From the IMG/VR virus record IMGVR_UViG_3300020166_000747: a stretch of DNA of 64,000 nt; one strand, written 5' to 3'. This document shows, piece after piece, positions 1-64,000 of the stretch (positions within the stretch are counted from its first letter, which is position 1; every line of letters begins with the position of its first letter). The notes beneath the pieces are model-generated. The model was not told the DNA's origin. It searched no databases and saw nothing but the letters and a program-made list of their open reading frames with translations. This DNA comes from a virus. The position numbers and the translations under genes were made by a program.

Positions 1-64
1 ACAGAAAACTTTACTATCGCTCCACTATATGAACATATAAAAATGAATGAAGGTGGATACTAGC

Positions 65-301
65 ATGAGTAGAACAAGAAATACACTTAAAGAAATTACA
101 TTAGATAGAATTGATATTGAACTGACTGATGAAATTATCGATTCAGGCACTTCCTTTAAGGAACTAGGGGTTGATTCGTTAGATACGATTGAAATTATTG
201 TATCGATAGAAGACCTATTAGATATTGAATTATCAGATGAAAGACTTGATGATATTGATAATATCAAATCATTAGCAGCATATCTAGCAGAATTTGATTA
301 A
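65..301 (+). CDS. acpP: Acyl carrier protein
   Basis: Small acidic protein with the phosphopantetheine site LGVDSLD followed by IEDLLDIELSDE. ATG at 65 follows AAGGTGGA; the track start at 47 is an alternative. Confidence 0.85.
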   Translation: MSRTRNTLKEITLDRIDIELTDEIIDSGTSFKELGVDSLDTIEIIVSIEDLLDIELSDERLDDIDNIKSLAAYLAEFD

Positions 302-322
302 TAAAATCATTATTGAACAATA

Positions 323-1351
323 ATGCACTATGAATTTTATAATCAATTATGGGACTTCGATGATGATGTAGAACTTTATTTTCTACATGAGCGCATCTTA
401 GAAGACGCATACTTACGAATAATAAAAGCACCAAAGACTGAACAAAGAACTGACAAAGCAACACGTGAATTTATCCGAGGCATGAAGCAGGTCTGGACTA
501 AACGTGCGGAAACTGGGTCCAATGAATGGGCAAGGCCAGTGGTACATAACTATGATGATTCAATGTTTGAACGGGTAAGTGATGATTACACAATGTGTTG
601 GAAGAAGACCAACGAAGCACATGACATACTTGTTATACATTTAACTAGTTTTGCTGGGCATGAAGGTAGACTTACTAATTCATTAACTAATGTAAGTTCC
701 AAAATTATTAATTTAGACACTGATCTATTAATAGTTAATGAAGATCCATTCCGAATGCCCGAAAGTTTATATCCTAGTTATTTTATATTAGGGTGTAGTT
801 CAAAATGCAATTCACTTAGTGCAACTGCGGATCAAATAAAAACATACATTAAAAAAGAATATAAGAACATTGTTATATACGCTGATTCTAAACATGCAGG
901 TTCCGGTGTAAGTCTCGCGTATGAGTTGGCAGACTTAAACCCATGTGTACTCGTTACTGGCGGAATTACAACTTATGACTGGGACGCATCGCCGTGGGTG
1001 AAAATGTATTTAAAGTGGTTTAATCGTCCGGATAATCTGAAACATCAATTTCTTTCTATATCTAACATAGCAGTAGCACATTTTATAAAAAGCTATAAAT
1101 TTAAACAAATGGGGATAAGTGAACGACTAACTAATCCTTATAAATTCCTAGATGAATATAATATCAAAGTTGACTTTTACCACGGAAAATATGATTTTGA
1201 GTATATTAAATTTAAAAATCATGTAGAAAACTTAAATCTTAAAAATATTAATATGCATGAAGTTGACTATAAAATATCTGATTCGCAAACACACAACATT
1301 CGTCCTTACGTAGACAGATTTATTCTTTCCGAATATATAAAAAACTTATAA
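323..1351 (+). CDS. Hypothetical protein, possible alpha/beta-hydrolase fold
   Basis: 342-aa ORF. IVIYADSKHAGSGVSLA resembles a degenerate nucleophile elbow, and there is a C-terminal His (QTHNI). Confidence 0.45.
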   Translation: MHYEFYNQLWDFDDDVELYFLHERILEDAYLRIIKAPKTEQRTDKATREFIRGMKQVWTKRAETGSNEWARPVVHNYDDSMFERVSDDYTMCWKKTNEAHDILVIHLTSFAGHEGRLTNSLTNVSSKIINLDTDLLIVNEDPFRMPESLYPSYFILGCSSKCNSLSATADQIKTYIKKEYKNIVIYADSKHAGSGVSLAYELADLNPCVLVTGGITTYDWDASPWVKMYLKWFNRPDNLKHQFLSISNIAVAHFIKSYKFKQMGISERLTNPYKFLDEYNIKVDFYHGKYDFEYIKFKNHVENLNLKNINMHEVDYKISDSQTHNIRPYVDRFILSEYIKNL

Positions 1352-1389
1352 GCAACTGTAAACACACGATTATTTCTTACCTTTTTTTC

Positions 1390-1417
1390 TTGACATTCCT
1401 GCTATATATGCTACATT
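1390..1417 (+). promoter_or_regulatory. Sigma70-type early promoter
   Basis: TTGACA-N16-TACATT with TG extension. The downstream leader (AATAGAGTAAT..AGAGAGA) is nearly identical to the one after the 2077 promoter. Confidence 0.7.
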
Positions 1418-1447
1418 AATAGAGTAATAAGAGAGAAAGAGAATGAC

Positions 1448-1708
1448 ATGTTTAGAATCCCATCATTTTACAAAGAAACAGTAGACTTCAAAACTGCTTG
1501 GAACACAATCACAAACTTTGGTCGTGGCGATGCACTTGAAGGTATGAATGCTATGCAACGTGTTTGGGATGAACATTGTGCTAGTTATAATTGTGACCAT
1601 GCGCACTTCTCTGATGATTCTGATTTTTATGAATACTATGAAGCAGAAGTAAATGCTTATAACGTAGTTTTTGAAAACATGGGTAAATTGTTCGGAGAGG
1701 CAGCATAA
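1448..1708 (+). CDS. Small hypothetical early phage protein
   Basis: 86-aa ORF with a GA-rich RBS, directly after a promoter. Confidence 0.7.
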   Translation: MFRIPSFYKETVDFKTAWNTITNFGRGDALEGMNAMQRVWDEHCASYNCDHAHFSDDSDFYEYYEAEVNAYNVVFENMGKLFGEAA

Positions 1709-1709
1709 T

Positions 1710-1886
1710 ATGTGGCAAGTTGTAGCAAATAACCGCAACGGGGACTACTTCACTAAGTCAGCATTAACTCTAGAAGAGTCACGTGAAATTCATAGTCTAC
1801 TCAGTAACAGTGGTCAATGGGCGGCAGTCCGTAGTCTTGATACTGAATATTACTCGGAGAGAAAAACACAACATGTGGGAACTTAG
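1710..1886 (+). CDS. Small hypothetical protein
   Basis: ATG at 1710 (MWQVVANN) follows GGAGAGG, immediately after the upstream stop. Confidence 0.55.
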   Translation: MWQVVANNRNGDYFTKSALTLEESREIHSLLSNSGQWAAVRSLDTEYYSERKTQHVGT

Positions 1887-2073
1887 AACAACATTCAGTG
1901 AACCAAATCCCTTGAGGCCTAACGATGGCCTTGAGAGAAGTGGGTTGTTTGTTGAAACTCTGTGTGAAGCATTGTCTTGGTGGGAGTGTAGAACTCGTTC
2001 AGGTTGTCAAGTTAAAAGATTGCATGTTATGCTCGACCCAACTGGTAAAGTAGTGAAAATAAAATTCGATTAA
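1873..2073 (+). CDS. Small hypothetical protein
   Basis: ATG at 1873 (MWELRTT) follows GGAGAG and overlaps the upstream ORF end. Confidence 0.55.
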   Translation: MWELRTTFSEPNPLRPNDGLERSGLFVETLCEALSWWECRTRSGCQVKRLHVMLDPTGKVVKIKFD

Positions 2074-2076
2074 TAC

Positions 2077-2104
2077 TTGACATTTTATCGAATCATGCTA
2101 TATT
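2077..2104 (+). promoter_or_regulatory. Sigma70-type early promoter with a GANTC site in the spacer
   Basis: TTGACA-N16-TATATT with TG extension. CGAATCA lies at 2089-2095. Confidence 0.7.
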
Positions 2105-2133
2105 AATAGAGTAATCAAGAGAGAGGAACTACT

Positions 2134-2901
2134 ATGATTAACGCTGATATTTTCGTTAAGAATACAGGTCTAGAAACAGGTAAGATTTACAATCAACCAA
2201 TTAGCAAAGTAGAACTACTTGCACTTGCTATTGTGGCACAGCGCATTAACGGTGAATACTTAAAGCGAGGTGGGGTGTCCGACTTTGTTACTAAGATCGA
2301 AGACGGCGAAGAAGTACAACGCTATGAACGTACCAAAAACTCTAATCGTTTTGTTATGGAAACAGTCCAGCAGATCGACCCAGATGTATTAACTGACGAG
2401 TTGCTTGCAGAAGCACAAGAGATGTTGACTAATCTTGAAATGGAATATATGTTCAAAGTTCTCGCAGATACAATGAATGACTTTGAAAATTCCATTCATC
2501 AGTTTCTATCAGACGAACCGGATGTATCACTAGATGGTTCTAATTTTGAACCACGTGCGCATATTGGGGTTGTTGCTTACATTCCAGCGTATGTAGAACG
2601 TGAGACAAAACAACGTGACCTTGCTGAACGTTCAATCGGTTCTGAGTATTTAGGAACTAAAGGTGAATCTATTTCCGCGCAGATTGAAATTGTATCTAAG
2701 CGCCAAGCAACTGCTTGGGCAGGTTGGAACGTAAATGCTATCACAACTGATGGCAATCGTGTTTCGTTCTTTACTACAAAAGATGAAATTTCTAATAAGA
2801 CTGGAGTGTTTGGTATATATGCGAAAGTCAAAGATTGTGGTACTGTTTGGCGTGAGGAAAGTATAAAAGAAACTCGCCTTAACTATGTGAAGTTTATTTA
2901 A
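2134..2901 (+). CDS. Hypothetical phage protein with probable C-terminal OB-fold
   Basis: 255 aa with RBS GAGAGG. The beta-rich C-terminus (SEYLGTKGE...ETRLNYVK) is a type seen in T4-like phage proteins. Confidence 0.6.
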   Translation: MINADIFVKNTGLETGKIYNQPISKVELLALAIVAQRINGEYLKRGGVSDFVTKIEDGEEVQRYERTKNSNRFVMETVQQIDPDVLTDELLAEAQEMLTNLEMEYMFKVLADTMNDFENSIHQFLSDEPDVSLDGSNFEPRAHIGVVAYIPAYVERETKQRDLAERSIGSEYLGTKGESISAQIEIVSKRQATAWAGWNVNAITTDGNRVSFFTTKDEISNKTGVFGIYAKVKDCGTVWREESIKETRLNYVKFI

Positions 2902-3823
2902 AATTCTCACGATATATTAAATCAGCAATATCTTTATTCATCGCTTCGCCGAAATGGCCCAATCCCAGTAGTTGGGCGGTCGGGTCATAATTTAAGTCAC
3001 GTCCGTATAAACTGTTTATTAACTCATACGGTTCCGGCGTCTGCAAATCGTTAAGTGAAAATTTCATTTCACCTTGTTCGTGTAATAATTTTAAATCATA
3101 CAATCGTGTATCTATAGGTTTAATCCAATTGGCATCATCGTTTTGATCGATGTATTTGTCAATAGCATAGTACTGTTTATTACCCAGCAATGTTTGCACA
3201 TCAATTGCAGTCATCCATTCATGGATTGAATTATGGCATTCTATATCAAAAAATACGGACGGGACCTTATCATGCACGATCCTTTTTTTCCGGGTAGCCT
3301 CATCAAATCCCGGCATAACATTAATTGATTCCCATCTGTTCCCATCGCCGTAATCTTCTAAATGCATCCACGTATGTCTAGTAGGGTAACTCCACAATAT
3401 TATTATTTTTTTAGGATTATACTGTTGCATGAACGTAATGGCATTGTTATGAATAGTTCGATTACTAGAGCCTGGTATGCCAGCATTAACAAACGGTTCT
3501 CCATACTCACGGGTTAATATTTCACTGATTGTGTTACTATTTTCAATTCCTTGACCATAGATATAAGAACACCCTATTACGACTGAAGTTTTGCTCCAGT
3601 CAATTTGGTCCAATTCTTGATTACATCTAAACCCATCACTGTTGTGTACATAATCTATTTTAGTATTTGTATACTTCCAATACTTAGAACTGAATACACC
3701 AAGGTTCTTTTTATGGTGTTCTTCTTCATTGTGTCCAGTGAACAATGTGGTCGATTTTTGAAAGCCAGATTTAATAAATCTTCTTTCTGGGAAACTGTTT
3801 AAATTAAATATATCTACGCTCAT
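2894..3823 (-). CDS. SGNH/GDSL hydrolase-like protein
   Basis: Motifs GCSYIYG, NAGIPGSSN and C-terminal GHF. The start was moved to ATG 3823 because the track extension overlaps the divergent gene. Confidence 0.65.
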   Translation of the reverse strand: MSVDIFNLNSFPERRFIKSGFQKSTTLFTGHNEEEHHKKNLGVFSSKYWKYTNTKIDYVHNSDGFRCNQELDQIDWSKTSVVIGCSYIYGQGIENSNTISEILTREYGEPFVNAGIPGSSNRTIHNNAITFMQQYNPKKIIILWSYPTRHTWMHLEDYGDGNRWESINVMPGFDEATRKKRIVHDKVPSVFFDIECHNSIHEWMTAIDVQTLLGNKQYYAIDKYIDQNDDANWIKPIDTRLYDLKLLHEQGEMKFSLNDLQTPEPYELINSLYGRDLNYDPTAQLLGLGHFGEAMNKDIADLIYRENFK

Positions 3824-3881
3824 ACATTTATTTATCTGCGTGTAATTTTTTTGGATAATAACTACAAACATAAATAGTAGT

Positions 3882-4652
3882 ATGAAAATAGTGTTAGTTA
3901 CAGGTGGGTTCGACCCATTACATTCAGGACATATTGCATATTTTAAAGCGGCAAAAGCGTTGGGTGACAAACTAGTTGTAGGTGTTAATACAGACGCATG
4001 GCTTACTAGAAAAAAAGGCAGCCCGTTTATGCCAAGCAGTGAAAGAATAGCAATAATTCAGAATTTAAAAATGGTAGATGATTGTGTAGTGTTCGATGAC
4101 AACGATGGCTCAGCCATAGATGCTATTAAAAATTTAAAAATATTATATCCAAATGATGATATTATCTTTGCTAACGGCGGTGACCGCACTAAAGAAAACA
4201 TTCCTGAAATGATTTTTGATGATGTTGAATTTGTATTTGGCGTAGGCGGTGAAGATAAAAAGAATAGTTCATCTTGGATACTAGAAGAGTGGAAAGCTCC
4301 TAAAACAATTAGATCATGGGGATATTATAGAGTGATACACGAATATGATAATCATACTAAAGTAAAAGAATTAGCAGTACCTCCGGGCGGGATGTTATCT
4401 ATGCAACGACATAAAGAACGTTCAGAACATTGGTTCGTAGCAGAAGGAACTGCAACTGTGAATACATTAAATTCTAGCAGTACTGATGTTGAAGAACATG
4501 GAGTATTTCATAAGCATCAATCATTACATATACCCGTAGGTATGTGGCATCAGCTTGTCAATGCACACGATACTGATTTAAAGCTAGTAGAGATACAGTA
4601 CGGAACTAATTGTGTAGAAGAAGATATTGAGCGAAATGACACGGTTCTTTAA
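3882..4652 (+). CDS. Cytidylyltransferase (HxGH, TagD/RfaE-like) fused to a mannose-6-phosphate isomerase type II-like cupin
   Basis: TGGFDPLHSGH and FANGGDR, then RSWGYY..LSMQRHKERSEHW..EIQYG. Confidence 0.85.
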   Translation: MKIVLVTGGFDPLHSGHIAYFKAAKALGDKLVVGVNTDAWLTRKKGSPFMPSSERIAIIQNLKMVDDCVVFDDNDGSAIDAIKNLKILYPNDDIIFANGGDRTKENIPEMIFDDVEFVFGVGGEDKKNSSSWILEEWKAPKTIRSWGYYRVIHEYDNHTKVKELAVPPGGMLSMQRHKERSEHWFVAEGTATVNTLNSSSTDVEEHGVFHKHQSLHIPVGMWHQLVNAHDTDLKLVEIQYGTNCVEEDIERNDTVL

Positions 4653-5859
4653 AGATGGGTGTTACGGAGAAGGATCAGATCCAACGTACCTAACACAATC
4701 ATTGATGTATGATCATGTAGAGTATATGCAGCATAAATTAGACATTCTGGAATACAATAAATTTAGACACGGTGATGATTACTTTTGGAACGTTGAACTT
4801 ACTGCTGAAAATCCTGATATACCAAGATTTCAGAAATCTGATGATATTAAGAAGCCATACAATATAGTGGTACCTGACAGTGTGCTGGAAGATATATTAC
4901 ATGGTAATGCTAGATTAGCGTTGAACTATTCACTTGAAGGGTTTACTGATATAGATTGGGATAGATTGTTCGCAGCAGTTCTTCCAATCCCTAAGGAAAA
5001 AATAATATATATAACGAGTGTTTACGATACCACCAAATTAGAGGCAGATAGTGGGATAAAATGCTATTATACAAATTATTGGGAGACATTACTACAGCGT
5101 ATTTGCCAGACTGGCAGTAGTTATTCGTTCACTGATCCTGACGCTGGTTGGAAACAGTTCAATAAACAAATTAAACTTATAGAACAAAAATACAATCGTA
5201 GTAAAATGTTCACCGCGTACAACCGAAGACCAAGAGAACACAGACTTGCGTTACTGGGTGACTTAAAGAATAAAAACTTATTACACAATGCAATCTATAG
5301 TTGGGGCGGGAAGTTCGAGACTGATTATGATACTAACACGTTGTGCCGCACCGTAAATAAACAATTTTTTGACGGCAATGACGAGAGTAAAATGTATCAA
5401 TATCTTATCGAAATTAACGATAAAATTGTTGAGCATGATGTATCCTTAGATATTAATCCAGCCTTTGTATTTAATTGGGATCATATATTTAATACTAATT
5501 TCCAGCTTATCACAGAAACCAATGCAGATTCCGATAGTACATTTCTAAGTGAAAAGAGTTTTAAACCTTTTGCATCTGGTCAACCATTTGTCATGTGGGG
5601 TGATGTATACACCGTAAACGCATTGCGTGAAAGTGGATATGATACATATGACCAGTGGATTAATCACTCATATGACACCGAAACAGACAATGCTAAGAGG
5701 TTACAGATGGTAATCAAAGAAGTTGAACGATTATGTGCAATCACTGAAAGTGATTGGCTAGACATGTTATACGACATGCTACCAACTATAGTTAAAAATA
5801 ATAGAAATTTCATGAATTCCAACTCTCGGTGCATCCAAAACAATTCTCATACACTCTGA
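4636..5859 (+). CDS. Putative glycosyltransferase-like protein (paralogue of 9036..10361)
   Basis: YNRRPREHR, then ITET..TFLSEKSFKPF..QPF, reminiscent of the GT10-like EK motif. Confidence 0.5.
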   Translation: MTRFFKDGCYGEGSDPTYLTQSLMYDHVEYMQHKLDILEYNKFRHGDDYFWNVELTAENPDIPRFQKSDDIKKPYNIVVPDSVLEDILHGNARLALNYSLEGFTDIDWDRLFAAVLPIPKEKIIYITSVYDTTKLEADSGIKCYYTNYWETLLQRICQTGSSYSFTDPDAGWKQFNKQIKLIEQKYNRSKMFTAYNRRPREHRLALLGDLKNKNLLHNAIYSWGGKFETDYDTNTLCRTVNKQFFDGNDESKMYQYLIEINDKIVEHDVSLDINPAFVFNWDHIFNTNFQLITETNADSDSTFLSEKSFKPFASGQPFVMWGDVYTVNALRESGYDTYDQWINHSYDTETDNAKRLQMVIKEVERLCAITESDWLDMLYDMLPTIVKNNRNFMNSNSRCIQNNSHTL

Positions 5860-5868
5860 ATTAAAAGG

Positions 5869-5897
5869 TTGACAGATATCGAATCGAGTGCTATATT
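5869..5897 (+). promoter_or_regulatory. Sigma70-type early promoter with a GANTC site in the spacer
   Basis: TTGACA-N17-TATATT. CGAATCG lies at 5880-5886 and CGAATCA at 5910-5916. Confidence 0.75.
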
Positions 5898-5938
5898 AAT
5901 AGTACGAAACGAATCATTAACAACAGAGAGTAAACTTT

Positions 5939-7651
5939 ATGAAAAACCTACTTCTAACAACTTCTGCATTGTTGGTACTGTCAGTCGCGTCAGCAAGTGC
6001 GAATGCAACCTCAGATGCACAACGTATGCTTAACAAGCTAGGCTATAATGCAGGAGCAGTTGATGGGGCTTACGGCAGTAAGACCAAACGTGCGCTTGAG
6101 GCATTCTACACAGATAACGGCACATCATATGACGGTACGTTAGATGCCAATGAAGTTTCGGATCTGAAAGCTGCAGCAGTTGAAGCTGGCGTAAAGTTCA
6201 ACGTACCTTCAGGTATTAGCGTAAGTGATCAATATCGTTTTGAAAACTTTGCAGGTCTTGTAAGCCTAAAGTACGCAAATGCAATTCGTCGCAGTTGGTT
6301 TGGATATATTGAAATCCCACTAATTGATACAAACGATGACGGCTACAAAGACCTTGTCTTTAACTCTGATGGTCCCGATTTCTTTAGACAACAGAAACTA
6401 GGAAAGAATGATGCTAATGTAGTCACAGTCCCATACAATGCTAAATGGAAAGATTGGGATATGTTTGAAACAGTAGAGTCTCCAAATAGCACATTCGGCA
6501 ACCCAATGATGCAATACGCTGACATGAATGGTGATGGTAGAGTTGATATCGTTGCTGCCACATCAGTCCCTGGCGGCAGCTTCAATGAAGGTGGCGCGGT
6601 TGTATACTTCAATCAAGGCGATGGTACATTCAAAACAAAGATGATTAGTCGCAAAAAGTTTACTCACGCACTAGCTATCGGTGATCTAGACGGCGATGGT
6701 GATCAGGATGTTATCTACCATCATCTAGGTGCAACAAGTATTCAATGTGAAATCAACGATGGTCGTGGTAACTTTAAACGTAAAAATTGTATGCGGGCAC
6801 CAAAGACATTCAATCAACCATACGCGCAAAACATTTGGAGTTTCCGCATTGCGGATTTCGATAACGATGGTGCGCAAGATGTAAGCATCTGGACAAATGT
6901 TGGTAGTTCGAAGGTAGATAATTCTTGGGGACAAGTAAGACAGAACGAGTTACAGCATCCTACAATTTTTTGGGGAGACAACAGTGTTAAGTTCTCTTAC
7001 AAAAACAAAACATCGCTAGATGTGACACCTTGGACAGACGGTGCACTACAATCAGGTAAGCCAGTCTTTTTAACTTCGAACGCAGGTACAACTGTTGATA
7101 TCGGGAAAGACGGTGATGTCGATTTAGTTACTATTCTAGTGGGTAAGCATTCAGTTGGTGGGGCTCTAGTCATTCATGAAAATTTAGGCAACCGACAATT
7201 TCGTACAAAAGAACTGACACGTTCGGTATTCTTAAAAAATGATCCAGATCGGTTTCGTACAATGCAAGATAAAACTGATCGGGTGAATAAAGCTAAAGAT
7301 TACACATGGTTAACTGAGAGCCTGGTATGGAATGATATGTGTGGTAACGTGATGTTCTTGGATATCAACAATGATGGCATTGATGACTTTGTATGCGGTG
7401 GCACTGGTTGGGATGACAACTCTGCAACAATCATTGATCGTTGGGATAATAATCAGAAAGATCATCAACGCATCATGCCGTGGATGAATACTAAAGATTG
7501 GAATCCTAACTGGAGCAGTAAAAACCGTTATGCTATTCTAGATATTCATGGCAACGTAAAAGATAGTGGTAAGATTTTTAACAATGAACAAAGCGATTTT
7601 TCAGCGAAGTTTAAATCTCGTGGTTATAAAATAGATACTATCGGTTTCTAA
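5939..7651 (+). CDS. Exported protein: signal peptide, peptidoglycan-binding domain and FG-GAP/VCBS repeats
   Basis: Signal MKNLLLTTSALLVLSVASASA. PG-binding segment AQRMLNKLGY..VDGAYGSKTKRAL. Repeated D-x-D/N-x-D-G-x-x-D motifs (DMNGDGRVD, DLDGDGDQD, DFDNDGAQD, DINNDGIDD). Confidence 0.8.
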   Translation: MKNLLLTTSALLVLSVASASANATSDAQRMLNKLGYNAGAVDGAYGSKTKRALEAFYTDNGTSYDGTLDANEVSDLKAAAVEAGVKFNVPSGISVSDQYRFENFAGLVSLKYANAIRRSWFGYIEIPLIDTNDDGYKDLVFNSDGPDFFRQQKLGKNDANVVTVPYNAKWKDWDMFETVESPNSTFGNPMMQYADMNGDGRVDIVAATSVPGGSFNEGGAVVYFNQGDGTFKTKMISRKKFTHALAIGDLDGDGDQDVIYHHLGATSIQCEINDGRGNFKRKNCMRAPKTFNQPYAQNIWSFRIADFDNDGAQDVSIWTNVGSSKVDNSWGQVRQNELQHPTIFWGDNSVKFSYKNKTSLDVTPWTDGALQSGKPVFLTSNAGTTVDIGKDGDVDLVTILVGKHSVGGALVIHENLGNRQFRTKELTRSVFLKNDPDRFRTMQDKTDRVNKAKDYTWLTESLVWNDMCGNVMFLDINNDGIDDFVCGGTGWDDNSATIIDRWDNNQKDHQRIMPWMNTKDWNPNWSSKNRYAILDIHGNVKDSGKIFNNEQSDFSAKFKSRGYKIDTIGF

Positions 7652-7674
7652 TACTATGTTGATTACTTAAAACT

Positions 7675-7702
7675 AAAAAGACGCTTTCGAGCGTCTTTTT
7701 TT
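7675..7702. terminator. Bidirectional intrinsic terminator
   Basis: AAAAAGACGCT-TTCG-AGCGTCTTTTTTT between convergent genes. Confidence 0.9.
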
Positions 7703-7707
7703 ATGGT

Positions 7708-8940
7708 TTATTTTATTGTTCTAGTGTTGCCGTAATGCTCTACTATAACACCGCTAACAGCATTGAACTTTCTCCATGGGTCAACTACAATTGAACGTTC
7801 TGGAATATCACAATACAATGCATCTTTGTGTGAATTACCAGTGTACTCATACGTAGTAGATGCACTGTGCGCCATTAAAAATACTGCTGGGCCTGTTGAT
7901 GTTCTGTCATCATCTGTCATAGGGTCTACATACTCAACATCAATACCACACTCATTAATATACGTTGCAATCAACATACTATAACTTCCCTCTAAGTATG
8001 GGACATTTGGCTTATATGCCTTACCATGAATAACGATAGGTAGATTGTTTTCATTCGCATGTTTCATTAATCTTAACGCAATATTCTTAGCTTGTATCTC
8101 TCTTGCATTCATAATAGCATCAAACATATCATACCCCAAGTCTAGCTCTTCTGCCATATAACGTAACGCAATGTTATCACGTGGATGACATCCACCGCCA
8201 TCTCCCATGCCAGCAGTCATATATTGTGGCCCCATGATGCGCATAGTACTGTGTGCTAGTGCATTTGTTACTACGTCTACATTGATATTACCTTGCTTTT
8301 CTGCAACGTCTTGTATCATGTTTACTAGACCAATCTTAGCACTGATGAATGTATTGTAGAATACTTTTATTGCTTCGCATTCATCCCATGTACCAATCTC
8401 ATAACGTGGGTTGTTTTCCATAATTGTTTTATAGAAGTCAGTTAATTGTTTTGCATCTCCGTTGTGATCTCCATCTTCTGTGCCGATCATAACCATTTCT
8501 GGATTAACCATATCATATGCAACACTTCCCATGGCGATCAAGTAAGGGTTATATACGAAGCGTGGGTTAGTGATGTGCTGTACGAAGTGCTTACGGGTCG
8601 TCCCTGGCAGTACTGTGGAGATAAGAACAAGTAGTTGACTATCATTCATATGTTCATTTGCTTCTTTAATAACATCAATAACGATGTCATAGTTGAAGTC
8701 TTTGGGCGCCAAGTGTGCCGTCGGTGCATTACCATCATACATTGGGTCATGTGGGGTTGGTACCGCAACGAATACAATGTCTCGGTCTTTAACTAGTTCT
8801 TGTATAGTAGTAACTACAGTTATGTCATCACTTGTTCTGGGAGAGACATCATACCCCTTAACCTCATGTCCTTTTTGTGCAACTGCTTCTGCACATGGCA
8901 TCCCAAGTTTGCCAACTCCGATAAATCCAATCTTACTCAT
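7708..8940 (-). CDS. ugd: UDP-glucose/GDP-mannose dehydrogenase family protein
   Basis: Rossmann motif GFIGVGKLG, VAVPTP, STVLPG and the catalytic GGGCHPRD. Confidence 0.9.
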   Translation of the reverse strand: MSKIGFIGVGKLGMPCAEAVAQKGHEVKGYDVSPRTSDDITVVTTIQELVKDRDIVFVAVPTPHDPMYDGNAPTAHLAPKDFNYDIVIDVIKEANEHMNDSQLLVLISTVLPGTTRKHFVQHITNPRFVYNPYLIAMGSVAYDMVNPEMVMIGTEDGDHNGDAKQLTDFYKTIMENNPRYEIGTWDECEAIKVFYNTFISAKIGLVNMIQDVAEKQGNINVDVVTNALAHSTMRIMGPQYMTAGMGDGGGCHPRDNIALRYMAEELDLGYDMFDAIMNAREIQAKNIALRLMKHANENNLPIVIHGKAYKPNVPYLEGSYSMLIATYINECGIDVEYVDPMTDDDRTSTGPAVFLMAHSASTTYEYTGNSHKDALYCDIPERSIVVDPWRKFNAVSGVIVEHYGNTRTIK

Positions 8941-9035
8941 TTATATCACCCGATCCAAATTGTTCTGTTATATTTTAAATACAGTATATTTATTACTGCT
9001 GATTTAGTTGTTACCATAAAATAATATTTATTATA

Positions 9036-10361
9036 TCATTTTCGTTCTTCTATGTAAGAAAAATTAATACCGTTACGCTGATATGACGTAATAAGATTAT
9101 TATAATTTTGTTGTAATCGTGCTATGTATGTACCTTCAGAGGTTTTTCTCTTGAAAAAGTTTTGCCCCAATGATAGGTTCACCCGCTTAATCTCATCTCT
9201 CAATTCAAGCAACCTTAATTTAGTATCTTCAGTACTATCATACGAATGTGAAAACACATCGTCGAAGGTATCATATCCTAATTGTTTCAGCGCAGATACA
9301 GTACCGACATCCGCCCACGTTAAAAAGGGCTGACCTAATAGGAATGGTTTAAAACTTTTCTCACTTAGGAACGTAGTATCATTCGTAGCCCATGTCTCGC
9401 ATATAAATTGATAATACGTATCGCTAAGATGATCTATATTGATAGTATTAACTAAATTTATATGCAGGTCTTCGGTTGATTCTTTACCGTTCTGAAGATT
9501 ACCCCACGATAGTACTTCCTTAATTGAATCTGTATATTCAATACCAGTGTAATTTACATACTGATATCGTATAAAGTCGTTGGTAGACTCATTGACATTA
9601 TTTAATTGAACAGTAGTATATTGATCTACCGATCCTCCCCAACTCCATATCATAGTGTCGAGTAAATTTTCTTTATGTAATACTGACATTGCATTAATTC
9701 TATGATCTCTTATTCGTCTATTATAGAATGTGTTCATGTACTTGCGGGTTTCATTTTGGACGAGATCATTTTTATACTTATCTAGGTAAGATTTGATATT
9801 CTGAGGCGTGTGCATTCCAAGACCTGCGCAACTCCGTTCCCAGTAGTTTATCCACATTAATGTAATACCTGATGGGTCTGTTACAGGAGTGTTATAACGA
9901 TAATCGCCGGTTAGAAAAATCACACTACTCGGTTCAACGCCTAATAGTTTTTTAACATAGTTCATGTTTATACTATGATAACCTTCAAGCGCATGAAATA
10001 CCAATACCTTAACTTTACCTGCATTGATCTGTTTCCTAATATTATTAGGAATGTTAAATATTATATTATTCTGAATGAAATATTCATTAAGTTTGTCTGG
10101 ATCATTGTAAATTTCCTCCAATTGCTCCAAATGTGCAACACCTCTAGTCATCTGAGGCGAAATTGCATTCATAGCGAACTGATTAAAGTTTCCCTCAGAA
10201 TAGCACGATATTAAATAATATATCGTATCGTCATCTCCGTGATCAGTATTACGGAACTCTACCTGAGGTAATATAGTTAACGTGCTTAGTTCATCTGAAT
10301 TAACAATGTTATGGGGATAAAATTCTTCTTCTGACTGTACATATAGATATCTATTTGTCAT
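9036..10361 (-). CDS. Putative glycosyltransferase-like protein (paralogue of 4636..5859)
   Basis: Shares LEG, NYWE, YNRR..HR, WSWGG, ET..TFLSEKSFKPF..QPF and HSYD blocks with its paralogue. Confidence 0.5.
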   Translation of the reverse strand: MTNRYLYVQSEEEFYPHNIVNSDELSTLTILPQVEFRNTDHGDDDTIYYLISCYSEGNFNQFAMNAISPQMTRGVAHLEQLEEIYNDPDKLNEYFIQNNIIFNIPNNIRKQINAGKVKVLVFHALEGYHSINMNYVKKLLGVEPSSVIFLTGDYRYNTPVTDPSGITLMWINYWERSCAGLGMHTPQNIKSYLDKYKNDLVQNETRKYMNTFYNRRIRDHRINAMSVLHKENLLDTMIWSWGGSVDQYTTVQLNNVNESTNDFIRYQYVNYTGIEYTDSIKEVLSWGNLQNGKESTEDLHINLVNTINIDHLSDTYYQFICETWATNDTTFLSEKSFKPFLLGQPFLTWADVGTVSALKQLGYDTFDDVFSHSYDSTEDTKLRLLELRDEIKRVNLSLGQNFFKRKTSEGTYIARLQQNYNNLITSYQRNGINFSYIEERK

Positions 10362-11298
10362 TGGTGTATTCCGTCAATAATTGTCCAGCAATAATCTGAT
10401 TTGCAGAAGGCGTCCAATGACCACAAGACAAAAACATATCAGAGACATCAAAGTTGCTTTCTTTGTTCCATACGTTATCGATTGACCCTGACAGGTCTAC
10501 TCGTTTTAGCTTAGATTTCTTTTCTAGTTTTACTAAATTTTCATGAAACCAAGACAGATCCTCAGCACTGTACACTGTATCCAGGATAGGGTCGTTCAGT
10601 AGGTAATAAAAAGGAATATCCAATCCTCGACACATCCAATACATTTGAACAAAATAATTTTCACATTTAATTAAACTATTCAGTGGAGTCGCCCATTCAG
10701 CAAAATATGTCATATATTCTCGCTGGGCTTTGCGTAACACCTGTTTCTGGTTGATGCCCATTGTTTCTTCAGTAACTGGATTCTCAATAGTCTGATTGAA
10801 ACAAAAGGCTTTATTTTCATAAGTATTGTCATATAATATAGGACTATCAATATTATATCTATTATATACGTCAGTATAATTCATATAACTAGCTGAGATA
10901 GTAGAAAAGAATCTATTCAATGGGGCAAGGTTAAAAACAACTGCTTTTGTTTTTTTTGCGTACTCGGAATTAAACCATTGGTTCAAAATCTTCACTGTGT
11001 ATGTATTGTCAGCACCTGGCTGCCCTAAATTTATAAATTTAGTATCGCCGCTCAATTTATTAAGACAGTAATCAATTGTCTGGTGTGGTCCTACGCCATC
11101 ACCGTAAATAAAACTATCTCCGACTAATACTACAATATTTTCATATGAATCTATATCGTCGATATTAGTACGTGATGGCAAGTCACTTGGCCAATGGTCG
11201 TGGGAATGGTTAAAGGGAATTTTCTTTCCTTTGCCATCAAACCATGAAGTATCAGCAAAAGATGAAAATTGAGTATTTTTTATTCTATTATCTGGCAT
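10351..11298 (-). CDS. SGNH/GDSL hydrolase-like protein
   Basis: GDSFIYG, NLGQPGADN and CGHWTP. The start is uncertain (11298 or 11331). Confidence 0.65.
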   Translation of the reverse strand: MPDNRIKNTQFSSFADTSWFDGKGKKIPFNHSHDHWPSDLPSRTNIDDIDSYENIVVLVGDSFIYGDGVGPHQTIDYCLNKLSGDTKFINLGQPGADNTYTVKILNQWFNSEYAKKTKAVVFNLAPLNRFFSTISASYMNYTDVYNRYNIDSPILYDNTYENKAFCFNQTIENPVTEETMGINQKQVLRKAQREYMTYFAEWATPLNSLIKCENYFVQMYWMCRGLDIPFYYLLNDPILDTVYSAEDLSWFHENLVKLEKKSKLKRVDLSGSIDNVWNKESNFDVSDMFLSCGHWTPSANQIIAGQLLTEYTNDK

Positions 11299-11731
11299 AA
11301 TAATCTCCACAATGTCCGTAAATAGGTACATTTATATTTATATTTATATTTATATACACGTGTGGAGTTTCAAAATCTAAGAACACCGACTTTGGTCCAG
11401 GGATCAATACTTTGTGCAATCCCCATATGAAGCCGCCTGACGTGAAAACGTAGTCATCTGCGTCATGCGAAAACATATTTAATTTACTATCACTACCTAG
11501 TATCTCTGCTGATTTCCGATCTTTAAGATGCACGAATACATTAGGCTTATTCACTAGTTCATATTTAAATAATTCCTGAGGCTCATCATGACCGAAATAT
11601 AACTTTCCGTTGTATTCCTGTACATCGACTTCAATACCGAATCCCTGATTATAAGCGTGTTCTAAGTATGCAATCTTGTTCTCTTCTGAAGAAGGACCAG
11701 CAATGTTTCCTCTGTGTGCAATGTAAATCAT
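11288..11731 (-). CDS. Truncated glycerophosphodiester phosphodiesterase (GDPD/PLC-like) protein
   Basis: IAHRGN..EN..GIEVDV..GHD..VHLK. Confidence 0.7.
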   Translation of the reverse strand: MIYIAHRGNIAGPSSEENKIAYLEHAYNQGFGIEVDVQEYNGKLYFGHDEPQELFKYELVNKPNVFVHLKDRKSAEILGSDSKLNMFSHDADDYVFTSGGFIWGLHKVLIPGPKSVFLDFETPHVYININININVPIYGHCGDYYAR

Positions 11732-11758
11732 TTAAAGTCTCCCAATAAATTATAATTC

Positions 11759-12358
11759 TTACAATAATCCATTTAAAATCTCATACGTTTCTTTACTAGA
11801 GTTGACTCTATATACATGGTCTACGTCAGACCGCATTGCGGCTTCATATCCAACATCACTATCCTCAATGATACATGTCTCTGTTTTATTTACGCCAAGC
11901 AGTCGTATTGTTTCGTTGAATATATATGGGTCCGGTTTTCTCTTGTCTATGGGAAGATAGTTCGCAGTTAATACTACTTCAAACATATCTAAGTTGAATT
12001 GGTTCAATACACTGAAAACAAACTTGCTTCTTGCATTGCTTGCTAATGCAACTCGTTTGCGCTTTGATAGCTCACGTAGTTGATCGATTAACATAGTGTC
12101 CATGTGTACAGTGTTTAGGTTCGCATCAGTATAAACTTGTTTTAACTCGTACACAGAACCCGGATCGATACCCTGCGCAAATTTACTATTAATATAGTCA
12201 ATCTTATTGAGTGTCGGGATACCTTCAAGCAAATCTTCTAACTCTGTAGTTATATTGAAGTCGCTAACTTGTGCAACTGCCCAAGAAAATGATTTACGGT
12301 GCAATTGGTTAGCGTCTATTAAAGTTCCATCTAAATCAAATATATAACAATCATGCAT
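11759..12358 (-). CDS. HAD-family phosphatase/phosphomutase
   Basis: FDLDGTL, ASN, KPDP and IEDS motifs. Confidence 0.9.
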   Translation of the reverse strand: MHDCYIFDLDGTLIDANQLHRKSFSWAVAQVSDFNITTELEDLLEGIPTLNKIDYINSKFAQGIDPGSVYELKQVYTDANLNTVHMDTMLIDQLRELSKRKRVALASNARSKFVFSVLNQFNLDMFEVVLTANYLPIDKRKPDPYIFNETIRLLGVNKTETCIIEDSDVGYEAAMRSDVDHVYRVNSSKETYEILNGLL

Positions 12359-13049
12359 CGATATAACCTAAGTAGTCTTTTGGAGTCCCAATGGGGTTGA
12401 AGCTATCTACTTCAAACGCTTTAACTAAATTACCAGATTGTATTATATAATTATACAATGGCGCGATATAGAATTCACCTTCGCTTGTTAGATCAGATGC
12501 TTTGAAGAAATCATATGCTTCCATAAACAACTTACCCGATTGAAAATGATATTGACCAGTGTTTCTAAATTTCGATATAGGTTGTTTCTCTGCTATACCG
12601 TATACCCTCATGTTACTATCCACACAAGAATAGCTACTCTTTTTATCCCATTGACAATGTTCAACTAAGACAATACTACATTCGTTTGTATTTTTTGTAA
12701 ATGCATTAAAGTCTAAATCTAATACAAAGTCACAATCTGCAATTAACCAAGGTTCATTGATGTACTCGCTATCTTTTATAACATACGATGCACTAGTTGC
12801 TGCACCGTCCGTGTAGTAATCAATACTACTAATAATACCGTCTTTATAATTCGGTGAATACTTTTCTATATGCGATTCTTGAAATAGAAAATGATAACGC
12901 ACATCTGCATCATTGTCAATAGATAAACTATCCAATGCGTATGTAAACATTTGCTTACCATTAACGTCTATAAACGGTTTCGGAACATCCGAATAATCTG
13001 CAAAGCGGGAGCCCTTGCCCGCACACAATTGCAATATATTAAGTGTCAT
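12351..13049 (-). CDS. Sugar-phosphate nucleotidyltransferase (GT-A/NTP-transferase)
   Basis: LCAGKGSRF..PKPFI, DCD, EKQ, EFYI and GTP motifs. Confidence 0.85.
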   Translation of the reverse strand: MTLNILQLCAGKGSRFADYSDVPKPFIDVNGKQMFTYALDSLSIDNDADVRYHFLFQESHIEKYSPNYKDGIISSIDYYTDGAATSASYVIKDSEYINEPWLIADCDFVLDLDFNAFTKNTNECSIVLVEHCQWDKKSSYSCVDSNMRVYGIAEKQPISKFRNTGQYHFQSGKLFMEAYDFFKASDLTSEGEFYIAPLYNYIIQSGNLVKAFEVDSFNPIGTPKDYLGYIDA

Positions 13050-13050
13050 A

Positions 13051-14097
13051 CTATGCTTCTAATTCCCTAATAAAGGTTTTGATTTGACTTTCTACATTAT
13101 CACCTGAATGTAACCAGCCGCCCGTGTTTGCTAACCATTGGTTACCAATTTCATCACGTATATTTTTTGCAACATCTGGTGTCATCCCACAGCTTAAAGC
13201 TGCCCAAACATTGTGCTTCTGACACAGTGAAACCGCGTCACGTACTTCTTGGTGGTCGCCTGGATAATAGCCGCCAATCATACCTGCATGAATACTGTCG
13301 ATGCCTTGATAGATTGCTAGTTTTACAATTACTGTCCAATCAATGCCAAATGGATTACTGGGATCTGTGTACGCTCTGATGCCACTTCGTTGGAAGTGAG
13401 TGAATAGGTTGCGTTCATTGCTATCAGCATATGCGCCTAGCCCACTCCAGAAGTTAATGTGTACTCCATCACCTCGATATGCTTTAACTAAATCTAACTG
13501 CTCAATTAGATGTGCAGGATTACCATTAACGCAGTATGTGTATACAGTGTCAGGATGTTGTTCCATAATAGGCTGTATTAATTCTAATCGTCTTTCAAGC
13601 GGTAAATACGCTGGATCTCCAAGTATCTCATCTTCTTTTATAAAGTCTATCCCACCGTTACACATCTGCGTTACAATGTCAACTAACTGCGCGTCAGTTA
13701 ATCCAGCTTTGGGCTTGACGATGCTACCGATTAACGGACGATTGCGTGTCTCGTTAAGTTTCTTAGTTGGTGTTTTTTTAGTAAACGGCTGATTCAGTTC
13801 TATATCTACGATTCTGCATACGTTAATCAACCCGATGTCGCTTTGTCCACCATTAATCGTACATAACATCTGTCCGATATCTTTAAGTGAATGTAGGTTT
13901 CTCCATTTAAAATCGATAACAACTTTGTTATCATCGATTGATATTAGCTCTGCCATACTTTGGATAATACCGGCTGCTGTCTCATATGAACTTCTGATGT
14001 TGGGGTTACCAACACTCTGTCCAATTACAATAGCTTCTGCTGCCTTAGGTATATCAATGCTTTCGACATGATATGTCACTCTATACGAATCGTTCAT
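13051..14097 (-). CDS. RuBisCO-like protein (form IV, RLP)
   Basis: GSIVKPKAGL (K175/K177), GGIDFIKEDE (carbamylated K201-x-D-E), SCG and GG phosphate loops. H294 appears replaced (HFQR) and loop-6 K334 is absent (IGGYY). Confidence 0.85.
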   Translation of the reverse strand: MNDSYRVTYHVESIDIPKAAEAIVIGQSVGNPNIRSSYETAAGIIQSMAELISIDDNKVVIDFKWRNLHSLKDIGQMLCTINGGQSDIGLINVCRIVDIELNQPFTKKTPTKKLNETRNRPLIGSIVKPKAGLTDAQLVDIVTQMCNGGIDFIKEDEILGDPAYLPLERRLELIQPIMEQHPDTVYTYCVNGNPAHLIEQLDLVKAYRGDGVHINFWSGLGAYADSNERNLFTHFQRSGIRAYTDPSNPFGIDWTVIVKLAIYQGIDSIHAGMIGGYYPGDHQEVRDAVSLCQKHNVWAALSCGMTPDVAKNIRDEIGNQWLANTGGWLHSGDNVESQIKTFIRELEA

Positions 14098-14124
14098 ATT
14101 TACCTCTGTTAGTTATGTATGTAC

Positions 14125-14832
14125 TTATTTATACTCTTTAATACATGCATCAATATATTGCGCAATTAATTTATGTCCAGTTTCATCTGGGTGTCCCGAC
14201 CTCTTGAGATTAAAATCACTCAGGTCGTATCTAGAATTCGCATGCCAGTGCCAATCTGATGATGAAATGTCCTTTATTTTTCCGTCGGTTGCAACGTCAA
14301 GTAATGTTCTATCAGCAAAAACCATTCGATCAACACTATTATGAACTTTATTATCATAGAATGCATTAACATTGATGATTGGGATATCTTTAGCTAACCA
14401 ATGTGCAGTGCATAATTCATTATAAAATGTATCTATAAATTCATCATCTGCCAATGTTTTTGTCACAGACACAAAACGATCATGTGTATTGGTTTCTAAC
14501 TCCCAATCACAACGCCTGTTGGATGCTCTAAATTGTGAGGTCCATGCTAGAATTATTATATCAATAGTAGTATCCATTGTCAAGCGATCATGTAATATTT
14601 CTAATATTTGCCTATTAGACACGCCAGACTGACTTAGATTTTCTACCTGGTATTCACCGCTAAGAGATAGTATAGTTGACCACCGATGAGTGTCTACATA
14701 CGCATGATTTTTTTCACACTTTACAGTAAAATCCGGACCGTATTTTGTTATAGCTTCTTCTTCTGTACAAATAGAACGGTCCCATAATTCAGCGCCCCAT
14801 GTCCAACTATCACCTATACATAATACTTTCAC
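14125..14832 (-). CDS. SGNH/GDSL hydrolase-like protein
   Basis: GDSWTWG, NLSQSGVSN and GHPDETGHKLIA. Confidence 0.75.
   Translation of the reverse strand: MKVLCIGDSWTWGAELWDRSICTEEEAITKYGPDFTVKCEKNHAYVDTHRWSTILSLSGEYQVENLSQSGVSNRQILEILHDRLTMDTTIDIIILAWTSQFRASNRRCDWELETNTHDRFVSVTKTLADDEFIDTFYNELCTAHWLAKDIPIINVNAFYDNKVHNSVDRMVFADRTLLDVATDGKIKDISSSDWHWHANSRYDLSDFNLKRSGHPDETGHKLIAQYIDACIKEYK
14126..14133 (-). promoter_or_regulatory. T4-type late promoter for the RLP operon
   Basis: Perfect TATAAATA on the minus strand, 28 nt upstream of the RLP ATG, with a GAGG RBS between. Confidence 0.6.
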
Positions 14833-15155
14833 TCAACTACTACCTTATCGTTAAATCCTAAGCTAGGTGTTTTAACGCATACGATATGACATTCTTCTAA
14901 CAACTCTACAATCGTTACTTCCTTAGGATCAAATATGAATATGTCACCTGGTCCTAATGTTTCTCCGTTTGCAATTAAACTGCCAACAAGCAACAGATTG
15001 TACTCAGTAGATAACTCCTGATAATGTTTCTCTGGTGTATCTTCTTTCTTGTGAATTTGAAATCCAACTTCAAATTCTTCAGTTTTTAAAATTGCAGGTT
15101 CAAAGTTTCCTATGAACCACCCTCTTGTAAAGTTTTCAATACGTTCTCGTTTCAT
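14829..15155 (-). CDS. Cupin-domain protein (possible sugar epimerase/isomerase)
   Basis: GWFIGNFEP..HYQ..TEYN..GDIFI..VCVKTPS. Confidence 0.7.
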   Translation of the reverse strand: MKRERIENFTRGWFIGNFEPAILKTEEFEVGFQIHKKEDTPEKHYQELSTEYNLLLVGSLIANGETLGPGDIFIFDPKEVTIVELLEECHIVCVKTPSLGFNDKVVVE

Positions 15156-15173
15156 TTGACAAATCCTTTGGTA

Positions 15174-15213
15174 GATAAATAACTATGTATATAACTATAT
15201 GTGTATATTTATC
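15174..15213. promoter_or_regulatory. Overlapping opposed late promoters
   Basis: GATAAATA on + (15174-15181) and on - (15206-15213), between divergent genes. Confidence 0.55.
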
Positions 15214-15227
15214 AAGAGGTGAAATGA

Positions 15228-16166
15228 ATGAAAATTGGCGTATTATTAATGGGACAGGTTAGAAATTTTGACGTAACGACAGAATTTCTAAAAAAAGAAT
15301 TTGACTTGCCGGGAGTAGATGTAGACTATTTCTGCCATACGTGGGACTCAGTTGTTAATTTTTCACCATGGAATAATATGAAAACAACTGACGAAAGATT
15401 TTCTGATTTGCAGATGCATGATCAAGGCAAACTCATGGACACTATTAGCCTTATTAATCCAAAAAAATCCATTATAGAAAGTTATGACAAATTAGAAGAA
15501 ATTTTTGATACAATTTATCACCCAGAATACAAAAATGAGACAACCAATGTTGTACATGACAAATTTTTAGGATGTGGTTGGGCGGCTTTTGACAGTGATA
15601 GCACTCTCAAGTTCTCTGATTGGAATTACTATTTCAGTCTATTAGGTCAATTTTATAGTACTAGCCGGGCATTAGATTTGCTTTGTGAGTATGAAAGAGA
15701 AGTTGGAATAAAATATGATGTCATTGTGCGTTGGCGTTATGATTTGGTATCGAACACTCATTACCGAGATACTGATGCCCGTGTTAACCAATGGTGTGTT
15801 AACCCAATGAAACATGAACACGGAGATACTATATTCTTTAATTCTTTAAGTATCTGGCGGGGCATGCAATGCGCTACTGATCATATGTGGTTTGGGGCGG
15901 CTGGTGCATTTAAGAGTTATACCGCAAACTTTGATCAAAAATATATTAGTTTGGTTCGTGCAAAAATAATGAACAACAAGACAGTACTCAATGAAAACGC
16001 AGTACAAGATATTATTATTAATCAGAAGATGTCTTCTAAAGAATCCAGTATGGGATTAGCGGTCGTAAGACCTGGCGCAACTAAAGAAATGTCGTTTGAC
16101 GAATTATATGATTTGGAAATCGCACATGAAGCGCAAAAACGATCATTAGCATTGAGGAGTCAATAA
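15228..16166 (+). CDS. Putative GT-A-like glycan biosynthesis protein
   Basis: MKIGVLLMGQVR..FCHTWD..GQFYS..YDVIVRWRYD; paralogue of the next gene. Confidence 0.5.
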   Translation: MKIGVLLMGQVRNFDVTTEFLKKEFDLPGVDVDYFCHTWDSVVNFSPWNNMKTTDERFSDLQMHDQGKLMDTISLINPKKSIIESYDKLEEIFDTIYHPEYKNETTNVVHDKFLGCGWAAFDSDSTLKFSDWNYYFSLLGQFYSTSRALDLLCEYEREVGIKYDVIVRWRYDLVSNTHYRDTDARVNQWCVNPMKHEHGDTIFFNSLSIWRGMQCATDHMWFGAAGAFKSYTANFDQKYISLVRAKIMNNKTVLNENAVQDIIINQKMSSKESSMGLAVVRPGATKEMSFDELYDLEIAHEAQKRSLALRSQ

Positions 16167-16999
16167 TGAAGATAGCATTAGCATTTTTTGGACAGCCGAG
16201 AGGCATAGACAATGATATGATTATCGAACAATGGTTAAGGATACTAAGAGATTCTTCGGAAACTTGCACTTTTGACGTGTATGCTCATTTTTGGGATAAC
16301 CAAAGTAATACTAAAATTTCAGATACATATGAAGAATTTGTTAAAGAAACCCAAGTTGATGCTAACACACATTTTGACAAATTTATAAAGGCATTTAGAC
16401 CGAAACAACTACACATTGAGCCTTCAAACGTACTAGATAAATTATCTAGTTTGTATTTTAGCAATAATGAATATGTAAACGCACGAGTTGATCCGGCTAT
16501 TCCAAGTACTGGACGAGCGACTATTGGCCAATGGTATAGCACCGAACGGGTACTGGACCAGGTTATTAATAGCGGAGTAGAATATGATATAGTCATCAGA
16601 ATCAGACCAGATATAATATTCGAACAGACCGAAAGCCATCATAGATTTTTTGAATTTTCGCTAATAAACCATTTTAAGGCATGTGCTGTCGGTAACAGAT
16701 GTATTGGTGTTCCTTCTATAGAAATAAAATCAGGAACTCCGATTCTGAATGATTGGTGGACGGTTATGTACGGAGGTTTTGTTGAAGAGTTTAAAACAAA
16801 CTTAACAAAAAATATATCATCGCAAATCAATGCAATATTTACAACTTTAGATACACCAAATAGTATACAAGAAAATGCACTACACCGACATTGCATCAAA
16901 CTTGACATCAACGCAGTTTCAACAAAAGCTGAGGCGAGAATTTATAGAAAAGAAGAAGGAACTTGGGTATGGCCTAATTACTTAGTAGATAGCAAATAG
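16166..16999 (+). CDS. Putative GT-A-like glycan biosynthesis protein
   Basis: MKIALAFFGQPR..YAHFWD..GQWYS..YDIVIRIRPD; coupled to the previous gene by TAATG. Confidence 0.5.
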   Translation: MKIALAFFGQPRGIDNDMIIEQWLRILRDSSETCTFDVYAHFWDNQSNTKISDTYEEFVKETQVDANTHFDKFIKAFRPKQLHIEPSNVLDKLSSLYFSNNEYVNARVDPAIPSTGRATIGQWYSTERVLDQVINSGVEYDIVIRIRPDIIFEQTESHHRFFEFSLINHFKACAVGNRCIGVPSIEIKSGTPILNDWWTVMYGGFVEEFKTNLTKNISSQINAIFTTLDTPNSIQENALHRHCIKLDINAVSTKAEARIYRKEEGTWVWPNYLVDSK

Positions 17000-17004
17000 A
17001 TTAT

Positions 17005-18228
17005 CTACGTGTGATACTTAGTCTTAACACTGTCCCACGTACTTTGCATTTCTGCATTAGTATCTTTTCCACAGAAAATTGAACAAGTGCGTAAGCGTTT
17101 ATTTCTTACATTGTTATCGTTAAAGTTTTCGACATATTTTTCTTGGAACATTGGACCATCAATTATATCTTTCAGTGTAACATGGCGAAGAGAAATTTTA
17201 TCTTTACCATAATCATTGATAAACGATTTTAATTGTGATGTTTCTTCATTATCATATGCATAATACTTGCTTGCAGTGAAGCAACAGGGCCATACTAATC
17301 CTTCACTACTGACAAAGAAACTATCGGATTTCAAAACTAGACAATCAATTTTTGTAGAACCTAAATCTTTTTCCCATTGGGTCAATGGTCTAGTGTTATC
17401 CATTTTAAATGGCTTCGGAATATACTTAGGCCTATGTTCCTCTAACTTAAAAGTTTTTAATGCGTGTTTCGATTCTACATCCTCGCCGTCAACCTTGTTA
17501 AACGTTGTCTTACTAATATAATCCTTGATGACATTATTTTGCCAGCGACCTTCCATTGGAGGTTCAAGTACATAATCTAACTGTCCAGTTTCATTAAACA
17601 CATGCATTGCCGGAGTAGCCACTCTATCCGTATCACTATTGACAAATCCGAGTGCCTTTTTATGAAAGAAGTGATCAAACCCCATTTCTTTAGCTAGTGC
17701 CTCTGCTTCAGTAACTTGATGTTGATTGTGCTTGAATACTAAATAATCCCAACGTGCAGTTCCGCCAGCCCCTATATAATTTTTGGCTGCGGACATAATC
17801 TTATGCCAGTGAGTCCCACGACGATAGATATGGTTCGTATCTTCTAACCCATCGATACTAAAAGTAACATGCCCGTTACTACCGACAAGCCTACCTAAAT
17901 CCTGCCAGAACTTTTCATTACGTCCACTTGCATTAGTATTCATAGTCACTTTGATGTTTGGATTCAATTCCTTTGTGTACTCTAGAATTGAAATCAATTC
18001 TGGGTTTGTCATCGCATCGCCATAATTACCACAGAAAGAAATAGAAAATAATCTAGAGATTAATTCAACTGGGAACCATTTTTTGTATTGTTCTAACGTA
18101 ACATACGTTTCTGTAAACATCGGATTCTTTATACCGCCGGATTGTCGTCTGTTACAAACCGGACATAATGCGTTACACAAGCTGCTCACTTCTAAGTCCA
18201 AATGTTGTAGTCTGTCATATGTATACAT
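17005..18228 (-). CDS. Radical SAM protein with C-terminal SPASM/Twitch domain
   Basis: CNALCPVC, FCGNYGD, FSIDG and C-terminal C..GLVWPCC..CSIFC. Confidence 0.9.
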   Translation of the reverse strand: MYTYDRLQHLDLEVSSLCNALCPVCNRRQSGGIKNPMFTETYVTLEQYKKWFPVELISRLFSISFCGNYGDAMTNPELISILEYTKELNPNIKVTMNTNASGRNEKFWQDLGRLVGSNGHVTFSIDGLEDTNHIYRRGTHWHKIMSAAKNYIGAGGTARWDYLVFKHNQHQVTEAEALAKEMGFDHFFHKKALGFVNSDTDRVATPAMHVFNETGQLDYVLEPPMEGRWQNNVIKDYISKTTFNKVDGEDVESKHALKTFKLEEHRPKYIPKPFKMDNTRPLTQWEKDLGSTKIDCLVLKSDSFFVSSEGLVWPCCFTASKYYAYDNEETSQLKSFINDYGKDKISLRHVTLKDIIDGPMFQEKYVENFNDNNVRNKRLRTCSIFCGKDTNAEMQSTWDSVKTKYHT

Positions 18229-18230
18229 AA

Positions 18231-19421
18231 TTAATGTATCCTCTTAAATTCTGGTAAATAATCGCCGATAACTTGGTTACGTATCGTATCTAAGTTACGA
18301 GTGTATTCTTTTGCTTGTTCCCATTTCTCTGGTTTATCAGGTCCACCGAACATGTTTTTAAATTCTTTTAATTTGTAATCTTCAAATACATTACTAAATC
18401 GTTCATGTATGCTATCACGCATAGCTTTAGGTAATGCTGCAGGGGATAGAATGTCTGGATCATACACATAGTTATGATGAACCCATACTCCATGTTCTCT
18501 ATGGAAGAAGTTATAAAAGTCTCCTAGAGTAGAGTAGTTCATCCATGATACAGTTTGCGTTACATCAATTTCAAAGTCTTCTTCCTTAATACGTAAGAAG
18601 TTCTTCATAACAGTGTCCCATTTAGTTGGGTATCGAATGTAATGATTTCTATCACCTAGGTCGTCGATGCTACAACTAATCTTCACATGATCGAACTTTC
18701 TCCATAACTCTATCACTTCTTCACTCATTAGCGTCATGTTGATATTGTACCACAGTTTGATATCTGTTTTACCCATATCAACTAAACGCTCTAAGAACTT
18801 AAAGTGTTCTTTGATTAGTGTTGGTTCTCCACCATTAATATAGAATGTCTTTACTCTGTCGCAATGCTGTAGTAAGTCATTCCAGAACTCTTCACGTTCA
18901 GGCCATCTAAAGCCTTCCATCGTGTCATAGCTTGTGAGTTTGAATGTTGTACTGCTTTGTAGTTTGTCGTAATCGTTACGCCATTTAGATGATGATGCTG
19001 GATTACAAGTACGACATGCAACATTGCAAACATTACCTAATCTAAGCTCAACGAAATCGAGTTGTACATCTTTCATGTAGCCAGTATCGTCAGTGGCGTC
19101 CCTAGCGACTCCTACAGTGTACTCAGGATAGTTCTTAATCTCTTCTAACCGTTTGCTTTGCATACCTTTTGCTTCTTCCGAGTAACAACGCATACATGCC
19201 TTAGGCTTCTTTCCATCAAGTACTTGTACTCTTGCTTTGCGGAATGACTCGCTATTCATCGTTTCGAATACGGTATCTCTGTTGAGATTATAATAACGTC
19301 GATCACCATCTTTCGCACTACTAAGTGCTTGTCTGTGATCCGCAATACAGCAATGCGTCACACCCCCATGAGGATGTGTCGCTAGGTGTTGAAATAGTAA
19401 TGGGCAGAATGTATCAGTCAT
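18231..19421 (-). CDS. Radical SAM protein with N-terminal Twitch domain
   Basis: FCP..THCC..CMRC, then CNVACRTC and NGGEP. Confidence 0.9.
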   Translation of the reverse strand: MTDTFCPLLFQHLATHPHGGVTHCCIADHRQALSSAKDGDRRYYNLNRDTVFETMNSESFRKARVQVLDGKKPKACMRCYSEEAKGMQSKRLEEIKNYPEYTVGVARDATDDTGYMKDVQLDFVELRLGNVCNVACRTCNPASSSKWRNDYDKLQSSTTFKLTSYDTMEGFRWPEREEFWNDLLQHCDRVKTFYINGGEPTLIKEHFKFLERLVDMGKTDIKLWYNINMTLMSEEVIELWRKFDHVKISCSIDDLGDRNHYIRYPTKWDTVMKNFLRIKEEDFEIDVTQTVSWMNYSTLGDFYNFFHREHGVWVHHNYVYDPDILSPAALPKAMRDSIHERFSNVFEDYKLKEFKNMFGGPDKPEKWEQAKEYTRNLDTIRNQVIGDYLPEFKRIH

Positions 19422-20697
19422 TATCTATTTGCCCGTGTACATACGCAGATAACTCAGGGTATACCGCTCTCCAATCTAAGTTTCTACGTTGATCCATCTT
19501 GTCGGAGTATGAAACGAATTCTCGTAACATTTCTAAATCAGGTTCATTACTTTCGATTGCTTTATAATATCCCGTTAACATATCAAATTCTTTAGTATCG
19601 GGGTTAACCAAATCTATTAGTTTTTGCAAGTCCGGTAACACGTAACTTCCAAACTTAGTTGGATCTAAAAATGGTGGGTTTTGAATAATGTTCCAGCTTT
19701 GTTCAATCTCTTTATCGTAACGTAGTTGATAGTCCAATACTTTTTGTCGTAATTCCCAATTAGTAGGCGTGGTCAGCGGACAAATTGTACTATGTACTTG
19801 AACTGTAATGCCATCTAATTCCATTAGTGTATTGAAGTTCTCTTCCCATTGCTCCAAGTCTATCCCGTAACGTGAATATTCTTGTTCAGGTCCCCATGCA
19901 TCAATACTACATACAACAATCCAATTGTCAATTTTCCCAGTAGCGATCATTTTTTGAATCCTTGCAAGTTTCTGTTTGAACAGGCGAGGTTTATGCATCA
20001 AATTACTAAACATCTTTATACCGATATTAGAATTATCATTCTCCGATTCTTCAAAGAATGATAAACATTCCTCGAACTCTTCTTTCTGATACAGTGGTTC
20101 GCCACCTAAAATATGAAACATTTTAATTTTGTGTGAATGTTCGTGCATCCATTCCCAGAACTCACCCTTGCGCTTTTCGTATCTATTTGAACTTGAGAAA
20201 TTACCATCAAGACTATAGTACTTACTAGCAGGACCATACTTTTTAATCTCTGCTTCAATTTTACTACTAAATTGCGGTGTGCAATATGTACATGCTAGAT
20301 TACATGTATTCTTAAAGTATACCTCAACACAGGTAGGAGTCACTTCGTCTTGTAATTCGTTGTTTTCAGAATACATAATTTCATGCGGATTCCAATTATT
20401 CATCGGAGTGAAAACCTGTCTTTCACTCTTGCCGCCGGAATCTTCGACACGTTTGCAGTATTGGCAACTGTCCTTAGGCCACTTCCCATCAACCATGCGC
20501 TTGCGTTCTTCAACTAATTTCGGATGCTTGTTAAAATCTTTAAAATTATCGTCCGGCGATAGATTAAATCCGCCGGTTCGGTGACACATATTGATTTGGT
20601 CAAGACTTAGATATAATGTTAACCAACTCCATTTTAACGCACACGCTGCCTCATTCTGAATAGGGAACATTCTTCCTGATTTATTTTCTTCCATCAA
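19414..20697 (-). CDS. Radical SAM protein with N-terminal Twitch domain
   Basis: ACALKW..MCH..CQYC, then CNLACTYC and LGGEP. Confidence 0.9.
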   Translation of the reverse strand: MMEENKSGRMFPIQNEAACALKWSWLTLYLSLDQINMCHRTGGFNLSPDDNFKDFNKHPKLVEERKRMVDGKWPKDSCQYCKRVEDSGGKSERQVFTPMNNWNPHEIMYSENNELQDEVTPTCVEVYFKNTCNLACTYCTPQFSSKIEAEIKKYGPASKYYSLDGNFSSSNRYEKRKGEFWEWMHEHSHKIKMFHILGGEPLYQKEEFEECLSFFEESENDNSNIGIKMFSNLMHKPRLFKQKLARIQKMIATGKIDNWIVVCSIDAWGPEQEYSRYGIDLEQWEENFNTLMELDGITVQVHSTICPLTTPTNWELRQKVLDYQLRYDKEIEQSWNIIQNPPFLDPTKFGSYVLPDLQKLIDLVNPDTKEFDMLTGYYKAIESNEPDLEMLREFVSYSDKMDQRRNLDWRAVYPELSAYVHGQIDND

Positions 20698-22081
20698 ATC
20701 GTCTCCACCAAAGATACAGTTCTGTATCTAATTTGTAAATATCTTCTAGCCGATATTGTTCTTGTCTAATCTGGTCAAGTCTATCTTGATATCCTTTACC
20801 ATTCTTAAACTCTTGTTCGTGTGTATCTGGCCATTGTTCTGCAAATGTCGGACGTTTCTTCATTTCATGTAGAGTGTTAATAAGTGTCTCTTGCTTTTGT
20901 GTACCACGTGGTTCCATATATGCTAATAACTCATCAATTTTTCTGTCAAGAATATGACGTGGCCACGCAAACGGTGACATAACAATATCAGCATGAAATG
21001 CAAACATGATTTTTGTTTCCATGCGCACATCTAATTCTAGTGATAAGTCAAACAAATCTTTTAATGAGAACATGCCTGGACCTGTGATAGTCAAGTCAAA
21101 TAGCATTTTATGCTTACCACCAGGTGCTGCCAGTCCTTGCTTGAAGTTATCTAGCCATTCTTCCCATACGATACCCTTACGAATAAACTCTACAATATCA
21201 CCAGTACCATCGATAGATGCGCACATTAACCAGTCTTTAAACTGTGGTAGATAATCAAATAGATTTTTACCTTTGAAGTCTACACGTGATAGATTAGAAT
21301 TATAACGCAAATAACAGTTCTTTGCAGAACCGTTGTTTACCATTTCTTCTAATGCCCACCAATGCATATCATACATAAGAGGTTCGCCGCCGACCCAATA
21401 GATTTCTTCTACTATGCCGTCACTAATTGCTTTCTTGAACTCAGGTTCAGCAACGTCTTTCTGAAACTTTTGCATTTTCTGTTTAACAGTAGGTTGCATA
21501 AAGGGCTGATTTTCAATACTCCACATGTCGTGTTTCTTCTTTTCAGCTTCCCATGCACTTGATAATTGCTCACCGCACATACGACACTTGAAGTTGCACA
21601 AGTTTGAATAACGATAGTCAAAGGAAATTACTGGCATTTCTGTACGCCCATCATCATCTGTCTTATCAAATGCTTCTTGTATCTTATCTTTGAATAGTAC
21701 ACCTGTGAACCATTTGCGATACGAACTTAGTGATAGAGTGTCATCATTACACACATCACATTGTGGAATGCGCTCTCCTGCCATTAGCTTCTTACGAATG
21801 TCACGCATGTAAGGAGAGTTCCAATGTTCTTCTAGCGTTGTTGGATTAAAGTCATCAACGTCAGTTTTAGAATCTGTTACTTCCCCATACTTTGAATCAT
21901 TTGATGCATCGATATACTGCTTTTGAAAAGAGTGTTCTTCACGTGATGCACAACACATTCTACGTTCACCTTGTGGCGAGATATAAGTATGTGACCACGG
22001 TGCCATACAGAAAGTTTTGTTTTCACTTTCTTCAGCACAACTTGCATCATCTTTCCAGATTGGTACGATTCGTTTAGTCAA
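20681..22081 (-). CDS. Radical SAM protein with N-terminal Twitch domain
   Basis: FCMAPW..MCC..CDVC, then CNFKCRMC and VGGEP. Confidence 0.9.
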   Translation of the reverse strand: MTKRIVPIWKDDASCAEESENKTFCMAPWSHTYISPQGERRMCCASREEHSFQKQYIDASNDSKYGEVTDSKTDVDDFNPTTLEEHWNSPYMRDIRKKLMAGERIPQCDVCNDDTLSLSSYRKWFTGVLFKDKIQEAFDKTDDDGRTEMPVISFDYRYSNLCNFKCRMCGEQLSSAWEAEKKKHDMWSIENQPFMQPTVKQKMQKFQKDVAEPEFKKAISDGIVEEIYWVGGEPLMYDMHWWALEEMVNNGSAKNCYLRYNSNLSRVDFKGKNLFDYLPQFKDWLMCASIDGTGDIVEFIRKGIVWEEWLDNFKQGLAAPGGKHKMLFDLTITGPGMFSLKDLFDLSLELDVRMETKIMFAFHADIVMSPFAWPRHILDRKIDELLAYMEPRGTQKQETLINTLHEMKKRPTFAEQWPDTHEQEFKNGKGYQDRLDQIRQEQYRLEDIYKLDTELYLWWRRFDGRK

Positions 22082-23624
22082 CTATAATTCCTCCGAGGGC
22101 ATCAGTCTCCGTATCCCACCCACCTACTTTTATTTTCTGTTCGTGTGCGTCATCTCCGCTACCATACTCTTCAGTCGTAGCAGGATCAAGCCCACGTGGT
22201 GCATTTTCAAGAATAAATGTCTTAGACTTTATTTGTTCAGCGGTGGGGACTTCTGCCTCAAGTGTGTTATACCAATCAGCCATCGGACCTTTAAAGGTTT
22301 CAGCGAAACTCTTATTACGTCTTACATCAAACTGTGAAAAGAATGCCTTAAAGTCGTTGTACAATTTACCTTGATCTGCTGTGTTCTTATGTGGTGTTTT
22401 AACAATATCAAGATAGTCGATCAGTCTGCGTACACTTGCGCGTTCATGTTCGAATATTTTTTTACTATTAAGAAAAAGCCATGAAGTCAATTTGTCTTTG
22501 TAGTATTTTTTAAGATGTTCTGGTAAAATCGCGGCACTCTGAAAACTTGGGAATCGTAGAATGTTCAATGTAAGCGAAGGAGCACGTGGTCCGTATTCTT
22601 CACGTAGTTCAACTATTTCATCCATAAATTCAGTGATGCTATTTAAGCACAACGAATTGATTGTCATCATCATATGTAGTTTCTGTACATTAGATTCTTT
22701 AAGAACACGATGGATACTATTCATCCATTTGTCATAATCCAAACCGTCACGTATATACTCAGCTTGATCTTTTGTTGCTTCCATAGAAGTGTAGATTTCA
22801 AAGTTAGGAACATACCAAGACTTTTCAATCAACTTGTCTAGTACTTTAGGAGTTTCTGGTGACAAGTTACTATTAATAGCAAATCGCATATTACGACCAC
22901 GATCTGGGTTCTTTTCAAACCAATCAAACAACTTCCAAGTACCCGTATGCATGATGGGTTCGCCACCAGTAATACGAATTTCTTCTAGACTGTCTGCTAA
23001 ATCACTTTCCCACCATGTATGAAACGCTTGAATGAATGGATTGTCTTCTGCTTTCTTTGTTGTAGGTTCTGCCCACGGAGCAGTGTCCATAAAGTGGCCG
23101 CGCCCATCAGACTGAATATTTTGATATGCGCCATAATCATTGATGTCTTTAACCCATGCAGTTGAGAATGCTGGATTACAGTAAGTACACTTTAGATTAC
23201 ATGCTCTATCAAATGAGATTTCAAGTGTACGCAACGGTACATTGGAATCCCATGGCATTTCCATACTCTTGTCAAGGTCTTCATTGCTGAAGATTTCAGT
23301 TTTGAATACGCGGTCAGAGATATGGTCTTTGCCCATATCTTCTACTTTCCAACAGTATTCGCATTCACTAGGACGTTCGCCCTCTTGCATCATCTTACGC
23401 ATCTTCTTCTTATGCATAGTATTATGAATTGCAGAAGGATTGTCTTTTAGTTCTTCGACTGGAATCCAGTGTCCAGGTGGGTGATGACAACTTGTAGTTT
23501 GCCCATGACCCAACCAAATAGTTGCATTATACCATTTTGCACCACAATAGCTTGCGCTCTTGGTATCAATTATACGTTCTTTATACTGATGAAGGGTTTC
23601 CCCATTCTTGTTGTCACGCGCCAT
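22074..23624 (-). CDS. Radical SAM protein with N-terminal Twitch domain
   Basis: YCGAKW..SCHH..CEYC, then CNLKCTYC and TGGEP. Confidence 0.9.
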   Translation of the reverse strand: MARDNKNGETLHQYKERIIDTKSASYCGAKWYNATIWLGHGQTTSCHHPPGHWIPVEELKDNPSAIHNTMHKKKMRKMMQEGERPSECEYCWKVEDMGKDHISDRVFKTEIFSNEDLDKSMEMPWDSNVPLRTLEISFDRACNLKCTYCNPAFSTAWVKDINDYGAYQNIQSDGRGHFMDTAPWAEPTTKKAEDNPFIQAFHTWWESDLADSLEEIRITGGEPIMHTGTWKLFDWFEKNPDRGRNMRFAINSNLSPETPKVLDKLIEKSWYVPNFEIYTSMEATKDQAEYIRDGLDYDKWMNSIHRVLKESNVQKLHMMMTINSLCLNSITEFMDEIVELREEYGPRAPSLTLNILRFPSFQSAAILPEHLKKYYKDKLTSWLFLNSKKIFEHERASVRRLIDYLDIVKTPHKNTADQGKLYNDFKAFFSQFDVRRNKSFAETFKGPMADWYNTLEAEVPTAEQIKSKTFILENAPRGLDPATTEEYGSGDDAHEQKIKVGGWDTETDALGGIIVD

Positions 23625-25182
23625 ATTTTACCTCGTATTCTTCTTTAGCTTCATTCCAAAAGTCTGTCATTTCAGGGAATGTTTCTAAGAAATTTAGTCC
23701 CCTACGCTTATCATACTGTGTAAAGTATTCGTAGAAACGAATTAACTTATCACTTAATTCTGCGTCACTCATATTTAGTCCTTCTTTTGCCCAAGCCAAA
23801 TCACGCTCAAGTTTTAAGACTTCATAGTTCTTAAATCCAGTATACTTACGTCCATACAAATCATTTGGTAGAACATTTGCTTTCATGTAATCGATATTGC
23901 TTTGAATAGTATCAAGCATGATTGGATCTGCTAGTTGAATTGTCATCCAGTCTGGATAACGTAAGTAAGGAATATCAAACCAAACACGTTGACGTTTCTT
24001 GCGCACAAATTTTGGATGCTTAAATCCATTTCGGTCGGGAGGCTGAATAACTTTGTCTTCTTGATTTTCATACCCAAATTCTTCGCGCAACTTTAGAATC
24101 ATATCTAAGAACCCACGTAAATTTGGTATACTAAGGAGAGTAAAAGTGTTAATAAACGAAATCTCTGTACCATCTGTTTCAGACAATACTCGACGGCAAT
24201 TTTCATACATCGTATCAAAATCAAGGCCATCACGAAGATATTCAGCCTGCTTCCCGACACTATCAACACTAACATATAAACTAAAATGCTTACATGCTGG
24301 TGCGACATACCAATGATTTCCGCTATCTGGGTTGAAACGTTCTGGATCTTCCCAAACGCGGACTTCTTCTAATTTCTGTATTTTCTCAATGAACTTATCC
24401 ATTAACGCTGGTTGAGGAGGCGCCATGTTTGACGTAATACTCAAGTCTAAGAATGCGTTTGGATTTTCATTGACATAATCTAATACTTTGAATGTATTCT
24501 TATCCATAAGAGGTTCACCACCTGTCATTCGGAATACTTTCAATTCGTTGTACACTTCTGGAAACCATTTCCAAAATGCTTCAATATAAGGATTATCTTT
24601 ACGTGCTACTTCAAGTGGCATCATACCAGTCTTACGTAGATAATCAATATCATTATGCCCAGTACCGTTAGCAAATCTAAAGCCACCATGTTTCTTAACA
24701 TCATCTTCCCATGCAGTAGATAGATGCGGAGAACAATAAGAACACTTTAGATTACATGCTTGATTGAAATTTACTTCAACGTATCGCGGTGTTATCTTGT
24801 GATCCCAAGGATTGTTTACTACTTCGTCCCATGCTTCTTTGACCCACCACTCACTACTGCGATAGTGTCTATCACTTAGACGACCACCTTCCGGGGCATT
24901 CGGTGCATCTTCTACATTCCAACAATACTGACAACCTTCAGGACGTTCACCCTGCAACATTTGCTTACGCTCTTGCATCTTAAATGTTGTATTGTGTAAT
25001 GCACCTACATCTTTTTTCAGTTCATCTAACGGAATAGCATGTGTAGGTGGATGATAACAACTATGTGTACGGCCTTGCGGCAGATGCAAACTTACTTGCA
25101 ACCACTTTGCCATACACATAGATGGTGAAATAGAATTTAGCTTTTGACGTGTGCTTACTGCATCGTCATCATAATTTGACAT
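23614..25182 (-). CDS. Radical SAM protein with N-terminal Twitch domain
   Basis: MCMAKW..SCYH..CQYC, then CNLKCSYC and TGGEP. Confidence 0.9.
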   Translation of the reverse strand: MSNYDDDAVSTRQKLNSISPSMCMAKWLQVSLHLPQGRTHSCYHPPTHAIPLDELKKDVGALHNTTFKMQERKQMLQGERPEGCQYCWNVEDAPNAPEGGRLSDRHYRSSEWWVKEAWDEVVNNPWDHKITPRYVEVNFNQACNLKCSYCSPHLSTAWEDDVKKHGGFRFANGTGHNDIDYLRKTGMMPLEVARKDNPYIEAFWKWFPEVYNELKVFRMTGGEPLMDKNTFKVLDYVNENPNAFLDLSITSNMAPPQPALMDKFIEKIQKLEEVRVWEDPERFNPDSGNHWYVAPACKHFSLYVSVDSVGKQAEYLRDGLDFDTMYENCRRVLSETDGTEISFINTFTLLSIPNLRGFLDMILKLREEFGYENQEDKVIQPPDRNGFKHPKFVRKKRQRVWFDIPYLRYPDWMTIQLADPIMLDTIQSNIDYMKANVLPNDLYGRKYTGFKNYEVLKLERDLAWAKEGLNMSDAELSDKLIRFYEYFTQYDKRRGLNFLETFPEMTDFWNEAKEEYEVKYGA

Positions 25183-26160
25183 TTAATGTCCGCTCCAACC
25201 AGTGGTTTTTTCTGTTGCTAATGGATTCTTTACTCTTGGGGGATTTGAGTATACTCGCTTGAAAAATGCTGCTACTTCTGGAGTTGGATCACATAGTTCC
25301 ATACCAATCTTATCAACTAAGATATCACCGATACGCAAACATTCATCAAACAACTTATCATAGTCCCATTCTACTTTTGTGTTTTCGCATTTCATTTCAC
25401 CGCCTTTAAATGGTGGGAAGACTTCGTTTTCGAAATACTCTTTGAACCAATCATAGCTAGAAATGTTTTCTAGTACGAAATCAGGGTTAAGATTGATATC
25501 ATAGCAACCAAGACGTGCGCCGAATAATGCCCAGATGCCGTTCTCTACATCAGAACCAATGTTACACCATGTAATTAAACGCTCATAGTTCTTAGGCCAG
25601 ATACGTTTCTTAAAGTCTTCTACAGGAACTTTCTTACCTTCATCAAGTGACATTTTAGCACCTTCACGATAACCAGCACGGAATGCTTGGAACGGTGATC
25701 CTGCATTATATACGAGTGAGTACACATTGTTCATCTGAATATAGTTCAAGTCCCAACAGAAGTCAACCTTTTTTGTTTCATCTTCTGCATTTTCATGTGT
25801 CTTCATATCAAGTACAAGTTGTACTGGCCAGCATTTAATTCCGCCGTTGCCATAAACAAGTCCGTTCACAACGTTCTTCGCTGACCATGAGATAACCGAG
25901 TTAGCTAAGTCAGTGTCTTCTGGGAACGTAAGTTCAATATCAAAGAACTTTTCATCTACGATGTTATCACCGTCGATAGTAATAAATCTGTCTGTATCAC
26001 TTTGTCTCGCACATTCCTTGTGCGCATTATCAAAACCTTTAACGCCATCTACACGTTTTGCAAATGGAAACTTCTGTAGCAAGTCTGCCCAGTGTTTCTC
26101 TTTATTTGGTTCATCGTAACTTAGATAAAAGATATCTAGTTCACCAATTTCTAGTTTCAT
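25183..26160 (-). CDS. Putative GT-A glycosyltransferase
   Basis: LSYDEP..GVKG..AH..FITIDGDN (DxD)..YGNGG..FRAGYREG. Confidence 0.6.
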   Translation of the reverse strand: MKLEIGELDIFYLSYDEPNKEKHWADLLQKFPFAKRVDGVKGFDNAHKECARQSDTDRFITIDGDNIVDEKFFDIELTFPEDTDLANSVISWSAKNVVNGLVYGNGGIKCWPVQLVLDMKTHENAEDETKKVDFCWDLNYIQMNNVYSLVYNAGSPFQAFRAGYREGAKMSLDEGKKVPVEDFKKRIWPKNYERLITWCNIGSDVENGIWALFGARLGCYDINLNPDFVLENISSYDWFKEYFENEVFPPFKGGEMKCENTKVEWDYDKLFDECLRIGDILVDKIGMELCDPTPEVAAFFKRVYSNPPRVKNPLATEKTTGWSGH

Positions 26161-26162
26161 TC

Positions 26163-26738
26163 TTATGCTCTCCTTAACGAATAACTATCAAAATACTTAC
26201 GAGTGTAAATACTTATATCGTATTTATAGTCGTAGTTAATTGTTACTTTTTCACCACTCAGCAAATCACTAAACTTAATCATTTGCATACTAATCAGGAA
26301 CTCTGGTTTATCTTTGTGTGTAATAAAGAAAGGATGTGAATCAGTTCCAGCAACTACAACTGATTGGTTCTTGTCTACGTTTGAACGTGCTACTAGGTCA
26401 TCACTTGCACTGATAACAACAGCATCATCTGTCATTTCTATATTGATATCAGCACCATCAATTTCTACAATCTTTGATATTTGGTTCTCTGCACTACGTT
26501 GCTTAATATTAACTTTACGCTTTACAATATCATATATCAATGGATTGTCACTACGCTTTACAGTATAATCTGAAAACTTATATGTACCATCGATAAACGG
26601 AAGAATATCATCTAGTTCAAATATCGCATACATGTTATCAGTGTCATCTGTTCTTCCACTGATACTTGTTATGGTACCAGTGTCATCAAAGTATACATAT
26701 CTGTTTGTTCTATTTTCTTCTAATGTACTTGTAATCAT
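26163..26738 (-). CDS. Hypothetical protein
   Basis: The start at 26738 makes an ATGA overlap with the upstream stop. Confidence 0.65.
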   Translation of the reverse strand: MITSTLEENRTNRYVYFDDTGTITSISGRTDDTDNMYAIFELDDILPFIDGTYKFSDYTVKRSDNPLIYDIVKRKVNIKQRSAENQISKIVEIDGADINIEMTDDAVVISASDDLVARSNVDKNQSVVVAGTDSHPFFITHKDKPEFLISMQMIKFSDLLSGEKVTINYDYKYDISIYTRKYFDSYSLRRA

Positions 26739-27592
26739 AACACTGCCTTTTCGTAAGTCGCAATCTTTTCTTGTGTCATCCATTCTTTCTGTACATAGTG
26801 TACTGGAAGGTTCTGAACAAAGTTACCGATACGAACTTCAAGATTGTCTGCTAATTCACTTGGGATACTCTTTGTCCAGATGTTATCAATCTTTGCTCTT
26901 TCAATATTCTGAACATGTGATTTCATATGAACGAATGTAGGAACATCCTTAATATCATAATCGCACACAACTTCTTCAATGTCAAGTAGTTTAATCGCAA
27001 GAGCATATGCCATATCAGCACTCATCCAATTCTGACCGATACCTTTAAGAAACTTATCGTAGTAAACATTCCAATGTGTCATAATAAGTTCAATCATACG
27101 GAAAAACTCATATGCAGGTTGTGTCTTTTTAAAATACGAAAAGTTGCTGTATACGTCTGGCAGTTCTAGTTCTGTAAACTTCTTACGGTAGAAGTCATCT
27201 ACTACATCTTCGCCGCGAAATGTTTTTACGTTTGTACAACACCATACGTCTTTAGTAGCTAGATAATCCCACCAATGATCCACGCTGTGTGTAAACACCA
27301 TATCACTATCCAAGATAATCGTTTCATCAAACGGAGACATGTGAATGTACTTCCACTTATTATGAATCTTCCAATTATCTGTACCAGCATCATCATTCCA
27401 AGGAATATCTACAATATGGTCAAAGACTTTACGGTGTTTATCTTGTACTAAACTCTTAGTGTGTTCATCTACGCATACACAAATTGCGTTCTCTTGCTGT
27501 GTGGCTTTTAAACTAAGTGCTAGAGCATATGTCATTTCTAGGTAGTCAAACTCATTATTATTCTGAGCAATTACAATGTAACCTTTACTCAT
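26735..27592 (-). CDS. GT8-like glycosyltransferase
   Basis: ALALSLK..NKW..SPFDETIILDSDM (DxD)..FVHMK. Confidence 0.65.
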   Translation of the reverse strand: MSKGYIVIAQNNNEFDYLEMTYALALSLKATQQENAICVCVDEHTKSLVQDKHRKVFDHIVDIPWNDDAGTDNWKIHNKWKYIHMSPFDETIILDSDMVFTHSVDHWWDYLATKDVWCCTNVKTFRGEDVVDDFYRKKFTELELPDVYSNFSYFKKTQPAYEFFRMIELIMTHWNVYYDKFLKGIGQNWMSADMAYALAIKLLDIEEVVCDYDIKDVPTFVHMKSHVQNIERAKIDNIWTKSIPSELADNLEVRIGNFVQNLPVHYVQKEWMTQEKIATYEKAVL

Positions 27593-28455
27593 AGTGTTTC
27601 TCCTAGTTCTAACATCATATCAACATTACGTTCAATCGCACGTTTATTCATAATATGTAAATCTGTATTAGTGAAGCGGGACAACAAGTGTTCTTCGATT
27701 GTTTCTGCTTTAGCACAATACATGATAACATCATTCGCACTATTTACCCTAAAGATATCATCTAAGTCAAACGAGTTGTTAAGATAGTCTATAGGAAGTG
27801 ACGGCGCACTAAATGCTACATTTCCGTTTAACATGTGCAATGCAATTGCAAATGCAAAATCGTTTCTAAACAGATTACCAGAGCAATTGTATAGAGCATA
27901 ATAGTATTTGTAGTTGTACTTGATATGTGTGATTAGATTGAACAAGTTTTCTGCGAACTCGCTCTTTCTAAAGAAGAACACAGTCGCCCAACACATTGGA
28001 ATAGTAAAATCATCAATATAGGAAACATTACCGCCATGTCTACCAGCAATGTCCCTATATTGATAATTAATCATGAAGTCATTCTCGCTTCCCCATACCT
28101 GGTCAAGTGTGTCACTCATTATAAAGTAATCACAGTCAATGACCAATGTTTCTTCATATGGTGAAAGTTCATATACTTCACTGCGTCCCATATTTTTAAA
28201 GGATGCATACTCAGGACTGTTCGCAGTATCTTTGAACAGTCTAGTATTCTCTGGTTGAAAGTTATCTGAAATAATAGTTCTATCAAAATATTGCTTGATT
28301 AGTTCCGGATGTTCATCTGCCGAGGCGCTATCTGTAACGAGACAAATTTCGTCAAATTCACTAAGATTTTTCCTAGCATAACCAGCACTTGCACATGCAA
28401 TCTTCACATAATCAACGTAACCATTATTTCTTGCAAAAAGAATAATACCGCGCAT
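27589..28455 (-). CDS. GT8-like glycosyltransferase
   Basis: SPYEETLVIDCDY (DxD)..WATVFFFRK..FRNDFA..HIMNK; paralogue of the adjacent gene. Confidence 0.65.
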   Translation of the reverse strand: MRGIILFARNNGYVDYVKIACASAGYARKNLSEFDEICLVTDSASADEHPELIKQYFDRTIISDNFQPENTRLFKDTANSPEYASFKNMGRSEVYELSPYEETLVIDCDYFIMSDTLDQVWGSENDFMINYQYRDIAGRHGGNVSYIDDFTIPMCWATVFFFRKSEFAENLFNLITHIKYNYKYYYALYNCSGNLFRNDFAFAIALHMLNGNVAFSAPSLPIDYLNNSFDLDDIFRVNSANDVIMYCAKAETIEEHLLSRFTNTDLHIMNKRAIERNVDMMLELGETL

Positions 28456-28835
28456 TAGATTTCAAGTACCTTTTCAATCTTGCGTGAACTACGCAATTTT
28501 TGATAGTCATTGTAGTACTCATTGATTACTTCGAAGTAAAGACTGCTAATATCTTCTAAAAACTTTTCAGTGTCATCAATTTGGATTGGAATATCATTCT
28601 TGTCCAATAAAATTAGACTTGTCTTACCAGATACAACAGCCATATTTACAAAAGCAATAAGCTCCTGTGATACGCGGAATGTACCGCCATTAGTGCTGTG
28701 TGACAATAGGTTTTGTGTCTTGACTTTAAGATTATTCTTAGCCAAGTTAAATGTTTGCATTGTGTTTGAAAAGTCCAGTGCTTTAGCAAGACGTTCTTGT
28801 TCAGCACTAGAGGAATTGATAGTTTCGTTTGACAT
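28455..28835 (-). CDS. Hypothetical protein, first gene of the GT/radical-SAM operon (possible tail-fibre assembly factor)
   Basis: 126 aa with an AGGAGA RBS. Confidence 0.65.
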   Translation of the reverse strand: MSNETINSSSAEQERLAKALDFSNTMQTFNLAKNNLKVKTQNLLSHSTNGGTFRVSQELIAFVNMAVVSGKTSLILLDKNDIPIQIDDTEKFLEDISSLYFEVINEYYNDYQKLRSSRKIEKVLEI

Positions 28836-28859
28836 GGTTATTCTCCTAATATTACTTCT

Positions 28860-28888
28860 ATTATATAGAAATATTAGAGAAATGTCAA
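28860..28888 (-). promoter_or_regulatory. Consensus sigma70 promoter driving the GT/radical-SAM operon
   Basis: Minus strand TTGACA-N17-TATAAT, preceded by TAACAC as at 54493 and 59051. Confidence 0.85.
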
Positions 28889-28891
28889 GTG

Positions 28892-29866
28892 TTAAAGTTC
28901 AGAAATATGAGAATATGTCGGAGTTGGAGTAACAACACCTAATCCAGATACATCATTATCATCTGCACGTTGTTGATCAATCGTTACAGTAAGTGTGCCT
29001 TCTGTATAGTCAGTGCCTGTCCAAGTGCCACCACCGTCATTTGTCCATGTACCTGTATCAGATACGTGACCATCATTGTATTCAATCTTAACATCAATCG
29101 CAGAACCATTTGTTTTCGCATACACATTAAGTTGGTTTTGTACATAATCACCAATGCCACCTTTTGTATACACAAGCGCATATGTTGCAGTTAGACCAGT
29201 AAATCCTACACCCGGAGTACCAACACTTGCTGAACTTTCTGTAGAATTATTTGATAATTTAACAGTTGCAATATCTGTTAATAAATCCGCCCATGCATCA
29301 CTTTGTGCATGTGATATATCATAACCTGTTAATTCAGTTGATATACGAATTTCACCACCTGAGTTAAAGAAGTTACGCATTGCATCTGTATCTGAGAATG
29401 TAGTTTTGAATTCGTAATTTTGTGGGTTATTTGAATTATCCCAATGATTACCTGTTGATCCAGGATCTACGAATGTCTTTGATGACGAAATTTTGTTTGT
29501 CTCAAGCGTCATCAAAGAGATGTCGTAGTTTAGTTTATTAGCACGAACACTAGTAATATCATTTTCTAGGTCTGGAATTAACTGAATGATTTTGTTTGGT
29601 GCTGGGAAATCTGAGTCACTAGTACTAGCCGGAATATTAATAGCTGTTGATTGGTGTTGAGCGGCGAACTTAATAGATGTTAATAGTTCATCCCAATTCG
29701 CCGCCCGTACTTTTGAACCAGCGGTCACAAGAGTTACCAGTAGCTGTGATTGGCCATAACCCGAATCACCTGCCCCTAATCCAACAATCTCATTAATATC
29801 ATTTGCGAAACCGTTGAAATCAGATGCCCTGATTTTGCCTCCCAGATAGTAACTTTGTGGTGCCAT
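28892..29866 (-). CDS. Virion structural protein (baseplate/short-fibre-like)
   Basis: Ser/Thr/Gly-rich. FFNSGGEIRIS is shared with the adjacent paralogue. Lies in the tail module. Confidence 0.6.
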   Translation of the reverse strand: MAPQSYYLGGKIRASDFNGFANDINEIVGLGAGDSGYGQSQLLVTLVTAGSKVRAANWDELLTSIKFAAQHQSTAINIPASTSDSDFPAPNKIIQLIPDLENDITSVRANKLNYDISLMTLETNKISSSKTFVDPGSTGNHWDNSNNPQNYEFKTTFSDTDAMRNFFNSGGEIRISTELTGYDISHAQSDAWADLLTDIATVKLSNNSTESSASVGTPGVGFTGLTATYALVYTKGGIGDYVQNQLNVYAKTNGSAIDVKIEYNDGHVSDTGTWTNDGGGTWTGTDYTEGTLTVTIDQQRADDNDVSGLGVVTPTPTYSHISEL

Positions 29867-29890
29867 TTAATTTGTCCTCAGTGTATTATT

Positions 29891-30808
29891 TTATAATGTA
29901 TTTGTTACTGTACATGTTGGGTTAGTCAATACCACCGAACCACTTGCATTCGATAATTTTAGTGAAGAAACATTTACAGTTGATGTACCTGCCACGCTAT
30001 CTGCACCAGTCCAAGACCAAGCACCGCCATAACCAGAGCCTGAACCAGTACGTGCAACGTGTGCGTCTACTAGACGTACTGTGATGTAAAGGTCTGAACC
30101 AGAAATGTAAGCTGAAATGTCTGCATAGTTTGATGAATAATCACCGTCGTCTGCATACTCACGTTTTACATAAGCGTTTGATGATGTTAAGTCTGAGTAC
30201 TTCTTACGTGTTGATGTATCAATGTTAGTTGAATCTGTCGCACGAACCGAGAAACGATATGTTCCCATTTCACCTGTAAGTTGTTCCCATGAAGTGCCTT
30301 GTTGGTTACCTGTTGGATCATCGTGTGACATTGAAACGCGAATTTCACCGCCAGCAGCGAACCAGGCATGCATATTAGTTGTTGAACCGAAAGCTACTTT
30401 CGTTACTGTATCACGTGTGCCGTTCCAGTTTGAAACAGTTTGCGTTGTTTCTGTTGCAGTTGTTGTGTCCCAACCTGATGAATAGCTCCATGGTGAGTTG
30501 AAACGTGTGTTAATATCGCTTTCAAATGTTGCCGCGGCGCCCGCATAGTGTGACCATGCAACGACTGTGCCTGCATTTACTGCTGTAAATGGGTTTGTAA
30601 TATTATAATAGTTTGAAATTTTTGCTGCTGCCGAGTAAAGTGAATCGAAGTATGCATCATCGATTAAATCACCTGTACTTGGGTTAGCAGCAATTGTGTG
30701 ACCTTGGTTGTAACCACCTGCTACACCTGTTCCGTTAAGAATAGTGTTCATTTTGGTACGTAGGCTTGCAAATGGGTCATTTGCATTAATTGTATCTCCT
30801 ACAGCCAT
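29891..30808 (-). CDS. Virion structural protein (paralogue of 28892..29866)
   Basis: Ser/Thr/Gly-rich, with WFAAGGEIRVS. Confidence 0.6.
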   Translation of the reverse strand: MAVGDTINANDPFASLRTKMNTILNGTGVAGGYNQGHTIAANPSTGDLIDDAYFDSLYSAAAKISNYYNITNPFTAVNAGTVVAWSHYAGAAATFESDINTRFNSPWSYSSGWDTTTATETTQTVSNWNGTRDTVTKVAFGSTTNMHAWFAAGGEIRVSMSHDDPTGNQQGTSWEQLTGEMGTYRFSVRATDSTNIDTSTRKKYSDLTSSNAYVKREYADDGDYSSNYADISAYISGSDLYITVRLVDAHVARTGSGSGYGGAWSWTGADSVAGTSTVNVSSLKLSNASGSVVLTNPTCTVTNTL

Positions 30809-30885
30809 ATTTTTGCTCCTAAGTTGACTAGTCGTTTAGTTGGCTTACGCCTTTAAAAACCAAGAAAGATTTTCCGGATTCTTTC

Positions 30886-31548
30886 TTAATTAATTTGTAT
30901 TGTAACCGTATAATCGATTACGATTGTTCTATTCGCCGATAGTAACACTGGATGGAAAGTCACATGTGTTAGCATCAATGTTTTATCCTCGTCCAAATCC
31001 GACCAATCGTTTGTATCAGTAATCAAATTGCCAGATAGTAGTGCAATTTCATCAAACGTGAAAGTCTTTGATACTGTTGAATCGTTTTCTGGAACTGTTT
31101 CGTTATTCATATCAGCATATTGCTGATGATCCATTTCTACTCTAAAATTAATCTTTGATGTATTATCAGGAACAATTTCGCCCTCTCCCATGTCTTGACC
31201 TGGGAAGTAGACTGTGTTCTCTGTTCTTTGTTGATACTTTTTAGCGTATAATGTTGAATTACTTGAAGTGATAGGTAGTTGGTCGTAAATACCAAATACT
31301 CTAGGAGAGCGATATGAAAGTGTTGTAGTTGAACTACTACCACCGTTACCGAATGCCATCCAATTTACAAAAGGTGCAGTGCCGCCAGTATTCACATCAA
31401 CTGCGGATCCCGCTAATGCACTTGCAAGTACATATGCCATATTACCTGGGTGAATGGCATTTCTCTTTTGTACAAGAATGTCACCACTATCTTTATCAAA
31501 GATTTTAAGTGTGCCGATAACTTGTGATTTAATATCTTCGTTAAACAT
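30886..31548 (-). CDS. Baseplate/tail-fibre attachment protein
   Basis: MAFGNGG..FDEIAL..LTHVTFHPV..IDYTVTIQ. A late promoter GATAAATA lies at 31577-31584 (-). Confidence 0.6.
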   Translation of the reverse strand: MFNEDIKSQVIGTLKIFDKDSGDILVQKRNAIHPGNMAYVLASALAGSAVDVNTGGTAPFVNWMAFGNGGSSSTTTLSYRSPRVFGIYDQLPITSSNSTLYAKKYQQRTENTVYFPGQDMGEGEIVPDNTSKINFRVEMDHQQYADMNNETVPENDSTVSKTFTFDEIALLSGNLITDTNDWSDLDEDKTLMLTHVTFHPVLLSANRTIVIDYTVTIQIN

Positions 31549-31606
31549 TCGTATCTCTCTTTTCAAATTCTAAGTATATTTATCATTTTAACTGATATGT
31601 CTTTTA

Positions 31607-34600
31607 TTATGTGTCCTCATGAGAATAAATCTGATCAGGTGCCCCCAATACATAAATTGTATTGCCATTATCTACACTTGTAGCAACGCCATTGTACACC
31701 CCACGCTCTGAAATTCTCAGATTATTTGTAGATTTGCTATCATACACCATAAACTCTACGTTTCCATTTGCATCCTCGACGGCAACTAAACGTATAGTTT
31801 TAGATTTTGCCGCTTTGAATTTAGATGCTTGGTTAACAACTAGAGTTTCGCCATCGAATGATGAAATTGTACCACTGTCTGTTACAGGAATATGATATCC
31901 TCTTCCAAATTTATCATACACGTAAAACTCTTTTCTGTCAAGTGTCGTCCTTGTCTCATCTGTAAATGTATCTACTGTTACGATTGAAGCGTCTCTCGCT
32001 GATGCACTAAATTCACCAGTATCAAATCCATCTGCACTGTATGTATATCCAATATCATTGCGTAGGAACTTACCACCCAGATACTCGCCGTCTACCAGTG
32101 GTTCAAATAAACTTGTATCTGTTACTTCTTCATCGCCGCCATCGATCCCATTAAGTTCAAATCTACTATGTTCACCAAAGTATTTTGTAATATGCATGTG
32201 ATGCAATGCATCAACTGTCAGGTCTGCTGTTTCATCTGTAGGATAGATACGTTCTGTTGTTCTAATCTTTGTGTGATATGGTTTTGTTTCCATAACATAA
32301 TCGATTGTATCCTGATATGTATCACGCTGATAGATAGCATATTGACGTAATGGTTTATTAAACATTGTCAAGTCGATATAACTAGTCTTGAATATCCATT
32401 CCGGATGTGTTCTTTCTGTGTACATATATTCAATCATATCAAAGAATATTGTTTTAATTTCAGAAACTTCTGCATACTTATAAATCATATTCATTAGTTC
32501 ATGCAATTGTACACTAAGCTGATTAGCAGTTAGACGCACAGTTTCTGGAACTGTTAACTCTGTAATACTGAAATCTAAATCAAGAACTGAATTAGTTTTG
32601 TGTACTAATCTAATCTCGCCGTTGACTGGGAAATAGTACTCATCGCCATCTGGTAGTTCAACTTTGAATGATGATACTCCGCTGTTATGTAACGCAATCA
32701 TGTCGATGTTACGAGTACGTGATAGATATTCAAATGTATCTATAGTTTCGTATTCTTCTGCATGATACCAATTAGTTGTTGCAAATACGCCGTGATTTAA
32801 TGCAATGTAGTCGTTGTACATTGGGAAGTCAGTTGCAATCATTCTCTTGGACAGTGTAGAAAGAACAGTACTTGCAAAGTTATCTCTAGCGTCTGTGATA
32901 TTTGCAAACCAACTATCGTATTCAGAAACATGATACACACGTACCACGTCATCTTCTAGTATATCTACTGCTGAAAGTATTGTCACTTCATCAACGTTAA
33001 TAACGAAATCATTATTTGATACGATTACATTATTGACGGTGACTACGATATCATTATGTGTCAGTGAATTGTCACCAATCCAATCATATGAGAATGCCAC
33101 ACCAGTAGAAGTTATATCTGTCGCAGATACTTCAAACTGTTCATAGTGAGAAATTTCACTATTCGCAATAGAATTCTTAAAGTCTTGTAAGAATATATCT
33201 TCTAATGGTGCGCTTGATTTACGAGAAACTAGTTCCCAATCAGTGTGATGTGTTTCTCTATTATCATCTACATTATACTCAATTGAATATGTAATCGTAT
33301 CTGATGTTAATATATTCGCATTATTAGAAACGATAACAGTGTCACCATCTACTGGGAAGAATTTGTTTACAGTTGTTGGCGAAGCAATCATCATTGAAAT
33401 TTCTTCAACTGAGAACTCTTTTGCATATCTTGCTTCATCGCCAGTTGCAATCCAGTAGTAATACTTCGTTACAGTTTTATTTTTGATGCTATCAAAATAT
33501 GTTTCTGTATTGAATTGTGAAACTCCGTCTGGGAGTTTTTCACTTGTTACCCACTGCTTCACTACTACTTCTGATCCTGGCACAATCTTGCCCCAGAAAC
33601 GTTTTGCATAATCAATATCGATGTTGCCATTTGCATCACCATAATCGTCATATCTATAATAACGTGTTAGATTAGTATCCCACCAGATTTTACCCAACGA
33701 TTGTGATAACCATAAATCACTATTCAGTGTAACATCATATTTTGCAGGGTCATTCCAGTCTACATAGTCAATATCTTTAGCAATTGACCCTGCAATCTTA
33801 AAGTTGATTGGATCAAACAATTGATAATCATAGAACTCGTCACCAGATTTTGCAACTATGCGATTTACGTAGTCTGTATTTACTGGCTTAGCACGTCTAT
33901 TTAAAATATGAAGTGTACCATATTCATTACGGTTTAGAACTGCCCAACCAGAATTTAAATATTCGTCTGCCCAAATTAAACTTGTATAGTTTAGTCCAAG
34001 TTCTGCATAGAACTCATCGAAATCATCACCATTGTATCTAGGAGTAAAGCGAACAGACTTCCAGCGCATAACTTTGAAGTCTGCGTTACTGGTAACACTT
34101 GTATATTCATTTGATAATCCAATCTTATCAAGCATCGCTTGCGTTGTACCAGAGAATGTCATTGTGTTATTTTCACTTGTGAAAATCATTCTACCGTCAC
34201 TTGAAATATTAACTGTAACATTATCAGACGCATCGTTGATTTGTTCTTGGAACTCTGCTGCGCTAGAACTTAATGTATTTGTATTGCTATAAGTTCCTAC
34301 TGCTATTCCTAAATCATTCCACGCATTACCAGTGATATCACTTAGAACGATACTACTCTCATCACTTGCGATTAGAACACGTCTGTCAAATTCTTGTGCT
34401 GATGTTCCCAACAAGTCACTTAGTGCTGAATTCAAGTCTGTAATAATACTATCAATAGAATTAACTTCTACTGATGTTTGTGAAAATCCAATACGCAACA
34501 TCGATCCTGGCGTAGACACATTTTCTTCAATAATTATGTTAGCTGAATTTGAAGATATTTTTAATCTACCAACTGATACTGACGCACTAATGTTAGGAAT

Positions 34601-37600
34601 GTTAAGTGAATTTATCTGCTGTGCAACACTAGACGCCGTTGGGTTAGAATTAGTCTCAAATGTATTTGATGGGAATCCCAAGTCATTAAACGCTGAACCA
34701 GATAACGTAAGTTCATCTTCGTCTGTTTCAATAATTAATATATCACCCGATATGTATGAATCTAAGTATGTTAATGAATTTAAGTCATCGGCTAAATTTG
34801 CAAGTTTACTCTCAATGATAGAACTAGAACCAAAGCCAATGTCAAGTAATGCATTACCTGTCATCGTAAGCTGTGCTGTAGAACTAATAAGCATAACAAA
34901 ATTAGAAACGTCAATTGAAGCAGTTACTGGTGCGCCGGTTGAATTTATTTCATCAATGATATCCTGGGTACTTAAAAACTGTGCTACTGGTTGTGCTACA
35001 AGTTCAACTGTTATATCCACAAGACCATCTTGGTCTACATCAGGAGTTAACGGATCACCGTCATCATCTACTTGTCCATCTGCGATGGGAGTATTGAATG
35101 TAATTACATCGTTTGCGTATGTGTATGCACTAGTGGTTAATACGTATGGCGTATCTACTCCGTTGTCTACTGTAATATCACCCGGTAAAAAGTTAGTCAT
35201 ATCAGTTGTAAGGGTTATACTACTAACATCGGTTGCGACCCCTGTTTGTATTTCCTCACTATCCGAACCAGTTACTGGTCCAGGTACAGTAAAAGTAACT
35301 GTTACACCATTAATTCTAATAGATTTCGTTTCCGTAATTGTAGGATATTCAATAGAACCAACAACTTCGATATCTCTAATCGTAACATTATCATTATTTC
35401 CATTAGAATCTATAACTAAAGTCTCACCAGTGGTTAAATCTGTTGTTACCGTTGCAGTACTTTCTGCACGTATACTTTGAGTAGCACTGTAGTCGATGGT
35501 AATTGTTTCGCCATTAATATCAATCTTATCACCTGCTAAACTCGTTACAGTCTGTGTTGCTGTTGCATTAGTTCCGCTAAATGTCACAAGTGTATTTGTA
35601 TTTGCAATTAGACCATCATCTCCGTACACAACGATACGAACTTGTTCGCCTTCACTTACAATTGGGTCTGCTGTAGCAGTACTACCACCAATAGATATAC
35701 CTGTACTTGTTCCACCTGTTCCTGGCACATATGTAAATATTTCGCCGTCGATAACAAGAGTATCACCAGAAAGAATAGTAGGGTTAGAAACATAACTGAT
35801 CGCTTCAACTCCGATTGTCCCGGATGTTGGAATATAAACTGAGTTATCTGTTGTTGTGTCAATCTCAACAACAAGCGGTTCATATGTCTGGTCGAACACT
35901 AAGTATTCGTAAACATTAACACCGTTTGATATACGTGTTCCATCACTCACAAGATAATAGTTACCTTGGATTTCTGGGTCTACGTTGCCATTAATGATTT
36001 TAAGATAAACTGTTTCACTTGTACTAACTTCATTTGTTAGCGCAACTTTCAATTGACCATCAGATGTTTCGCTAATAAAGTTAATTTCAGCAACTTCACT
36101 AAGTCTCTTAACATCCCAATCACGTTCTTCATCAAATCTTACCCATGCAAGGTCACCTTCATAGTATGGAAGTGTAGAAGTTTCCAGTGTATCTGAATCT
36201 TGCACAACATAATTTACGTCTGATGGGTCAACATAACCAGCAGTTTTGATTGCTACTCGTTTACCAAACTCAACTGTTGGCATTTTATTATCCATATTAA
36301 AGTGGACAACATGTGGGTCGCTTACGATATCAATTGTATTGACAGTAGAAGAAACTGATAGATTATTATCAAGTTTACCATAGTCAGCAATCTTAATAGC
36401 CCATATATCACGGTGCTTCAAGTCTTCAAAGTTGGAATTGAAGTTAATAATTCTATTGATACTTGAAACTGTAGATTTACCAGCTAAGAACCCTTTGTAG
36501 AATTCTAACTGAGACTCACGCTCTACACCATGATTAGTAAGATATGTTCTTGGCGAATATCCAATTTGATTTGATTTTAGGTTGTTGATGTTCTTTAGAC
36601 TTTGGTCTACGATTGTATCTCTGTAGTAACGTGTCTCACCTACCATTGTTTCTAAGTTAGGAACAAGTTCATTCTCATACACAATGTAACCATCTGCTGC
36701 AAGTGTGCCGTCCCAATCTGTTGTTCTGTTACAATCTACAATCATACGTAGGTTTCTGTTATGTGAGAATGGATCGTAAATTACATCACCGTAACTGTCT
36801 ACTCTATCAACAACAAATGCTTGTTCAATATCTGCTACATCAAGTTTAATACCGTAAACTGGTGTCGTACTTTCCCAAGTAATCTTTGAACCATCTGAAT
36901 TAAATTTAATGTCTGTGTCTGGAAGTTGTCTACCATTTTCATCTACTACACGATAGTAGTTCTTATTTGTTTCTCTACCTACAGTTGCAACACCGTAAGG
37001 AGCTTCAAATGAACCGCTTAATAATATCGGAGTTAGCGTAATGAAATCGCCTGGTTGATGTACTTCTGCACTCCAGTCTAAGAATTTTTCTAACAGTCTT
37101 TCAAAGTCAACAACACGATTGTCTTCATCTACATCCGTAAAGTCCCAACCGATTGCTTTAAGATACGCTTGATATCCTACCATTAAATGTGCTACTTCAT
37201 CACGTGTACTAAGAATGTCACCGTAGTTATAAGTTTTAATTTGGTCAAGTAAAGTTTCACGATAGCCATTAGCTTCTACTTTGTTTACTCTAGGCCATTC
37301 TGGAAGTAGCTTCCAGTTTTTAATATCATTGTCGAATAGTGAACTAGCTGTGTGATTTAATAATGAAACATACGGCTTATTATTGTAAACTGTATAACTA
37401 TCTTGTCTGTAGTACTCGCCACTCGTCCAAACATTAATATTAGCTTGATCTCCATCTGTTGACCATACTTTTCTCTTGCTGGTCTTATCCCAATCTAAAG
37501 TAAAGAACATCGGATTGTAATCATCATAACCGTGAATACGATAGCCAAATTCACGTGTCTTAGGCTGTGATATCAACGTCCACATCGCATAATCAAACTT

Positions 37601-40594
37601 TATTGAGTTTGCAGTTTCTTTTGCACTCTCACCAGTTGTTTTACGTTTATAATATTTGTGGTCGTATGGGTTTAGGACAACGTCTCCTGCATTGTATGTT
37701 GCAGTAGAATTCATATCGTATGTTGGGTATGCTACATCTGTAGAAACTTTTTCGATAACAATTGCAGAAAAACTTTCTGAACGATTAGGCTCACCAGCAT
37801 GTACAAATAAGTCGTAATTGTCACTAGGAATGTCGGTATAGTGACTATTAGACAGTCCCGAATTTTCTGATAGTAGTTTGAAGTTATTAACAAACCCACC
37901 TAGCTTTGAACCTAATTTAAATTCATATTGCTCACGCTGTGCTGTGATAGAAGACGTACTGAATCCTTCACGTGCATGATAGTATGAAATGATATTATCT
38001 ACTTGTGTCGCATAGTTATCTAGCACTTCAAACGGCTTAGTCAAAATCATTAGTAAGAATTCTGCAAATGCATATTCACTACTGCGTCTCCATGCCATCT
38101 CAACAGGTGATCCGTCTCCGAATTCCCAATCTTGATCCATAGTTGAAATTTCTGCGGCTGTGATTGCTCCGCTGAAAAACAAATCATTCATAGTAGCAAT
38201 CTGACCGTAACTATCTACTGGTACTGGCCAGTCTTTCTGACGAGCCGATTTTAGATTTTCCCAAAATGAAATCTGAGTGTAGTCGCTACCATACAATGCA
38301 TCAAAGTTATCTGGCTTTTGTGATAGACCAACTGCTACCCACGGCTCAACTACTGGGTTATCGGTACCATATACATATTGCATGATGCCGCGCCAATGCC
38401 CAGGTGATTGTTCGTTAATAGAACGATAGTTCCATGTCTTCCAGTTGTCTGGATCGAATGTATCATTGTATAGATTATCGATATTGTTTCTAATCATCCA
38501 CTTCTTAAAGAATGGATACTGTATATATTTTTTCTCTGCGATTGAATATTCGACTGTTGCATCACGGTATATACCGTAATCAAAATGATTGATAGTGTTA
38601 TCTGATACAGATGGGGCAAGTCTATTGTATATGAGAGTTTCGAATTCTAATAGAATGTCATCTGTTCTATCGCCCCATGCTGGAGTAACAGAACCATCGT
38701 GTCCTACAATCATTTCAGTTGTAGGTGTGTATTCAATATCAGTTACACGTCTCGGAACATACAAAGCATTGATATCTAACTTAGTTGAACTGGGTGGGAT
38801 GAATGTGTCAGCAAGTTTTTCAAAATATCGTATCTGTATGATGTCAGTTGCTTGCGCTGTGTATTCAGTAAATACTACTTCGCTACCTTGAAGTTCATAA
38901 TCTGTAATATTCTTTTGTAGAACACCGTTAAGATACACAGAAAGTTTTTCTGTATCAATAACGTCTGCAATCATGTTATCCGGGATCGGTTGAAAACGAG
39001 AACCAACAGCAATATCAATTTCGCCTAATGTATAGTGACTTAGATTGTTACCGAAATTAACCATACCAGTTCCGTCAAATACACTAATACTTGAACGTTT
39101 TGCTAGAGATATTTCTGCAATTGCTTGTTCTAAAATTTCGGTTGTCGTTTTCGTATCACTGCTAGTATCTTCTAGTATATCTCTTACAACGGTTACTAAT
39201 TTATTTTTATAATTGCTATAAGCTGATGCTAAGAATTCAACAGACTTAACTGGATCATAGTCATCACGTGTTACTGCAAAATATGCTTTCTTAATATCGA
39301 TAGAATTACGAACTAACACACTGCCCAAATTATTGAAGCGTGTCTTATCTGTGTTATCACCAATCTGTCTATAATTGTTTACACCATTCGCTTCGCCAGT
39401 TAGTCCATCTGTCGTTTCAATCAATCTAATCATATGTTCATAGACTGTTGAGTACGTCATTTCTTTAAGATTGTGATATTCGTTATCTGTATTGTATTCG
39501 ATTGCTGGATCAATACGCTGCCATACAAAATCGCCATCTACTACAACATTATCTGCGGTAGCATAGTCAATGTATACATAACCTTCTACTGTGCTATCAA
39601 ATTCGACTGCACTGTTTGAATATGTATAGTTACCGATTTGTTTGATACCATCTACATATACATCAATGTCATTTGCACTTAGTGCTGGTTGTGTAAGTTC
39701 TACACGATCCACTTCACCAGTGCCAACTTCATGGCGTAAGTTTCTGTAATTGAAATCACATTCAGTATACAAGTCAACAAATGAACTGTCAAGCTCAAAC
39801 TTTATTCCTTGTGGCAAATCTATTCTGAATACATATTCACTATGATAATCTCCAGCTTTAACTTTAGGAGCAAATCCCAATTCAATGTCAAGTGGGAAGT
39901 TATCATTTACAACATACTCAAAAATACTGTAAGTATTATCGCCGTCGTCTGATACGAATTTAGGGACTTCCCATTCTGTTACACTAGCATTTGCAATTGT
40001 TAGTCTTGCATCAAATTCAATAATAGGACGAGTAGCTTGTTCGATATATTGTTTGTTGTCGCTCGTAATGAACTCACGAATGTCATCATAGTGGTACCAT
40101 GCGTTGTTTTCGCCCCACCAGTTACCAGTAGAGTTTTCAACAGTAACGTAATGTTTATTATCGCTACCTTGTAATCCGTTTACAAAGAACCCGGGACGTA
40201 CCCAATAATATAAACTCCAGTTCGCAAACTTGTCCGCATCAATCGGTAGACTAACTGTAAAAGATGTTGACTTAAACAATCTTCTGTGGTCATTTGTCAA
40301 CATACCTTTATTGAACATTGCATTTAGCAAATCATCATAGTATATGTTATCGTTTATTTGAGTATTTGAAAATACAGGTTCTAGTCCGTAATTGTCACGC
40401 TGAAACAAATGTTCAGGGAAAGACATATAAACATCTTTGTCACTGTAAATACCTTTCTCTTTTCTACCAAGGAATGCTTTTTCTTTTTGCATTGATCCTT
40501 TAGAGAACGCACGTTCTAGTGTAGCATCAAAGATACTTTCTAGTTCACTATTGCGTAAGTGTGCTGGGAGAAAGTTATATATTTTATTCGCCAT
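31607..40594 (-). CDS. Giant baseplate wedge-like structural protein (2995 aa)
   Basis: Directly follows the gp6-like gene. Has an N-terminal NFLP..FLGRK block, a C-terminal YVMETKPYHTKIR block and an internal beta-rich repeat region. Confidence 0.7.
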   Translation of the reverse strand: MANKIYNFLPAHLRNSELESIFDATLERAFSKGSMQKEKAFLGRKEKGIYSDKDVYMSFPEHLFQRDNYGLEPVFSNTQINDNIYYDDLLNAMFNKGMLTNDHRRLFKSTSFTVSLPIDADKFANWSLYYWVRPGFFVNGLQGSDNKHYVTVENSTGNWWGENNAWYHYDDIREFITSDNKQYIEQATRPIIEFDARLTIANASVTEWEVPKFVSDDGDNTYSIFEYVVNDNFPLDIELGFAPKVKAGDYHSEYVFRIDLPQGIKFELDSSFVDLYTECDFNYRNLRHEVGTGEVDRVELTQPALSANDIDVYVDGIKQIGNYTYSNSAVEFDSTVEGYVYIDYATADNVVVDGDFVWQRIDPAIEYNTDNEYHNLKEMTYSTVYEHMIRLIETTDGLTGEANGVNNYRQIGDNTDKTRFNNLGSVLVRNSIDIKKAYFAVTRDDYDPVKSVEFLASAYSNYKNKLVTVVRDILEDTSSDTKTTTEILEQAIAEISLAKRSSISVFDGTGMVNFGNNLSHYTLGEIDIAVGSRFQPIPDNMIADVIDTEKLSVYLNGVLQKNITDYELQGSEVVFTEYTAQATDIIQIRYFEKLADTFIPPSSTKLDINALYVPRRVTDIEYTPTTEMIVGHDGSVTPAWGDRTDDILLEFETLIYNRLAPSVSDNTINHFDYGIYRDATVEYSIAEKKYIQYPFFKKWMIRNNIDNLYNDTFDPDNWKTWNYRSINEQSPGHWRGIMQYVYGTDNPVVEPWVAVGLSQKPDNFDALYGSDYTQISFWENLKSARQKDWPVPVDSYGQIATMNDLFFSGAITAAEISTMDQDWEFGDGSPVEMAWRRSSEYAFAEFLLMILTKPFEVLDNYATQVDNIISYYHAREGFSTSSITAQREQYEFKLGSKLGGFVNNFKLLSENSGLSNSHYTDIPSDNYDLFVHAGEPNRSESFSAIVIEKVSTDVAYPTYDMNSTATYNAGDVVLNPYDHKYYKRKTTGESAKETANSIKFDYAMWTLISQPKTREFGYRIHGYDDYNPMFFTLDWDKTSKRKVWSTDGDQANINVWTSGEYYRQDSYTVYNNKPYVSLLNHTASSLFDNDIKNWKLLPEWPRVNKVEANGYRETLLDQIKTYNYGDILSTRDEVAHLMVGYQAYLKAIGWDFTDVDEDNRVVDFERLLEKFLDWSAEVHQPGDFITLTPILLSGSFEAPYGVATVGRETNKNYYRVVDENGRQLPDTDIKFNSDGSKITWESTTPVYGIKLDVADIEQAFVVDRVDSYGDVIYDPFSHNRNLRMIVDCNRTTDWDGTLAADGYIVYENELVPNLETMVGETRYYRDTIVDQSLKNINNLKSNQIGYSPRTYLTNHGVERESQLEFYKGFLAGKSTVSSINRIINFNSNFEDLKHRDIWAIKIADYGKLDNNLSVSSTVNTIDIVSDPHVVHFNMDNKMPTVEFGKRVAIKTAGYVDPSDVNYVVQDSDTLETSTLPYYEGDLAWVRFDEERDWDVKRLSEVAEINFISETSDGQLKVALTNEVSTSETVYLKIINGNVDPEIQGNYYLVSDGTRISNGVNVYEYLVFDQTYEPLVVEIDTTTDNSVYIPTSGTIGVEAISYVSNPTILSGDTLVIDGEIFTYVPGTGGTSTGISIGGSTATADPIVSEGEQVRIVVYGDDGLIANTNTLVTFSGTNATATQTVTSLAGDKIDINGETITIDYSATQSIRAESTATVTTDLTTGETLVIDSNGNNDNVTIRDIEVVGSIEYPTITETKSIRINGVTVTFTVPGPVTGSDSEEIQTGVATDVSSITLTTDMTNFLPGDITVDNGVDTPYVLTTSAYTYANDVITFNTPIADGQVDDDGDPLTPDVDQDGLVDITVELVAQPVAQFLSTQDIIDEINSTGAPVTASIDVSNFVMLISSTAQLTMTGNALLDIGFGSSSIIESKLANLADDLNSLTYLDSYISGDILIIETDEDELTLSGSAFNDLGFPSNTFETNSNPTASSVAQQINSLNIPNISASVSVGRLKISSNSANIIIEENVSTPGSMLRIGFSQTSVEVNSIDSIITDLNSALSDLLGTSAQEFDRRVLIASDESSIVLSDITGNAWNDLGIAVGTYSNTNTLSSSAAEFQEQINDASDNVTVNISSDGRMIFTSENNTMTFSGTTQAMLDKIGLSNEYTSVTSNADFKVMRWKSVRFTPRYNGDDFDEFYAELGLNYTSLIWADEYLNSGWAVLNRNEYGTLHILNRRAKPVNTDYVNRIVAKSGDEFYDYQLFDPINFKIAGSIAKDIDYVDWNDPAKYDVTLNSDLWLSQSLGKIWWDTNLTRYYRYDDYGDANGNIDIDYAKRFWGKIVPGSEVVVKQWVTSEKLPDGVSQFNTETYFDSIKNKTVTKYYYWIATGDEARYAKEFSVEEISMMIASPTTVNKFFPVDGDTVIVSNNANILTSDTITYSIEYNVDDNRETHHTDWELVSRKSSAPLEDIFLQDFKNSIANSEISHYEQFEVSATDITSTGVAFSYDWIGDNSLTHNDIVVTVNNVIVSNNDFVINVDEVTILSAVDILEDDVVRVYHVSEYDSWFANITDARDNFASTVLSTLSKRMIATDFPMYNDYIALNHGVFATTNWYHAEEYETIDTFEYLSRTRNIDMIALHNSGVSSFKVELPDGDEYYFPVNGEIRLVHKTNSVLDLDFSITELTVPETVRLTANQLSVQLHELMNMIYKYAEVSEIKTIFFDMIEYMYTERTHPEWIFKTSYIDLTMFNKPLRQYAIYQRDTYQDTIDYVMETKPYHTKIRTTERIYPTDETADLTVDALHHMHITKYFGEHSRFELNGIDGGDEEVTDTSLFEPLVDGEYLGGKFLRNDIGYTYSADGFDTGEFSASARDASIVTVDTFTDETRTTLDRKEFYVYDKFGRGYHIPVTDSGTISSFDGETLVVNQASKFKAAKSKTIRLVAVEDANGNVEFMVYDSKSTNNLRISERGVYNGVATSVDNGNTIYVLGAPDQIYSHEDT

Positions 40595-40596
40595 TC

Positions 40597-43500
40597 TTAT
40601 TCACCTGTTAATTCATTGTCTGCAATTGATGAAATTATTTTTACATCTTTTGATGTTACTACGCTCAAGAAAATCTCATGCGGTTCACAATTAATACTTA
40701 GCAAGTTCTTAAAATCATTTCCTGAATATTTTGGAGTAATCACAACACTTGAAATATAATCTGAAAGTTCTTGGTGTAGATATGCTGCTAGTTCAGAGAA
40801 GTAGAATTGATCCCCAAAATCCCAGTTATCTAAATTAAAATATTCATTAACTTTTTTAGCAACTACACTTTTAATTTCACTGTTAGTGTATGCTGTGCCA
40901 CGTTTAGCAATAACTTTAAATACTGCTTGATTTTCTGCATCTGCATAATCACCAAATAACATTTTAAACTTTACCGGGATATAACTTACGTGATCGCCGA
41001 TAGCTGCCTTGTCTTCAATAGATTCCATAATCTTGCGAAGTTCAAAATTGTTAGGAGATGCTGGGATAACATCACTGAACCCATTAGCAATCCACTCGTT
41101 GATGTTTCTAACGTAGTCTGACGTAAGAACATACATATCAATGATGTTGCTTGTACTCGGGTCAATTCTCTTATCTACATCGGCATAATGATCCCATCGG
41201 AAACTCATAAACGTATCTTCAACGTAACTACGTCCCATAACAACACGATAATGAACGTTGTTATAATCAATTTCAGTGCCATCTTCATTTACCAAACCAT
41301 ACTCAAAACTAGGTGTCCAGATTCCTGAAATCTTACGTTTCCAAACATTTGTCTCTGGGTTATACCAAATAATAGCAGTAGACGGTAGTGCTTCTGTATC
41401 CGTTGCTGCAATTGCACGACTTGATACTTTTTCGTAAGTAACGTCATCATAAGTGTAATCTTCAAGTATGATATATGATACAACTTCACCATTGAATACA
41501 TTAAGAATTCCGTGAGGATCCTTCTCTGAATCCATATGCAACACTTTAACTTTTGAATAATCTGTATAACCTGCATCGGTAATAAATTTACCATACACGT
41601 AACTTTGTACATCTTTATATGATTGTACTTTTACATTAGTTCTATATGTAACATCTACTACTGCTTCAACTTTAACTGAGAACGTTGATAAATCTGCGAT
41701 ACCTACGCCTGCAATACTTACGTCAAGTAATGATCCTTCACCAGGATCATATGTCCAGAATGTAATCGTATATGTTGATGCATCTACTTCCATATCCCAA
41801 TGTTCATTAGAAATGAATGTGCCGTTTGGCATCTGAACTAAGATACCTTCTTCTGATAAAACTGTTGTAGAATTAAAAACGATTTTACCATATGCTAACT
41901 GCTTCCATTTAACATCGTTATCATTTAAGTCAATTCCCCAACCATCGTTTCTTGGAAATTCAAACTCATACATGTTGCCGTTCACTGTAGTGAAATACTC
42001 GGTCTGTACTCCACGCATTGGGTCTTCTGCCGTATCAATTGTTTCACCTTCTGGAAGTTCGTTTTGGTCTACCCAAATAAAGTTCGCACTATCACTTGCG
42101 TCTGAGAAATATGATGCACTCGGTGTTCCCTTGAATCCTGTATCAAGTAAATCTGCTGAACTCAACGTCACTGTAGAAGATGTAGATGCAACGTTTGCGG
42201 CGTCTACTGTTTCGACATTAACTGCTAGAGCAGGATAAATGAACTCATTACTGTCTTCAACATCTACGTCACTTTCTACTATACTAGATTCACCAATAAA
42301 CCCAGAAGTATCTGCGATATCAAATGAGATTATATATTGAGGTTCTTCTCCGATAATTGGAACATCGCCGTTTACGTCTAGTTCAGGAGTAATTGGATAT
42401 TCTATACCTAGCGGAGATACCAAGTAATGTTGTGTACTTCTGTGTACAATTTGACCTGGGTGACCATTGATAAATTCTAATGTTTCCTTTGCACCAGTAT
42501 ATTGATATACCGCATCAAACGTTGCTCCATTGCCGTCTGGTATGTAATTAGAAATTGGAGTGTAACCAATTGCAACTGAATCTGATTGTAAGTTGTCTAT
42601 TGCAACTGAATCAGCTTGTACATCGTAGTAGTTAATTAAAAGCTGGTCGCGCTCTGCTAAATTAGTTTCATTGTCAACAACCATTTCATTATTGCCATAA
42701 TAAAATTTAACTTGATCATTACTTTCAAATACAATTTTCTTACCAGTGAAACTTACTGAATATTCTGCTTCATTATCTCTGATGCCAGGGTTATATGATA
42801 GTTCTAAGAATACATCTGTTCCAGGAACAAGTTCAGTAGTCTCATCATGAATTTCCCATCCCCACTTCACTCCATCAAATACATATTTGATAATAAATGA
42901 TGACACTGAAAGGTCTTCAATCTTTTGAGATTTAATATCTGTGATTTCAGTGTCTTCAAAACGTGTTCTATAACCTCTAACAATAGCTTCTATCTGTCCT
43001 GATAATTCTGGAATAATATCTGTAACTTCAAAGTTATTGAGGTTAGATACTGGTGAACTCGAACTATAATTCATTCTTGTCCAATACTCTGTTTCGCTAT
43101 CACCAACAAGTTTAACAAAGTCACCAGAGCGTATACCATTAATCATAGTAATACGAGGAACAATAACTTTAGGGTCTGTTGGGTCGATATCAAACATCTC
43201 TGGTGCTAGAGTTAAATCAATAACCGCGTCAGTGTTTGTTTTGTTTGCGGAATAGAAAAGATTTACTAAACTTGGGTGTCTAATTGCTTTTGCAATTTCG
43301 TTTCTGATAAAATCAGTAGCGTTACCATTCTGTCTGTTGAAACGTAAGTTCATGGTAACAGCATCATCGTCCATATACACAGAACCATCTGTGCCAGTAA
43401 TACTGATATTAGAATGATGTCCTGTAACATCGTCCATTTCAAAGTAACGTGAATTACCTGCGTATGTTGTGTTTACTGCTTTTACTTTTGATACGATATT

Positions 43501-44835
43501 TGAACCAAGTGATAGCGGAAGAACGTTATAATCTTGTGCGTTCACCATTCTATCTTGTGCATAGTATGAGCGCGGCGCAATGCGTCTTACACTTGTGTAT
43601 GATTCTGCTGCAAAGTTTTCAGAGAAGTCACGGGTAGACGAAAGAGTAAGAACTAAGCGATAGTTCTTTTTGTCTGCGCCAGTGTATGGAATAGAAATTG
43701 TTTTTTCTTTAACGTCATTTCTGTCTACTCTATAGTTTTCATTATCTGTTACACGATACCAAACACGATAGTTACCACTTGCAGCATTACCAAATACACC
43801 ATCGCCATAATGCAATTCAATTGCATTGTTATTGATTGTGTTAACGCTTACGATATCACCGTTACCGTTACGAAGTGAATTATAGACTGCTGTTTCTCTT
43901 GTATCGTTGTCTACTTTTGTTACACTAGATGAATATGTGTTAGTATTATCTACACGTTGTACCCAAACATCGGTGTTTGAAATATTATTAGTCGCAACTG
44001 TTTCGATAAGATTTGAGATTTTTGTACTGTATGAAAAGTTTTCAAACTGTAGTGTACCAGTCTTTGCATAAACAAAGAAGCCTGTTCTATCACTTGCTGG
44101 GCCTAGATTGTCATTTCTGTTTACGATTGTAAACTTCTTTGTTTCAATTGGCTCTGCTTCAAGAATTTTATCATCTGTGAATGCAGTACGCACTGCTTCA
44201 AATCTTCTATTCTTACCAGAGACTGGAGCTTCAAAAGAAAATGATACTGCACGTGACGCATCTGTTTCATTAAGTTCATAAAGATAATTCTCAACACCAG
44301 CAACTACCATACTTGCCATTGGGTCTTGAATTTTTGAAGATGATGCAAGCGCGGCATTGATAACGTCAATAAAGTTTTCATACCAGTCAGTATTGTTAGA
44401 GTCATTCCAATTGATTGTGCGATTGGCTAGAGAGTTACCTTCGTTATCTGCAATTGGTTGATCTGTTGTAATACTTGTAATTTTTAAGAAGCCACGTGCG
44501 TTTGTCGGACGCGTCTTATTATATCCCAACGTCTTAGCCATACGTAGAACACTTTCACGGCGTTCTGCTGTATCTAAGAAGTTTTCGCGTGTGTTCATAT
44601 CAAGTCTAAATGACAATGAATGTCCTAGATATGCAACCAAATCTAAAATTGCAATAAATTCTGAACTTGCGATAAAGTCATTAAACTTATCTGGGTATGT
44701 TGTCGCAACATAATCAACTAGTGCGGCTCTGATAGTATCAAAGTCGTATGCTTTTAAACTTACATTTGTAAACGCTGTATAAACTGCTGTCCAGCTTTCA
44801 CTTGCAAATAAATTGTCAACTCTTTCTTGACTCAT
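40597..44835 (-). CDS. gp6: Baseplate wedge protein, gp6-like (expanded)
   Basis: YDFDTIR..FNDFIASS..LDLVAY..ENFLDTAERRESVLRMAKTLGY, GDGVFG and AQDRMVNAQDY. Confidence 0.85.
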   Translation of the reverse strand: MSQERVDNLFASESWTAVYTAFTNVSLKAYDFDTIRAALVDYVATTYPDKFNDFIASSEFIAILDLVAYLGHSLSFRLDMNTRENFLDTAERRESVLRMAKTLGYNKTRPTNARGFLKITSITTDQPIADNEGNSLANRTINWNDSNNTDWYENFIDVINAALASSSKIQDPMASMVVAGVENYLYELNETDASRAVSFSFEAPVSGKNRRFEAVRTAFTDDKILEAEPIETKKFTIVNRNDNLGPASDRTGFFVYAKTGTLQFENFSYSTKISNLIETVATNNISNTDVWVQRVDNTNTYSSSVTKVDNDTRETAVYNSLRNGNGDIVSVNTINNNAIELHYGDGVFGNAASGNYRVWYRVTDNENYRVDRNDVKEKTISIPYTGADKKNYRLVLTLSSTRDFSENFAAESYTSVRRIAPRSYYAQDRMVNAQDYNVLPLSLGSNIVSKVKAVNTTYAGNSRYFEMDDVTGHHSNISITGTDGSVYMDDDAVTMNLRFNRQNGNATDFIRNEIAKAIRHPSLVNLFYSANKTNTDAVIDLTLAPEMFDIDPTDPKVIVPRITMINGIRSGDFVKLVGDSETEYWTRMNYSSSSPVSNLNNFEVTDIIPELSGQIEAIVRGYRTRFEDTEITDIKSQKIEDLSVSSFIIKYVFDGVKWGWEIHDETTELVPGTDVFLELSYNPGIRDNEAEYSVSFTGKKIVFESNDQVKFYYGNNEMVVDNETNLAERDQLLINYYDVQADSVAIDNLQSDSVAIGYTPISNYIPDGNGATFDAVYQYTGAKETLEFINGHPGQIVHRSTQHYLVSPLGIEYPITPELDVNGDVPIIGEEPQYIISFDIADTSGFIGESSIVESDVDVEDSNEFIYPALAVNVETVDAANVASTSSTVTLSSADLLDTGFKGTPSASYFSDASDSANFIWVDQNELPEGETIDTAEDPMRGVQTEYFTTVNGNMYEFEFPRNDGWGIDLNDNDVKWKQLAYGKIVFNSTTVLSEEGILVQMPNGTFISNEHWDMEVDASTYTITFWTYDPGEGSLLDVSIAGVGIADLSTFSVKVEAVVDVTYRTNVKVQSYKDVQSYVYGKFITDAGYTDYSKVKVLHMDSEKDPHGILNVFNGEVVSYIILEDYTYDDVTYEKVSSRAIAATDTEALPSTAIIWYNPETNVWKRKISGIWTPSFEYGLVNEDGTEIDYNNVHYRVVMGRSYVEDTFMSFRWDHYADVDKRIDPSTSNIIDMYVLTSDYVRNINEWIANGFSDVIPASPNNFELRKIMESIEDKAAIGDHVSYIPVKFKMLFGDYADAENQAVFKVIAKRGTAYTNSEIKSVVAKKVNEYFNLDNWDFGDQFYFSELAAYLHQELSDYISSVVITPKYSGNDFKNLLSINCEPHEIFLSVVTSKDVKIISSIADNELTGE

Positions 44836-44836
44836 G

Positions 44837-45199
44837 TTATTCTCTCTCTAAATCTATTTGTAGGATCACAGGTTCATCTTCGTTTACGATTGATACTGTA
44901 AGTTCTACGTTTATGGTATGGTCTGTATCTGATACATCAATATTATCTAAGTTGACTCTAGGGTCTTCGTCAATAATTGCTGTGATATCTTCTTCAATAA
45001 TATCTTTGATTGCAGGAGTTAACGGTTCAAATATTAGTTCATGAATAATGCTACCATATGTAGGCATCATTACACGCTCACCTTTGCGAGTCATAATATG
45101 GTTCATCAAGTCTTCAATAACAAGGTCTTTGCCTGTTAAGACATGATTAATAGCACTTTTATTCTTTGTGCTAAAACCTGAAAATCTAATATTGTTCAT
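44837..45199 (-). CDS. gp25: Baseplate wedge subunit, gp25-like
   Basis: TRKGERVMMPTYGS..LIFEP..DPRV. The start at 45199 follows AGAGAG. Confidence 0.9.
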   Translation of the reverse strand: MNNIRFSGFSTKNKSAINHVLTGKDLVIEDLMNHIMTRKGERVMMPTYGSIIHELIFEPLTPAIKDIIEEDITAIIDEDPRVNLDNIDVSDTDHTINVELTVSIVNEDEPVILQIDLERE

Positions 45200-45230
45200 G
45201 TTATTCTCTCTGTAGTTTATTCGATTAAGA

Positions 45231-45261
45231 GTATTTATCAACGTATAAACTACGAACATAA
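45231..45261 (-). promoter_or_regulatory. Extended late promoter (upstream CGTA element plus TAAATA)
   Basis: The same motif and spacing recur at 54465-54495 and 62143-62173, each ahead of a structural operon. Confidence 0.6.
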
Positions 45262-45269
45262 ATATATAC

Positions 45270-45974
45270 ATGAATATAGGGATATTAGGATCAAGTTTTT
45301 CAGTAGGATGTCACCATAACTCAGAGACAGGTGAAAACAATCTTGCTGCTCCATTTGAGTCATGGTTAGTGAAATATCTACCAGAATACTCATATCATAA
45401 TAGCGCATGTTCTGGTAAGGGAACTGAATTATACCTTGACAAAATCGTGTACTTGAAAGAAAAACATGATGTAGATTTCATTTTGATGGAACTCGTAAAT
45501 AATCGTTCTATGCTTAATGTAAAATCACAAGATTACGACTTGACAAATGTATCAAGCGATGTATATAAAGATAGTGCATCTATCTGGGAACATGTCCGAG
45601 GCATCACACAACCAATCAACTATGATACGTTTGGATCAAAACGAGAATTTGATATTTGGAAACGTGTGCAAGAACAAATAGCATATAATGAAAATGCGTT
45701 TGAGTTTTGGGGTATTTTAGATTGTCAACAAGCAATAAAACTGTGTAAGATGTTGAACATAGGTGTTATTACTTGGCAAAAATCATTTGATTTTAGAGAA
45801 CACGTAGACACTGATGTTAAGTTCGACAAATACCCAAATGCACACGAATATTACATAAGTAGATACAGTGAAGAAGAAATTCTATGCGACCATGTACACT
45901 TCAATGACTCTATCAATGAAGAAATGATACGTGACTTTATATTACCGGCGATAAAAAGTAAAATTAACGCTTGA
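45270..45974 (+). CDS. SGNH-like hypothetical protein
   Basis: ILGSSFSVG, NSACSGKG and DHVHFN. Confidence 0.55.
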   Translation: MNIGILGSSFSVGCHHNSETGENNLAAPFESWLVKYLPEYSYHNSACSGKGTELYLDKIVYLKEKHDVDFILMELVNNRSMLNVKSQDYDLTNVSSDVYKDSASIWEHVRGITQPINYDTFGSKREFDIWKRVQEQIAYNENAFEFWGILDCQQAIKLCKMLNIGVITWQKSFDFREHVDTDVKFDKYPNAHEYYISRYSEEEILCDHVHFNDSINEEMIRDFILPAIKSKINA

Positions 45975-45999
45975 CAACAGAATAAATTACTACTATACT
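45971..45999 (+). promoter_or_regulatory. Sigma70-type promoter
   Basis: TTGACA-N17-TATACT. Confidence 0.8.
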
Positions 46000-46026
46000 A
46001 TTAACATAATGATTAGGAGACTCGAA

Positions 46027-46449
46027 ATGGGTAAAATGAAAGAGATTGTAATGCAAGAAGAACAAATGGAACTGTTCGCGCTGGATGGGCTAGACTACTC
46101 AGAATATGATGTGAACGTAGATTTTGAATTTGTGGAAACAGAGTACGATGGGTTCAAAGTTGACTCGATGATTTCATTCGATGAGTTTAATACAGAAGTT
46201 TCACCAATTGATGTAACATATAATTACTCAGATACGTATTCACGTGATTGGATCATGTGGGAAGAAACAAAGCCTTTGGTATCATCAAGCGAAGCTGATA
46301 TGTTACGCATTGAGATCGCTGACCTAACAAAGTCACTTTACGCACAATATGAACGTGTGAAAGAACTTCTGGAAGAGAACGATTCTCTTAAAGCACAAAT
46401 CGAAAATATGTCAACTACAAAAGTTTACACTAACACAAGGAAGTTTTAA
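46027..46449 (+). CDS. Acidic hypothetical protein with C-terminal coiled coil
   Basis: AGGAGA RBS; coupled to clpP by TAATG. Confidence 0.7.
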
Positions 46450-47075
46450 TGCCAAATCTAGTCCCAATGGTCGTTGACCAGTCAGCTAATGGTGAACGAA
46501 GTTATGATATCTTTTCACGTCTTCTCAAAGAACGTGTAATTTTCTTAACTGGCGAAGTTAACGATTACCAAGCAGACTTGCTTTGCGCACAATTGCTATT
46601 CTTGGAAGCAGAAAACCCAGATAAAGATATTCACTTTTATATCAATTCGCCGGGAGGTGCTGTAACCTCGGGTCTTGCTATCTACGACACAATGCAGTTC
46701 ATCAAGCCGGATGTATCTACAACTGTTATTGGACAAGCATGTTCTATGGGTTCATTTCTAGCACAAGCTGGTGCGTCAGGTAAACGTTATGTTCTACCGA
46801 ATTCTCGTACAATGGTACACCGTGTTAGCTCAGGTACTCGAGGCACTGGTGGGTCTGTTTATGTACAGGAACTTGAAATGGAAGATAATATTCGTCACTT
46901 CGAGGAATCAAAGAATATCAATAAACGATTGACTGAATTATATGTGAAGCACAATACTGCTGGAAAAACATTCGAAGACCTATCAGCGACTATGAAGTTT
47001 GATACATTCCTATCTGCTGAACAAGCAGTAGAATATGGTCTAGCAGATATGATGATTGAGGAGCGCCCAGCTTAA
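46449..47075 (+). CDS. clpP: ATP-dependent Clp protease proteolytic subunit
   Basis: [34 protein letters not shown] (Ser), MVH (His) and FD (Asp). Confidence 0.95.
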
Positions 47076-47704
47076 AAGCCAGGAACATAACTCCATATTT
47101 TAGCACTTCTAATTTTTATGGCGGCAAGGTATTCATCTACTTTGCCGCTATTTCTTTTTATATTAGTTTGCATTTCATCTGTAATATCATACCAACGTTT
47201 CATGTTAATTAGTTCAATGACTGAACTAGTTTCAATTTTGTCAACTCCGATATAGTAAAAATAATGCAATAGTGCATCGAACTGTGTTTGTGATAATGGT
47301 TCTCTAACAAATTGTTCTAGAACATTACCGATGTTTCTTAGCTGTCTCTCTAATATAAGTCTTGCAGACGCAGGTGAAATAGTACCTTGTGTTATGTCGA
47401 TACGTTTCGATGCAACAGTTATATAACCGTACTTTATTTCTACATCACTAATCTGATACCCGTAGCCTATTTTACCATCTGTTATTTTTAACAATGGTTC
47501 ACTGTTATTGATAATAACATCTTTGCTCATTTTAGAAAAAATCAAATCTGTGACCGGGTAAGTTACTACACGTACATGCGATAATATATACTTTGGTATA
47601 TCAAAATCGTAACCAATACCCAAGTACGTTCCATTAGGTGTTACAACATGTAGTGGTAGTTGAATATAATTTAGCAGTGAGCCTTTTTTCTTATCATATA
47701 TCAT
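47072..47704 (-). CDS. Divergent GH24 lysozyme-like baseplate-associated protein
   Basis: [24 protein letters not shown]; ATGA overlap with the gp5-like gene. Confidence 0.6.
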
Positions 47705-49464
47705 GCCATAATAGTCCTTAACCAACTCGGAGCGCCAGCAGCCCTACTGCCTGTCCCCCAATATCTTGCAGAAGCTACTGGTATTGTAGCACCAGGAGAT
47801 ATATCAACGTGCATGCCTACTCCGTCCATATAGCCAGCTCCAGCTCCAATAGATAGTGCACCTGCACTTCTTGCTGCTTGAGCAAACTGTGCCGCTATTG
47901 TAGTGTCACGTGTCATACTTATTCTTCTTCCGCCCCTACCTTCATACAACCAAACATCTGCCGCATACCCGTGGTCATGTCTATTTGATCCAACTGTACC
48001 TGTAGTATGATCTTGTCCTCCAGAGAAAATAACAACATGTAAGTTTGTTGCGTTTGCTGCTGATAGTAGAATTCTTTCAAGTGCTGGTACAACTTTAAGT
48101 CTACGAGTCGCACCTTGGTTTCTATATTCAAGTGAGCCACCTTCTCCATCATCGATAACATCTTCGATATCGGCTACGTCAAGTTGTTCTTCTGCACTAT
48201 TCGGGTTAGGAGCAATTTCTGATGCTGTACTTCCTGGTTGTGCACCTGCGCTAGGTGGGACATTATTACGTGTCATTGGTTCATGAGATGGCAGGGATGA
48301 TACAATACTGTCATCTAATTGTGTGCTTTCTAAATTCTGAATATCAGCATGTGATATTGTAGTCATACCTGGTGATTGTGCTGCTTGTGGTCCGTTAAGA
48401 TGTAATATCCCACCTGTAGAAACATACATGTTACTTCTTACTTTAGTATGATTTGATCCAGCACTATCGTAGAATTGTGACCCCCCACTCTTTAAATGTA
48501 TTTGATCGGCAGTGTTTAGATGATAATCATTGCCTGCTTTTATGTGTACATTCTCTCCAGCTTCCATATTGATGTTCTTATCAGCTCGGATATTAAAGTC
48601 TTTTTCTGCTCTCATTGAGATAGAACCTTGAGCGTACGCCATTATCTCACCAGTTGCACCAATTTCTACCCAGCCGGATCCACTTGAATTAATCATATAA
48701 ATTGTATCATTAGTACCGTCTAGAATAATACTTGCACCTGAACCTGTTTGTAATCTAATTTGATTTGGGTGAACTGTGCCATCTGGCGCAACAGATCCAT
48801 CATCCATTGTTAGTGCGTTATTACCGGGCGTTTTCATTCCGAATACTTTAGAGTGTTGTGGATTTTCGTAACTTGCATCACGTTGTGGCGATGCAGTACT
48901 TTGTCCTCTAACACTATCAGCGTATATACCTTGCTGTGCTACGTTGACATTTCTATCACTATTTTCTATTTCATCTTCTGCGTTTTCATTTCTATCGCTA
49001 ACAGATGCAGGAGTTGATTTTGCTGATGGCACATCCTTGTGTACCCCTTCGCCTTGTCCTGTTCCATCTGGTTTCGCTTGTCCGGAAGCACCACCTGCAA
49101 CAACATCAGGAACTTCCTGTGCTACTGCAAACCAGTAACCTCTAGATAATTCACCATTGTCTGCAAAGAAAACCATAATAGAGACGCCAGCATCTGATGG
49201 TGCGGCGAACATCCCATAAGACCCTCCAGCATTACTACCGCCGAACGGTGCGGCATATTGAAAGTACATTGGTTCTTCAGGCGTTCCGCCCAATTTGGGA
49301 ACATATGCACTAACTCTGCCTCTACCTTCTGGGTCTGGTTCACCAGTAGTAATAGCGATAAAAATACCACTTTCAATATTCGATAGTATGGGAGATTGTC
49401 CGTGCTTACGTTCACGTCTTAAAGCTCCCGCTAAACTATTTGCATTTTGGTTACTTATTGACAT
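47701..49464 (-). CDS. Baseplate hub/spike gp5-like protein with C-terminal M15-type (LAS) peptidase domain
   Basis: OB-fold motif DPEGRGRV..GMFAAP, a beta-helix region, HLNGP, and C-terminal SNRHDHGYAAD..MHVD. Confidence 0.75.
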   Translation of the reverse strand: MSISNQNANSLAGALRRERKHGQSPILSNIESGIFIAITTGEPDPEGRGRVSAYVPKLGGTPEEPMYFQYAAPFGGSNAGGSYGMFAAPSDAGVSIMVFFADNGELSRGYWFAVAQEVPDVVAGGASGQAKPDGTGQGEGVHKDVPSAKSTPASVSDRNENAEDEIENSDRNVNVAQQGIYADSVRGQSTASPQRDASYENPQHSKVFGMKTPGNNALTMDDGSVAPDGTVHPNQIRLQTGSGASIILDGTNDTIYMINSSGSGWVEIGATGEIMAYAQGSISMRAEKDFNIRADKNINMEAGENVHIKAGNDYHLNTADQIHLKSGGSQFYDSAGSNHTKVRSNMYVSTGGILHLNGPQAAQSPGMTTISHADIQNLESTQLDDSIVSSLPSHEPMTRNNVPPSAGAQPGSTASEIAPNPNSAEEQLDVADIEDVIDDGEGGSLEYRNQGATRRLKVVPALERILLSAANATNLHVVIFSGGQDHTTGTVGSNRHDHGYAADVWLYEGRGGRRISMTRDTTIAAQFAQAARSAGALSIGAGAGYMDGVGMHVDISPGATIPVASARYWGTGSRAAGAPSWLRTIMA

Positions 49465-49466
49465 TA

Positions 49467-52400
49467 TTAATATTCCTCATTACGCTTTTCTTCTAGTTGT
49501 TTCTGTACTTCTGCTAATTTTTCTTCATCTTCTTTACGTGCCGCAGATGTCCAATACCAACTATCTAGGTCACCTTGAATTTCAGCTTCTTGTTCTTCCA
49601 ATTCAACAATTTGTCTATCACGTCTTTGTTCTTTGAACTGTACATTCTGTTCACCACGTTCTCCAGTGGTCGCTGCTTCGACCATACCATTGACACCGCG
49701 TTCTAACTCTTTGACTTCTCGGTATTCTTGTTCTGTCATTTTACTTAGTGGTGTAGCTTGTAGCTTTTGTTTAAGTTCACTCTGTATACGTTGTGCTTTT
49801 TCATATTCAATAGGAGTCAGTGTATCTTTTGGTATTTCTGAATTCACGCTTCTAAACCCAGTACTAGTGCTATCAGACGTAACACGCAATCTTGAACCTC
49901 TAGACGTATACGGATTGTTGTCTCCTGATATATCAATCATATCAGCCGAGACAGTACCATCTGATGGGTTCTCTACAATTCCATTCGTACCAACATAAAA
50001 CGATGCCGCATCATCATCTACTTTTTGGGTGTACGCATCTACCTCAGCTTGTGTTATACCATCAATATCATCTGCATTAAATGTTTCATGTCCATTGGCT
50101 TTCATACTTTCCTGTATGATAGAAATACCTTCTGGTGTTACTTCTATGCCACTTTCATTTATGTCGTTAACTATTTGCGCATTATCGTATGGAGGTTCGC
50201 CTGCAATATTCTGAACAATCATTTTATCTATAGTATTATTAACAGATTGCAATTCAATACACGAAGACTCATTTCCCTGCGCACAATAATATTCAACTTG
50301 ACTTTTTGTTTTATTAAATTGTTCTGCTTGTTCTGCTGTTGGTATACCGTCATTTTCAAGTAAATTATTAGTAAGAGAACGTAGTGAAGAATTTGCATTT
50401 GGTGCACCATCAGGGTCTAATAACAAACCTACATTACCGTCGGGATCTATCACTGCGGTCGAACCTGCACCTATAGGTAACTCGTTAGGGTTGGGTAGTT
50501 CTGCTCTTGGAACAACGACTGGCGCAGTAACTGGCGATGGCGTTTGCTCTCTGCCTCTAGGATCAGCAGCATCCGGATCGTATACTATTTGTCCCATGAC
50601 AGTTTCTTCATCTAAATCAACAGATGATGTACTAAAGAATGGGTTGACTGGTAGGAAACTATCTGGAACAGGTATTCTAATCATATCAAGCTGCTGAACA
50701 AACTGTCCATTACTAAACGAACTTGTTACATTTCTAACTGCATATAACATTGTTACTAGATTTGCTATCTTTGTGTTGTCATTTTCATCTACGCCTGCCG
50801 CTTTGTTACTTACAATAGTAACATAGTTCGCTCCATTAATAGATGTTGGATGACTACGATATGTATCGATAGCATTACTGTTACCAAATAATTCTTTTGC
50901 AGTCTTAGGTGTCAAGTATGTATCAATCCAATACGGGTCACCTTTGATAGTTAACTTTAGCTGTTCCATACTGATGTCCATATTTACAGCCTCGTAAAAC
51001 TTTTCTTTTGCTAGGTCAACTTCTTTCTCATTAGACGAAGTATAAATTCTTATATTATTCTTTTCTGTCAGATAAGGCAAAACGCCACGTTTGAATATCA
51101 CTGGGTTAACCAATAATGCTTCTACAATATCTTCTAACTGTTGAGTAGTTAAAGTTGATATTAAATCATCATCTAATTCTTCCATAATAATTTGATTACT
51201 ATTACTTAACTGTCCGGCGATACCAGAGAAGTTTTCAGATATATCACTCACTTGTGAATTCGTGTATGCTGAAAAATTAGCACCAAGTGCTTGCATCGTA
51301 ACTTCGTCAACTTGTCTTTCAATATTACGCAGTGAAGTATCTACTCTGTTAACTCCAGTTTCCGCAGAGTTATAGCGTTCCAATAACTTATTATATTTTT
51401 CACGTTCTTCGCTTGTTGTATTCAGAACGTCAGGGTCATACTGTTGCGCCGCTTGTAATTGTGCTTGCAACGGTTTATCACGTAATGCGGCAGCAGTTTG
51501 TCTAGCAATTTCTGGAGGGACTCCTTGTGCAAGTAATGCATCTCTCTGACCAATAACTATTGCGTTAGTTAATTCTTCGCTAGAATTTTCTACTTGTGAA
51601 CGAATAGAATCTAAATTCTCATTTGCTGATGTTCGGTCGCCCTCTAGTACAGACAATTGCGATTGTAGTTCTTCTAATTTTGCTCTTGCACGAGGATTTA
51701 AATCTTGTATAATTTGTTCGTTACCTTCAATGAAGCGTTGTGCAAATGCGTCATCTTTTGGTAAGTTATATGCTTTAATCAGTTGTCGATTTAAACTAAT
51801 ATTCAAATCTAAGATTTGGTCATTAAGTCCAGTATACTGGTAATAATATATCTTCTTACATTGTTGTCTATCAAAAATCTCTTTTACCATTTTAGCAGCG
51901 TTTGTTATCTTGTTTGCATTATCATAATTGTTCTGTACTACAATTTGATTCTTAGTTGTAATGAAATATTTTACATTATGTCCAGCTTCCCCACTTAGTG
52001 GATTCAATCCGTTTGGTTTAGGAGAAGCATCTGGTAAAATTGAAACTGTTTTAGTAAACGTATCTTTTTCAGTAGTAAGTTCAGTTCTGATATCAATAGA
52101 TTGAATGCATATGTCGTATAACACATCTATAACACTTAATCCGGGAGTTATAACTCCAGTTTGTTGTGATATATTAACAGAACCAGTTCTAGTAGCAACT
52201 TGATTTCTTGCTGCGCCGCCGACATTAGGGTCGTCTCCATTCATTTTAGACTCGCCAAATTCAGTCATAAAGTCATTATCAAATTCAAATTCGTATGTGT
52301 GAATATACTGATTCTCGGCGGCATTGTCTGTACTGAAATCATTCTTTTGTATATTTTCATTTAACTTTGAAAAGAATTCTTCTATCGTTTCTTTTAGTGT

Positions 52401-53588
52401 TTCTTTAATATCAAACTCAAAATTATGTTGAATAAGGTTAACACTACGACTAACTGCATAGTCTGGCGTAATAGTACCGTCGATTGTAGTAATAGTTCCT
52501 CTAGCATCTGTACTAGATGGAACATCGCCTACATTTGAAATAACGAATGGGAAAACTTTAGTTAGATTTTGATTTTCACTTCTGATAGTGACACCATCAT
52601 CACTGTAACCTTTAAAGTTTACCTTTAAGAAATACTTTGCCTCTGCGATACTTGCGTAACCTGAAAGTAGTGCGGCATTCATAAGATTATCATTTAAACT
52701 TGTGTTACCAACTTGAACAATAGAGAATGATAATTTTGTTGCAGTACCAGCTAGTCTAGACACACTACTCGAACCTGCACCCAAAGATTGTATTTCTAAA
52801 TCTTGAATATTAAATTCTGTTGTTACACCTGTTTCTGCAATAGTAATATACTGAATATCACTACCTGGCCAACTGTTTGAAATAATAGAATCCAAATCTT
52901 GCGCTTCATTCATTAAAAACTCAACTGCATCCTGTTGCTTAACAACAAACAATTCTAAGTGATAGGTATAGTTTTGATATTCATCAAGTGCGTTTTCCCA
53001 CCACTCTCCTGCATTTTCCATTTGAGTTACAATATCACTTAGACTTCCTGCTACGTTAAAATTTGTCCCTGGTTCTGCATTTGGCAAAGGAGCATCACTT
53101 CCACCAGTACCAGACGTTGATCCTGGGCCACTGTATTGTGGTGGGGGAGCAGTAGGGGTCGCTGGAGCTTCACCGCCAGTGAATATCGCATATTCTGCGT
53201 TTCGTCTGTCTACTAGACCTGGAACAGTCTGTCCACTAGCTTTGTTATATAATAACATAGCTTGAGCGACTTCTTCTTTTGATCTAGTGCCATTTGCTGT
53301 TACTTGGGCAAGACTACCGATGTTATATGCAAAACTAGTCATTGCTTGACGTTCAGCTGGTGTCCAATTATAAGTACTGTCGTACTTGTCAACACTCGCT
53401 TCATATTTACCAAGTTGTTGCTGTAACTTAGTTCTTGCTTCACTACGTGATACTGTGATATTAGGTGGGTTATTTCTATCTCTACTGCCAGCATATGACC
53501 CATAACCAATAGACCATTGTCCGTGGTCCCAGTATGGGGTAGCACTGTATCCTTCATATTGTGCAATTAAATCAACAGTGTTTGTCAT
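49467..53588 (-). CDS. Baseplate hub (gp27-like) protein with N-terminal GH24 lysozyme
   Basis: YEGYSATPYWDHGQWSIGYG..SFAYNIG..GLVDRRNAE, plus hub motifs YQYTGLN and LTIKGDPYW. Confidence 0.75.
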   Translation of the reverse strand: MTNTVDLIAQYEGYSATPYWDHGQWSIGYGSYAGSRDRNNPPNITVSRSEARTKLQQQLGKYEASVDKYDSTYNWTPAERQAMTSFAYNIGSLAQVTANGTRSKEEVAQAMLLYNKASGQTVPGLVDRRNAEYAIFTGGEAPATPTAPPPQYSGPGSTSGTGGSDAPLPNAEPGTNFNVAGSLSDIVTQMENAGEWWENALDEYQNYTYHLELFVVKQQDAVEFLMNEAQDLDSIISNSWPGSDIQYITIAETGVTTEFNIQDLEIQSLGAGSSSVSRLAGTATKLSFSIVQVGNTSLNDNLMNAALLSGYASIAEAKYFLKVNFKGYSDDGVTIRSENQNLTKVFPFVISNVGDVPSSTDARGTITTIDGTITPDYAVSRSVNLIQHNFEFDIKETLKETIEEFFSKLNENIQKNDFSTDNAAENQYIHTYEFEFDNDFMTEFGESKMNGDDPNVGGAARNQVATRTGSVNISQQTGVITPGLSVIDVLYDICIQSIDIRTELTTEKDTFTKTVSILPDASPKPNGLNPLSGEAGHNVKYFITTKNQIVVQNNYDNANKITNAAKMVKEIFDRQQCKKIYYYQYTGLNDQILDLNISLNRQLIKAYNLPKDDAFAQRFIEGNEQIIQDLNPRARAKLEELQSQLSVLEGDRTSANENLDSIRSQVENSSEELTNAIVIGQRDALLAQGVPPEIARQTAAALRDKPLQAQLQAAQQYDPDVLNTTSEEREKYNKLLERYNSAETGVNRVDTSLRNIERQVDEVTMQALGANFSAYTNSQVSDISENFSGIAGQLSNSNQIIMEELDDDLISTLTTQQLEDIVEALLVNPVIFKRGVLPYLTEKNNIRIYTSSNEKEVDLAKEKFYEAVNMDISMEQLKLTIKGDPYWIDTYLTPKTAKELFGNSNAIDTYRSHPTSINGANYVTIVSNKAAGVDENDNTKIANLVTMLYAVRNVTSSFSNGQFVQQLDMIRIPVPDSFLPVNPFFSTSSVDLDEETVMGQIVYDPDAADPRGREQTPSPVTAPVVVPRAELPNPNELPIGAGSTAVIDPDGNVGLLLDPDGAPNANSSLRSLTNNLLENDGIPTAEQAEQFNKTKSQVEYYCAQGNESSCIELQSVNNTIDKMIVQNIAGEPPYDNAQIVNDINESGIEVTPEGISIIQESMKANGHETFNADDIDGITQAEVDAYTQKVDDDAASFYVGTNGIVENPSDGTVSADMIDISGDNNPYTSRGSRLRVTSDSTSTGFRSVNSEIPKDTLTPIEYEKAQRIQSELKQKLQATPLSKMTEQEYREVKELERGVNGMVEAATTGERGEQNVQFKEQRRDRQIVELEEQEAEIQGDLDSWYWTSAARKEDEEKLAEVQKQLEEKRNEEY

Positions 53589-53589
53589 T

Positions 53590-53880
53590 TTATCTCATCT
53601 TATCTATGTTTGTTCTACTTGGAACATATATCTTTTTTCCAGCAGTAAAGTCATCAATAGGATCAATGATATCATCTGGGTTACGTTGTGCAAATATCCA
53701 CCAATACTTAGCAGTGCCATACTTTTCAAAACTGAATAAGTCAGGACGTTTATCAAACTGTTGTGGAATAGAAACGTATTCGTCAAGAGGATCTCTAAAC
53801 AAGTTACGCTTTGTCTGAATATCAAGTACTTTACCATATAGTATACTTGTCTTGCTCCAAGGCGAATGTGACTTATACAT
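53590..53880 (-). CDS. gp53: Baseplate wedge gp53-like (LysM-like) protein
   Basis: RPDLFS..YGTAKYWWIF..N..DP..F..G.KIYVP. Confidence 0.8.
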   Translation of the reverse strand: MYKSHSPWSKTSILYGKVLDIQTKRNLFRDPLDEYVSIPQQFDKRPDLFSFEKYGTAKYWWIFAQRNPDDIIDPIDDFTAGKKIYVPSRTNIDKMR

Positions 53881-54442
53881 AACCGCTGCTCCTTAATCCA
53901 CCACTCAAATAACTTCCAATTGTAAAGTTTTCTCTTACGTTCTTCGGAGAGTATGTAGTTGTCATACTCAAAACAAAAGTACTTGTTACTGGTAGTCTAA
54001 AATCGTCTACTTCAATGTAATCAACATCTGCATCTAGGTTGTATGTAAAATCTCTGATAAGTACTGGTACATTCTTGTAAACACCGTGCGCTGTAAATCG
54101 CAGAACAGGCGGCGGGAGTCCTTTATCAGGATCGTTTTTACCAAAGTTCATTTTCATTGCACCACGAAAGTATTGCATCCCAGCTAGTATATGTCGTGCC
54201 TGTTCTTCATTCTCAATTACAATCGGTGCCGCAAGTGTAAGTTCTGTATTAGCAGACATTTCAAACGCACGTTGCTGAAAGTTCGAATGTGCAGGATCGT
54301 AAGAACTATAGTTAGCACTTGAAATACTTGTTACAGTCGGAGTGTATGGGAAGTTAAAGGTAGTCATACCTGAGCTACCAAGTCTCCCACTCGGATCTGT
54401 GATAAAAACATTCTGTGTAGATGCATATGGATTAGACATCAT
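53873..54442 (-). CDS. Tail-tube initiator/baseplate cap (gp48/gp54-like)
   Basis: FPYTP..YD..HSN..GLPPPVLRF..G..VPV; first gene of the hub operon. Confidence 0.65.
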   Translation of the reverse strand: MMSNPYASTQNVFITDPSGRLGSSGMTTFNFPYTPTVTSISSANYSSYDPAHSNFQQRAFEMSANTELTLAAPIVIENEEQARHILAGMQYFRGAMKMNFGKNDPDKGLPPPVLRFTAHGVYKNVPVLIRDFTYNLDADVDYIEVDDFRLPVTSTFVLSMTTTYSPKNVRENFTIGSYLSGGLRSSGYV

Positions 54443-54498
54443 AATCTCCTAGATATTGTTATCAGTATTTATCGTTGAATAATATACGCACTTAACAC

Positions 54499-54527
54499 TT
54501 GACAATGCATCACTTAGGATGTATAAT
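54499..54527 (+). promoter_or_regulatory. Consensus sigma70 promoter for gp55-gp47-gp46
   Basis: TTGACA-N17-TATAAT, with an AGGAG RBS downstream. Confidence 0.9.
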
Positions 54528-54554
54528 ATTAATAATATTTAGGAGAATACCATA

Positions 54555-55451
54555 ATGGCTCGTAGAGTACAAAAATATTTAAACAATAAAGATATGCTGA
54601 AACAGATACATATCTCTAAATCAAATTTCTCGTGGTTTGAAGACCGTGATAAACATCATCAGTTTGATGTTATCATTGATAACGTTGCAGGTGAATTGGA
54701 TGTTGCCGCTGAAATCCGTGAACTGGAAGCAGTAGCACGTGAAAATCGTGCAAATCGCATTCAAAAAGAAGCATGGGATTTAAATACAGACACGAAGATG
54801 AAGCAAGCTAACTTCGCTGTAGACCATGATTCATTTGCACAAGACGAACTTGTATTTCGTGTTATGACGTTTGAACATATTCCAGATGAACCTGGACGTA
54901 AAGCAAACCCAAAGACAGTAGCAGATCATAAAGTAAAACTTCCGTTCCCACCATTCAAACATTATGTAATTGATGGCAATGATATTCGTGAAGTTGGCAT
55001 CTCACACTTTAATAAAAAAACTAAAGAGTTTGATATCATTACTGGTCGTGTAACAGCAACACTTGCTAACATGTACATCAAACTAGTAGAACGTTATTCA
55101 CAACGTGCCAACTGGCGTGGTTACACATACATTGATGAAATGCGTGGACAAGCATTGCTACAGTTGACACAGATTGGTCTACAGTTTAATGAAGCTAAGT
55201 CAGATAATCCGTTTGCATATTATACTGCGGCAGTTAATAACTCATTTACTAGAGTACTAAACATTGAAAAGAAAAATCAAGGTATCCGTGATGACTTGTT
55301 AGAAAATAGCGGACAAGCTCCATCGTGGACACGTCAACTTGAACATGAAATGAAATCGAGTGAGCGTTGGCAGAGAGTCATTAAGACTAAAATTACAGAC
55401 GCTTCTATCCCAACTGAAACAATCAAAGAGATTTATGCAGACGATGACTAA
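54555..55451 (+). CDS. gp55: Late-transcription sigma factor
   Basis: YLNNKD..NWRGYTYIDEM..FN..KS.NPFAYYT; syntenic with gp47/gp46. Confidence 0.9.
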   Translation: MARRVQKYLNNKDMLKQIHISKSNFSWFEDRDKHHQFDVIIDNVAGELDVAAEIRELEAVARENRANRIQKEAWDLNTDTKMKQANFAVDHDSFAQDELVFRVMTFEHIPDEPGRKANPKTVADHKVKLPFPPFKHYVIDGNDIREVGISHFNKKTKEFDIITGRVTATLANMYIKLVERYSQRANWRGYTYIDEMRGQALLQLTQIGLQFNEAKSDNPFAYYTAAVNNSFTRVLNIEKKNQGIRDDLLENSGQAPSWTRQLEHEMKSSERWQRVIKTKITDASIPTETIKEIYADDD

Positions 55452-56454
55452 TCTATTCAACAAACTTGCGTTCTTTACAGACATACATTACGGTATGAGA
55501 AACAATGCACGACTTCACAATGAAGACTGTAGTGCATTTGTGGACTGGTTCATCGAACAAGCTAAAGCTAAAGGATGCGAAACATGTATCTTTGGCGGTG
55601 ATTGGCACCATAATCGTGCAAGTTTGAATATTTCTACTATGAAATATAGTCTTGAAGGTCTACGTAAACTAAGCAAAGCATTTGACAAAGTGTACATGAT
55701 TAAGGGAAATCACGATTTGTTTTATCGTGAAAGCCGAGAAATCAGTAGTATAGAATTTGCTAAAGAATTTGACAACATCATACTTGTAGAAGATACAATG
55801 ATTGAAGGTGATGTTGCACTTGTCAGTTGGCTAGTAGGCGATGAATGGAAGAAGGTTCCAAAGATTAAATCAAAATACATGTTTGGTCATTATGAACTTC
55901 CAACATTTAAGCTGAATGCTATGGTGGAAATGCCAGACCACGGTGGACTTAAAATGAATATGTTTAAGAACCAAGACTATGTGTTCACTGGACACTTTCA
56001 TACTAGACAAGTTAAAGGAAACGTTATCTACACAGGTAACGCATTCCCACACAACTTTTCAGATGCGTGGGACGATGAACGAGGCTGGATGTATCTAGAG
56101 TGGGACAAAGAACCTGAATTCTTTGCTTGGCCAGATGCTCCTAAATATAAAACTATCCGTCTATCTCAGTTGCTAGATGATCCAGCCAAGTTCTTACTTC
56201 CAAAAACAACAGCGAAGATTTCACTAGATATTGATATCTCATATGAAGAAGCAAACTTCATAAAAGATACATTCATTGAAACATATGATTTACGAGATTT
56301 AACTCTCGTTCCTGTTAAGAATGATGAACATACCGAAGACGTTGGTGCTGAAATTCACTTTGAAACAATAGATCAAATTGTTGTTGCACAGTTATCAGCA
56401 CTAGACGGAACGTATGATAGAAACGTATTGATTGAAATATACAACAACCTTTAA
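55444..56454 (+). CDS. gp47: Recombination endonuclease subunit (Mre11/SbcD-like)
   Basis: Metallophosphoesterase motifs TDIHYG, GD, GNHD, FGH and GHFH. Confidence 0.9.
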   Translation: MTNLFNKLAFFTDIHYGMRNNARLHNEDCSAFVDWFIEQAKAKGCETCIFGGDWHHNRASLNISTMKYSLEGLRKLSKAFDKVYMIKGNHDLFYRESREISSIEFAKEFDNIILVEDTMIEGDVALVSWLVGDEWKKVPKIKSKYMFGHYELPTFKLNAMVEMPDHGGLKMNMFKNQDYVFTGHFHTRQVKGNVIYTGNAFPHNFSDAWDDERGWMYLEWDKEPEFFAWPDAPKYKTIRLSQLLDDPAKFLLPKTTAKISLDIDISYEEANFIKDTFIETYDLRDLTLVPVKNDEHTEDVGAEIHFETIDQIVVAQLSALDGTYDRNVLIEIYNNL

Positions 56455-56465
56455 AAGAGATTATT

Positions 56466-57059
56466 ATGAAGAAAATTTTGATTACCGGTAACAGAGATTA
56501 CGGTCTTTGTCAAGCCATATGCAACATGTTTGATGACAATGGTTATGTGTACGAATGTGCAAGTCGCGCAACAGGGTGGAGTTTAGATAAGAATGAAGAT
56601 CAGGTACGACTTGCAAATCACTACGTAATGAATAATTTTAATGTATTCATTAATAACTCTGCTATGTGGAAATTTCACCAAATCATGATTGCTGAACAAA
56701 TGTACAATGCTGCAAATTTAGCACAAGTTAAATCACAGTTCATTCATATGGGATCAACTGCTGATACAGGTGTACGTGGTAGGACTTGGAGATACCCAAC
56801 CGAAAAGAAAGCGTTACGTGATTACAACCGCGATTTGACTTATATGACAATGGGCGGATCTAATATAAAAACTACACTGTTATCGCCGGGTAGTTTAACA
56901 ACGCCGAGTGTGATGAAAAAGCACCCGGACCGGGCTTTAATCGATGTTGAATACATCGCAGAGATAATTTTATGGTTGCTTAATCAACCAGAATATGTTA
57001 ATATTAATGAAATTAGTTTAGATCCAGTACAGTCTGGAGCTTATGCAAGAGAGAGGTAA
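56466..57059 (+). CDS. Short-chain dehydrogenase/reductase-like protein
   Basis: ILITGNRDYGL, FINNS, IHMGS, YPTEK (YxxxK) and LSPG. Confidence 0.8.
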   Translation: MKKILITGNRDYGLCQAICNMFDDNGYVYECASRATGWSLDKNEDQVRLANHYVMNNFNVFINNSAMWKFHQIMIAEQMYNAANLAQVKSQFIHMGSTADTGVRGRTWRYPTEKKALRDYNRDLTYMTMGGSNIKTTLLSPGSLTTPSVMKKHPDRALIDVEYIAEIILWLLNQPEYVNINEISLDPVQSGAYARER

Positions 57060-57064
57060 GTTGG

Positions 57065-58861
57065 TTGCTAAAACTAAAGAATATAACAATCCGAAACTTC
57101 ATGAGTGTCGGCAACGTCACTCAAGCCATCGATTTAGAAAGAGATTCACTATCACTAGTATTAGGTAATAACCTAGACTTGGGTGGTGATGGTTCCCGTA
57201 ATGGCACTGGTAAGACTACTCTTATCAATGCTCTATCGTATGCTCTATACGGTAATGCACTTACAAATATCAAAAAGAATAACCTAATCAATAAGACTAA
57301 CGGTAAAGGAATGTTAGTCACTTCTGATTTCGAATATAATGGTAATGAGTATCGCATTGAACGTGGTCGCTCTCCTAACGTTTTTAGATTGATGCGTGAT
57401 GGCATTGATATTAATGAAACACAAGATGAAGCGCAAGGTGAAATGCGACAAACGCAAATTGAAGTTGATTCAATTATTGGCATTTCACATAATATGTTTA
57501 AGCACATTGTTGCACTAAACACATATACTGACCCATTCTTGTCAATGAGGCCTAATGATCAACGTGAGATTATCGAAGAACTCCTTGGTATCACTGAACT
57601 TTCTAGAAAAGCAGATAACTTAAAAGATGAAGTTAAAGCTACTAAGGAACAAATCAAAGACGAAGAATATCGTTTGAAAGCTATCGAAGATGCTAACTCA
57701 CGTATTCTAAAATCTATCAAAGATATTGAACGTAGACAACGTATCTGGACTGAAAAGCATGATAGTGAGGTTAAAACCTTATCTTCTGCACTTGATTCGC
57801 TTTCTCATATAAATATTGATGAAGAGATTAAGAACCAAGCTCTACTATTAGAGTATAATGAAAAGAAAACTCGTTTAGATGAAGCGGTACGTTGGATTAA
57901 CAGTATTGAAGCAGACGATACAAAACAAGAAAAAGTTATCTCTAAACTTGAAAACGAAATCAAGTTACTAAAAGAACACACTTGCTATGCTTGCGGTCAA
58001 GAAATGCACGATGATAAACAAGAAAGTATCCTCTCTGCAAAAGAAGAACAAAAGCAAGAAGCATCAATGCAGATTACTGCTAATAGTACACAACTAGAAG
58101 AACACATGAAAATAGTTTCTTCTATTGGTGAACTTGGTGATAAGCCTGTAGTGTTCTACGATTCAGTTAACGATGCATATGAGCATCAAAACTCAGTTCG
58201 TCTATTAGAAGAACAAATTGAACAAAAGAAAAAAGCAGAAGACCCTTATGAGGATCAGATTAAAGAAATGCGTGAAAGTTCACTTGAAGAACTTGATTAC
58301 TCACACATGAATACCCTTATATCTTTCCGTGAACATCAGGACTTCTTAATGAAACTACTAACCAACAAAGATAGTTTCATTCGTAAAAAGATTATTGACC
58401 AGAACTTGTCATTCTTGAACAAGAGACTAGAGCGTTATCTAGATAAACTTGGTCTACCACATGAAGTCAAGTTCCAAAGTGACTTGACTGTAGAAATCAC
58501 AGAACTAGGCAGAGACCTAGACTTTGATAACTTATCACGAGGCGAACGTAACAGATTGATCTTAGGGCTGTCTTGGGCGTTCCGTGATATATTCGAATCA
58601 CTCTATTCAACAATCAACTGTATGTTTGTTGACGAATTGATTGATTCGGGTATGGACACTAATGGTGTCGAAGCATCACTTGCAATTCTAAAGAAAATGG
58701 TACGAGACAGTGGACGTTCAGTCTTCTTAGTTTCACACCGTGATGAACTTCAAGGACGTGTTAGTGATGTATTGAATGTAGTAAAAGAAAATGGGTTCAC
58801 TACATTCGCACAAGAAACAGAGACACTAGAACCCGGTGTTGAATTAGATTTAGTCATTTAG
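57065..58861 (+). CDS. gp46: Recombination ATPase (Rad50/SbcC-like)
   Basis: RNFMSVGN, Walker A NGTGKT, zinc hook CYAC, LSRGE and Walker B FVDE. Confidence 0.95.
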   Translation: MLKLKNITIRNFMSVGNVTQAIDLERDSLSLVLGNNLDLGGDGSRNGTGKTTLINALSYALYGNALTNIKKNNLINKTNGKGMLVTSDFEYNGNEYRIERGRSPNVFRLMRDGIDINETQDEAQGEMRQTQIEVDSIIGISHNMFKHIVALNTYTDPFLSMRPNDQREIIEELLGITELSRKADNLKDEVKATKEQIKDEEYRLKAIEDANSRILKSIKDIERRQRIWTEKHDSEVKTLSSALDSLSHINIDEEIKNQALLLEYNEKKTRLDEAVRWINSIEADDTKQEKVISKLENEIKLLKEHTCYACGQEMHDDKQESILSAKEEQKQEASMQITANSTQLEEHMKIVSSIGELGDKPVVFYDSVNDAYEHQNSVRLLEEQIEQKKKAEDPYEDQIKEMRESSLEELDYSHMNTLISFREHQDFLMKLLTNKDSFIRKKIIDQNLSFLNKRLERYLDKLGLPHEVKFQSDLTVEITELGRDLDFDNLSRGERNRLILGLSWAFRDIFESLYSTINCMFVDELIDSGMDTNGVEASLAILKKMVRDSGRSVFLVSHRDELQGRVSDVLNVVKENGFTTFAQETETLEPGVELDLVI

Positions 58862-58871
58862 GAGAAATAAT

Positions 58872-59048
58872 ATGACAGTAAGCGAACAAATTGAAGAACA
58901 AATGGCTGTATACTTGAAAGAGTCAGAAGCATTTGAAACTAAGGGCGTAAAGGCTGCCGCAGCCCGTGCTAGAAAAGCATTGGGTGAACTTGGTAAACTT
59001 ACAAAGGCGCGCCGAGCAGAAATTCAAGAAAAAAAGAACAATATGTAA
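58872..59048 (+). CDS. Small basic histone H1/Hc1-like DNA-binding protein (58 aa, absent from the ORF track)
   Basis: MTVSEQIEEQMAVYLKESEAFETKGVKAAAARARKALGELGKLTKARRAEIQEKKNNM, with an AGGAG RBS. Confidence 0.75.
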   Translation: MTVSEQIEEQMAVYLKESEAFETKGVKAAAARARKALGELGKLTKARRAEIQEKKNNM

Positions 59049-59056
59049 TTTAACAC

Positions 59057-59085
59057 TTGACATGTGGTGTTGAAACTGCTATATT
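59057..59085 (+). promoter_or_regulatory. Sigma70-type promoter
   Basis: TTGACA-N17-TATATT with TG extension. Confidence 0.85.
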
Positions 59086-59091
59086 AGTATT

Positions 59092-59203
59092 AATAAAGAA
59101 GTGAAGTGTCTCCTCTCAACCTCTCTCAACTATCGGATCTTCTTTATTGTTTCAACACAGAGCATGAAACAACCCGGTGCATCTCTGATGCATCGGGTTT
59201 TTT
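59092..59203 (+). ncRNA. Candidate ~112-nt small RNA or attenuator leader
   Basis: Begins at the predicted TSS. Stem 59092-59101/59139-59148, stem 59149-59154/59165-59170, then a terminator. Confidence 0.65.
59171..59203 (+). terminator. Intrinsic terminator
   Basis: AACCCGGTGCATC-TCT-GATGCATCGGGTT followed by a T run. Confidence 0.85.
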
Positions 59204-59222
59204 AATAGAAGGGATAAAGATT

Positions 59223-59411
59223 ATGAGTGTAACTGGAAATCTACCAAGAAAGACCGACGAAGAAACTGATGAAATGAAAAAAGAAATTGAAAAGTTTCTT
59301 AAAAAAGGCGGCAAGATTAAAAAGATCGAAGAAGGTGAATTCACCGAAGCAAAGGATATGAAATACAAATTTCGTAAGCCAGCTTTTCCGAAAAAGAAAA
59401 AAGAAGACTAG
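59223..59411 (+). CDS. Small protein with SutA-like RNA-polymerase-binding motif
   Basis: EIEKFLKKGGKIKKI resembles the SutA EEFL.RGGKV core. ATG at 59223 follows GAAGGG. Confidence 0.55.
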   Translation: MSVTGNLPRKTDEETDEMKKEIEKFLKKGGKIKKIEEGEFTEAKDMKYKFRKPAFPKKKKED

Positions 59412-59423
59412 CTAAATACTCGT

Positions 59424-59663
59424 ATGGTAAGTACGAGTAAATTTCTAGAATGGGCACAAATGGTTACCGGTTGTACGGCGGCTTTGATAGTGTCATTAAA
59501 CATTGGGGACACATGGGTCTTTTGGGCTATGTGTCTTTTTTTCGTTAAAGATAGTATGATGGGGATGTTTGCGTATATAAACAAATACCCAGGTATTATT
59601 ATGAGTAGCGTAATATACGTACCGATTGATGTTATTGGTATTTACAGATGGTGGTTATTTTGA
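59424..59663 (+). CDS. Small membrane protein (about 3 TM)
   Basis: Hydrophobic 79 aa ending IGIYRWWLF. Confidence 0.65.
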   Translation: MVSTSKFLEWAQMVTGCTAALIVSLNIGDTWVFWAMCLFFVKDSMMGMFAYINKYPGIIMSSVIYVPIDVIGIYRWWLF

Positions 59664-59923
59664 ACTGGATTCAAATAGATAAGCAGATTATAAGCATGAT
59701 GCGTGTAATCGATGACAAAGATAAACTTTATGAAGACGTAAAGCAAGTATTCAAGTGGAATGAATCACAAGTTGAAGCCGCTGTAGGTCCATTAATCAAA
59801 CGATGGAACTGGTATGATATGCACACAGATCAAAAGCCAGCGAAAAAGAAACGTGTTACCAAAGCTAAAACCACAAAAAAAGCCCCTGCTAAAAAAGCAA
59901 GAGCCACTAAGAAGAAATCATAA
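59648..59923 (+). CDS. Hypothetical protein with Lys/Ala-rich tail
   Basis: C-terminus KPAKKKRVTKAKTTKKAPAKKARATKKKS. Confidence 0.6.
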   Translation: MVVILNWIQIDKQIISMMRVIDDKDKLYEDVKQVFKWNESQVEAAVGPLIKRWNWYDMHTDQKPAKKKRVTKAKTTKKAPAKKARATKKKS

Positions 59924-60355
59924 CTTCTTTCTATAATTTTCCAAATATTCAGTAAGAACTTTCGAACTGCCTATTCGAACATTGATGATACCGTTATAGT
60001 ATTCATCAGTTTCTAATACACGGCGTTCAAATTGTTCCCGTGCCTCCATATAACTTAAAGCACCACGACTCGGACAATAGTGAAGTATCTCTCTGGAAAA
60101 CTTGTCTTCTCCTAGTTCTGCTACATCTGCATTAAGATGGTCAGAAGAACCCCAATATGTACGCCAATCGCTTTCTTTAAATCCACGCCGTTTGTTCTTA
60201 CGCCCCTTTAGAGGTGGCTTTGTGGTTTTAAACTTCGCTAATTTCTTACCTACATATTTCCTGTTATTTGTAAGATTTGTAATCAGATACACAAATCCCT
60301 CAACATCATCCGGTAATTCATTAACTATTTCGTTATTATATGTCCATTCACTCAT
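59918..60355 (-). CDS. GIY-YIG nuclease, T4 endonuclease II (DenA)-like
   Basis: GFVYLITN..KYVGKK..ESDWRTYWGSS..YYN. The start was moved to ATG 60355. Confidence 0.8.
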   Translation of the reverse strand: MSEWTYNNEIVNELPDDVEGFVYLITNLTNNRKYVGKKLAKFKTTKPPLKGRKNKRRGFKESDWRTYWGSSDHLNADVAELGEDKFSREILHYCPSRGALSYMEAREQFERRVLETDEYYNGIINVRIGSSKVLTEYLENYRKKL

Positions 60356-60500
60356 TATGTATTGTTTGTATCCTTTAAGGTCTAAAGACCTAATACTTTC
60401 ATAAATCTCATTTCGCTTTCGCTCAACCGATTTAATCAGTATTTCTATTAATAGATTATAATATAATATCATTATGGTTATATTATTAATCTTATTTATA

Positions 60501-64000: not shown

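Follow-up and report, generated by a model that had tools for sequence, protein, structure and literature searches.

A conserved glycosyltransferase and radical SAM operon with variable sugar cassettes beside the virion genes of a T4-like jumbo phage: a candidate glycan-building and tailoring system

Sugar-nucleotide, glycosyltransferase and radical SAM genes are concentrated at positions 2894-30808 of a 64-kb stretch of DNA (the window, meaning that whole stretch) from a T4-like jumbo myovirus, an uncultured marine giant phage. This region adjoins virion genes, which raises the question of what the enzymes make and onto which acceptor they place it. The relatives of this phage measure 320-363 kb, and its gp6 is ~33% identical to that of SCTP-2 and Rak2-type phages. 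The original prediction saw in the region a complete pathway of activation, transfer, radical tailoring and acylation. Such completeness did not hold, since the 26 kb comprise at least four transcription units of very unequal conservation: the genes of the core (17005-28835) co-occur almost universally, whereas the UGDH (UDP-sugar dehydrogenase), GT-B, CTP-cupin and RLP (RuBisCO-like protein) units were found near it in few of the 82 relatives (2 to 15). The island is thus composed of two layers, a fixed core operon and cassettes that differ between phages. We tentatively read it as a soluble glycan-building and tailoring system, with the phage's own distal baseplate/fibre proteins as the candidate acceptor.

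The core operon contains 11 tightly packed genes, none separated from the next by more than 2 nt:

28835 to 17005, minus strand: core operon (u126, GT8a, GT8b, u206, GTX and the radical SAM genes)
28860..28888, minus: sigma70-type promoter heading the operon, TTGACA-17-TATAAT, 12/12 consensus matches
28455..28835, minus: u126, small and Cys-free, first core gene, 1-nt overlap with the next
27589..28455, minus: GT8a, predicted GT8-like GT-A glycosyltransferase, D107 and D109 invariant
26735..27592, minus: GT8b, predicted GT8-like GT-A glycosyltransferase, D95 and D97 invariant
26163..26783, minus: u206, variably conserved core member
25183..26160, minus: GTX, predicted GT-A-fold (GT2-like) transferase, invariant D63-G-D65, helical C-terminal domain
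23614-25182, 22074-23624, 20681-22081, 19414-20697 and 18231-19421, minus: five tandem N_Twi radical SAM genes (NF033640), overlapping or at most 2 nt apart
17005..18228, minus: sixth radical SAM gene, the last of the core, with a C-terminal SPASM domain (Radical_SAM 6.5e-7, SPASM 8e-4; phrog_21308)

Across 82 IMG/VR loci and the Ralstonia phage RsoM2USA, the fixed part was limited to u126-GT8a-GT8b-(u206)-GT-A-rSAM, all other genes being variable cassettes. Within the module, GTX is the best conserved gene (47.5% identical to ORF350 of RsoM2USA), and its co-oriented upstream neighbours u126 and GT8a were found in 64/71 loci. GT8a was present in 77/82 loci (ORF353, 34% identical), u126 in 71/82 (counterpart ORF354) and u206 in 22-24/82 at E < 1e-5 (ORF351 matches weakly), while GT8b is 41% identical to ORF352. 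No known family was recovered for u126 in Pfam or PHROG, and the family search with u206 gave no match. Downstream, at least one N_Twi radical SAM gene was detected in 51/56 loci, with a copy number of 0 to 8. Among the cultured phages searched, only RsoM2USA, a soil phage, carried homologues of GTX or GT8b; there, ORF355 to ORF348 keep the same order, with gp6, the giant protein and the sheath all upstream, indicating that across widely differing hosts these enzymes stay linked to fibre proteins of the phage itself.

Regarding the glycosyltransferases, about seven such proteins had been proposed, and for five of them a fold or a profile gave support (two GT8-like, two GT-B and one GT-A). The GT8b profile (alignment A2) matched glycogenin-1 and -2 over residues 3-108 (E 6e-6), and no LgtC or Waa enzyme was matched at E up to 1; GT8a aligned with this profile at 99.5% (hhalign), and its DxD motif is invariant (A3). 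GTX has 2943 metagenomic homologues, which lack a Pfam match, and the expectation that it adopts a GT fold was supported by its AF2 model (pLDDT 86.9), for which Foldseek placed 2p6w on top. The nearest GT-A structures to residues 1-155 include B4GALNT1 (VIA Z 10.0) and two viral protein-glycosylating enzymes, STIV A197 (9.9) and PBCV-1 A64R (8.6); these fold matches are moderate (Z ~10, Foldseek E ~2e-3).

The six predicted radical SAM enzymes are all present (17005-25182, minus strand), and the five N_Twi proteins score 220-354 bits against the NF033640 cut-off of 170. They carry four N-terminal cysteines (three invariant, C25 nearly so) followed by CxxxCxxC, and GGEP is also conserved. This arrangement, with auxiliary-cluster cysteines preceding the core, is that of NF033640 (N_Twi_rSAM), whose members stand in tandem, with as many as 9 copies, here and in Bdellovibrionota genomes; the family is named, but no reaction was found on record. 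A radical SAM core with an auxiliary Fe-S domain is common to these proteins and to BtrN, BlsE, SkfB, CteB and the TvgB-type 8vpo. The twitch region of BtrN aligns with their N-terminal Cys region, although they differ from the twitch/SPASM enzymes in having the auxiliary domain permuted to the N terminus.

The genes directly upstream of the operon are the following:

28892-29866 and 29891-30808, minus: ST1 and ST2, paralogous Ser/Thr-rich distal baseplate/fibre proteins, candidate acceptors
30886-31566, minus: u226, context gene
31607-40594, minus: giant fibre/baseplate protein of 2995 aa, context gene
40597-44835: gp6-like wedge, adjoining the giant protein

As predicted, the operon is co-oriented with the Ser/Thr-rich genes and directly downstream of them, and structural genes precede the core in 53 of the 57 loci having enough upstream DNA, as well as in RsoM2USA. 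ST1 and ST2 are paralogues (E 1.5e-12; alignment A8), with Ser plus Thr contents of 21% and 26%, respectively, versus 10-14% in the enzymes. Within the u226 and giant-protein genes (30886..40594) a phrog_11259 match was obtained. In phage PA5oct, the homologues of ST1 (EST35_0123, annotated as detected) and u226 (EST35_0126, a virion protein), together with the positional equivalent of the giant protein (EST35_0128, likewise a virion protein), are recorded by ESI-MS/MS. A similar organization is known from the PBCV-1 A064R/capsid glycans, the Mimivirus fibril cluster and mycobacteriophage capsid/tail glycosylation, in which soluble viral GT-A and GT-B enzymes and NDP-sugar synthesis genes lie near structural genes and do not depend on membrane export machinery. 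In the window the acceptor is a candidate one, and the sequence identity between GTX and A64R, one of its top structural matches, is ~11%. To our knowledge, radical SAM arrays are absent from all three. Since no transmembrane, Wzx, Wzy or ligase-type protein was found among the island enzymes, a cytoplasmic acceptor is indicated, and the evidence leans toward virion proteins as the candidate target.

Alternatively, the soluble GT8, GT-A and GT-B enzymes could act early, at the cytoplasmic face, on the host LPS core or a lipid-linked glycan; the altered surface would block superinfection or the re-adsorption of progeny, and the cassettes would supply odd sugars. We consider this unlikely, although several observations agree with it. 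Bacterial GT8 enzymes are mostly LPS-core builders, peripheral LPS-core transferases likewise lack membrane helices, and variable cassettes would fit an arms race over the cell surface. Late promoters had been proposed, and the motif TATAAATA does precede several units (14126-14133 before RLP, three copies at 11335-11354 before gene 10351, and one inside the operon before 25183), but as a whole it is not enriched (8 seen versus 8.75 expected), and the operon head is sigma70-type. A strict version of the sigma70-type motif occurs just upstream of u126 homologues in 27/71 loci, versus 0.008 expected per interval searched, and the same promoter type is found at 54499, ahead of the gp55 late-sigma gene. 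A promoter of this kind points to expression at an early stage, like that of DNA-modifying or host-takeover genes, and not alongside the late virion proteins. An envelope function is also the published, annotation-based reading of the GT8, UGDH and rfaE genes in the host-recognition clusters of pelagimyophages (Zaragoza-Solas et al. 2020, PMC7029224). Those clusters, described from pelagimyophages and cyanomyophages, are, like this island, large and hypervariable, located with fibre genes among the structural genes of marine T4-like myophages, and they hold genes for GT8 enzymes, UDP-glucose dehydrogenase and rfaE-like proteins besides exchangeable radical SAM cassettes. However, they lie between VrlC and gp14, whereas the island follows the baseplate and giant-fibre genes of a jumbo-phage lineage, and a fixed u126-GT8-GT8-u206-GTX-N_Twi rSAM core with its own sigma70 promoter is not defined there (PMC7029224). 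Against the host envelope stand the absence from the island of a flippase, a polymerase, a ligase and membrane proteins of any kind, the glycogenin-type match of GT8b, and the distribution of the core trio, which is 34-47% identical in the Ralstonia soil phage and also occurs in marine, freshwater and estuarine phages. Those hosts would be expected to have unlike envelopes, whereas the neighbouring phage proteins are common to all.

Another possibility, which we regard as distinctly unlikely, is that the N_Twi array acts directly on a phage protein or peptide (ST1/ST2, u126, u206 or a small peptide that escaped annotation) in the manner of SPASM/twitch RiPP maturases, and that the transferases then glycosylate the product, following a glycocin or mycofactocin logic. 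The best solved relatives of the radical SAM core are peptide maturases (the cyclopropyl synthase 8vpo, 9e-10; SkfB, 1e-8; CteB, 3e-5), an observation that runs against our preferred reading. The sugar enzymes BlsE and BtrN scored below them, and these E-values (1e-9 to 1e-2) are weak and give no discrimination between sugar and peptide substrates. Among the GTX fold matches are the peptide S-glycosyltransferases SunS and ThuS, and a 37-codon gene call lies beside a carbamoyltransferase just upstream of the window. Nevertheless, a search for an RRE, a PqqD domain, a leader peptidase or an exporter found none, and on Mb-scale bacterial contigs no RiPP hallmark was among the top neighbour families of N_Twi radical SAM genes, the commonest non-rSAM family being GT2 glycosyltransferases (6/116). 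Because u126, ST1 (0 Cys; ST2 has 1), u226 and the giant protein contain almost no Cys, thioether chemistry is excluded. Invariant residues number only four in u126 (A4), and the candidate substrates are retained while the radical SAM genes range from 0 to 8 copies.

The second layer consists of the variable cassettes, to which the extra radical SAM genes also belong:

2894-3970, minus: SGNH-like, GCS motif, weak paralogue of 10351-11331; its start lies 33 codons later in public gene calls
3882-4652, plus: fusion of CTP_transf_like (3e-15; RfaE-domain-II-like) and mannose-6-P-isomerase (PMI)-type cupin (6e-22)
4627-5859, plus: predicted GT-B glycosyltransferase
7708-8940, minus: NDP-sugar (UDP-glucose type) dehydrogenase, with UDPG_MGDP_dh N, central and C domains
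9036-10361, minus: GT-B paralogue of 4627-5859
10351-11331, minus: SGNH-like, motif only
11288-11731, minus: protein with an HRG motif, no family given
11759-12358, minus: HAD, beta-phosphoglucomutase subfamily
12351-13049, minus: sugar-1-P nucleotidyltransferase, weak (AglF 1e-12, phrog_3980 3e-36)
13051-14097, minus: RLP, RuBisCO_large catalytic domain 7e-26
14125-14832, minus: SGNH-like, motif only
14829-15155, minus: small cupin-like protein
15228-16999, plus: phrog_13607-family paralogous pair

Pfam and NCBIfam confirmed the nucleotidyltransferase-cupin fusion, the UDP-sugar dehydrogenase (168 bits against NDP-sugDHase, just below the 189.8 cut-off; near the core in 9-10 relatives), the NTP-transferase (weakly), the HAD and the RLP. 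The AF2 model of the predicted GT-B protein 4627-5859 (pLDDT 71) matched FUT9, FucT, Gtf3 and T4 AGT/BGT, among others, at Z 9-10 over 230-300 aligned residues. Other assignments stood in part: BLASTP recovered the paralogous pairs (4627/9036, 15228/16166, 26735/27589 and 28892/29891), but the GT identity claimed for 15228/16166 is an Atlas label only; the three SGNH proteins have GDS/GCS motifs, but family and PDB searches were empty; and the small cupin matched only Cupin_2 in the PDB, at E 0.2. It could be that the core operon is the sole functional unit and that a hyperplastic region has accumulated the sugar-nucleotide, RLP, GT-B and SGNH-like cassettes as auxiliary metabolic genes independent of it. 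The units do differ in promoter and orientation and are rarely linked to the core, and T4-like genomes gather accessory genes at module borders (PMC7029224). A position at the end of the structural module, which may simply mark a hyperplastic insertion site of such genomes (PMC7029224), also weighs against our preferred reading. We nonetheless find it very unlikely that the cassettes are independent of the core, since they, where present, sit co-oriented inside or directly after the radical SAM array, and all their families concern activated sugars. Examples are the RLP unit in L001 and L002 (where RLP, NTP-transferase, 14829 and 11288 adjoin the array), UGDH and GT-B in L021, L024, L047 and L076, and CTP-cupin directly after GTX in L056, L064 and L077.

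Glycosylation of modified phage bases, with radical SAM tailoring of the adduct to shield the genome from restriction, is highly improbable: it would suit the early-type promoter, the T4 alpha- and beta-glucosyltransferases among the GT-B matches and the occurrence of radical SAM enzymes in thymidine and deazaguanine hypermodification pathways, but the T4 matches are tied with dozens of further GT-B enzymes, and in a complete 362.8-kb relative the sole thymidylate synthase homologue lies ~160 kb from the module; in a close relative it scores as a canonical ThyA, above three equivalog cut-offs. The thymidylate-synthase-type hydroxymethylase, nucleotide kinase and dCTPase that adjoin known DNA-glycosylation clusters (PMC13326640) are all absent from the island in the 64-kb window.

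Returning to the glycan-building reading, the cassettes would convert host sugar phosphates into unusual NDP-sugars, and the three core GT-A enzymes would transfer sugars sequentially onto a cytoplasmic acceptor; the likeliest candidates are Ser/Thr or Tyr residues on the ST and fibre proteins of the phage itself, modified on their side chains prior to assembly. Editing of these sugars by the twitch-type radical SAM enzymes may follow, with oxidation, epimerisation, deoxygenation and C-C chemistry among the conceivable reactions. The predicted product of the island is most likely an unusual decorated sugar, its acceptor is probably the phage's own fibres, and through the variable enzyme set the decoration would differ from one phage lineage to another.

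On the basis of PHROG and tblastn matches, the window is assigned to a T4-like jumbo myovirus, with these landmark genes:

40597-44835, gp6-like wedge protein, 33-35% identical to those of Salicola SCTP-2 and Rak2/121Q-type phages of 340-440 kb
44837-45271, gp25-like protein
47701-49464, gp5-like protein
54555-55451, gp55 late sigma factor
57065-58861, gp46-like protein

Marine metagenome contigs (up to 141 kb) carry exact matches to window proteins, and relatives of one radical SAM gene at 80-90% were observed on contigs of 290-343 kb.

Eleven minus-strand genes follow one another from 28835 to 17005 with overlaps or gaps of no more than 2 nt, and we therefore treat them as one operon, the core operon:

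28455-28835, minus, u126
27589-28455, minus, GT8a
26735-27592, minus, GT8b
26163-26783, minus, u206
25183-26160, minus, GTX
17005-25182, minus, six radical SAM genes

Directly upstream and co-oriented lie the paralogues ST1 (28892-29866) and ST2 (29891-30808), with Ser plus Thr contents of 21% and 26% and 0 and 1 Cys. Beyond them come u226 (30886-31566), a 2995-aa protein (31607-40594) and the gp6-like wedge. In Pseudomonas phage PA5oct, the homologues of u226 and ST1 share one baseplate block, adjoining a gp10-like protein, and are marked in the record as virion-detected by ESI-MS/MS. These observations agree with the original prediction that two Ser/Thr-rich virion-type proteins precede the glycosyltransferase and radical SAM genes. 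A PDB profile search with ST1 gave nothing useful. Gly-Tyr repeat insertions (GYGGY runs) were seen within the variable C-terminal part of the ST1 homologues at L082:6023-7054, L010:871-1944 and L013:6171-7241.

Late promoters had been proposed for several units. The motif TATAAATA does precede some of them, but its 8 occurrences in the window are not above chance, and the head of the core operon carries instead a 12/12 sigma70 consensus, TTGACA-17-TATAAT, at 28888-28860. Five of the eight motifs lie within 70 nt upstream of a gene start and on the same strand as that gene: three before 10351-11331, one before the gene of the RuBisCO-like protein (RLP), and one within u206, ahead of GTX. The three overlapping copies, at 11335-11354 (minus), form a TATAAA hexamer repeat inside the 3' end of 11288-11731, directly upstream of 10351-11331. 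In 27 of the 71 related loci that have a u126 homologue, a strict sigma70 motif directly precedes this gene, against a background of 0.008 per window of the same size. A like promoter also precedes gp55, which in T4 belongs to the early or middle genes, and three genes for small or secreted proteins. The core operon is thus very probably transcribed from an early-type promoter by the host sigma70 polymerase; since no terminator was found between the late fibre genes and the core operon, read-through from the former may also occur. On the plus strand, an early-type family TTGACA-N16-17-(TG)CTAyATT was noted at 1390-1417, 2077-2104, 5869-5897, 54499-54527 and 59057-59085, one of these lying before gp55. 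On the minus strand, a second candidate sigma70 promoter with a 12/12 consensus and an extended -10 falls at 14555-14583, within the coding sequence of the SGNH-like protein 14125-14832; the RLP gene begins about 460 nt further downstream.

The model of GTX, built with 24 homologues (pLDDT 87), showed a GT-A fold in residues 1-155. Its top Foldseek match was PBCV-1 A64R, and it superimposed on B4GALNT1 with Z 10.0 (rmsd 3.1, 140 residues aligned), on STIV A197 with Z 9.9 and on A64R with Z 8.6; the same-fold nucleotidyltransferases MobA (Z 9.4) and IspD (Z 9.2) scored almost as high. The invariant D63-G-D65 motif and the lack of a G-rich loop suggest transferase chemistry. GT8a and GT8b are related to each other (hhalign 99.5%), and the GT8b profile matched glycogenins with an E of 6e-6 over residues 3-108; the single-sequence Pfam match was marginal (Mannosyl_trans3, 0.0078). 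DxD motifs are invariant in both, D95/D97 in GT8b (15 homologues) and D107/D109 in GT8a (17 homologues), so that by profile similarity and motif both are predicted GT-A enzymes of the glycogenin/LgtC type (GT8). The protein encoded by 4627-5859 aligned over 230-300 residues with many GT-B enzymes (Z 9.0-9.8) in a model with a pLDDT of only 71 and a disordered N-terminus of 75 residues; it and its paralogue 9036-10361 would adopt the two-Rossmann GT-B topology. PDB profile searches with GTX, GT8a and the GT-B family gave nothing useful. Fold or profile comparison therefore upholds GTX, the GT8 pair and the GT-B pair among the proteins first described as glycosyltransferase-like, but not the phrog_13607 pair (15228-16999), which yielded weak leads. 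BLASTP agrees with the paralogous pairs proposed originally.

Pfam and NCBIfam both recognized the six radical SAM enzymes at 17005-25182. According to the whole-protein score for NF033640 (N_Twi_rSAM, 'twitch domain-containing radical SAM protein'; curated cut-off 170 bits), the five genes at 18231-25182 are members, with 354.5, 220.6, 331.8, 304.7 and 305.1 bits; gene 17005-18228 is a non-member with 52.9 bits and has a C-terminal SPASM domain. In the radical SAM alignment (A5), C6, C76, C79, C132, C136, C139 and G197-P200 are invariant and C25 nearly so. In the five N_Twi proteins, the CxxxCxxC core is preceded by four N-terminal cysteines, indicative of an auxiliary cluster, and a GGEP SAM motif is present. 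Among these genes, 18231-19421 shows the strongest conservation. A nucleotide search with the array among cultured phages gave no match. Twelve radical SAM genes have been noted in one marine T4-like genome and discussed in terms of Fe-S supply (PMC5332604).

The remainder of the region consists of these units:

15155-9036, minus, cupin-like, SGNH-like, RLP, nucleotidyltransferase, HAD, HRG-motif, SGNH-like and GT-B genes
7708-8940, separate unit, NDP-sugar dehydrogenase (UGDH)
3882-5859, plus-strand unit
15228-16999, separate convergent unit, phrog_13607 pair

Pfam and NCBIfam agreed with the prediction for the nucleotidyltransferase-cupin fusion (3882-4652), the dehydrogenase and the HAD protein (11759-12358, beta-phosphoglucomutase family), and matched the sugar-1-phosphate nucleotidyltransferase (12351-13049) weakly. 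The RLP (13051-14097) was likewise recognized (RuBisCO_large, 7e-26), every NCBIfam equivalog scoring far under its cut-off. Its alignment keeps the KPK and K-x-D-E motifs; Gln at the H294 position and the lack of a Lys aligned with K334 argue that it is not a carboxylase, and we classify it, from these residues, as a putative form IV protein. No homologue was detected by tblastn among 50,697 cultured phage records. An RLP 75% identical is present in two IMG/VR contigs, with a nucleotidyltransferase gene coming after it each time. One speculation is that the RLP may handle 5'-deoxyadenosine-derived sugars released by the many radical SAM enzymes.

Other labels stay at the level of motifs. The three SGNH-like proteins (2894-3970, 10351-11331 and 14125-14832) show GDS/GCS block-I-like motifs and a C-terminal GH by eye, but had no Pfam, NCBIfam or PDB match, and the small 'cupin' is a weak lead; permissive Pfam/NCBIfam scans gave nothing for the SGNH-like, cupin-like, HRG-motif and phrog_13607 proteins, nor did a PDB profile search give anything useful for the HRG-motif gene (11288-11731). 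At the left end of the window, an acyl-carrier-type PP-binding protein (47-301, plus; 1.6e-11) is followed by a 342-aa protein of unknown type (323-1351, plus), and the public contig, which extends upstream of the window (L164:1-9979), there encodes a radical SAM protein, DUF6071, a 37-codon ORF, an O-carbamoyltransferase and a 1100-aa protein. The PP-binding gene and these contig genes indicate that the island is larger than 2894-30808. The protein encoded by 5939-7651 (plus) has a signal peptide, PG_binding_1 and FG-GAP/VCBS repeats, and its gene has its own sigma70-type promoter (5869-5897). None of the 82 related loci contains it, and it probably lies outside the glycan system.

GTX has 2943 metagenomic homologues (protein clusters) and no Pfam family. 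An IMG/VR scan for it returned at least 590 stretches, from which the best 80 loci were taken; window proteins were mapped on 82 loci. The co-occurrence expected of the whole set was borne out for the core, with both GT8a and GT8b in 77 of the 82 loci, u126 in 71 and N_Twi enzymes in 67, but the other genes are cassettes present in few loci: second GTX 19, GT-B 14, UGDH 9, SGNH-like 4, CTP-cupin 2-3 and the RLP unit 2. Where present, cassettes lie inside or just after the radical SAM array. Gene order is also kept. Among loci of sufficient length, co-oriented u126 and GT8a lie upstream in 64 of 71, structural genes (giant protein, u226, ST) upstream in 53/57, and at least one N_Twi gene downstream in 51/56 (0 to 8 copies). 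In L001 and L002, the RLP (75% identical) comes directly after four radical SAM genes and GTX, and the 203-kb contig of these loci has 16 N_Twi-type matches. Among cultured phages, the core occurs only in Ralstonia phage RsoM2USA, in which the genes, all annotated as hypothetical, lie downstream of gp6, a 2541-aa structural protein and the sheath:

ORF355, ST1-like
ORF354, u126
ORF353 and ORF352, GT8 pair
ORF351, u206-like
ORF350, GTX (47.5% identical)
ORF349, single N_Twi radical SAM
ORF348, GTX paralogue

Published annotations of pelagimyophages and cyanomyophages already include islands in which GT8, sugar-nucleotide and radical SAM genes stand next to fibre genes (PMC7029224). Like the pelagimyophage host recognition cluster, the island reported here is a hypervariable part of the structural module with fibres, GT8, sugar-nucleotide genes and radical SAM cassettes; however, that cluster is flanked by VrlC and gp14, and this one by gp6 and the giant fibre, so we regard it as an analogue in another lineage and not the same locus. 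Our literature search found no account of a fixed core headed by a sigma70 promoter of its own, of the core in a culturable Ralstonia phage, or of a link between such an island and the N_Twi family and Bdellovibrionota arrays; the combination of jumbo phage, radical SAM, glycosyltransferase and marine returned no literature.

The original prediction left virion, host surface and DNA as possible targets. After weighing these together with radical modification, we consider that the product is probably sugar-based and, more tentatively, that the system may decorate fibre or baseplate proteins of the phage itself. The core accompanies the same phage fibre proteins across very different habitats and hosts, it includes no membrane or export component, and, in fold or profile, its GT-A enzymes are similar to viral glycosyltransferases and to ones directed at proteins. 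Cellular N_Twi neighbourhoods point, modestly but independently, to a role linked to sugars: the families met most often among 116 neighbouring ORFs on 19 large contigs were other radical SAMs (7) and Glycos_transf_2 (6), carbamoyltransferase and PfkB sugar kinases also occurred, and RiPP recognition, protease and exporter families were not among the top families. In species genomes, N_Twi enzymes are found mostly in Bdellovibrionota MAGs, where as many as 9 copies stand in tandem, also on Mb-scale chromosomes. Arrays of 2-9 copies were noted in MAG chromosomes of these predators (within L085-L163; e.g. L095, L112, L114, L121 and L162), and a GTX homologue in six loci of this set; the 'MAG' contigs L092 and L145 have the appearance of mis-binned phage DNA.

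Host LPS as the acceptor is the published guess for the GT8, UGDH and rfaE genes of pelagimyophage clusters (PMC7029224) and fits the early promoter, but unrelated hosts would have to share a single conserved acceptor, and we consider it unlikely. That radical chemistry acts directly on a protein or peptide seems quite unlikely. In favour of this reading, the best solved relatives of the radical SAM core are the peptide maturases 8vpo, SkfB and CteB, scoring above the sugar enzymes BlsE and BtrN; thioether chemistry on the adjoining proteins is excluded because these are essentially without cysteine. Glycosylation of DNA is very improbable, since known clusters adjoin a thymidylate-synthase-type hydroxymethylase, a kinase and a dCTPase (PMC13326640), which are absent here. 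A complete 362.8-kb relative has a single TS homologue, about 160 kb away from the module, and its counterpart in a close relative is scored as canonical ThyA. Secretion of a polysaccharide, as known for hyaluronan in chloroviruses, was rejected because a membrane-embedded synthase is absent and no island enzyme has transmembrane segments. A Cys-rich RiPP precursor role for u126 was likewise rejected, as this protein lacks Cys and just four of its residues are invariant.

A bolder and doubtful extension of the fibre-decoration reading is that the core is a new viral protein-decoration machine, in which three GT-As would glycosylate the distal fibre proteins, N_Twi arrays would radically edit the protein-bound glycan or the fibre protein, and cassette swaps would diversify the virion surface between near-identical phages; Bdellovibrionota arrays would then share an undescribed surface chemistry. 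We know of no reaction assigned to the N_Twi family. The question is directly testable, because RsoM2USA is culturable and carries a minimal core with one radical SAM gene. If the target is the host envelope, the system would bear on superinfection exclusion among marine phages. If the product is on the virion, it would be the first radical SAM glycan-tailoring system shown for a bacteriophage particle and would give the N_Twi family its first substrate class. It would also explain why these very abundant aquatic jumbo phages (at least 590 IMG/VR stretches) spend up to a sixth of their genomes on Fe-S enzymes.

What the first reader, a model, noticed from the sequence alone, without database searches (positions are those of the whole stretch)
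11288..15155. Phage RuBisCO-like protein in a sugar-nucleotide operon
Seen: cupin, SGNH, RLP, nucleotidyltransferase, HAD and GDPD-like genes are tightly coupled on one strand, with a perfect TATAAATA before the RLP. The RLP keeps K175/K177 and K201-x-D-E but appears to lack H294 and K334 and is short (348 aa). Known: characterised RLPs do enolisation, isomerisation or (trans/de)carboxylation in methionine salvage and in catabolism of branched sugar acids such as apionate, not CO2 fixation. Inference: this RLP works biosynthetically, making an unusual (possibly branched) sugar phosphate that is then NDP-activated, which is a role I do not know to be established.
Basis: partly seen in the sequence, partly recalled or inferred. 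Interest (0 to 1): 0.82.

Follow-up and report, generated by a model that had tools for sequence, protein, structure and literature searches.

The report
Phage RuBisCO-like enzyme in sugar-activation cassette
A jumbo phage carries a shortened RuBisCO relative that cannot fix CO2 and that, in phages, bacteria and archaea alike, sits beside or is fused to a sugar-activating enzyme, which points to an untested sugar-building role for the RuBisCO fold.

Summary
Window 11288-15155 (minus strand) holds six tightly coupled genes: cupin, SGNH-like, a 348-aa RuBisCO-like protein (RLP), a sugar-1-P nucleotidyltransferase (NTPT), a HAD and a miniature GDPD-like phosphodiesterase.

The RLP keeps the Mg/carbamate core (K175, K177, K201, D203, E204) and both phosphate sites. 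It has lost E60, N123, H294, H298, K334 and the C-terminal tail, so it is not a carboxylase.

Its link to the NTPT is close to obligate:
- NTPT lies within 3 kb of the RLP in 78/81 viral-type and 42/46 cellular loci. Six of the seven exceptions are cut off at or lie close to contig ends.
- Natural fusions exist in both orders (NTPT-RLP, RLP-NTPT), plus an RLP-NTPT-cupin triple fusion.
- The HAD link is not conserved.
- Nothing supports a "branched" sugar.

The clade is distinct from MtnW, OiaX-like RLPs and form III RuBisCO. It also occurs in SAR11, Legionella, CPR and DPANN genomes, in glycan gene clusters.

The clade itself was reported by Jaffe et al. 2019 with function unknown. I found no paper describing the NTPT coupling.

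This scan has already reported the same module on other DNA (72 notes in at least 44 genomes). I reached the same reading independently before seeing those notes.

The substrate and the chemistry remain unknown.

The parts
14829..15155 (-). orf108: small Cupin_2-type protein (isomerase-like); first gene of the unit
   Evidence: Family profile A2 against PDB gives 9e-9 (quercetinase cupin) and 2.4e-7 (7zvm, a 113-aa 'mannose-6-phosphate isomerase'). Atlas neighbours are cupins. phrog_24762. Present in 44/81 viral-type and 13/46 cellular loci, and fused to the NTPT in 6 loci.
14125..14832 (-). orf235: SGNH/GDSL-like protein (motif level only)
   Evidence: GDS block I near the N terminus and an HPDETGH-like block near the C terminus. 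No Pfam, NCBIfam, PHROG or PDB sequence hit. A family of 32 members in 15 loci.
14555..14583 (-). Perfect sigma70 consensus (TTGACA-17-TATAAT, with a TG extended -10) inside orf235, pointing at the RLP
   Evidence: The window has 3 perfect sites against 0.14 expected, and 0 of 100 shuffles reach 3. The other two lie just upstream of operon starts. Function is inferred.
14126..14133 (-). TATAAATA (T4 late-promoter-like box) 28 nt upstream of the RLP ATG, followed by a GAGG ribosome-binding site
   Evidence: The motif count in the window equals chance, so this is a candidate only.
13051..14097 (-). RuBisCO-like protein, 348 aa, of the NTPT-linked 'IV-like' clade
   Evidence: Pfam RuBisCO_large 7.4e-26. 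AF2 model pLDDT 89, TM 0.86 to form III. Active-site map. Clade support SH-aLRT 100.
12351..13049 (-). Sugar-1-phosphate nucleotidyltransferase (NTPT), the obligate partner of the RLP
   Evidence: NCBIfam AglF 1.3e-12, archaeal GlmU, HddC. Family profile against 4evw 5e-38, GDP-mannose pyrophosphorylases 1.8e-12. Within 3 kb of the RLP in 120/127 loci. Fused to the RLP in at least 12 protein clusters.
11759..12358 (-). HAD-IA hydrolase of the beta-phosphoglucomutase family (mutase or sugar phosphatase); an accessory gene specific to this lineage
   Evidence: HAD_2 5.3e-19; TIGR02009 1.4e-22 at 80.8 bits, below the 153 cutoff. Recurs only in L057 (as a HAD-NTPT fusion) and L081.
11288..11731 (-). 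orf147: miniature GDPD-like phosphodiesterase
   Evidence: Invariant HRG, E-x-D, GHD, H, K and D columns. Profile against GDPD 7e0v 1.1e-4, N-terminal ~50 residues only. phrog_34507. Present in 32/81 viral-type and 26/46 cellular loci. Replaced by a full-length Pfam GDPD in several DPANN loci.
10351..11331 (-). orf326: second GDS-motif (SGNH-like?) protein, overlaps orf147 by 44 nt
   Evidence: GDS block read. No database hit.
9036..10361 (-). orf441: unknown protein in the same transcription unit
   Evidence: No Pfam, NCBIfam, PHROG or PDB hit. Weak relatives in 4 loci.
7708..8940 (-). UDP-glucose/GDP-mannose dehydrogenase-family enzyme; last gene of the unit
   Evidence: Pfam UDPG_MGDP_dh N, central and C domains. 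49-50% identical homologues lie 3.5-4 kb from the RLP in L042 and L044-L048.
7675..7700 (.). Bidirectional intrinsic terminator closing the unit
   Evidence: 11-bp stem with T runs on both strands.
15228..16999 (+). orf312 and orf277: divergent pair of GT-A-fold transferase-like proteins (phrog_13607)
   Evidence: The family occurs in 59/81 viral-type loci (56/80 by BLAST clustering). AF2 model pLDDT 75. All Foldseek hits are GT-A glycosyltransferases such as BoGT6a, but TM is only ~0.4. PHROG hits.

Best explanation
The 348-aa protein is a catalytically competent but non-carboxylating RuBisCO-like enzyme. It works as one unit with the adjacent sugar-1-phosphate nucleotidyltransferase, and usually also with a small cupin and a mini-phosphodiesterase, to make an unusual nucleotide-activated sugar.

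Proposed mechanism. Only the residue inventory is shown; the reaction and every step below are inferred.
1. Using the retained carbamylated-lysine/Mg2+ centre, the RLP enolises a phosphorylated ketose or keto-sugar bound through the two retained phosphate sites. It releases an isomer or epimer, without CO2 addition or C-C cleavage.
2. The cupin performs an aldose-ketose type isomerisation, as the cupin domain does in AlgA/ManC-type PMI-GMP enzymes.
3. A mutase or phosphatase sets the 1-phosphate. In this phage that would be the beta-PGM-family HAD; elsewhere probably a host enzyme.
4. The NTPT makes the NDP-sugar.
5. Neighbouring GT-A-type transferases, the UDP-sugar dehydrogenase, SGNH-like enzymes and the adjacent radical-SAM/GT island would then use and tailor it for a glycan made during infection.
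For: Near-obligate linkage:
- NTPT lies within 3 kb of the RLP in 78/81 viral-type and 42/46 cellular loci, in several gene orders and on both strands.
- Six of the seven exceptions are cut off at or lie close to contig ends.

Rosetta-stone fusions:
- NTPT-RLP of 634-651 aa, RLP-NTPT of 664-667 aa, and RLP-NTPT-Cupin_2 of 813-817 aa, in at least 12 protein clusters on different contigs.
- NTPT-cupin fusions in 6 loci and one HAD-NTPT fusion.

Catalytic core kept and invariant across the family:
- K128, K130, K154, D156, E157, R/K237, H270, S302, G304 and G326-G327, equivalent to K175, K177, K201, D203, E204, R295, H327, S379, G381 and G403/404.
- Residues needed for carboxylation and cleavage are replaced by other invariant residues (G26, G84, Q236, Y277).

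Partner identities:
- The NTPT is of the glycosyl-1-phosphate type: 4evw 5e-38, GDP-mannose pyrophosphorylases 1e-12, GlmU, HddC and RmlA. Phospho-alcohol cytidylyltransferases reach only ~1e-3.
- The cupin resembles Cupin_2 / M6P-isomerase proteins.

Biosynthetic glycan context:
- GT-A-like family in 59/81 viral-type loci.
- GT25, GT8 and methyltransferases.
- GT2, SDR epimerase/dehydratase and WavE in cellular loci.
- GT9 and a CMP-sugar-type cytidylyltransferase in Pelagibacter.
- UDP-sugar dehydrogenase in the window.
Against: - No substrate, product or activity is known for any member of the clade.
- The order of steps is not established. The RLP could act after NDP activation.
- The C1 phosphate of a ketose, which is what RuBisCO-type sites bind, is not a glycosyl phosphate. 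A direct RLP-to-NTPT hand-off therefore needs either extra steps or a non-classical NTPT substrate.
- The mutase/phosphatase step has no conserved gene. The HAD is rare.
- A LicD phosphotransferase in Legionellaceae and the recurrent GDPD-type phosphodiesterase hint instead at phosphodiester (phospho-sugar or polyol) chemistry.
- The GT-A assignment of orf312 rests on low TM scores (~0.4).
- One cellular locus with full flanks (L094) has the RLP without an NTPT.
Confidence: 0.6

Rival explanations
1. Activated phospho-sugar or phospho-polyol donor. The RLP product keeps a non-anomeric phosphate. The NTPT converts it to an NDP-linked (CDP-ribitol-like or CDP-choline-like) donor. A phosphotransferase adds the phospho-unit to a glycan through a phosphodiester, and the GDPD-type enzyme edits or recycles that linkage.
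For: - RuBisCO-type active sites bind a C1 phosphate ester next to a carbonyl (established knowledge). Direct RLP-NTPT fusions suggest consecutive steps.
- A LicD-family phosphotransferase lies divergently next to RLP-NTPT in four Legionellaceae loci.
- A GDPD-type phosphodiesterase accompanies the module in 58 of 127 loci. It is a full-length Pfam GDPD in several DPANN loci.
Against: - The NTPT profile is much closer to glycosyl-1-phosphate enzymes (1e-12 to 5e-38) than to IspD, IPCT or PntC-type phospho-alcohol enzymes (~1e-3 to 1e-6).
- LicD is confined to Legionellaceae.
- GT-A, GT2 and SDR neighbours are typical of NDP-glycosyl chemistry.
Confidence: 0.17
2. The RLP acts after activation. 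It tailors an NDP-keto-sugar by enolisation-driven epimerisation or keto-isomerisation, with the diphosphate occupying one phosphate site.
For: - Fusions occur in both orders, so they do not fix the order of steps.
- SDR epimerase/dehydratase genes that make NDP-4-keto sugars lie directly after the RLP in several SAR11 loci.
- Cupins are common NDP-keto-sugar epimerases and isomerases (established knowledge).
Against: - No SDR dehydratase is conserved across the family (9 of 46 cellular loci; none found in the window unit).
- The cupin profile matches Cupin_2/PMI-type rather than RmlC/FdtA-type structures.
- No RuBisCO-superfamily enzyme is known to bind a nucleotide (my own knowledge).
Confidence: 0.12
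3. Auxiliary metabolic gene for salvage or central carbon metabolism: methionine salvage (MtnW-like), the pentose-bisphosphate/AMP pathway, or CO2 fixation, boosting host metabolism during infection.
For: - Membership in the RuBisCO superfamily, with form III enzymes as the nearest solved structures.
- Jaffe et al. 2019 raised host-metabolism augmentation as a possibility (PMC6389311).
Against: - E60, N123, H294, H298 and K334 are replaced, and the C-terminal tail is missing.
- NCBIfam scores are 5- to 13-fold below every equivalog cutoff.
- The clade is separate from form III, OiaX-like and MtnW-like sequences.
- No mtnK/mtnA, e2b2/AMP phosphorylase, PRK or small-subunit genes were found next to it in the window or in the loci annotated.
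Confidence: 0.04
4. Non-catalytic partner: the RLP is a pseudoenzyme that scaffolds or regulates the nucleotidyltransferase.
For: Obligate pairing and fusion with the NTPT. Several canonical catalytic residues are lost.
Against: The Mg/carbamate triad, K175/K177 and both phosphate sites are invariant across phages, bacteria and archaea down to ~30% identity. The replaced positions are themselves invariant (G26, G84, Q236, Y277). That is the pattern of a remodelled active site, not a decayed one.
Confidence: 0.04

Closest known systems
'Form IV-like' RuBisCO-related proteins of phages and Beckwithbacteria (Jaffe, Castelle, Dupont & Banfield 2019, Mol Biol Evol 36:435; PMC6389311)
   Same: Divergent RLPs on Myoviridae-type and huge-phage scaffolds from many environments. 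They lack several catalytic residues and group with a Beckwithbacteria sequence outside the other RLPs. In my tree a Beckwithbacteria MAG sequence (L093) falls inside the same SH-aLRT-100 clade as the window's protein.
   Different: That paper left the function open and did not report the gene neighbourhood. Here I show near-obligate linkage and fusion to a nucleotidyltransferase, the cupin and mini-GDPD partners, and presence in SAR11, Legionella, Azospirillum and DPANN genomes. I could not compare directly with their sequences.
Characterised RLPs: MtnW/YkrW DK-MTP-1-P enolase, R. rubrum 5-methylthioribulose-1-P isomerase, OiaX/OiaC of apionate catabolism
   Same: Same fold. All use the carbamylated lysine/Mg2+ centre for enolisation-type chemistry on a phosphorylated keto-sugar without net CO2 fixation (established knowledge). 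OiaX is the best NCBIfam hit.
   Different: - Scores are far below the cutoffs: OiaX 78.7 vs 700, MtnW 38-51 vs 409-514.
- Separate clade.
- 50-80 residues shorter.
- Different substitutions at N123, H294 and K334.
- Biosynthetic glycan context rather than salvage or catabolism.
Class II bifunctional PMI-GMP enzymes (AlgA/ManC/XanB type: NTP_transferase domain plus C-terminal cupin isomerase)
   Same: The NTPT-cupin pairing, and in 6 loci a fusion in the same N-to-C order. The NTPT profile hits GDP-mannose pyrophosphorylases, and the cupin profile hits a 113-aa 'mannose-6-phosphate isomerase'.
   Different: About 350 aa rather than ~480. There is no Pfam MannoseP_isomer hit. The unit has an additional obligate RLP partner. 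Substrates are unknown.
GDP-heptose pathway (GmhA, HddA, GmhB, HddC) and phage-encoded NDP-sugar cassettes
   Same: An isomerase, a HAD phosphatase acting on a sugar bisphosphate and an HddC-type NTPT give an NDP-sugar for surface glycans. HddC is among the nearest solved relatives of the NTPT.
   Different: There is no kinase and no SIS isomerase. An RLP takes a place that no known NDP-sugar pathway has.

Membership tests
RuBisCO large-subunit superfamily (PF00016) | N-terminal alpha/beta domain plus C-terminal TIM barrel with significant profile similarity | tested here: met
   Pfam 7.4e-26 at 91.5 bits against a cutoff of 30.1. AF2 model pLDDT 89. Foldseek E 8e-24, TM 0.86 to 2d69.
Bona fide RuBisCO (forms I-III) | Complete catalytic set including E60, N123, H294 and K334 (loop 6) | tested here: not met
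   E60->G26, N123->G84, H294->Q236, H298->I240, K334->Y277, and the C-terminal tail is absent. TIGR03326 scores 68.7 bits against a cutoff of 497.
Bona fide RuBisCO (forms I-III) | Carbamylatable K201 with Mg ligands D203/E204, plus K175 and K177 | tested here: met
   K154, D156, E157, K128 and K130 are invariant in the family.
MtnW / YkrW DK-MTP-1-P enolase | Score above the equivalog cutoff and grouping with MtnW | tested here: not met
   TIGR03332 scores 38.2 against 513.6; PRK09549 scores 51.1 against 409. The MtnW-like representative P0246 lies outside the clade.
MtnW / YkrW DK-MTP-1-P enolase | Methionine-salvage gene neighbourhood | tested here: not met
   Neighbours in the window and in the annotated loci are NTPT, cupin, GDPD, GTs, SDR enzymes and methyltransferases.
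OiaX / OiaC apionate-pathway RLPs | Score above the equivalog cutoff and grouping with that clade | tested here: not met
   NF042437 scores 78.7 against 700. OiaX-like representatives P0196 and P0170 and the second Azospirillum RLP form a different clade.
Phage/Beckwithbacteria 'IV-like' RLP clade (Jaffe 2019) | Encoded on myovirus-type or huge-phage contigs | tested here: met
   T4-like baseplate genes in the window. 331 IMG/VR contigs encode relatives, several of 200-518 kb.
Phage/Beckwithbacteria 'IV-like' RLP clade (Jaffe 2019) | Monophyletic with Beckwithbacteria sequences, apart from other RLPs | tested here: met
   A 56-row clade with SH-aLRT 100 that includes the Beckwithbacteria MAG locus L093.
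Sugar-1-phosphate nucleotidyltransferase (RmlA/GlmU-N/GMPP type), for the NTPT | N-terminal G-x-G-(S/T)-R NTP-binding loop and full-length profile similarity | tested here: met
   G11, G13 and R15 are nearly invariant. 4evw 5e-38 over the full length; GMPPB 1.8e-12. The single-sequence Pfam hit is below cutoff.
GDPD (PF03009), for orf147 | Catalytic HRG, E-x-D and HD motifs | tested here: met
   Invariant H6, R7, G8, E34, D36, H48 and D49. Aligned to GDPD 7e0v.
GDPD (PF03009), for orf147 | Full ~240-residue TIM-barrel domain scoring above the Pfam threshold | tested here: not met
   147 aa, no Pfam hit, and only ~50 residues align. Full-length GDPD occupies the same slot in some DPANN loci.
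Beta-phosphoglucomutase family HAD, for 11759-12358 | Score above the TIGR02009/TIGR01990 cutoffs | tested here: not met
   80.8 against 153 and 61.9 against 189. It is a HAD-IA hydrolase (HAD_2 5e-19), but mutase and phosphatase cannot be told apart.
SGNH hydrolase, for orf235 | Blocks I, II, III and V with profile similarity | tested here: inconclusive
   Block I GDS and a block V-like motif are seen. No Pfam, NCBIfam or PDB hit.

The most novel reading that the evidence does not exclude
The RLP is the committed enzyme of an undescribed nucleotide-sugar pathway. It uses the RuBisCO enolisation machinery to convert a common ketose (bis)phosphate into a rare sugar phosphate, possibly rearranged or branched, or even directly into the phosphate ester that the fused nucleotidyltransferase activates. 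That would be the first biosynthetic, glycan-building role for the RuBisCO fold. It would operate in SAR11, Legionella, CPR/DPANN cells and hundreds of phages, and so shape the surface sugars that decide phage-host recognition in the ocean.
Probability: 0.4. Interest if true: 0.85.

Novelty: new variant of a known kind. Interest (0 to 1): 0.66.

Why it matters
Every characterised RuBisCO-like protein works in salvage or catabolism. An RLP locked to, and often fused with, an NDP-sugar pyrophosphorylase would extend the superfamily into glycan biosynthesis and would define a new activated sugar.

The module is widespread. Relatives are encoded on 331 IMG/VR contigs, and it is also present in SAR11, Legionella and the reduced CPR and DPANN lineages. 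Its product may therefore be a common but unrecognised component of microbial surfaces, and of what phages do to them.

The hypothesis can be tested directly with a handful of recombinant proteins. Natural fusion enzymes and cultured Legionella carriers give convenient starting points.

Tried and rejected
- No whole genome is held for this window.
- blastn of the region and tblastn of the RLP against 50,697 deposited phage genomes: no match. The RLP also has no PHROG. No record in those collections carries it.
- Single-sequence Pfam and NCBIfam gave nothing for orf108, orf147, orf235, orf326, orf441, orf312 or orf277. Profiles were needed.
- PDB sequence searches for orf235, orf326, orf441 and a small orf312 profile found nothing significant.
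- The first fusion found (P0133) lies on one 2.5-kb contig with no DNA available. I therefore did not rely on it until the 'longer' search found 12 more fused clusters.
- LicD as a general partner: rejected, because it occurs only in four Legionellaceae loci.
- HAD as a conserved partner: rejected.
- TATAAATA as statistical evidence for a promoter: rejected, because its count equals chance.
- Control-genome RuBisCOs could not be fetched as loci. Outgroup clades were labelled by NCBIfam scores instead.
- The tree is midpoint-rooted and built with the quick method, so I draw no conclusion about the direction of transfer between cells and phages.
- Literature searches for a functional description of the viral, SAR11 or Legionella RLPs found none.

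Full report
**What is there**

The window is part of a large myovirus-type phage. It encodes a T4-like baseplate wedge (phrog_10646, 1.6e-242), a baseplate hub/lysozyme, a virion-associated endolysin and an SbcC-like nuclease. GC content is about 37%. No whole genome is held for it.

Between 15155 and 7708 on the minus strand, nine genes follow each other with overlaps or gaps of at most 95 nt. A bidirectional terminator at 7675-7700 closes the unit. The finding's interval, 11288-15155, covers the first six genes.

**Gene identities**

- 13051-14097 is a RuBisCO large-subunit homologue: Pfam 7.4e-26. Its nearest solved sequences are archaeal form III/II-III enzymes and a Burkholderia RLP, at about 20% identity.
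- An AlphaFold model built on 21 family members has pLDDT 89. It superposes on form III RuBisCO with TM 0.86. It is therefore a complete but compact N-domain plus TIM barrel.
- 12351-13049 is a sugar-1-phosphate nucleotidyltransferase. NCBIfam gives AglF, archaeal GlmU and HddC-type hits.
- A 27-member profile of that NTPT matches the NDP-sugar pyrophosphorylase 4evw at 5e-38 over its whole length. It then matches GDP-mannose pyrophosphorylases (1.8e-12), GlmU, HddC and RmlA. Phospho-alcohol cytidylyltransferases appear only near 1e-3.
- 11759-12358 is a HAD-IA hydrolase of the beta-phosphoglucomutase family, scoring below the family cutoffs.
- 14829-15155 has no Pfam hit by itself. Its family profile hits Cupin_2 structures, including a 113-aa 'mannose-6-phosphate isomerase' (9e-9 to 2e-7). 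The protein atlas also places it among cupins.
- 11288-11731 is a virus-rich family with invariant HRG, E-x-D and GHD motifs. These motifs align to the catalytic N-terminus of glycerophosphodiester phosphodiesterases (1e-4). It is a 147-aa miniature of a ~240-aa domain.
- 14125-14832 and 10351-11331 carry GDS motifs, but nothing else supports an SGNH assignment.
- 9036-10361 is unknown.
- 7708-8940 is a UDP-glucose/GDP-mannose dehydrogenase-family enzyme.

**Active site**

I aligned the protein with a bona fide form III RuBisCO (P0211: 468 bits on TIGR03326, and over the PRK04208 cutoff). The equivalences are as follows (consistent).

- Kept, and invariant or nearly so across the family: K175, K177, K201, D203, E204, R295 (R or K), H327, S379, G381 and G403/G404.
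- Replaced: E60->G26, T65->N31, W66->P32, N123->G84, H294->Q236, H298->I240, K334->Y277.
- The C-terminal tail that closes over loop 6 is absent.

From established RuBisCO enzymology, the retained set is what is needed for carbamate/Mg2+-assisted enolisation and for binding two phosphate (or anionic) groups. The lost set is what is needed for CO2 addition, hydration and C2-C3 cleavage. The replaced positions are themselves invariant, which indicates a remodelled active site rather than a decayed one.

**Promoters**

The TATAAATA box is real: 14126-14133, 28 nt before the ATG, followed by a GAGG ribosome-binding site. Its count in the window equals chance, 8 against 8.75 expected.

A perfect extended sigma70 consensus at 14555-14583, inside orf235 and pointing at the RLP, is more striking. 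The window has three such sites against 0.14 expected, and the other two lie just upstream of operon starts.

**The family and its partners**

- The RLP has about 1,900 relatives of 330-400 aa in the 90% non-redundant protein set.
- In the exhaustive search they form about 25 clusters at 50% identity, after which scores fall sharply into the rest of the superfamily.
- IMG/VR holds 331 viral contigs encoding a relative, and I fetched 80 loci.
- The GTDB species genomes gave 46 loci. They include a complete Pelagibacter chromosome, many SAR11 single-cell genomes and three cultured Legionella species. They also include Azospirillum oleiclasticum, Turneriella, Verrucomicrobia, CPR bacteria (Beckwithbacteria, Saccharibacteria) and DPANN archaea.

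With family HMMs, the NTPT lies within 3 kb of the RLP in 78 of 81 viral-type loci and 42 of 46 cellular loci. It occurs upstream, downstream or divergent. Six of the seven exceptions are cut off at, or lie close to, a contig end; only L094 lacks it with full flanks.

Other partners:

| Partner | Viral-type loci (of 81) | Cellular loci (of 46) |
|---|---|---|
| Cupin | 44 | 13 |
| Mini-GDPD | 32 | 26 |
| GT-A-like orf312 family | 59 | 10 |

By tblastn, the HAD recurs only in L057, where it is fused to the NTPT, and in L081.

**Fusions**

A search restricted to longer proteins found 13 fused forms, and the exhaustive search added one more.

- NTPT-RLP, 634-651 aa.
- RLP-NTPT, 664-667 aa.
- Two proteins of ~815 aa in which the RLP is followed by an NTPT domain. 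In one of them (P0277) a Cupin_2 domain follows as well.

Six viral loci have NTPT-cupin fusions of ~350 aa. This is the domain order of AlgA/ManC-type PMI-GMP enzymes.

Locus L081, which carries an NTPT-RLP fusion, also encodes homologues of the cupin, the HAD (fused to a methyltransferase) and the mini-GDPD. It has WavE-like proteins as well.

Fusion in both orders, across many clusters and contigs, is strong evidence that the RLP, the NTPT and the cupin act in one pathway.

**Context**

- Recurrent viral neighbours are GT25 and GT8 transferases, SAM methyltransferases and the orf312 family. The orf312 model matches only GT-A glycosyltransferases, but weakly (TM ~0.4).
- Recurrent cellular neighbours are GT2 transferases, GDP-mannose-dehydratase-like SDR enzymes and WavE. 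There are also full-length GDPD (in the slot of the mini-GDPD) and B12-radical-SAM enzymes.
- In Pelagibacter the pair lies between a GT9 heptosyltransferase, a 2-hydroxyacid dehydrogenase and a CMP-sugar-type cytidylyltransferase.
- In Legionella nautarum the pair is divergent from a LicD phosphotransferase. This holds only in Legionellaceae.
- No kinase, aldolase, methionine-salvage or pentose-bisphosphate gene recurs.

**Phylogeny**

A maximum-likelihood tree of 118 sequences places all viral and cellular family members in one clade of 56 rows with SH-aLRT 100. The window's protein sits in a viral subclade of 18 rows (100).

Legionella/Azospirillum, DPANN, CPR and SAR11 sequences branch nearer the base. 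The root is only a midpoint, so no direction of transfer is claimed.

Outgroup clades were labelled by NCBIfam as bona fide form III (P0211), OiaX-like (P0196, P0170, together with the second Azospirillum RLP) and MtnW-like (P0246). The window's protein scores 38-79 bits on these models, against cutoffs of 409-700.

**What is known**

Jaffe et al. 2019 (PMC6389311) already reported about 80 phage 'IV-like' RLPs on Myoviridae and huge-phage scaffolds. They clustered with Beckwithbacteria sequences, and their function was left unclear.

Searches of the held literature found no paper that assigns a function or notes the nucleotidyltransferase link.

Within this scan the same module has been reported many times on other DNA: 72 notes in at least 44 genomes. 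I read those notes after completing the analysis above, and they agree with it.

**Interpretation**

- Shown: the residue inventory, the linkage, the fusions and the glycan context.
- Inferred: that the RLP enolises or isomerises a phosphorylated keto-sugar, that the cupin isomerises, that the HAD (here) or a host enzyme sets the 1-phosphate, and that the NTPT then makes an NDP-sugar used by neighbouring transferases.
- Main open alternatives: a CDP-polyol-like phospho-donor (hinted at by LicD and the GDPD partners), or RLP action on an NDP-keto-sugar after activation.
- A salvage, carbon-fixing or purely structural role is unlikely.
- Nothing speaks for or against a branched sugar.

Noticed in passing
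window 14555-14583 (-): A perfect extended sigma70 consensus promoter lies inside the coding sequence of orf235, about 460 nt upstream of the RLP. It is one of only three perfect sites in the window (0.14 expected). The other two, at 28860-28888(-) and 54499-54527(+), lie just upstream of operon starts.
   Followed up: partly
window 11335-11354 (-): Three overlapping TATAAATA copies (an ATAAAT repeat) lie just upstream of the orf326 start, inside the 3' end of orf147.
   Followed up: no
protein P0267 (metagenomic, 583 aa): A TIR domain is fused to a full RuBisCO large subunit (TIR_2 at 3-134, RuBisCO_N and RuBisCO_large at 160-572). This is an unexpected pairing that could belong to a defence or signalling system.
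   Followed up: no
proteins P0169 and P0225 (726 and 742 aa): IF-2B-family (ribose-1,5-bisphosphate isomerase-type) domains are fused to form III-like RuBisCO. This looks like a single-polypeptide version of two steps of the pentose-bisphosphate pathway.
   Followed up: no
L001:9028-9729 and L001:10449-11216; also L009: Some phage loci carry two NTPT paralogues near the RLP. One is orthologous to the window's (57% identity); the second is only ~15% identical.
   Followed up: partly
L094 (uncultured bacterium MAG, 66-kb contig): This is the only locus with full 6-kb flanks in which the RLP has no detectable NTPT, cupin or GDPD neighbour.
   Followed up: no
L128, L131, L133 (Azospirillum oleiclasticum): One genome carries three superfamily members: a 444-bit bona fide RuBisCO, an OiaX-like RLP and the NTPT-linked RLP. 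It could serve as a cultured organism for separating the three functions.
   Followed up: partly
window 17005-28835 (-): Directly upstream lies an island of six radical-SAM enzymes with SPASM/twitch-type domains and several transferase-like genes. Homologues of the radical-SAM genes recur in 15 of the 80 RLP loci, so the two islands may serve one glycan pathway.
   Followed up: partly
window 31607-40594 (-): A 2,995-aa ORF next to the baseplate wedge gene is probably a giant tail fibre or structural protein. I did not examine it.
   Followed up: no

Follow-up and report, generated by a model that had tools for sequence, protein, structure and literature searches.

The interval from 59092 to 59203 is a real gene for a previously uncatalogued non-coding RNA of approximately 112 nt, kept by a clade of uncultured marine jumbo phages, a conclusion that is well supported by sequence comparison. 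We studied this gene within a window of 64,000 nt (the whole stretch of DNA that was analyzed, from IMG/VR record IMGVR_UViG_3300020166_000747). It represents a new RNA family, for which an anti-ribosome-binding-site function is plausible but unproven. Our main reading, to which we assign a probability of roughly 45%, is that the product is an early small RNA whose CU-rich loop would occlude ribosome-binding sites, that of the gp46 gene foremost; here we infer transcription, pairing, and targets alike from the sequence.

Parts and predicted fold of the RNA unit

The unit spans positions 59057 to 59203, downstream of an Hc1-like gene (58 aa, 58872-59048) and ahead of a SutA-like gene that starts at 59223. 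Its parts, together with the gene downstream, are as follows.

59057..59085, plus strand: sigma-70-type promoter, TTGACA / 17 nt / TATATT with a TG extension (11/12 match)
59092..59203, plus strand: predicted small RNA of ~112 nt, from the predicted +1 to the U-tract (fold, covariance model, covariation)
59092..59101, plus strand: 5' arm of P1, AAUAAAGAAG, forming a perfect 10-bp stem with 59139-59148
59106..59128, plus strand: conserved loop core GUGUCUCCUCUCAACCUCUCUCA, with two CUCUCAAC repeats 10 nt apart (conservation, accessibility)
59119..59127, plus strand: candidate seed ACCUCUCUC, with 9 Watson-Crick pairs to 57049-57057
59139..59148, plus strand: 3' arm of P1, CUUCUUUAUU, pairing with 59092-59101; the arms covary
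59149..59170, plus strand: P2, a short hairpin with a conserved ACAGAG(A)GCA stretch (fold; 4/4 pairs covary)
59171..59203, plus strand: intrinsic terminator with a 13-bp stem, 7 G-C pairs, and U6 (stem at 59171-59199, then the U-tract)
59223..59411, plus strand: SutA-like gene, 62 aa, starting 19 nt past the U-tract; only read-through of the terminator reaches it here

We scanned the 8 kb from 56000 to 64000 for promoters, and the promoter of the unit was the top promoter-like site in that region, with a score of 11/12. Its TTGACA (59057-59062) and TATATT (59080-59085) are separated by a 17-nt spacer that includes the TG extension, and a TTGAC(A/T)-N16-18-TAnnnT promoter occupies the matching place in all 21 of the 21 representative variants checked. 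The predicted +1 near 59092 is the first base of P1. A preliminary description, made from the sequence alone, had put the transcription start there, at the beginning of a perfect 10-bp stem, and our analysis returned the same coordinates; the loop with tandem CUCUCAAC motifs, the second hairpin, and the terminator that it had described are also present where it placed them.

The fold of a 114-nt segment has a minimum free energy (MFE) of -33.1 kcal/mol (z = -4.4), a value equaled by none of 200 shuffled sequences. P1 closes a loop region of 37 nt, of which approximately 25 nt are CU-rich and predicted to be open. This loop, which has no G, holds UCUCCUCUCAACCUCUCUCAAC at 59109-59130, with CUCUCAAC beginning at 59113 and again at 59123 and no other copy of that motif in the window. 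In the predicted ensemble, the mean probability of being unpaired is 0.81 for the loop core and 0.92 for the candidate seed at 59119-59127.

Conservation and covariation in related phages

The window encodes T4-type gp47 and gp46 along with baseplate and tail proteins. Its gp46 shares 51% identity with that of Pseudomonas jumbo phage PA5oct and 43 to 46% with those of Agrobacterium/Sinorhizobium jumbo phages. Among 50,697 deposited phage records, there was no nucleotide match to the 901-nt RNA region and no tblastn match to the SutA-like protein. The relatives that we found are IMG/VR viral contigs, two of them near-complete at ~342 kb, and the exact loop also occurs in TARA Oceans and other metagenome assemblies. 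Given that no deposited genome matches and that the relatives are IMG/VR and marine metagenome contigs, we regard the phage as an uncultured marine jumbo phage; it is T4-like (gp46/gp47-bearing) and probably lytic. We found no tRNA or tmRNA in the window.

We fetched 80 gp46 loci and compared the region downstream of the gene. The RNA element lies downstream of gp46 in every relative with a gp46 identity of at least 74%, and each copy has its own promoter and G+C-rich terminator. This promoter-RNA-terminator unit is present in ~48 IMG/VR contigs (reached via gp46) and 30 metagenome contigs, TARA Oceans included, and the RNA-bearing contigs all come from phages distantly related to PA5oct. Exact 22- or 23-mers of the loop core were detected in 30 metagenome contigs and in 6 contigs of IMG/VR; in four of the latter six, the exact 22-nt loop is set in a stem, and followed by a terminator, of wholly different sequence. 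Across the main-type variants, the loop core GUCUCCU(CU)CUCAACCUCUC is invariant (20/20), and identity among the same 20 variants is 70% for P1, 65% for P3, and 47% for the linker.

When folded singly, 20 of 20 representative sequences share a three-helix MFE architecture. We built a covariance model, R1, from 11 representative sequences. It scores 101 bits at the RNA in the window, recovers all main-type copies (46 to 119 bits), and also picks out a divergent group (L016 to L019, L021, L023, L027, and L028) at the equivalent syntenic position, in which the loops read UACCCUCUCAACUCUCAUUA or UUUACCAUUCUCUCUAAC and the P2 hairpins are completely different. Searches with R1 indicate that the RNA is single-copy per genome; a 25-bit match in the complete relative G002, considered as a second copy, proved to be a gene end followed by a terminator.

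Across 28 distinct variants, 24 of the 28 base pairs show compensatory changes, a number matched by none of 500 shuffles, although, with an alignment fitted to the structure, these counts are tilted in favor of the model. In this model-fitted alignment of 28 variants, 90% of the cells are paired, compared to 37 to 43% when the partners are slid by one to three columns. The variants are spread over all four pair types at one position of P1 (AU in 9, UA in 9, GC in 4, and CG in 3), and in the terminator, seven of the nine modelled pairs have compensatory changes. P2 is kept as a hairpin in the relatives while its sequence is swapped (UCUC/GAGA, UUCCCUAU/AUAGGGAA). MAFFT and RNAalifold alone recovered only the terminator, because indels in the stems misalign, and we used a hand-given structure with model-based realignment instead. 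The compensatory changes are also visible in the raw sequences that had not been aligned by the model. Covariation in relatives, which the preliminary description had suggested as a check, is thus present.

Among the observations that the same description had named as speaking against its reading are translation of the open reading frame (ORF) at 59106 through the region and an unconserved loop. The loop core is highly conserved instead. In the window, the reading frame that opens at GTG 59106 continues into the SutA-like gene; in all 15 relatives checked, it is interrupted by a stop codon or lies in another frame. Because this ORF is not conserved, the unit is non-coding, and substitutions in it track base-pairing rather than codons. 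The same loss of frame led us to reject GTG 59106 as the start of a longer N terminus of the SutA-like protein. Of the properties of trans-acting base-pairing small RNAs as a functional class, the unit shows its own conserved promoter and terminator, no coding function, and a conserved seed that is predicted to be single-stranded.

Candidate targets of the loop and proposed mechanism

Among the leader sites elsewhere in the window with complementarity to the loop are the following two.

57047..57067, plus strand: candidate target, the gp46 ribosome-binding site AAGAGAGAGGUA with the TTG start codon at 57065 (loop duplex)
2117..2126, plus strand: second candidate site AAGAGAGAGG, before the 2134 gene (255 aa), which has a short early leader (GAGAGAG-type loop match)

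The gp46 ribosome-binding site is the best candidate target that we could predict for the loop. The complementary stretch GAGAGAGGT occupies 57049-57057, as the preliminary description had correctly noted, and lies 7 nt upstream of the gp46 TTG start. The 9-bp duplex ACCUCUCUC/GAGAGAGGU has a computed energy of -16.9 kcal/mol. Among the called gene starts of the window (65 and 57 in two scans), the gp46 site gives the best loop duplex, at -19.7 kcal/mol, and is thus the best-scoring ribosome-binding site. In G002, gp46 falls within the top four of 426, and in a comparison of two near-complete relatives, G001 and G002, it ranks fourth of 183 ortholog pairs. Only gp46, among the 15 best-ranked G001/G002 pairs listed, has an identical complementary motif in both.

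In the RNA-bearing relatives (gp46 identity of at least 74%), GCAAGAGAGAGGUA followed after 5 to 8 nt by a TTG start is invariant, synonymous sites included, and adjacent upstream codons vary freely. L035 and L037 keep a site that is 2 nt shorter even though the upstream gene ends in another frame, which argues that selection acts on the nucleotides. Part of this conservation stems from the Shine-Dalgarno role of the site for a weak start and from its overlap with the stop region of the upstream gene. Relatives with a gp46 identity of 65% or less have an ATG start and unrelated upstream sequence, and no RNA was found in them; this co-occurrence of the site with the RNA amounts to a single clade-level contrast. 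We detected no compensatory covariation between the loop and the gp46 site: one-sided changes (in the loop in G001, in the site in L035 and L037) cut the pairing from 9 bp to 7 to 8 bp. The three loop types differ in sequence, but each keeps an ACC and then a UCUC run. These could pair with GAGAG..GGU, through a bulged duplex where the loop is of a divergent type.

Outside the RNA gene, GAGAGAG occurs four times in the window, always 5 to 9 nt before the start of a large gene (2134, 57065, 62194, and, on the minus strand, 44835). The 8-nt loop match that the preliminary description had reported in the leader of the 2134 gene is present as GAGAGAGG at 2119-2126. Leaders in which aatcAGAGAGAGG is followed after 5 to 8 nt by an ATG come after sigma-70-like promoters in related genomes, and the 2134 gene of the window is of the same type. 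The match that had been reported before the tape-measure-like gene at 62194 also exists (GAGAGAGATTG at 62181-62191), but the GAGAGAG motif there decays in relatives, and we rejected this leader as a conserved target. We likewise rejected the leader of the 1412-aa gene at 44835 (minus strand), as its site shows only partial conservation and overlaps the stop region of the preceding gene.

Sites of the form AGAGAGAGG are rare, at two to three per 342-kb genome, and all but one of those found lie at ribosome-binding sites. Of the four such sites other than gp46 in five records, three are short leaders of early-promoter genes, like that of the 2134 gene, and the fourth is without a nearby start codon. 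Genome-wide, complements of the loop in ribosome-binding windows are 2 to 6 times as frequent as those of shuffled loops of the same composition, yet 5 to 8% of the shuffles do as well. Taken by themselves, the short leader matches exceed those of composition-matched loops only modestly. Early-promoter genes are not clearly better targets than other genes (p = 0.45 for duplex energy, p = 0.02 for the longest match), and given these values we set aside a general shut-off of early genes.

Our searches found no conserved candidate target for GUGUCUCCUCUC, which makes up the 5' half of the loop and is invariant. An 11-nt match of this half to a 121-aa gene in G002 was rejected, since that gene is confined to close relatives and therefore cannot explain conservation of the loop throughout the clade. 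Pairing with rRNA was also rejected, as the longest perfect match to E. coli rrnH, used as a stand-in, is 8 nt, which is about the level of chance. The top duplex with this stand-in falls on the sarcin-ricin loop, with seven contiguous pairs. A pattern search for mimicry of host small RNA seeds in a SAR324 metagenome-assembled genome (MAG) and E. coli returned only chance-level matches with three mismatches.

In our proposed mechanism, transcription of the ~112-nt RNA by host sigma-70 RNA polymerase would begin at a dedicated early-type promoter and end at the intrinsic terminator. The long stem would present approximately 25 nt of pyrimidine-rich, G-free loop in an open state, and the loop would serve as an anti-Shine-Dalgarno-like seed. 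It would pair with ribosome-binding sites that are rich in purines, of the form AGAGAGAGG(U), and thereby keep the 30S subunit from binding. The leading target would be the phage's own recombination nuclease gene, gp46, with its weak TTG start 7 nt past GAGAGAGGU. In this phage, the SutA-like gene can be reached, as far as the sequence shows, only by leakage past the terminator. There is no terminator between gp46, the Hc1-like gene, and the RNA, so the RNA sequence would also form the 3' end of gp46 transcripts that read through, and action in cis as well as in trans is therefore possible. The preliminary description had proposed a trans-acting translational regulator; the self-contained non-coding RNA, the open CU-rich loop, and the complementarity to Shine-Dalgarno sequences all stand, while the target is a prediction drawn from pairing in the sequence.

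A broader version of this mechanism is a phage translational switch, in which the RNA, as an early anti-Shine-Dalgarno mimic, would silence gp46, some early messages with AGAGAGAGG leaders, and perhaps host messages, and would form a takeover module beside the SutA-like protein. We give this version only a small chance of being correct. In its more radical form, the tandem CUCUCAAC loop would titrate a host pyrimidine-binding factor, e.g., Rho or S1.

Other explanations and relation to known RNAs

The gene downstream of the RNA suggests a different function. At the window gene, the Pfam SutA-RBD model scores 29.0 bits against a cut-off of 29.3, and 10 of 10 aligned homologues match it, the best with an E value of 1e-8. 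A SutA-like gene is the next gene downstream in 21 of 22 representative variants (the exception is L029, G001), even where the upstream neighbor of the RNA differs, this neighbor being the Hc1-like gene, an unrelated gene, or gp46 directly. In one group of variants, the gap between the U-tract and the start codon is 34 to 40 nt and contains a AATAAATA-like motif that resembles a T4-type late promoter. In 11 variants, the window included, this gap is 12 to 24 nt, which is too short for a promoter, and the SutA-like gene there depends on read-through of the terminator. The adjacency and the short gap favor a cis-acting 5' leader or attenuator of the SutA-like gene, in which a factor that recognizes the loop, be it the SutA-like protein itself, RNA polymerase, or a ribosomal or other host protein, would set read-through or translation, and the RNA-polymerase-binding domain of the SutA-like product would fit feedback on termination. 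We nevertheless consider this explanation unlikely. In the G001 lineage (four contigs), a gene for an ATP-dependent DNA ligase with its own early promoter lies between the RNA and the SutA-like gene, which is found ~1.3 kb further on; adjacency is broken, and the RNA and its terminator are intact. The variants of the L016 group carry a full TTGACA-N17-TATGAT promoter past the terminator. Conversely, the SutA-like gene of the distant relative G006 (gp46 65% identical) sits tight behind another gene without such a leader, and no RNA was found in its 151 kb. The RNA is thus not always joined to the SutA-like gene without an intervening promoter (G001, L016 type), nor did we find the mutually exclusive terminator and antiterminator folds of an attenuator: no antiterminator alternative is visible across 20 singly folded variants, the loop is G-free, and the variable 5' arms of the terminator have no complementary, covarying partner upstream. 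The loop is also not complementary to the ribosome-binding sites of the SutA-like genes. Attenuation of the SutA-like gene was the alternative offered in the preliminary description. Read-through is indeed the only route to the gene in most variants, but the link is broken in several lineages, and we therefore conclude that attenuation is not the core function. A host sutA leader was rejected as the origin of the RNA, as a SutA-like profile search of genome contigs yielded one SAR324 MAG contig with no R1 match. A 2026 sutA preprint describes promoters and processing and no such RNA.

Another explanation gives weight to the loop sequence itself, of which more than 20 nt are invariant, exceeding the need of one 9-bp target. 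The RNA could be a decoy or sponge whose CUCUCAAC motifs bind Rho (through YC dinucleotides), ribosomal protein S1, a cold-shock protein, or Hfq, such that an abundant early RNA would titrate a pyrimidine-binding host protein during takeover. The repetition of CUCUCAAC with a 10-nt period, the third copy (UCUCAAC) in or next to P2 in L001 and L003, and the 5' half of the loop, which is without a conserved RNA target, all fit a decoy. Against a decoy stands the most divergent loop type (L027), which loses the CUCUCAAC repeats and keeps the ACC and UCUC pairing potential, and we judge a decoy to be rather improbable. A further candidate explanation is an element like the put RNAs of phage HK022, in which a promoter-proximal structured RNA would act on the transcribing polymerase. 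The RNA follows immediately on a strong promoter and is itself followed by a terminator that has to be passed for the next gene to be expressed in this phage; this position suits an element that makes the polymerase read through downstream terminators. However, several lineages place a fresh promoter right past the terminator, implying that termination is effective, conservation centers on an open loop and not on stems with pairs or bulges, and there is no Rfam similarity to any known antiterminator RNA. A put-like element is therefore highly improbable. We retain as our preferred reading an early small RNA whose loop would occlude ribosome-binding sites.

We compared the RNA to all 4227 Rfam models and found no family at threshold in the window (E up to 10) or in five relatives (E up to 5). 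RF02278 (Betaproteobacteria toxic small RNA) scored 18.4 bits in the window and 21.8 to 27.4 bits in the five relatives against a gathering threshold of 50, and RF02837 (anti-hemB) scored 21.0 and 25.5 bits in two relatives, with no match in the window, against a gathering threshold of 49.5. These scores are far below the thresholds, and the RNA is therefore not a member of either family. The phage RNA resembles these Burkholderia RNAs in being short and terminator-ended and in giving recurrent sub-threshold matches (RF02278 in 6/6 sequences, RF02837 in 2/6), whereas it differs from them in organism, G+C content, length, and loop sequence. Members of RF02278 are 57 to 92 nt long, are expressed in B. 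cenocepacia, are toxic when cloned in E. coli, and have an unknown function (PMC4603805).

Membership in the AbcR and Cuckoo families (alpha-r15, alpha-r14), which the preliminary description had named, is not borne out, since neither the window nor the five relatives gave an Rfam match. AbcR1/2, Cuckoo/alpha-r14 NfeR1, and CcsR of Alphaproteobacteria, and RsaE/RoxS and LhrC of Firmicutes, are trans-acting small RNAs that block Shine-Dalgarno sequences through CU- or C-rich loops. The phage RNA is like them in being short, with its own promoter and intrinsic terminator, and in having an exposed, G-free, pyrimidine-rich loop that is complementary to ribosome-binding sites and far better conserved than the stems. 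It differs in that it belongs to a phage and has no sequence or model homology to these bacterial RNAs, in that its CUCUCAAC tandem is carried by a single large loop where they have several small CCUCC/UCCC loops, and in that it lies last, on the 3' side, in the operon that includes its leading candidate target. AbcR and NfeR1 are covered by PMC8844928 and PMC10746234. Our literature search on the loop motif returned only papers on miR-320 and no description of the motif.

Anti-Shine-Dalgarno elements in 3' untranslated regions (UTRs), and small RNAs embedded in 3' UTRs with their own promoters, are known from the icaR 3' UTR of S. aureus and from the enterobacterial DapZ and MicL. The phage RNA shares with these a CU-rich element downstream of the candidate target, with no terminator between the two and an internal promoter of its own, and its terminator would also end the operon transcript. 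In contrast to these cases, the gp46 start is ~2 kb away, and some relatives have extra genes in between. In T4, RegA and RegB are proteins that act post-transcriptionally on the ribosome-binding regions of some early messages. The logic proposed here is similar in that a phage factor would act on a subset of the phage's own messages, with an RNA in place of proteins.

Phage-encoded regulatory small RNAs are known mainly from prophages, and our literature search found few for strictly lytic phages and none for uncultured marine jumbo phages. In the present case, the comparative evidence for an RNA gene is strong, and it comes with a specific hypothesis on the target, in which the seed would form 9 bp with the ribosome-binding site of a recombination nuclease gene that starts with TTG. 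If this hypothesis is true, giant phages would use an RNA to control when, or how much of, their own replication and recombination proteins are made, a role that is filled by proteins in T4.

Genes near the small RNA

Three genes in the region of the predicted non-coding RNA were annotated in the window as follows.
57065-58861, plus strand: gp46, the T4-type recombination nuclease gene, with a TTG start codon
58872-59048, plus strand: Hc1-like gene, 58 aa, matching Pfam PF07432 (chlamydial histone H1-like protein Hc1) over its full length (E 3e-10)
59918-60577, minus strand: gene for a homing endonuclease of the SegE GIY-YIG type, matching Pfam PF19835 (E 5e-36)

TTG is the gp46 start throughout the RNA-bearing clade (gp46 identity of 74% or more), and almost every relative with 65% identity or below has ATG at this position. 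Most relatives keep the Hc1-like gene immediately 5' of the RNA promoter; by its sequence, the 58-aa product is a putative jumbo-phage protein for nucleoid condensation. The homing endonuclease gene borders a region poor in genes (about 60366-61017).

Early-gene leaders and a match to the RNA loop

One type of short early-gene leader recurs among these phages, and a ribosome-binding site in G002, a near-complete relative, matches the RNA loop.
2100-2136, plus strand: short early-gene leader, also present at L300, L301, and L303
L315 18200-18593 (record G002, 218231): gene for a 121-aa acidic protein, with a ribosome-binding site that matches the loop

The leader consists of a -10 box followed by 'aatc', A(A)GAGAGAGG, 5 to 8 nt, and ATG, and in several related genomes this leader precedes unrelated small genes. 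Another group of early leaders, carrying the shorter motif AGAGAGG, occurs in G002. The match at the acidic protein gene, which was found in close relatives only, covers 11 nt of the 5' half of the loop (AGAGGAGACAC).

The SutA-like gene, an inserted ligase gene, and promoter-like motifs

Two genes were found downstream of the RNA, one of them in the lineage of record G001.
59223-59411, plus strand: SutA-like gene, 62 aa, with the RNA-polymerase-binding domain of SutA (score 29.0 bits, cut-off 29.3)
L029 4977-5600 (record G001): ATP-dependent DNA ligase gene with a KLDGIR motif

All 10 aligned phage homologues of the 62-aa protein matched the SutA domain (best E 1e-8), and a tblastn search of deposited phage genomes with this protein returned no match. 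Across the genome_contigs collection (185,579 species), the sole match to the SutA-like profile was JANQGX010000001.1 (L296), a contig of 109 kb assigned to a SAR324 MAG, on which the RNA covariance model gave no hit. This contig may be a related phage or may hint at the host.

In the G001 lineage the ligase gene, with its own TTGACT-N17-TATAAT promoter, is an insertion that separates the SutA-like gene from the RNA. In L001, L020, L022, and L025, a AATAAATA or CATAAATAC motif resembling T4-type late promoters lies immediately 3' of the RNA terminator, ahead of the SutA-like gene; judging from these motifs, the timing of SutA-like gene expression may therefore differ between lineages.
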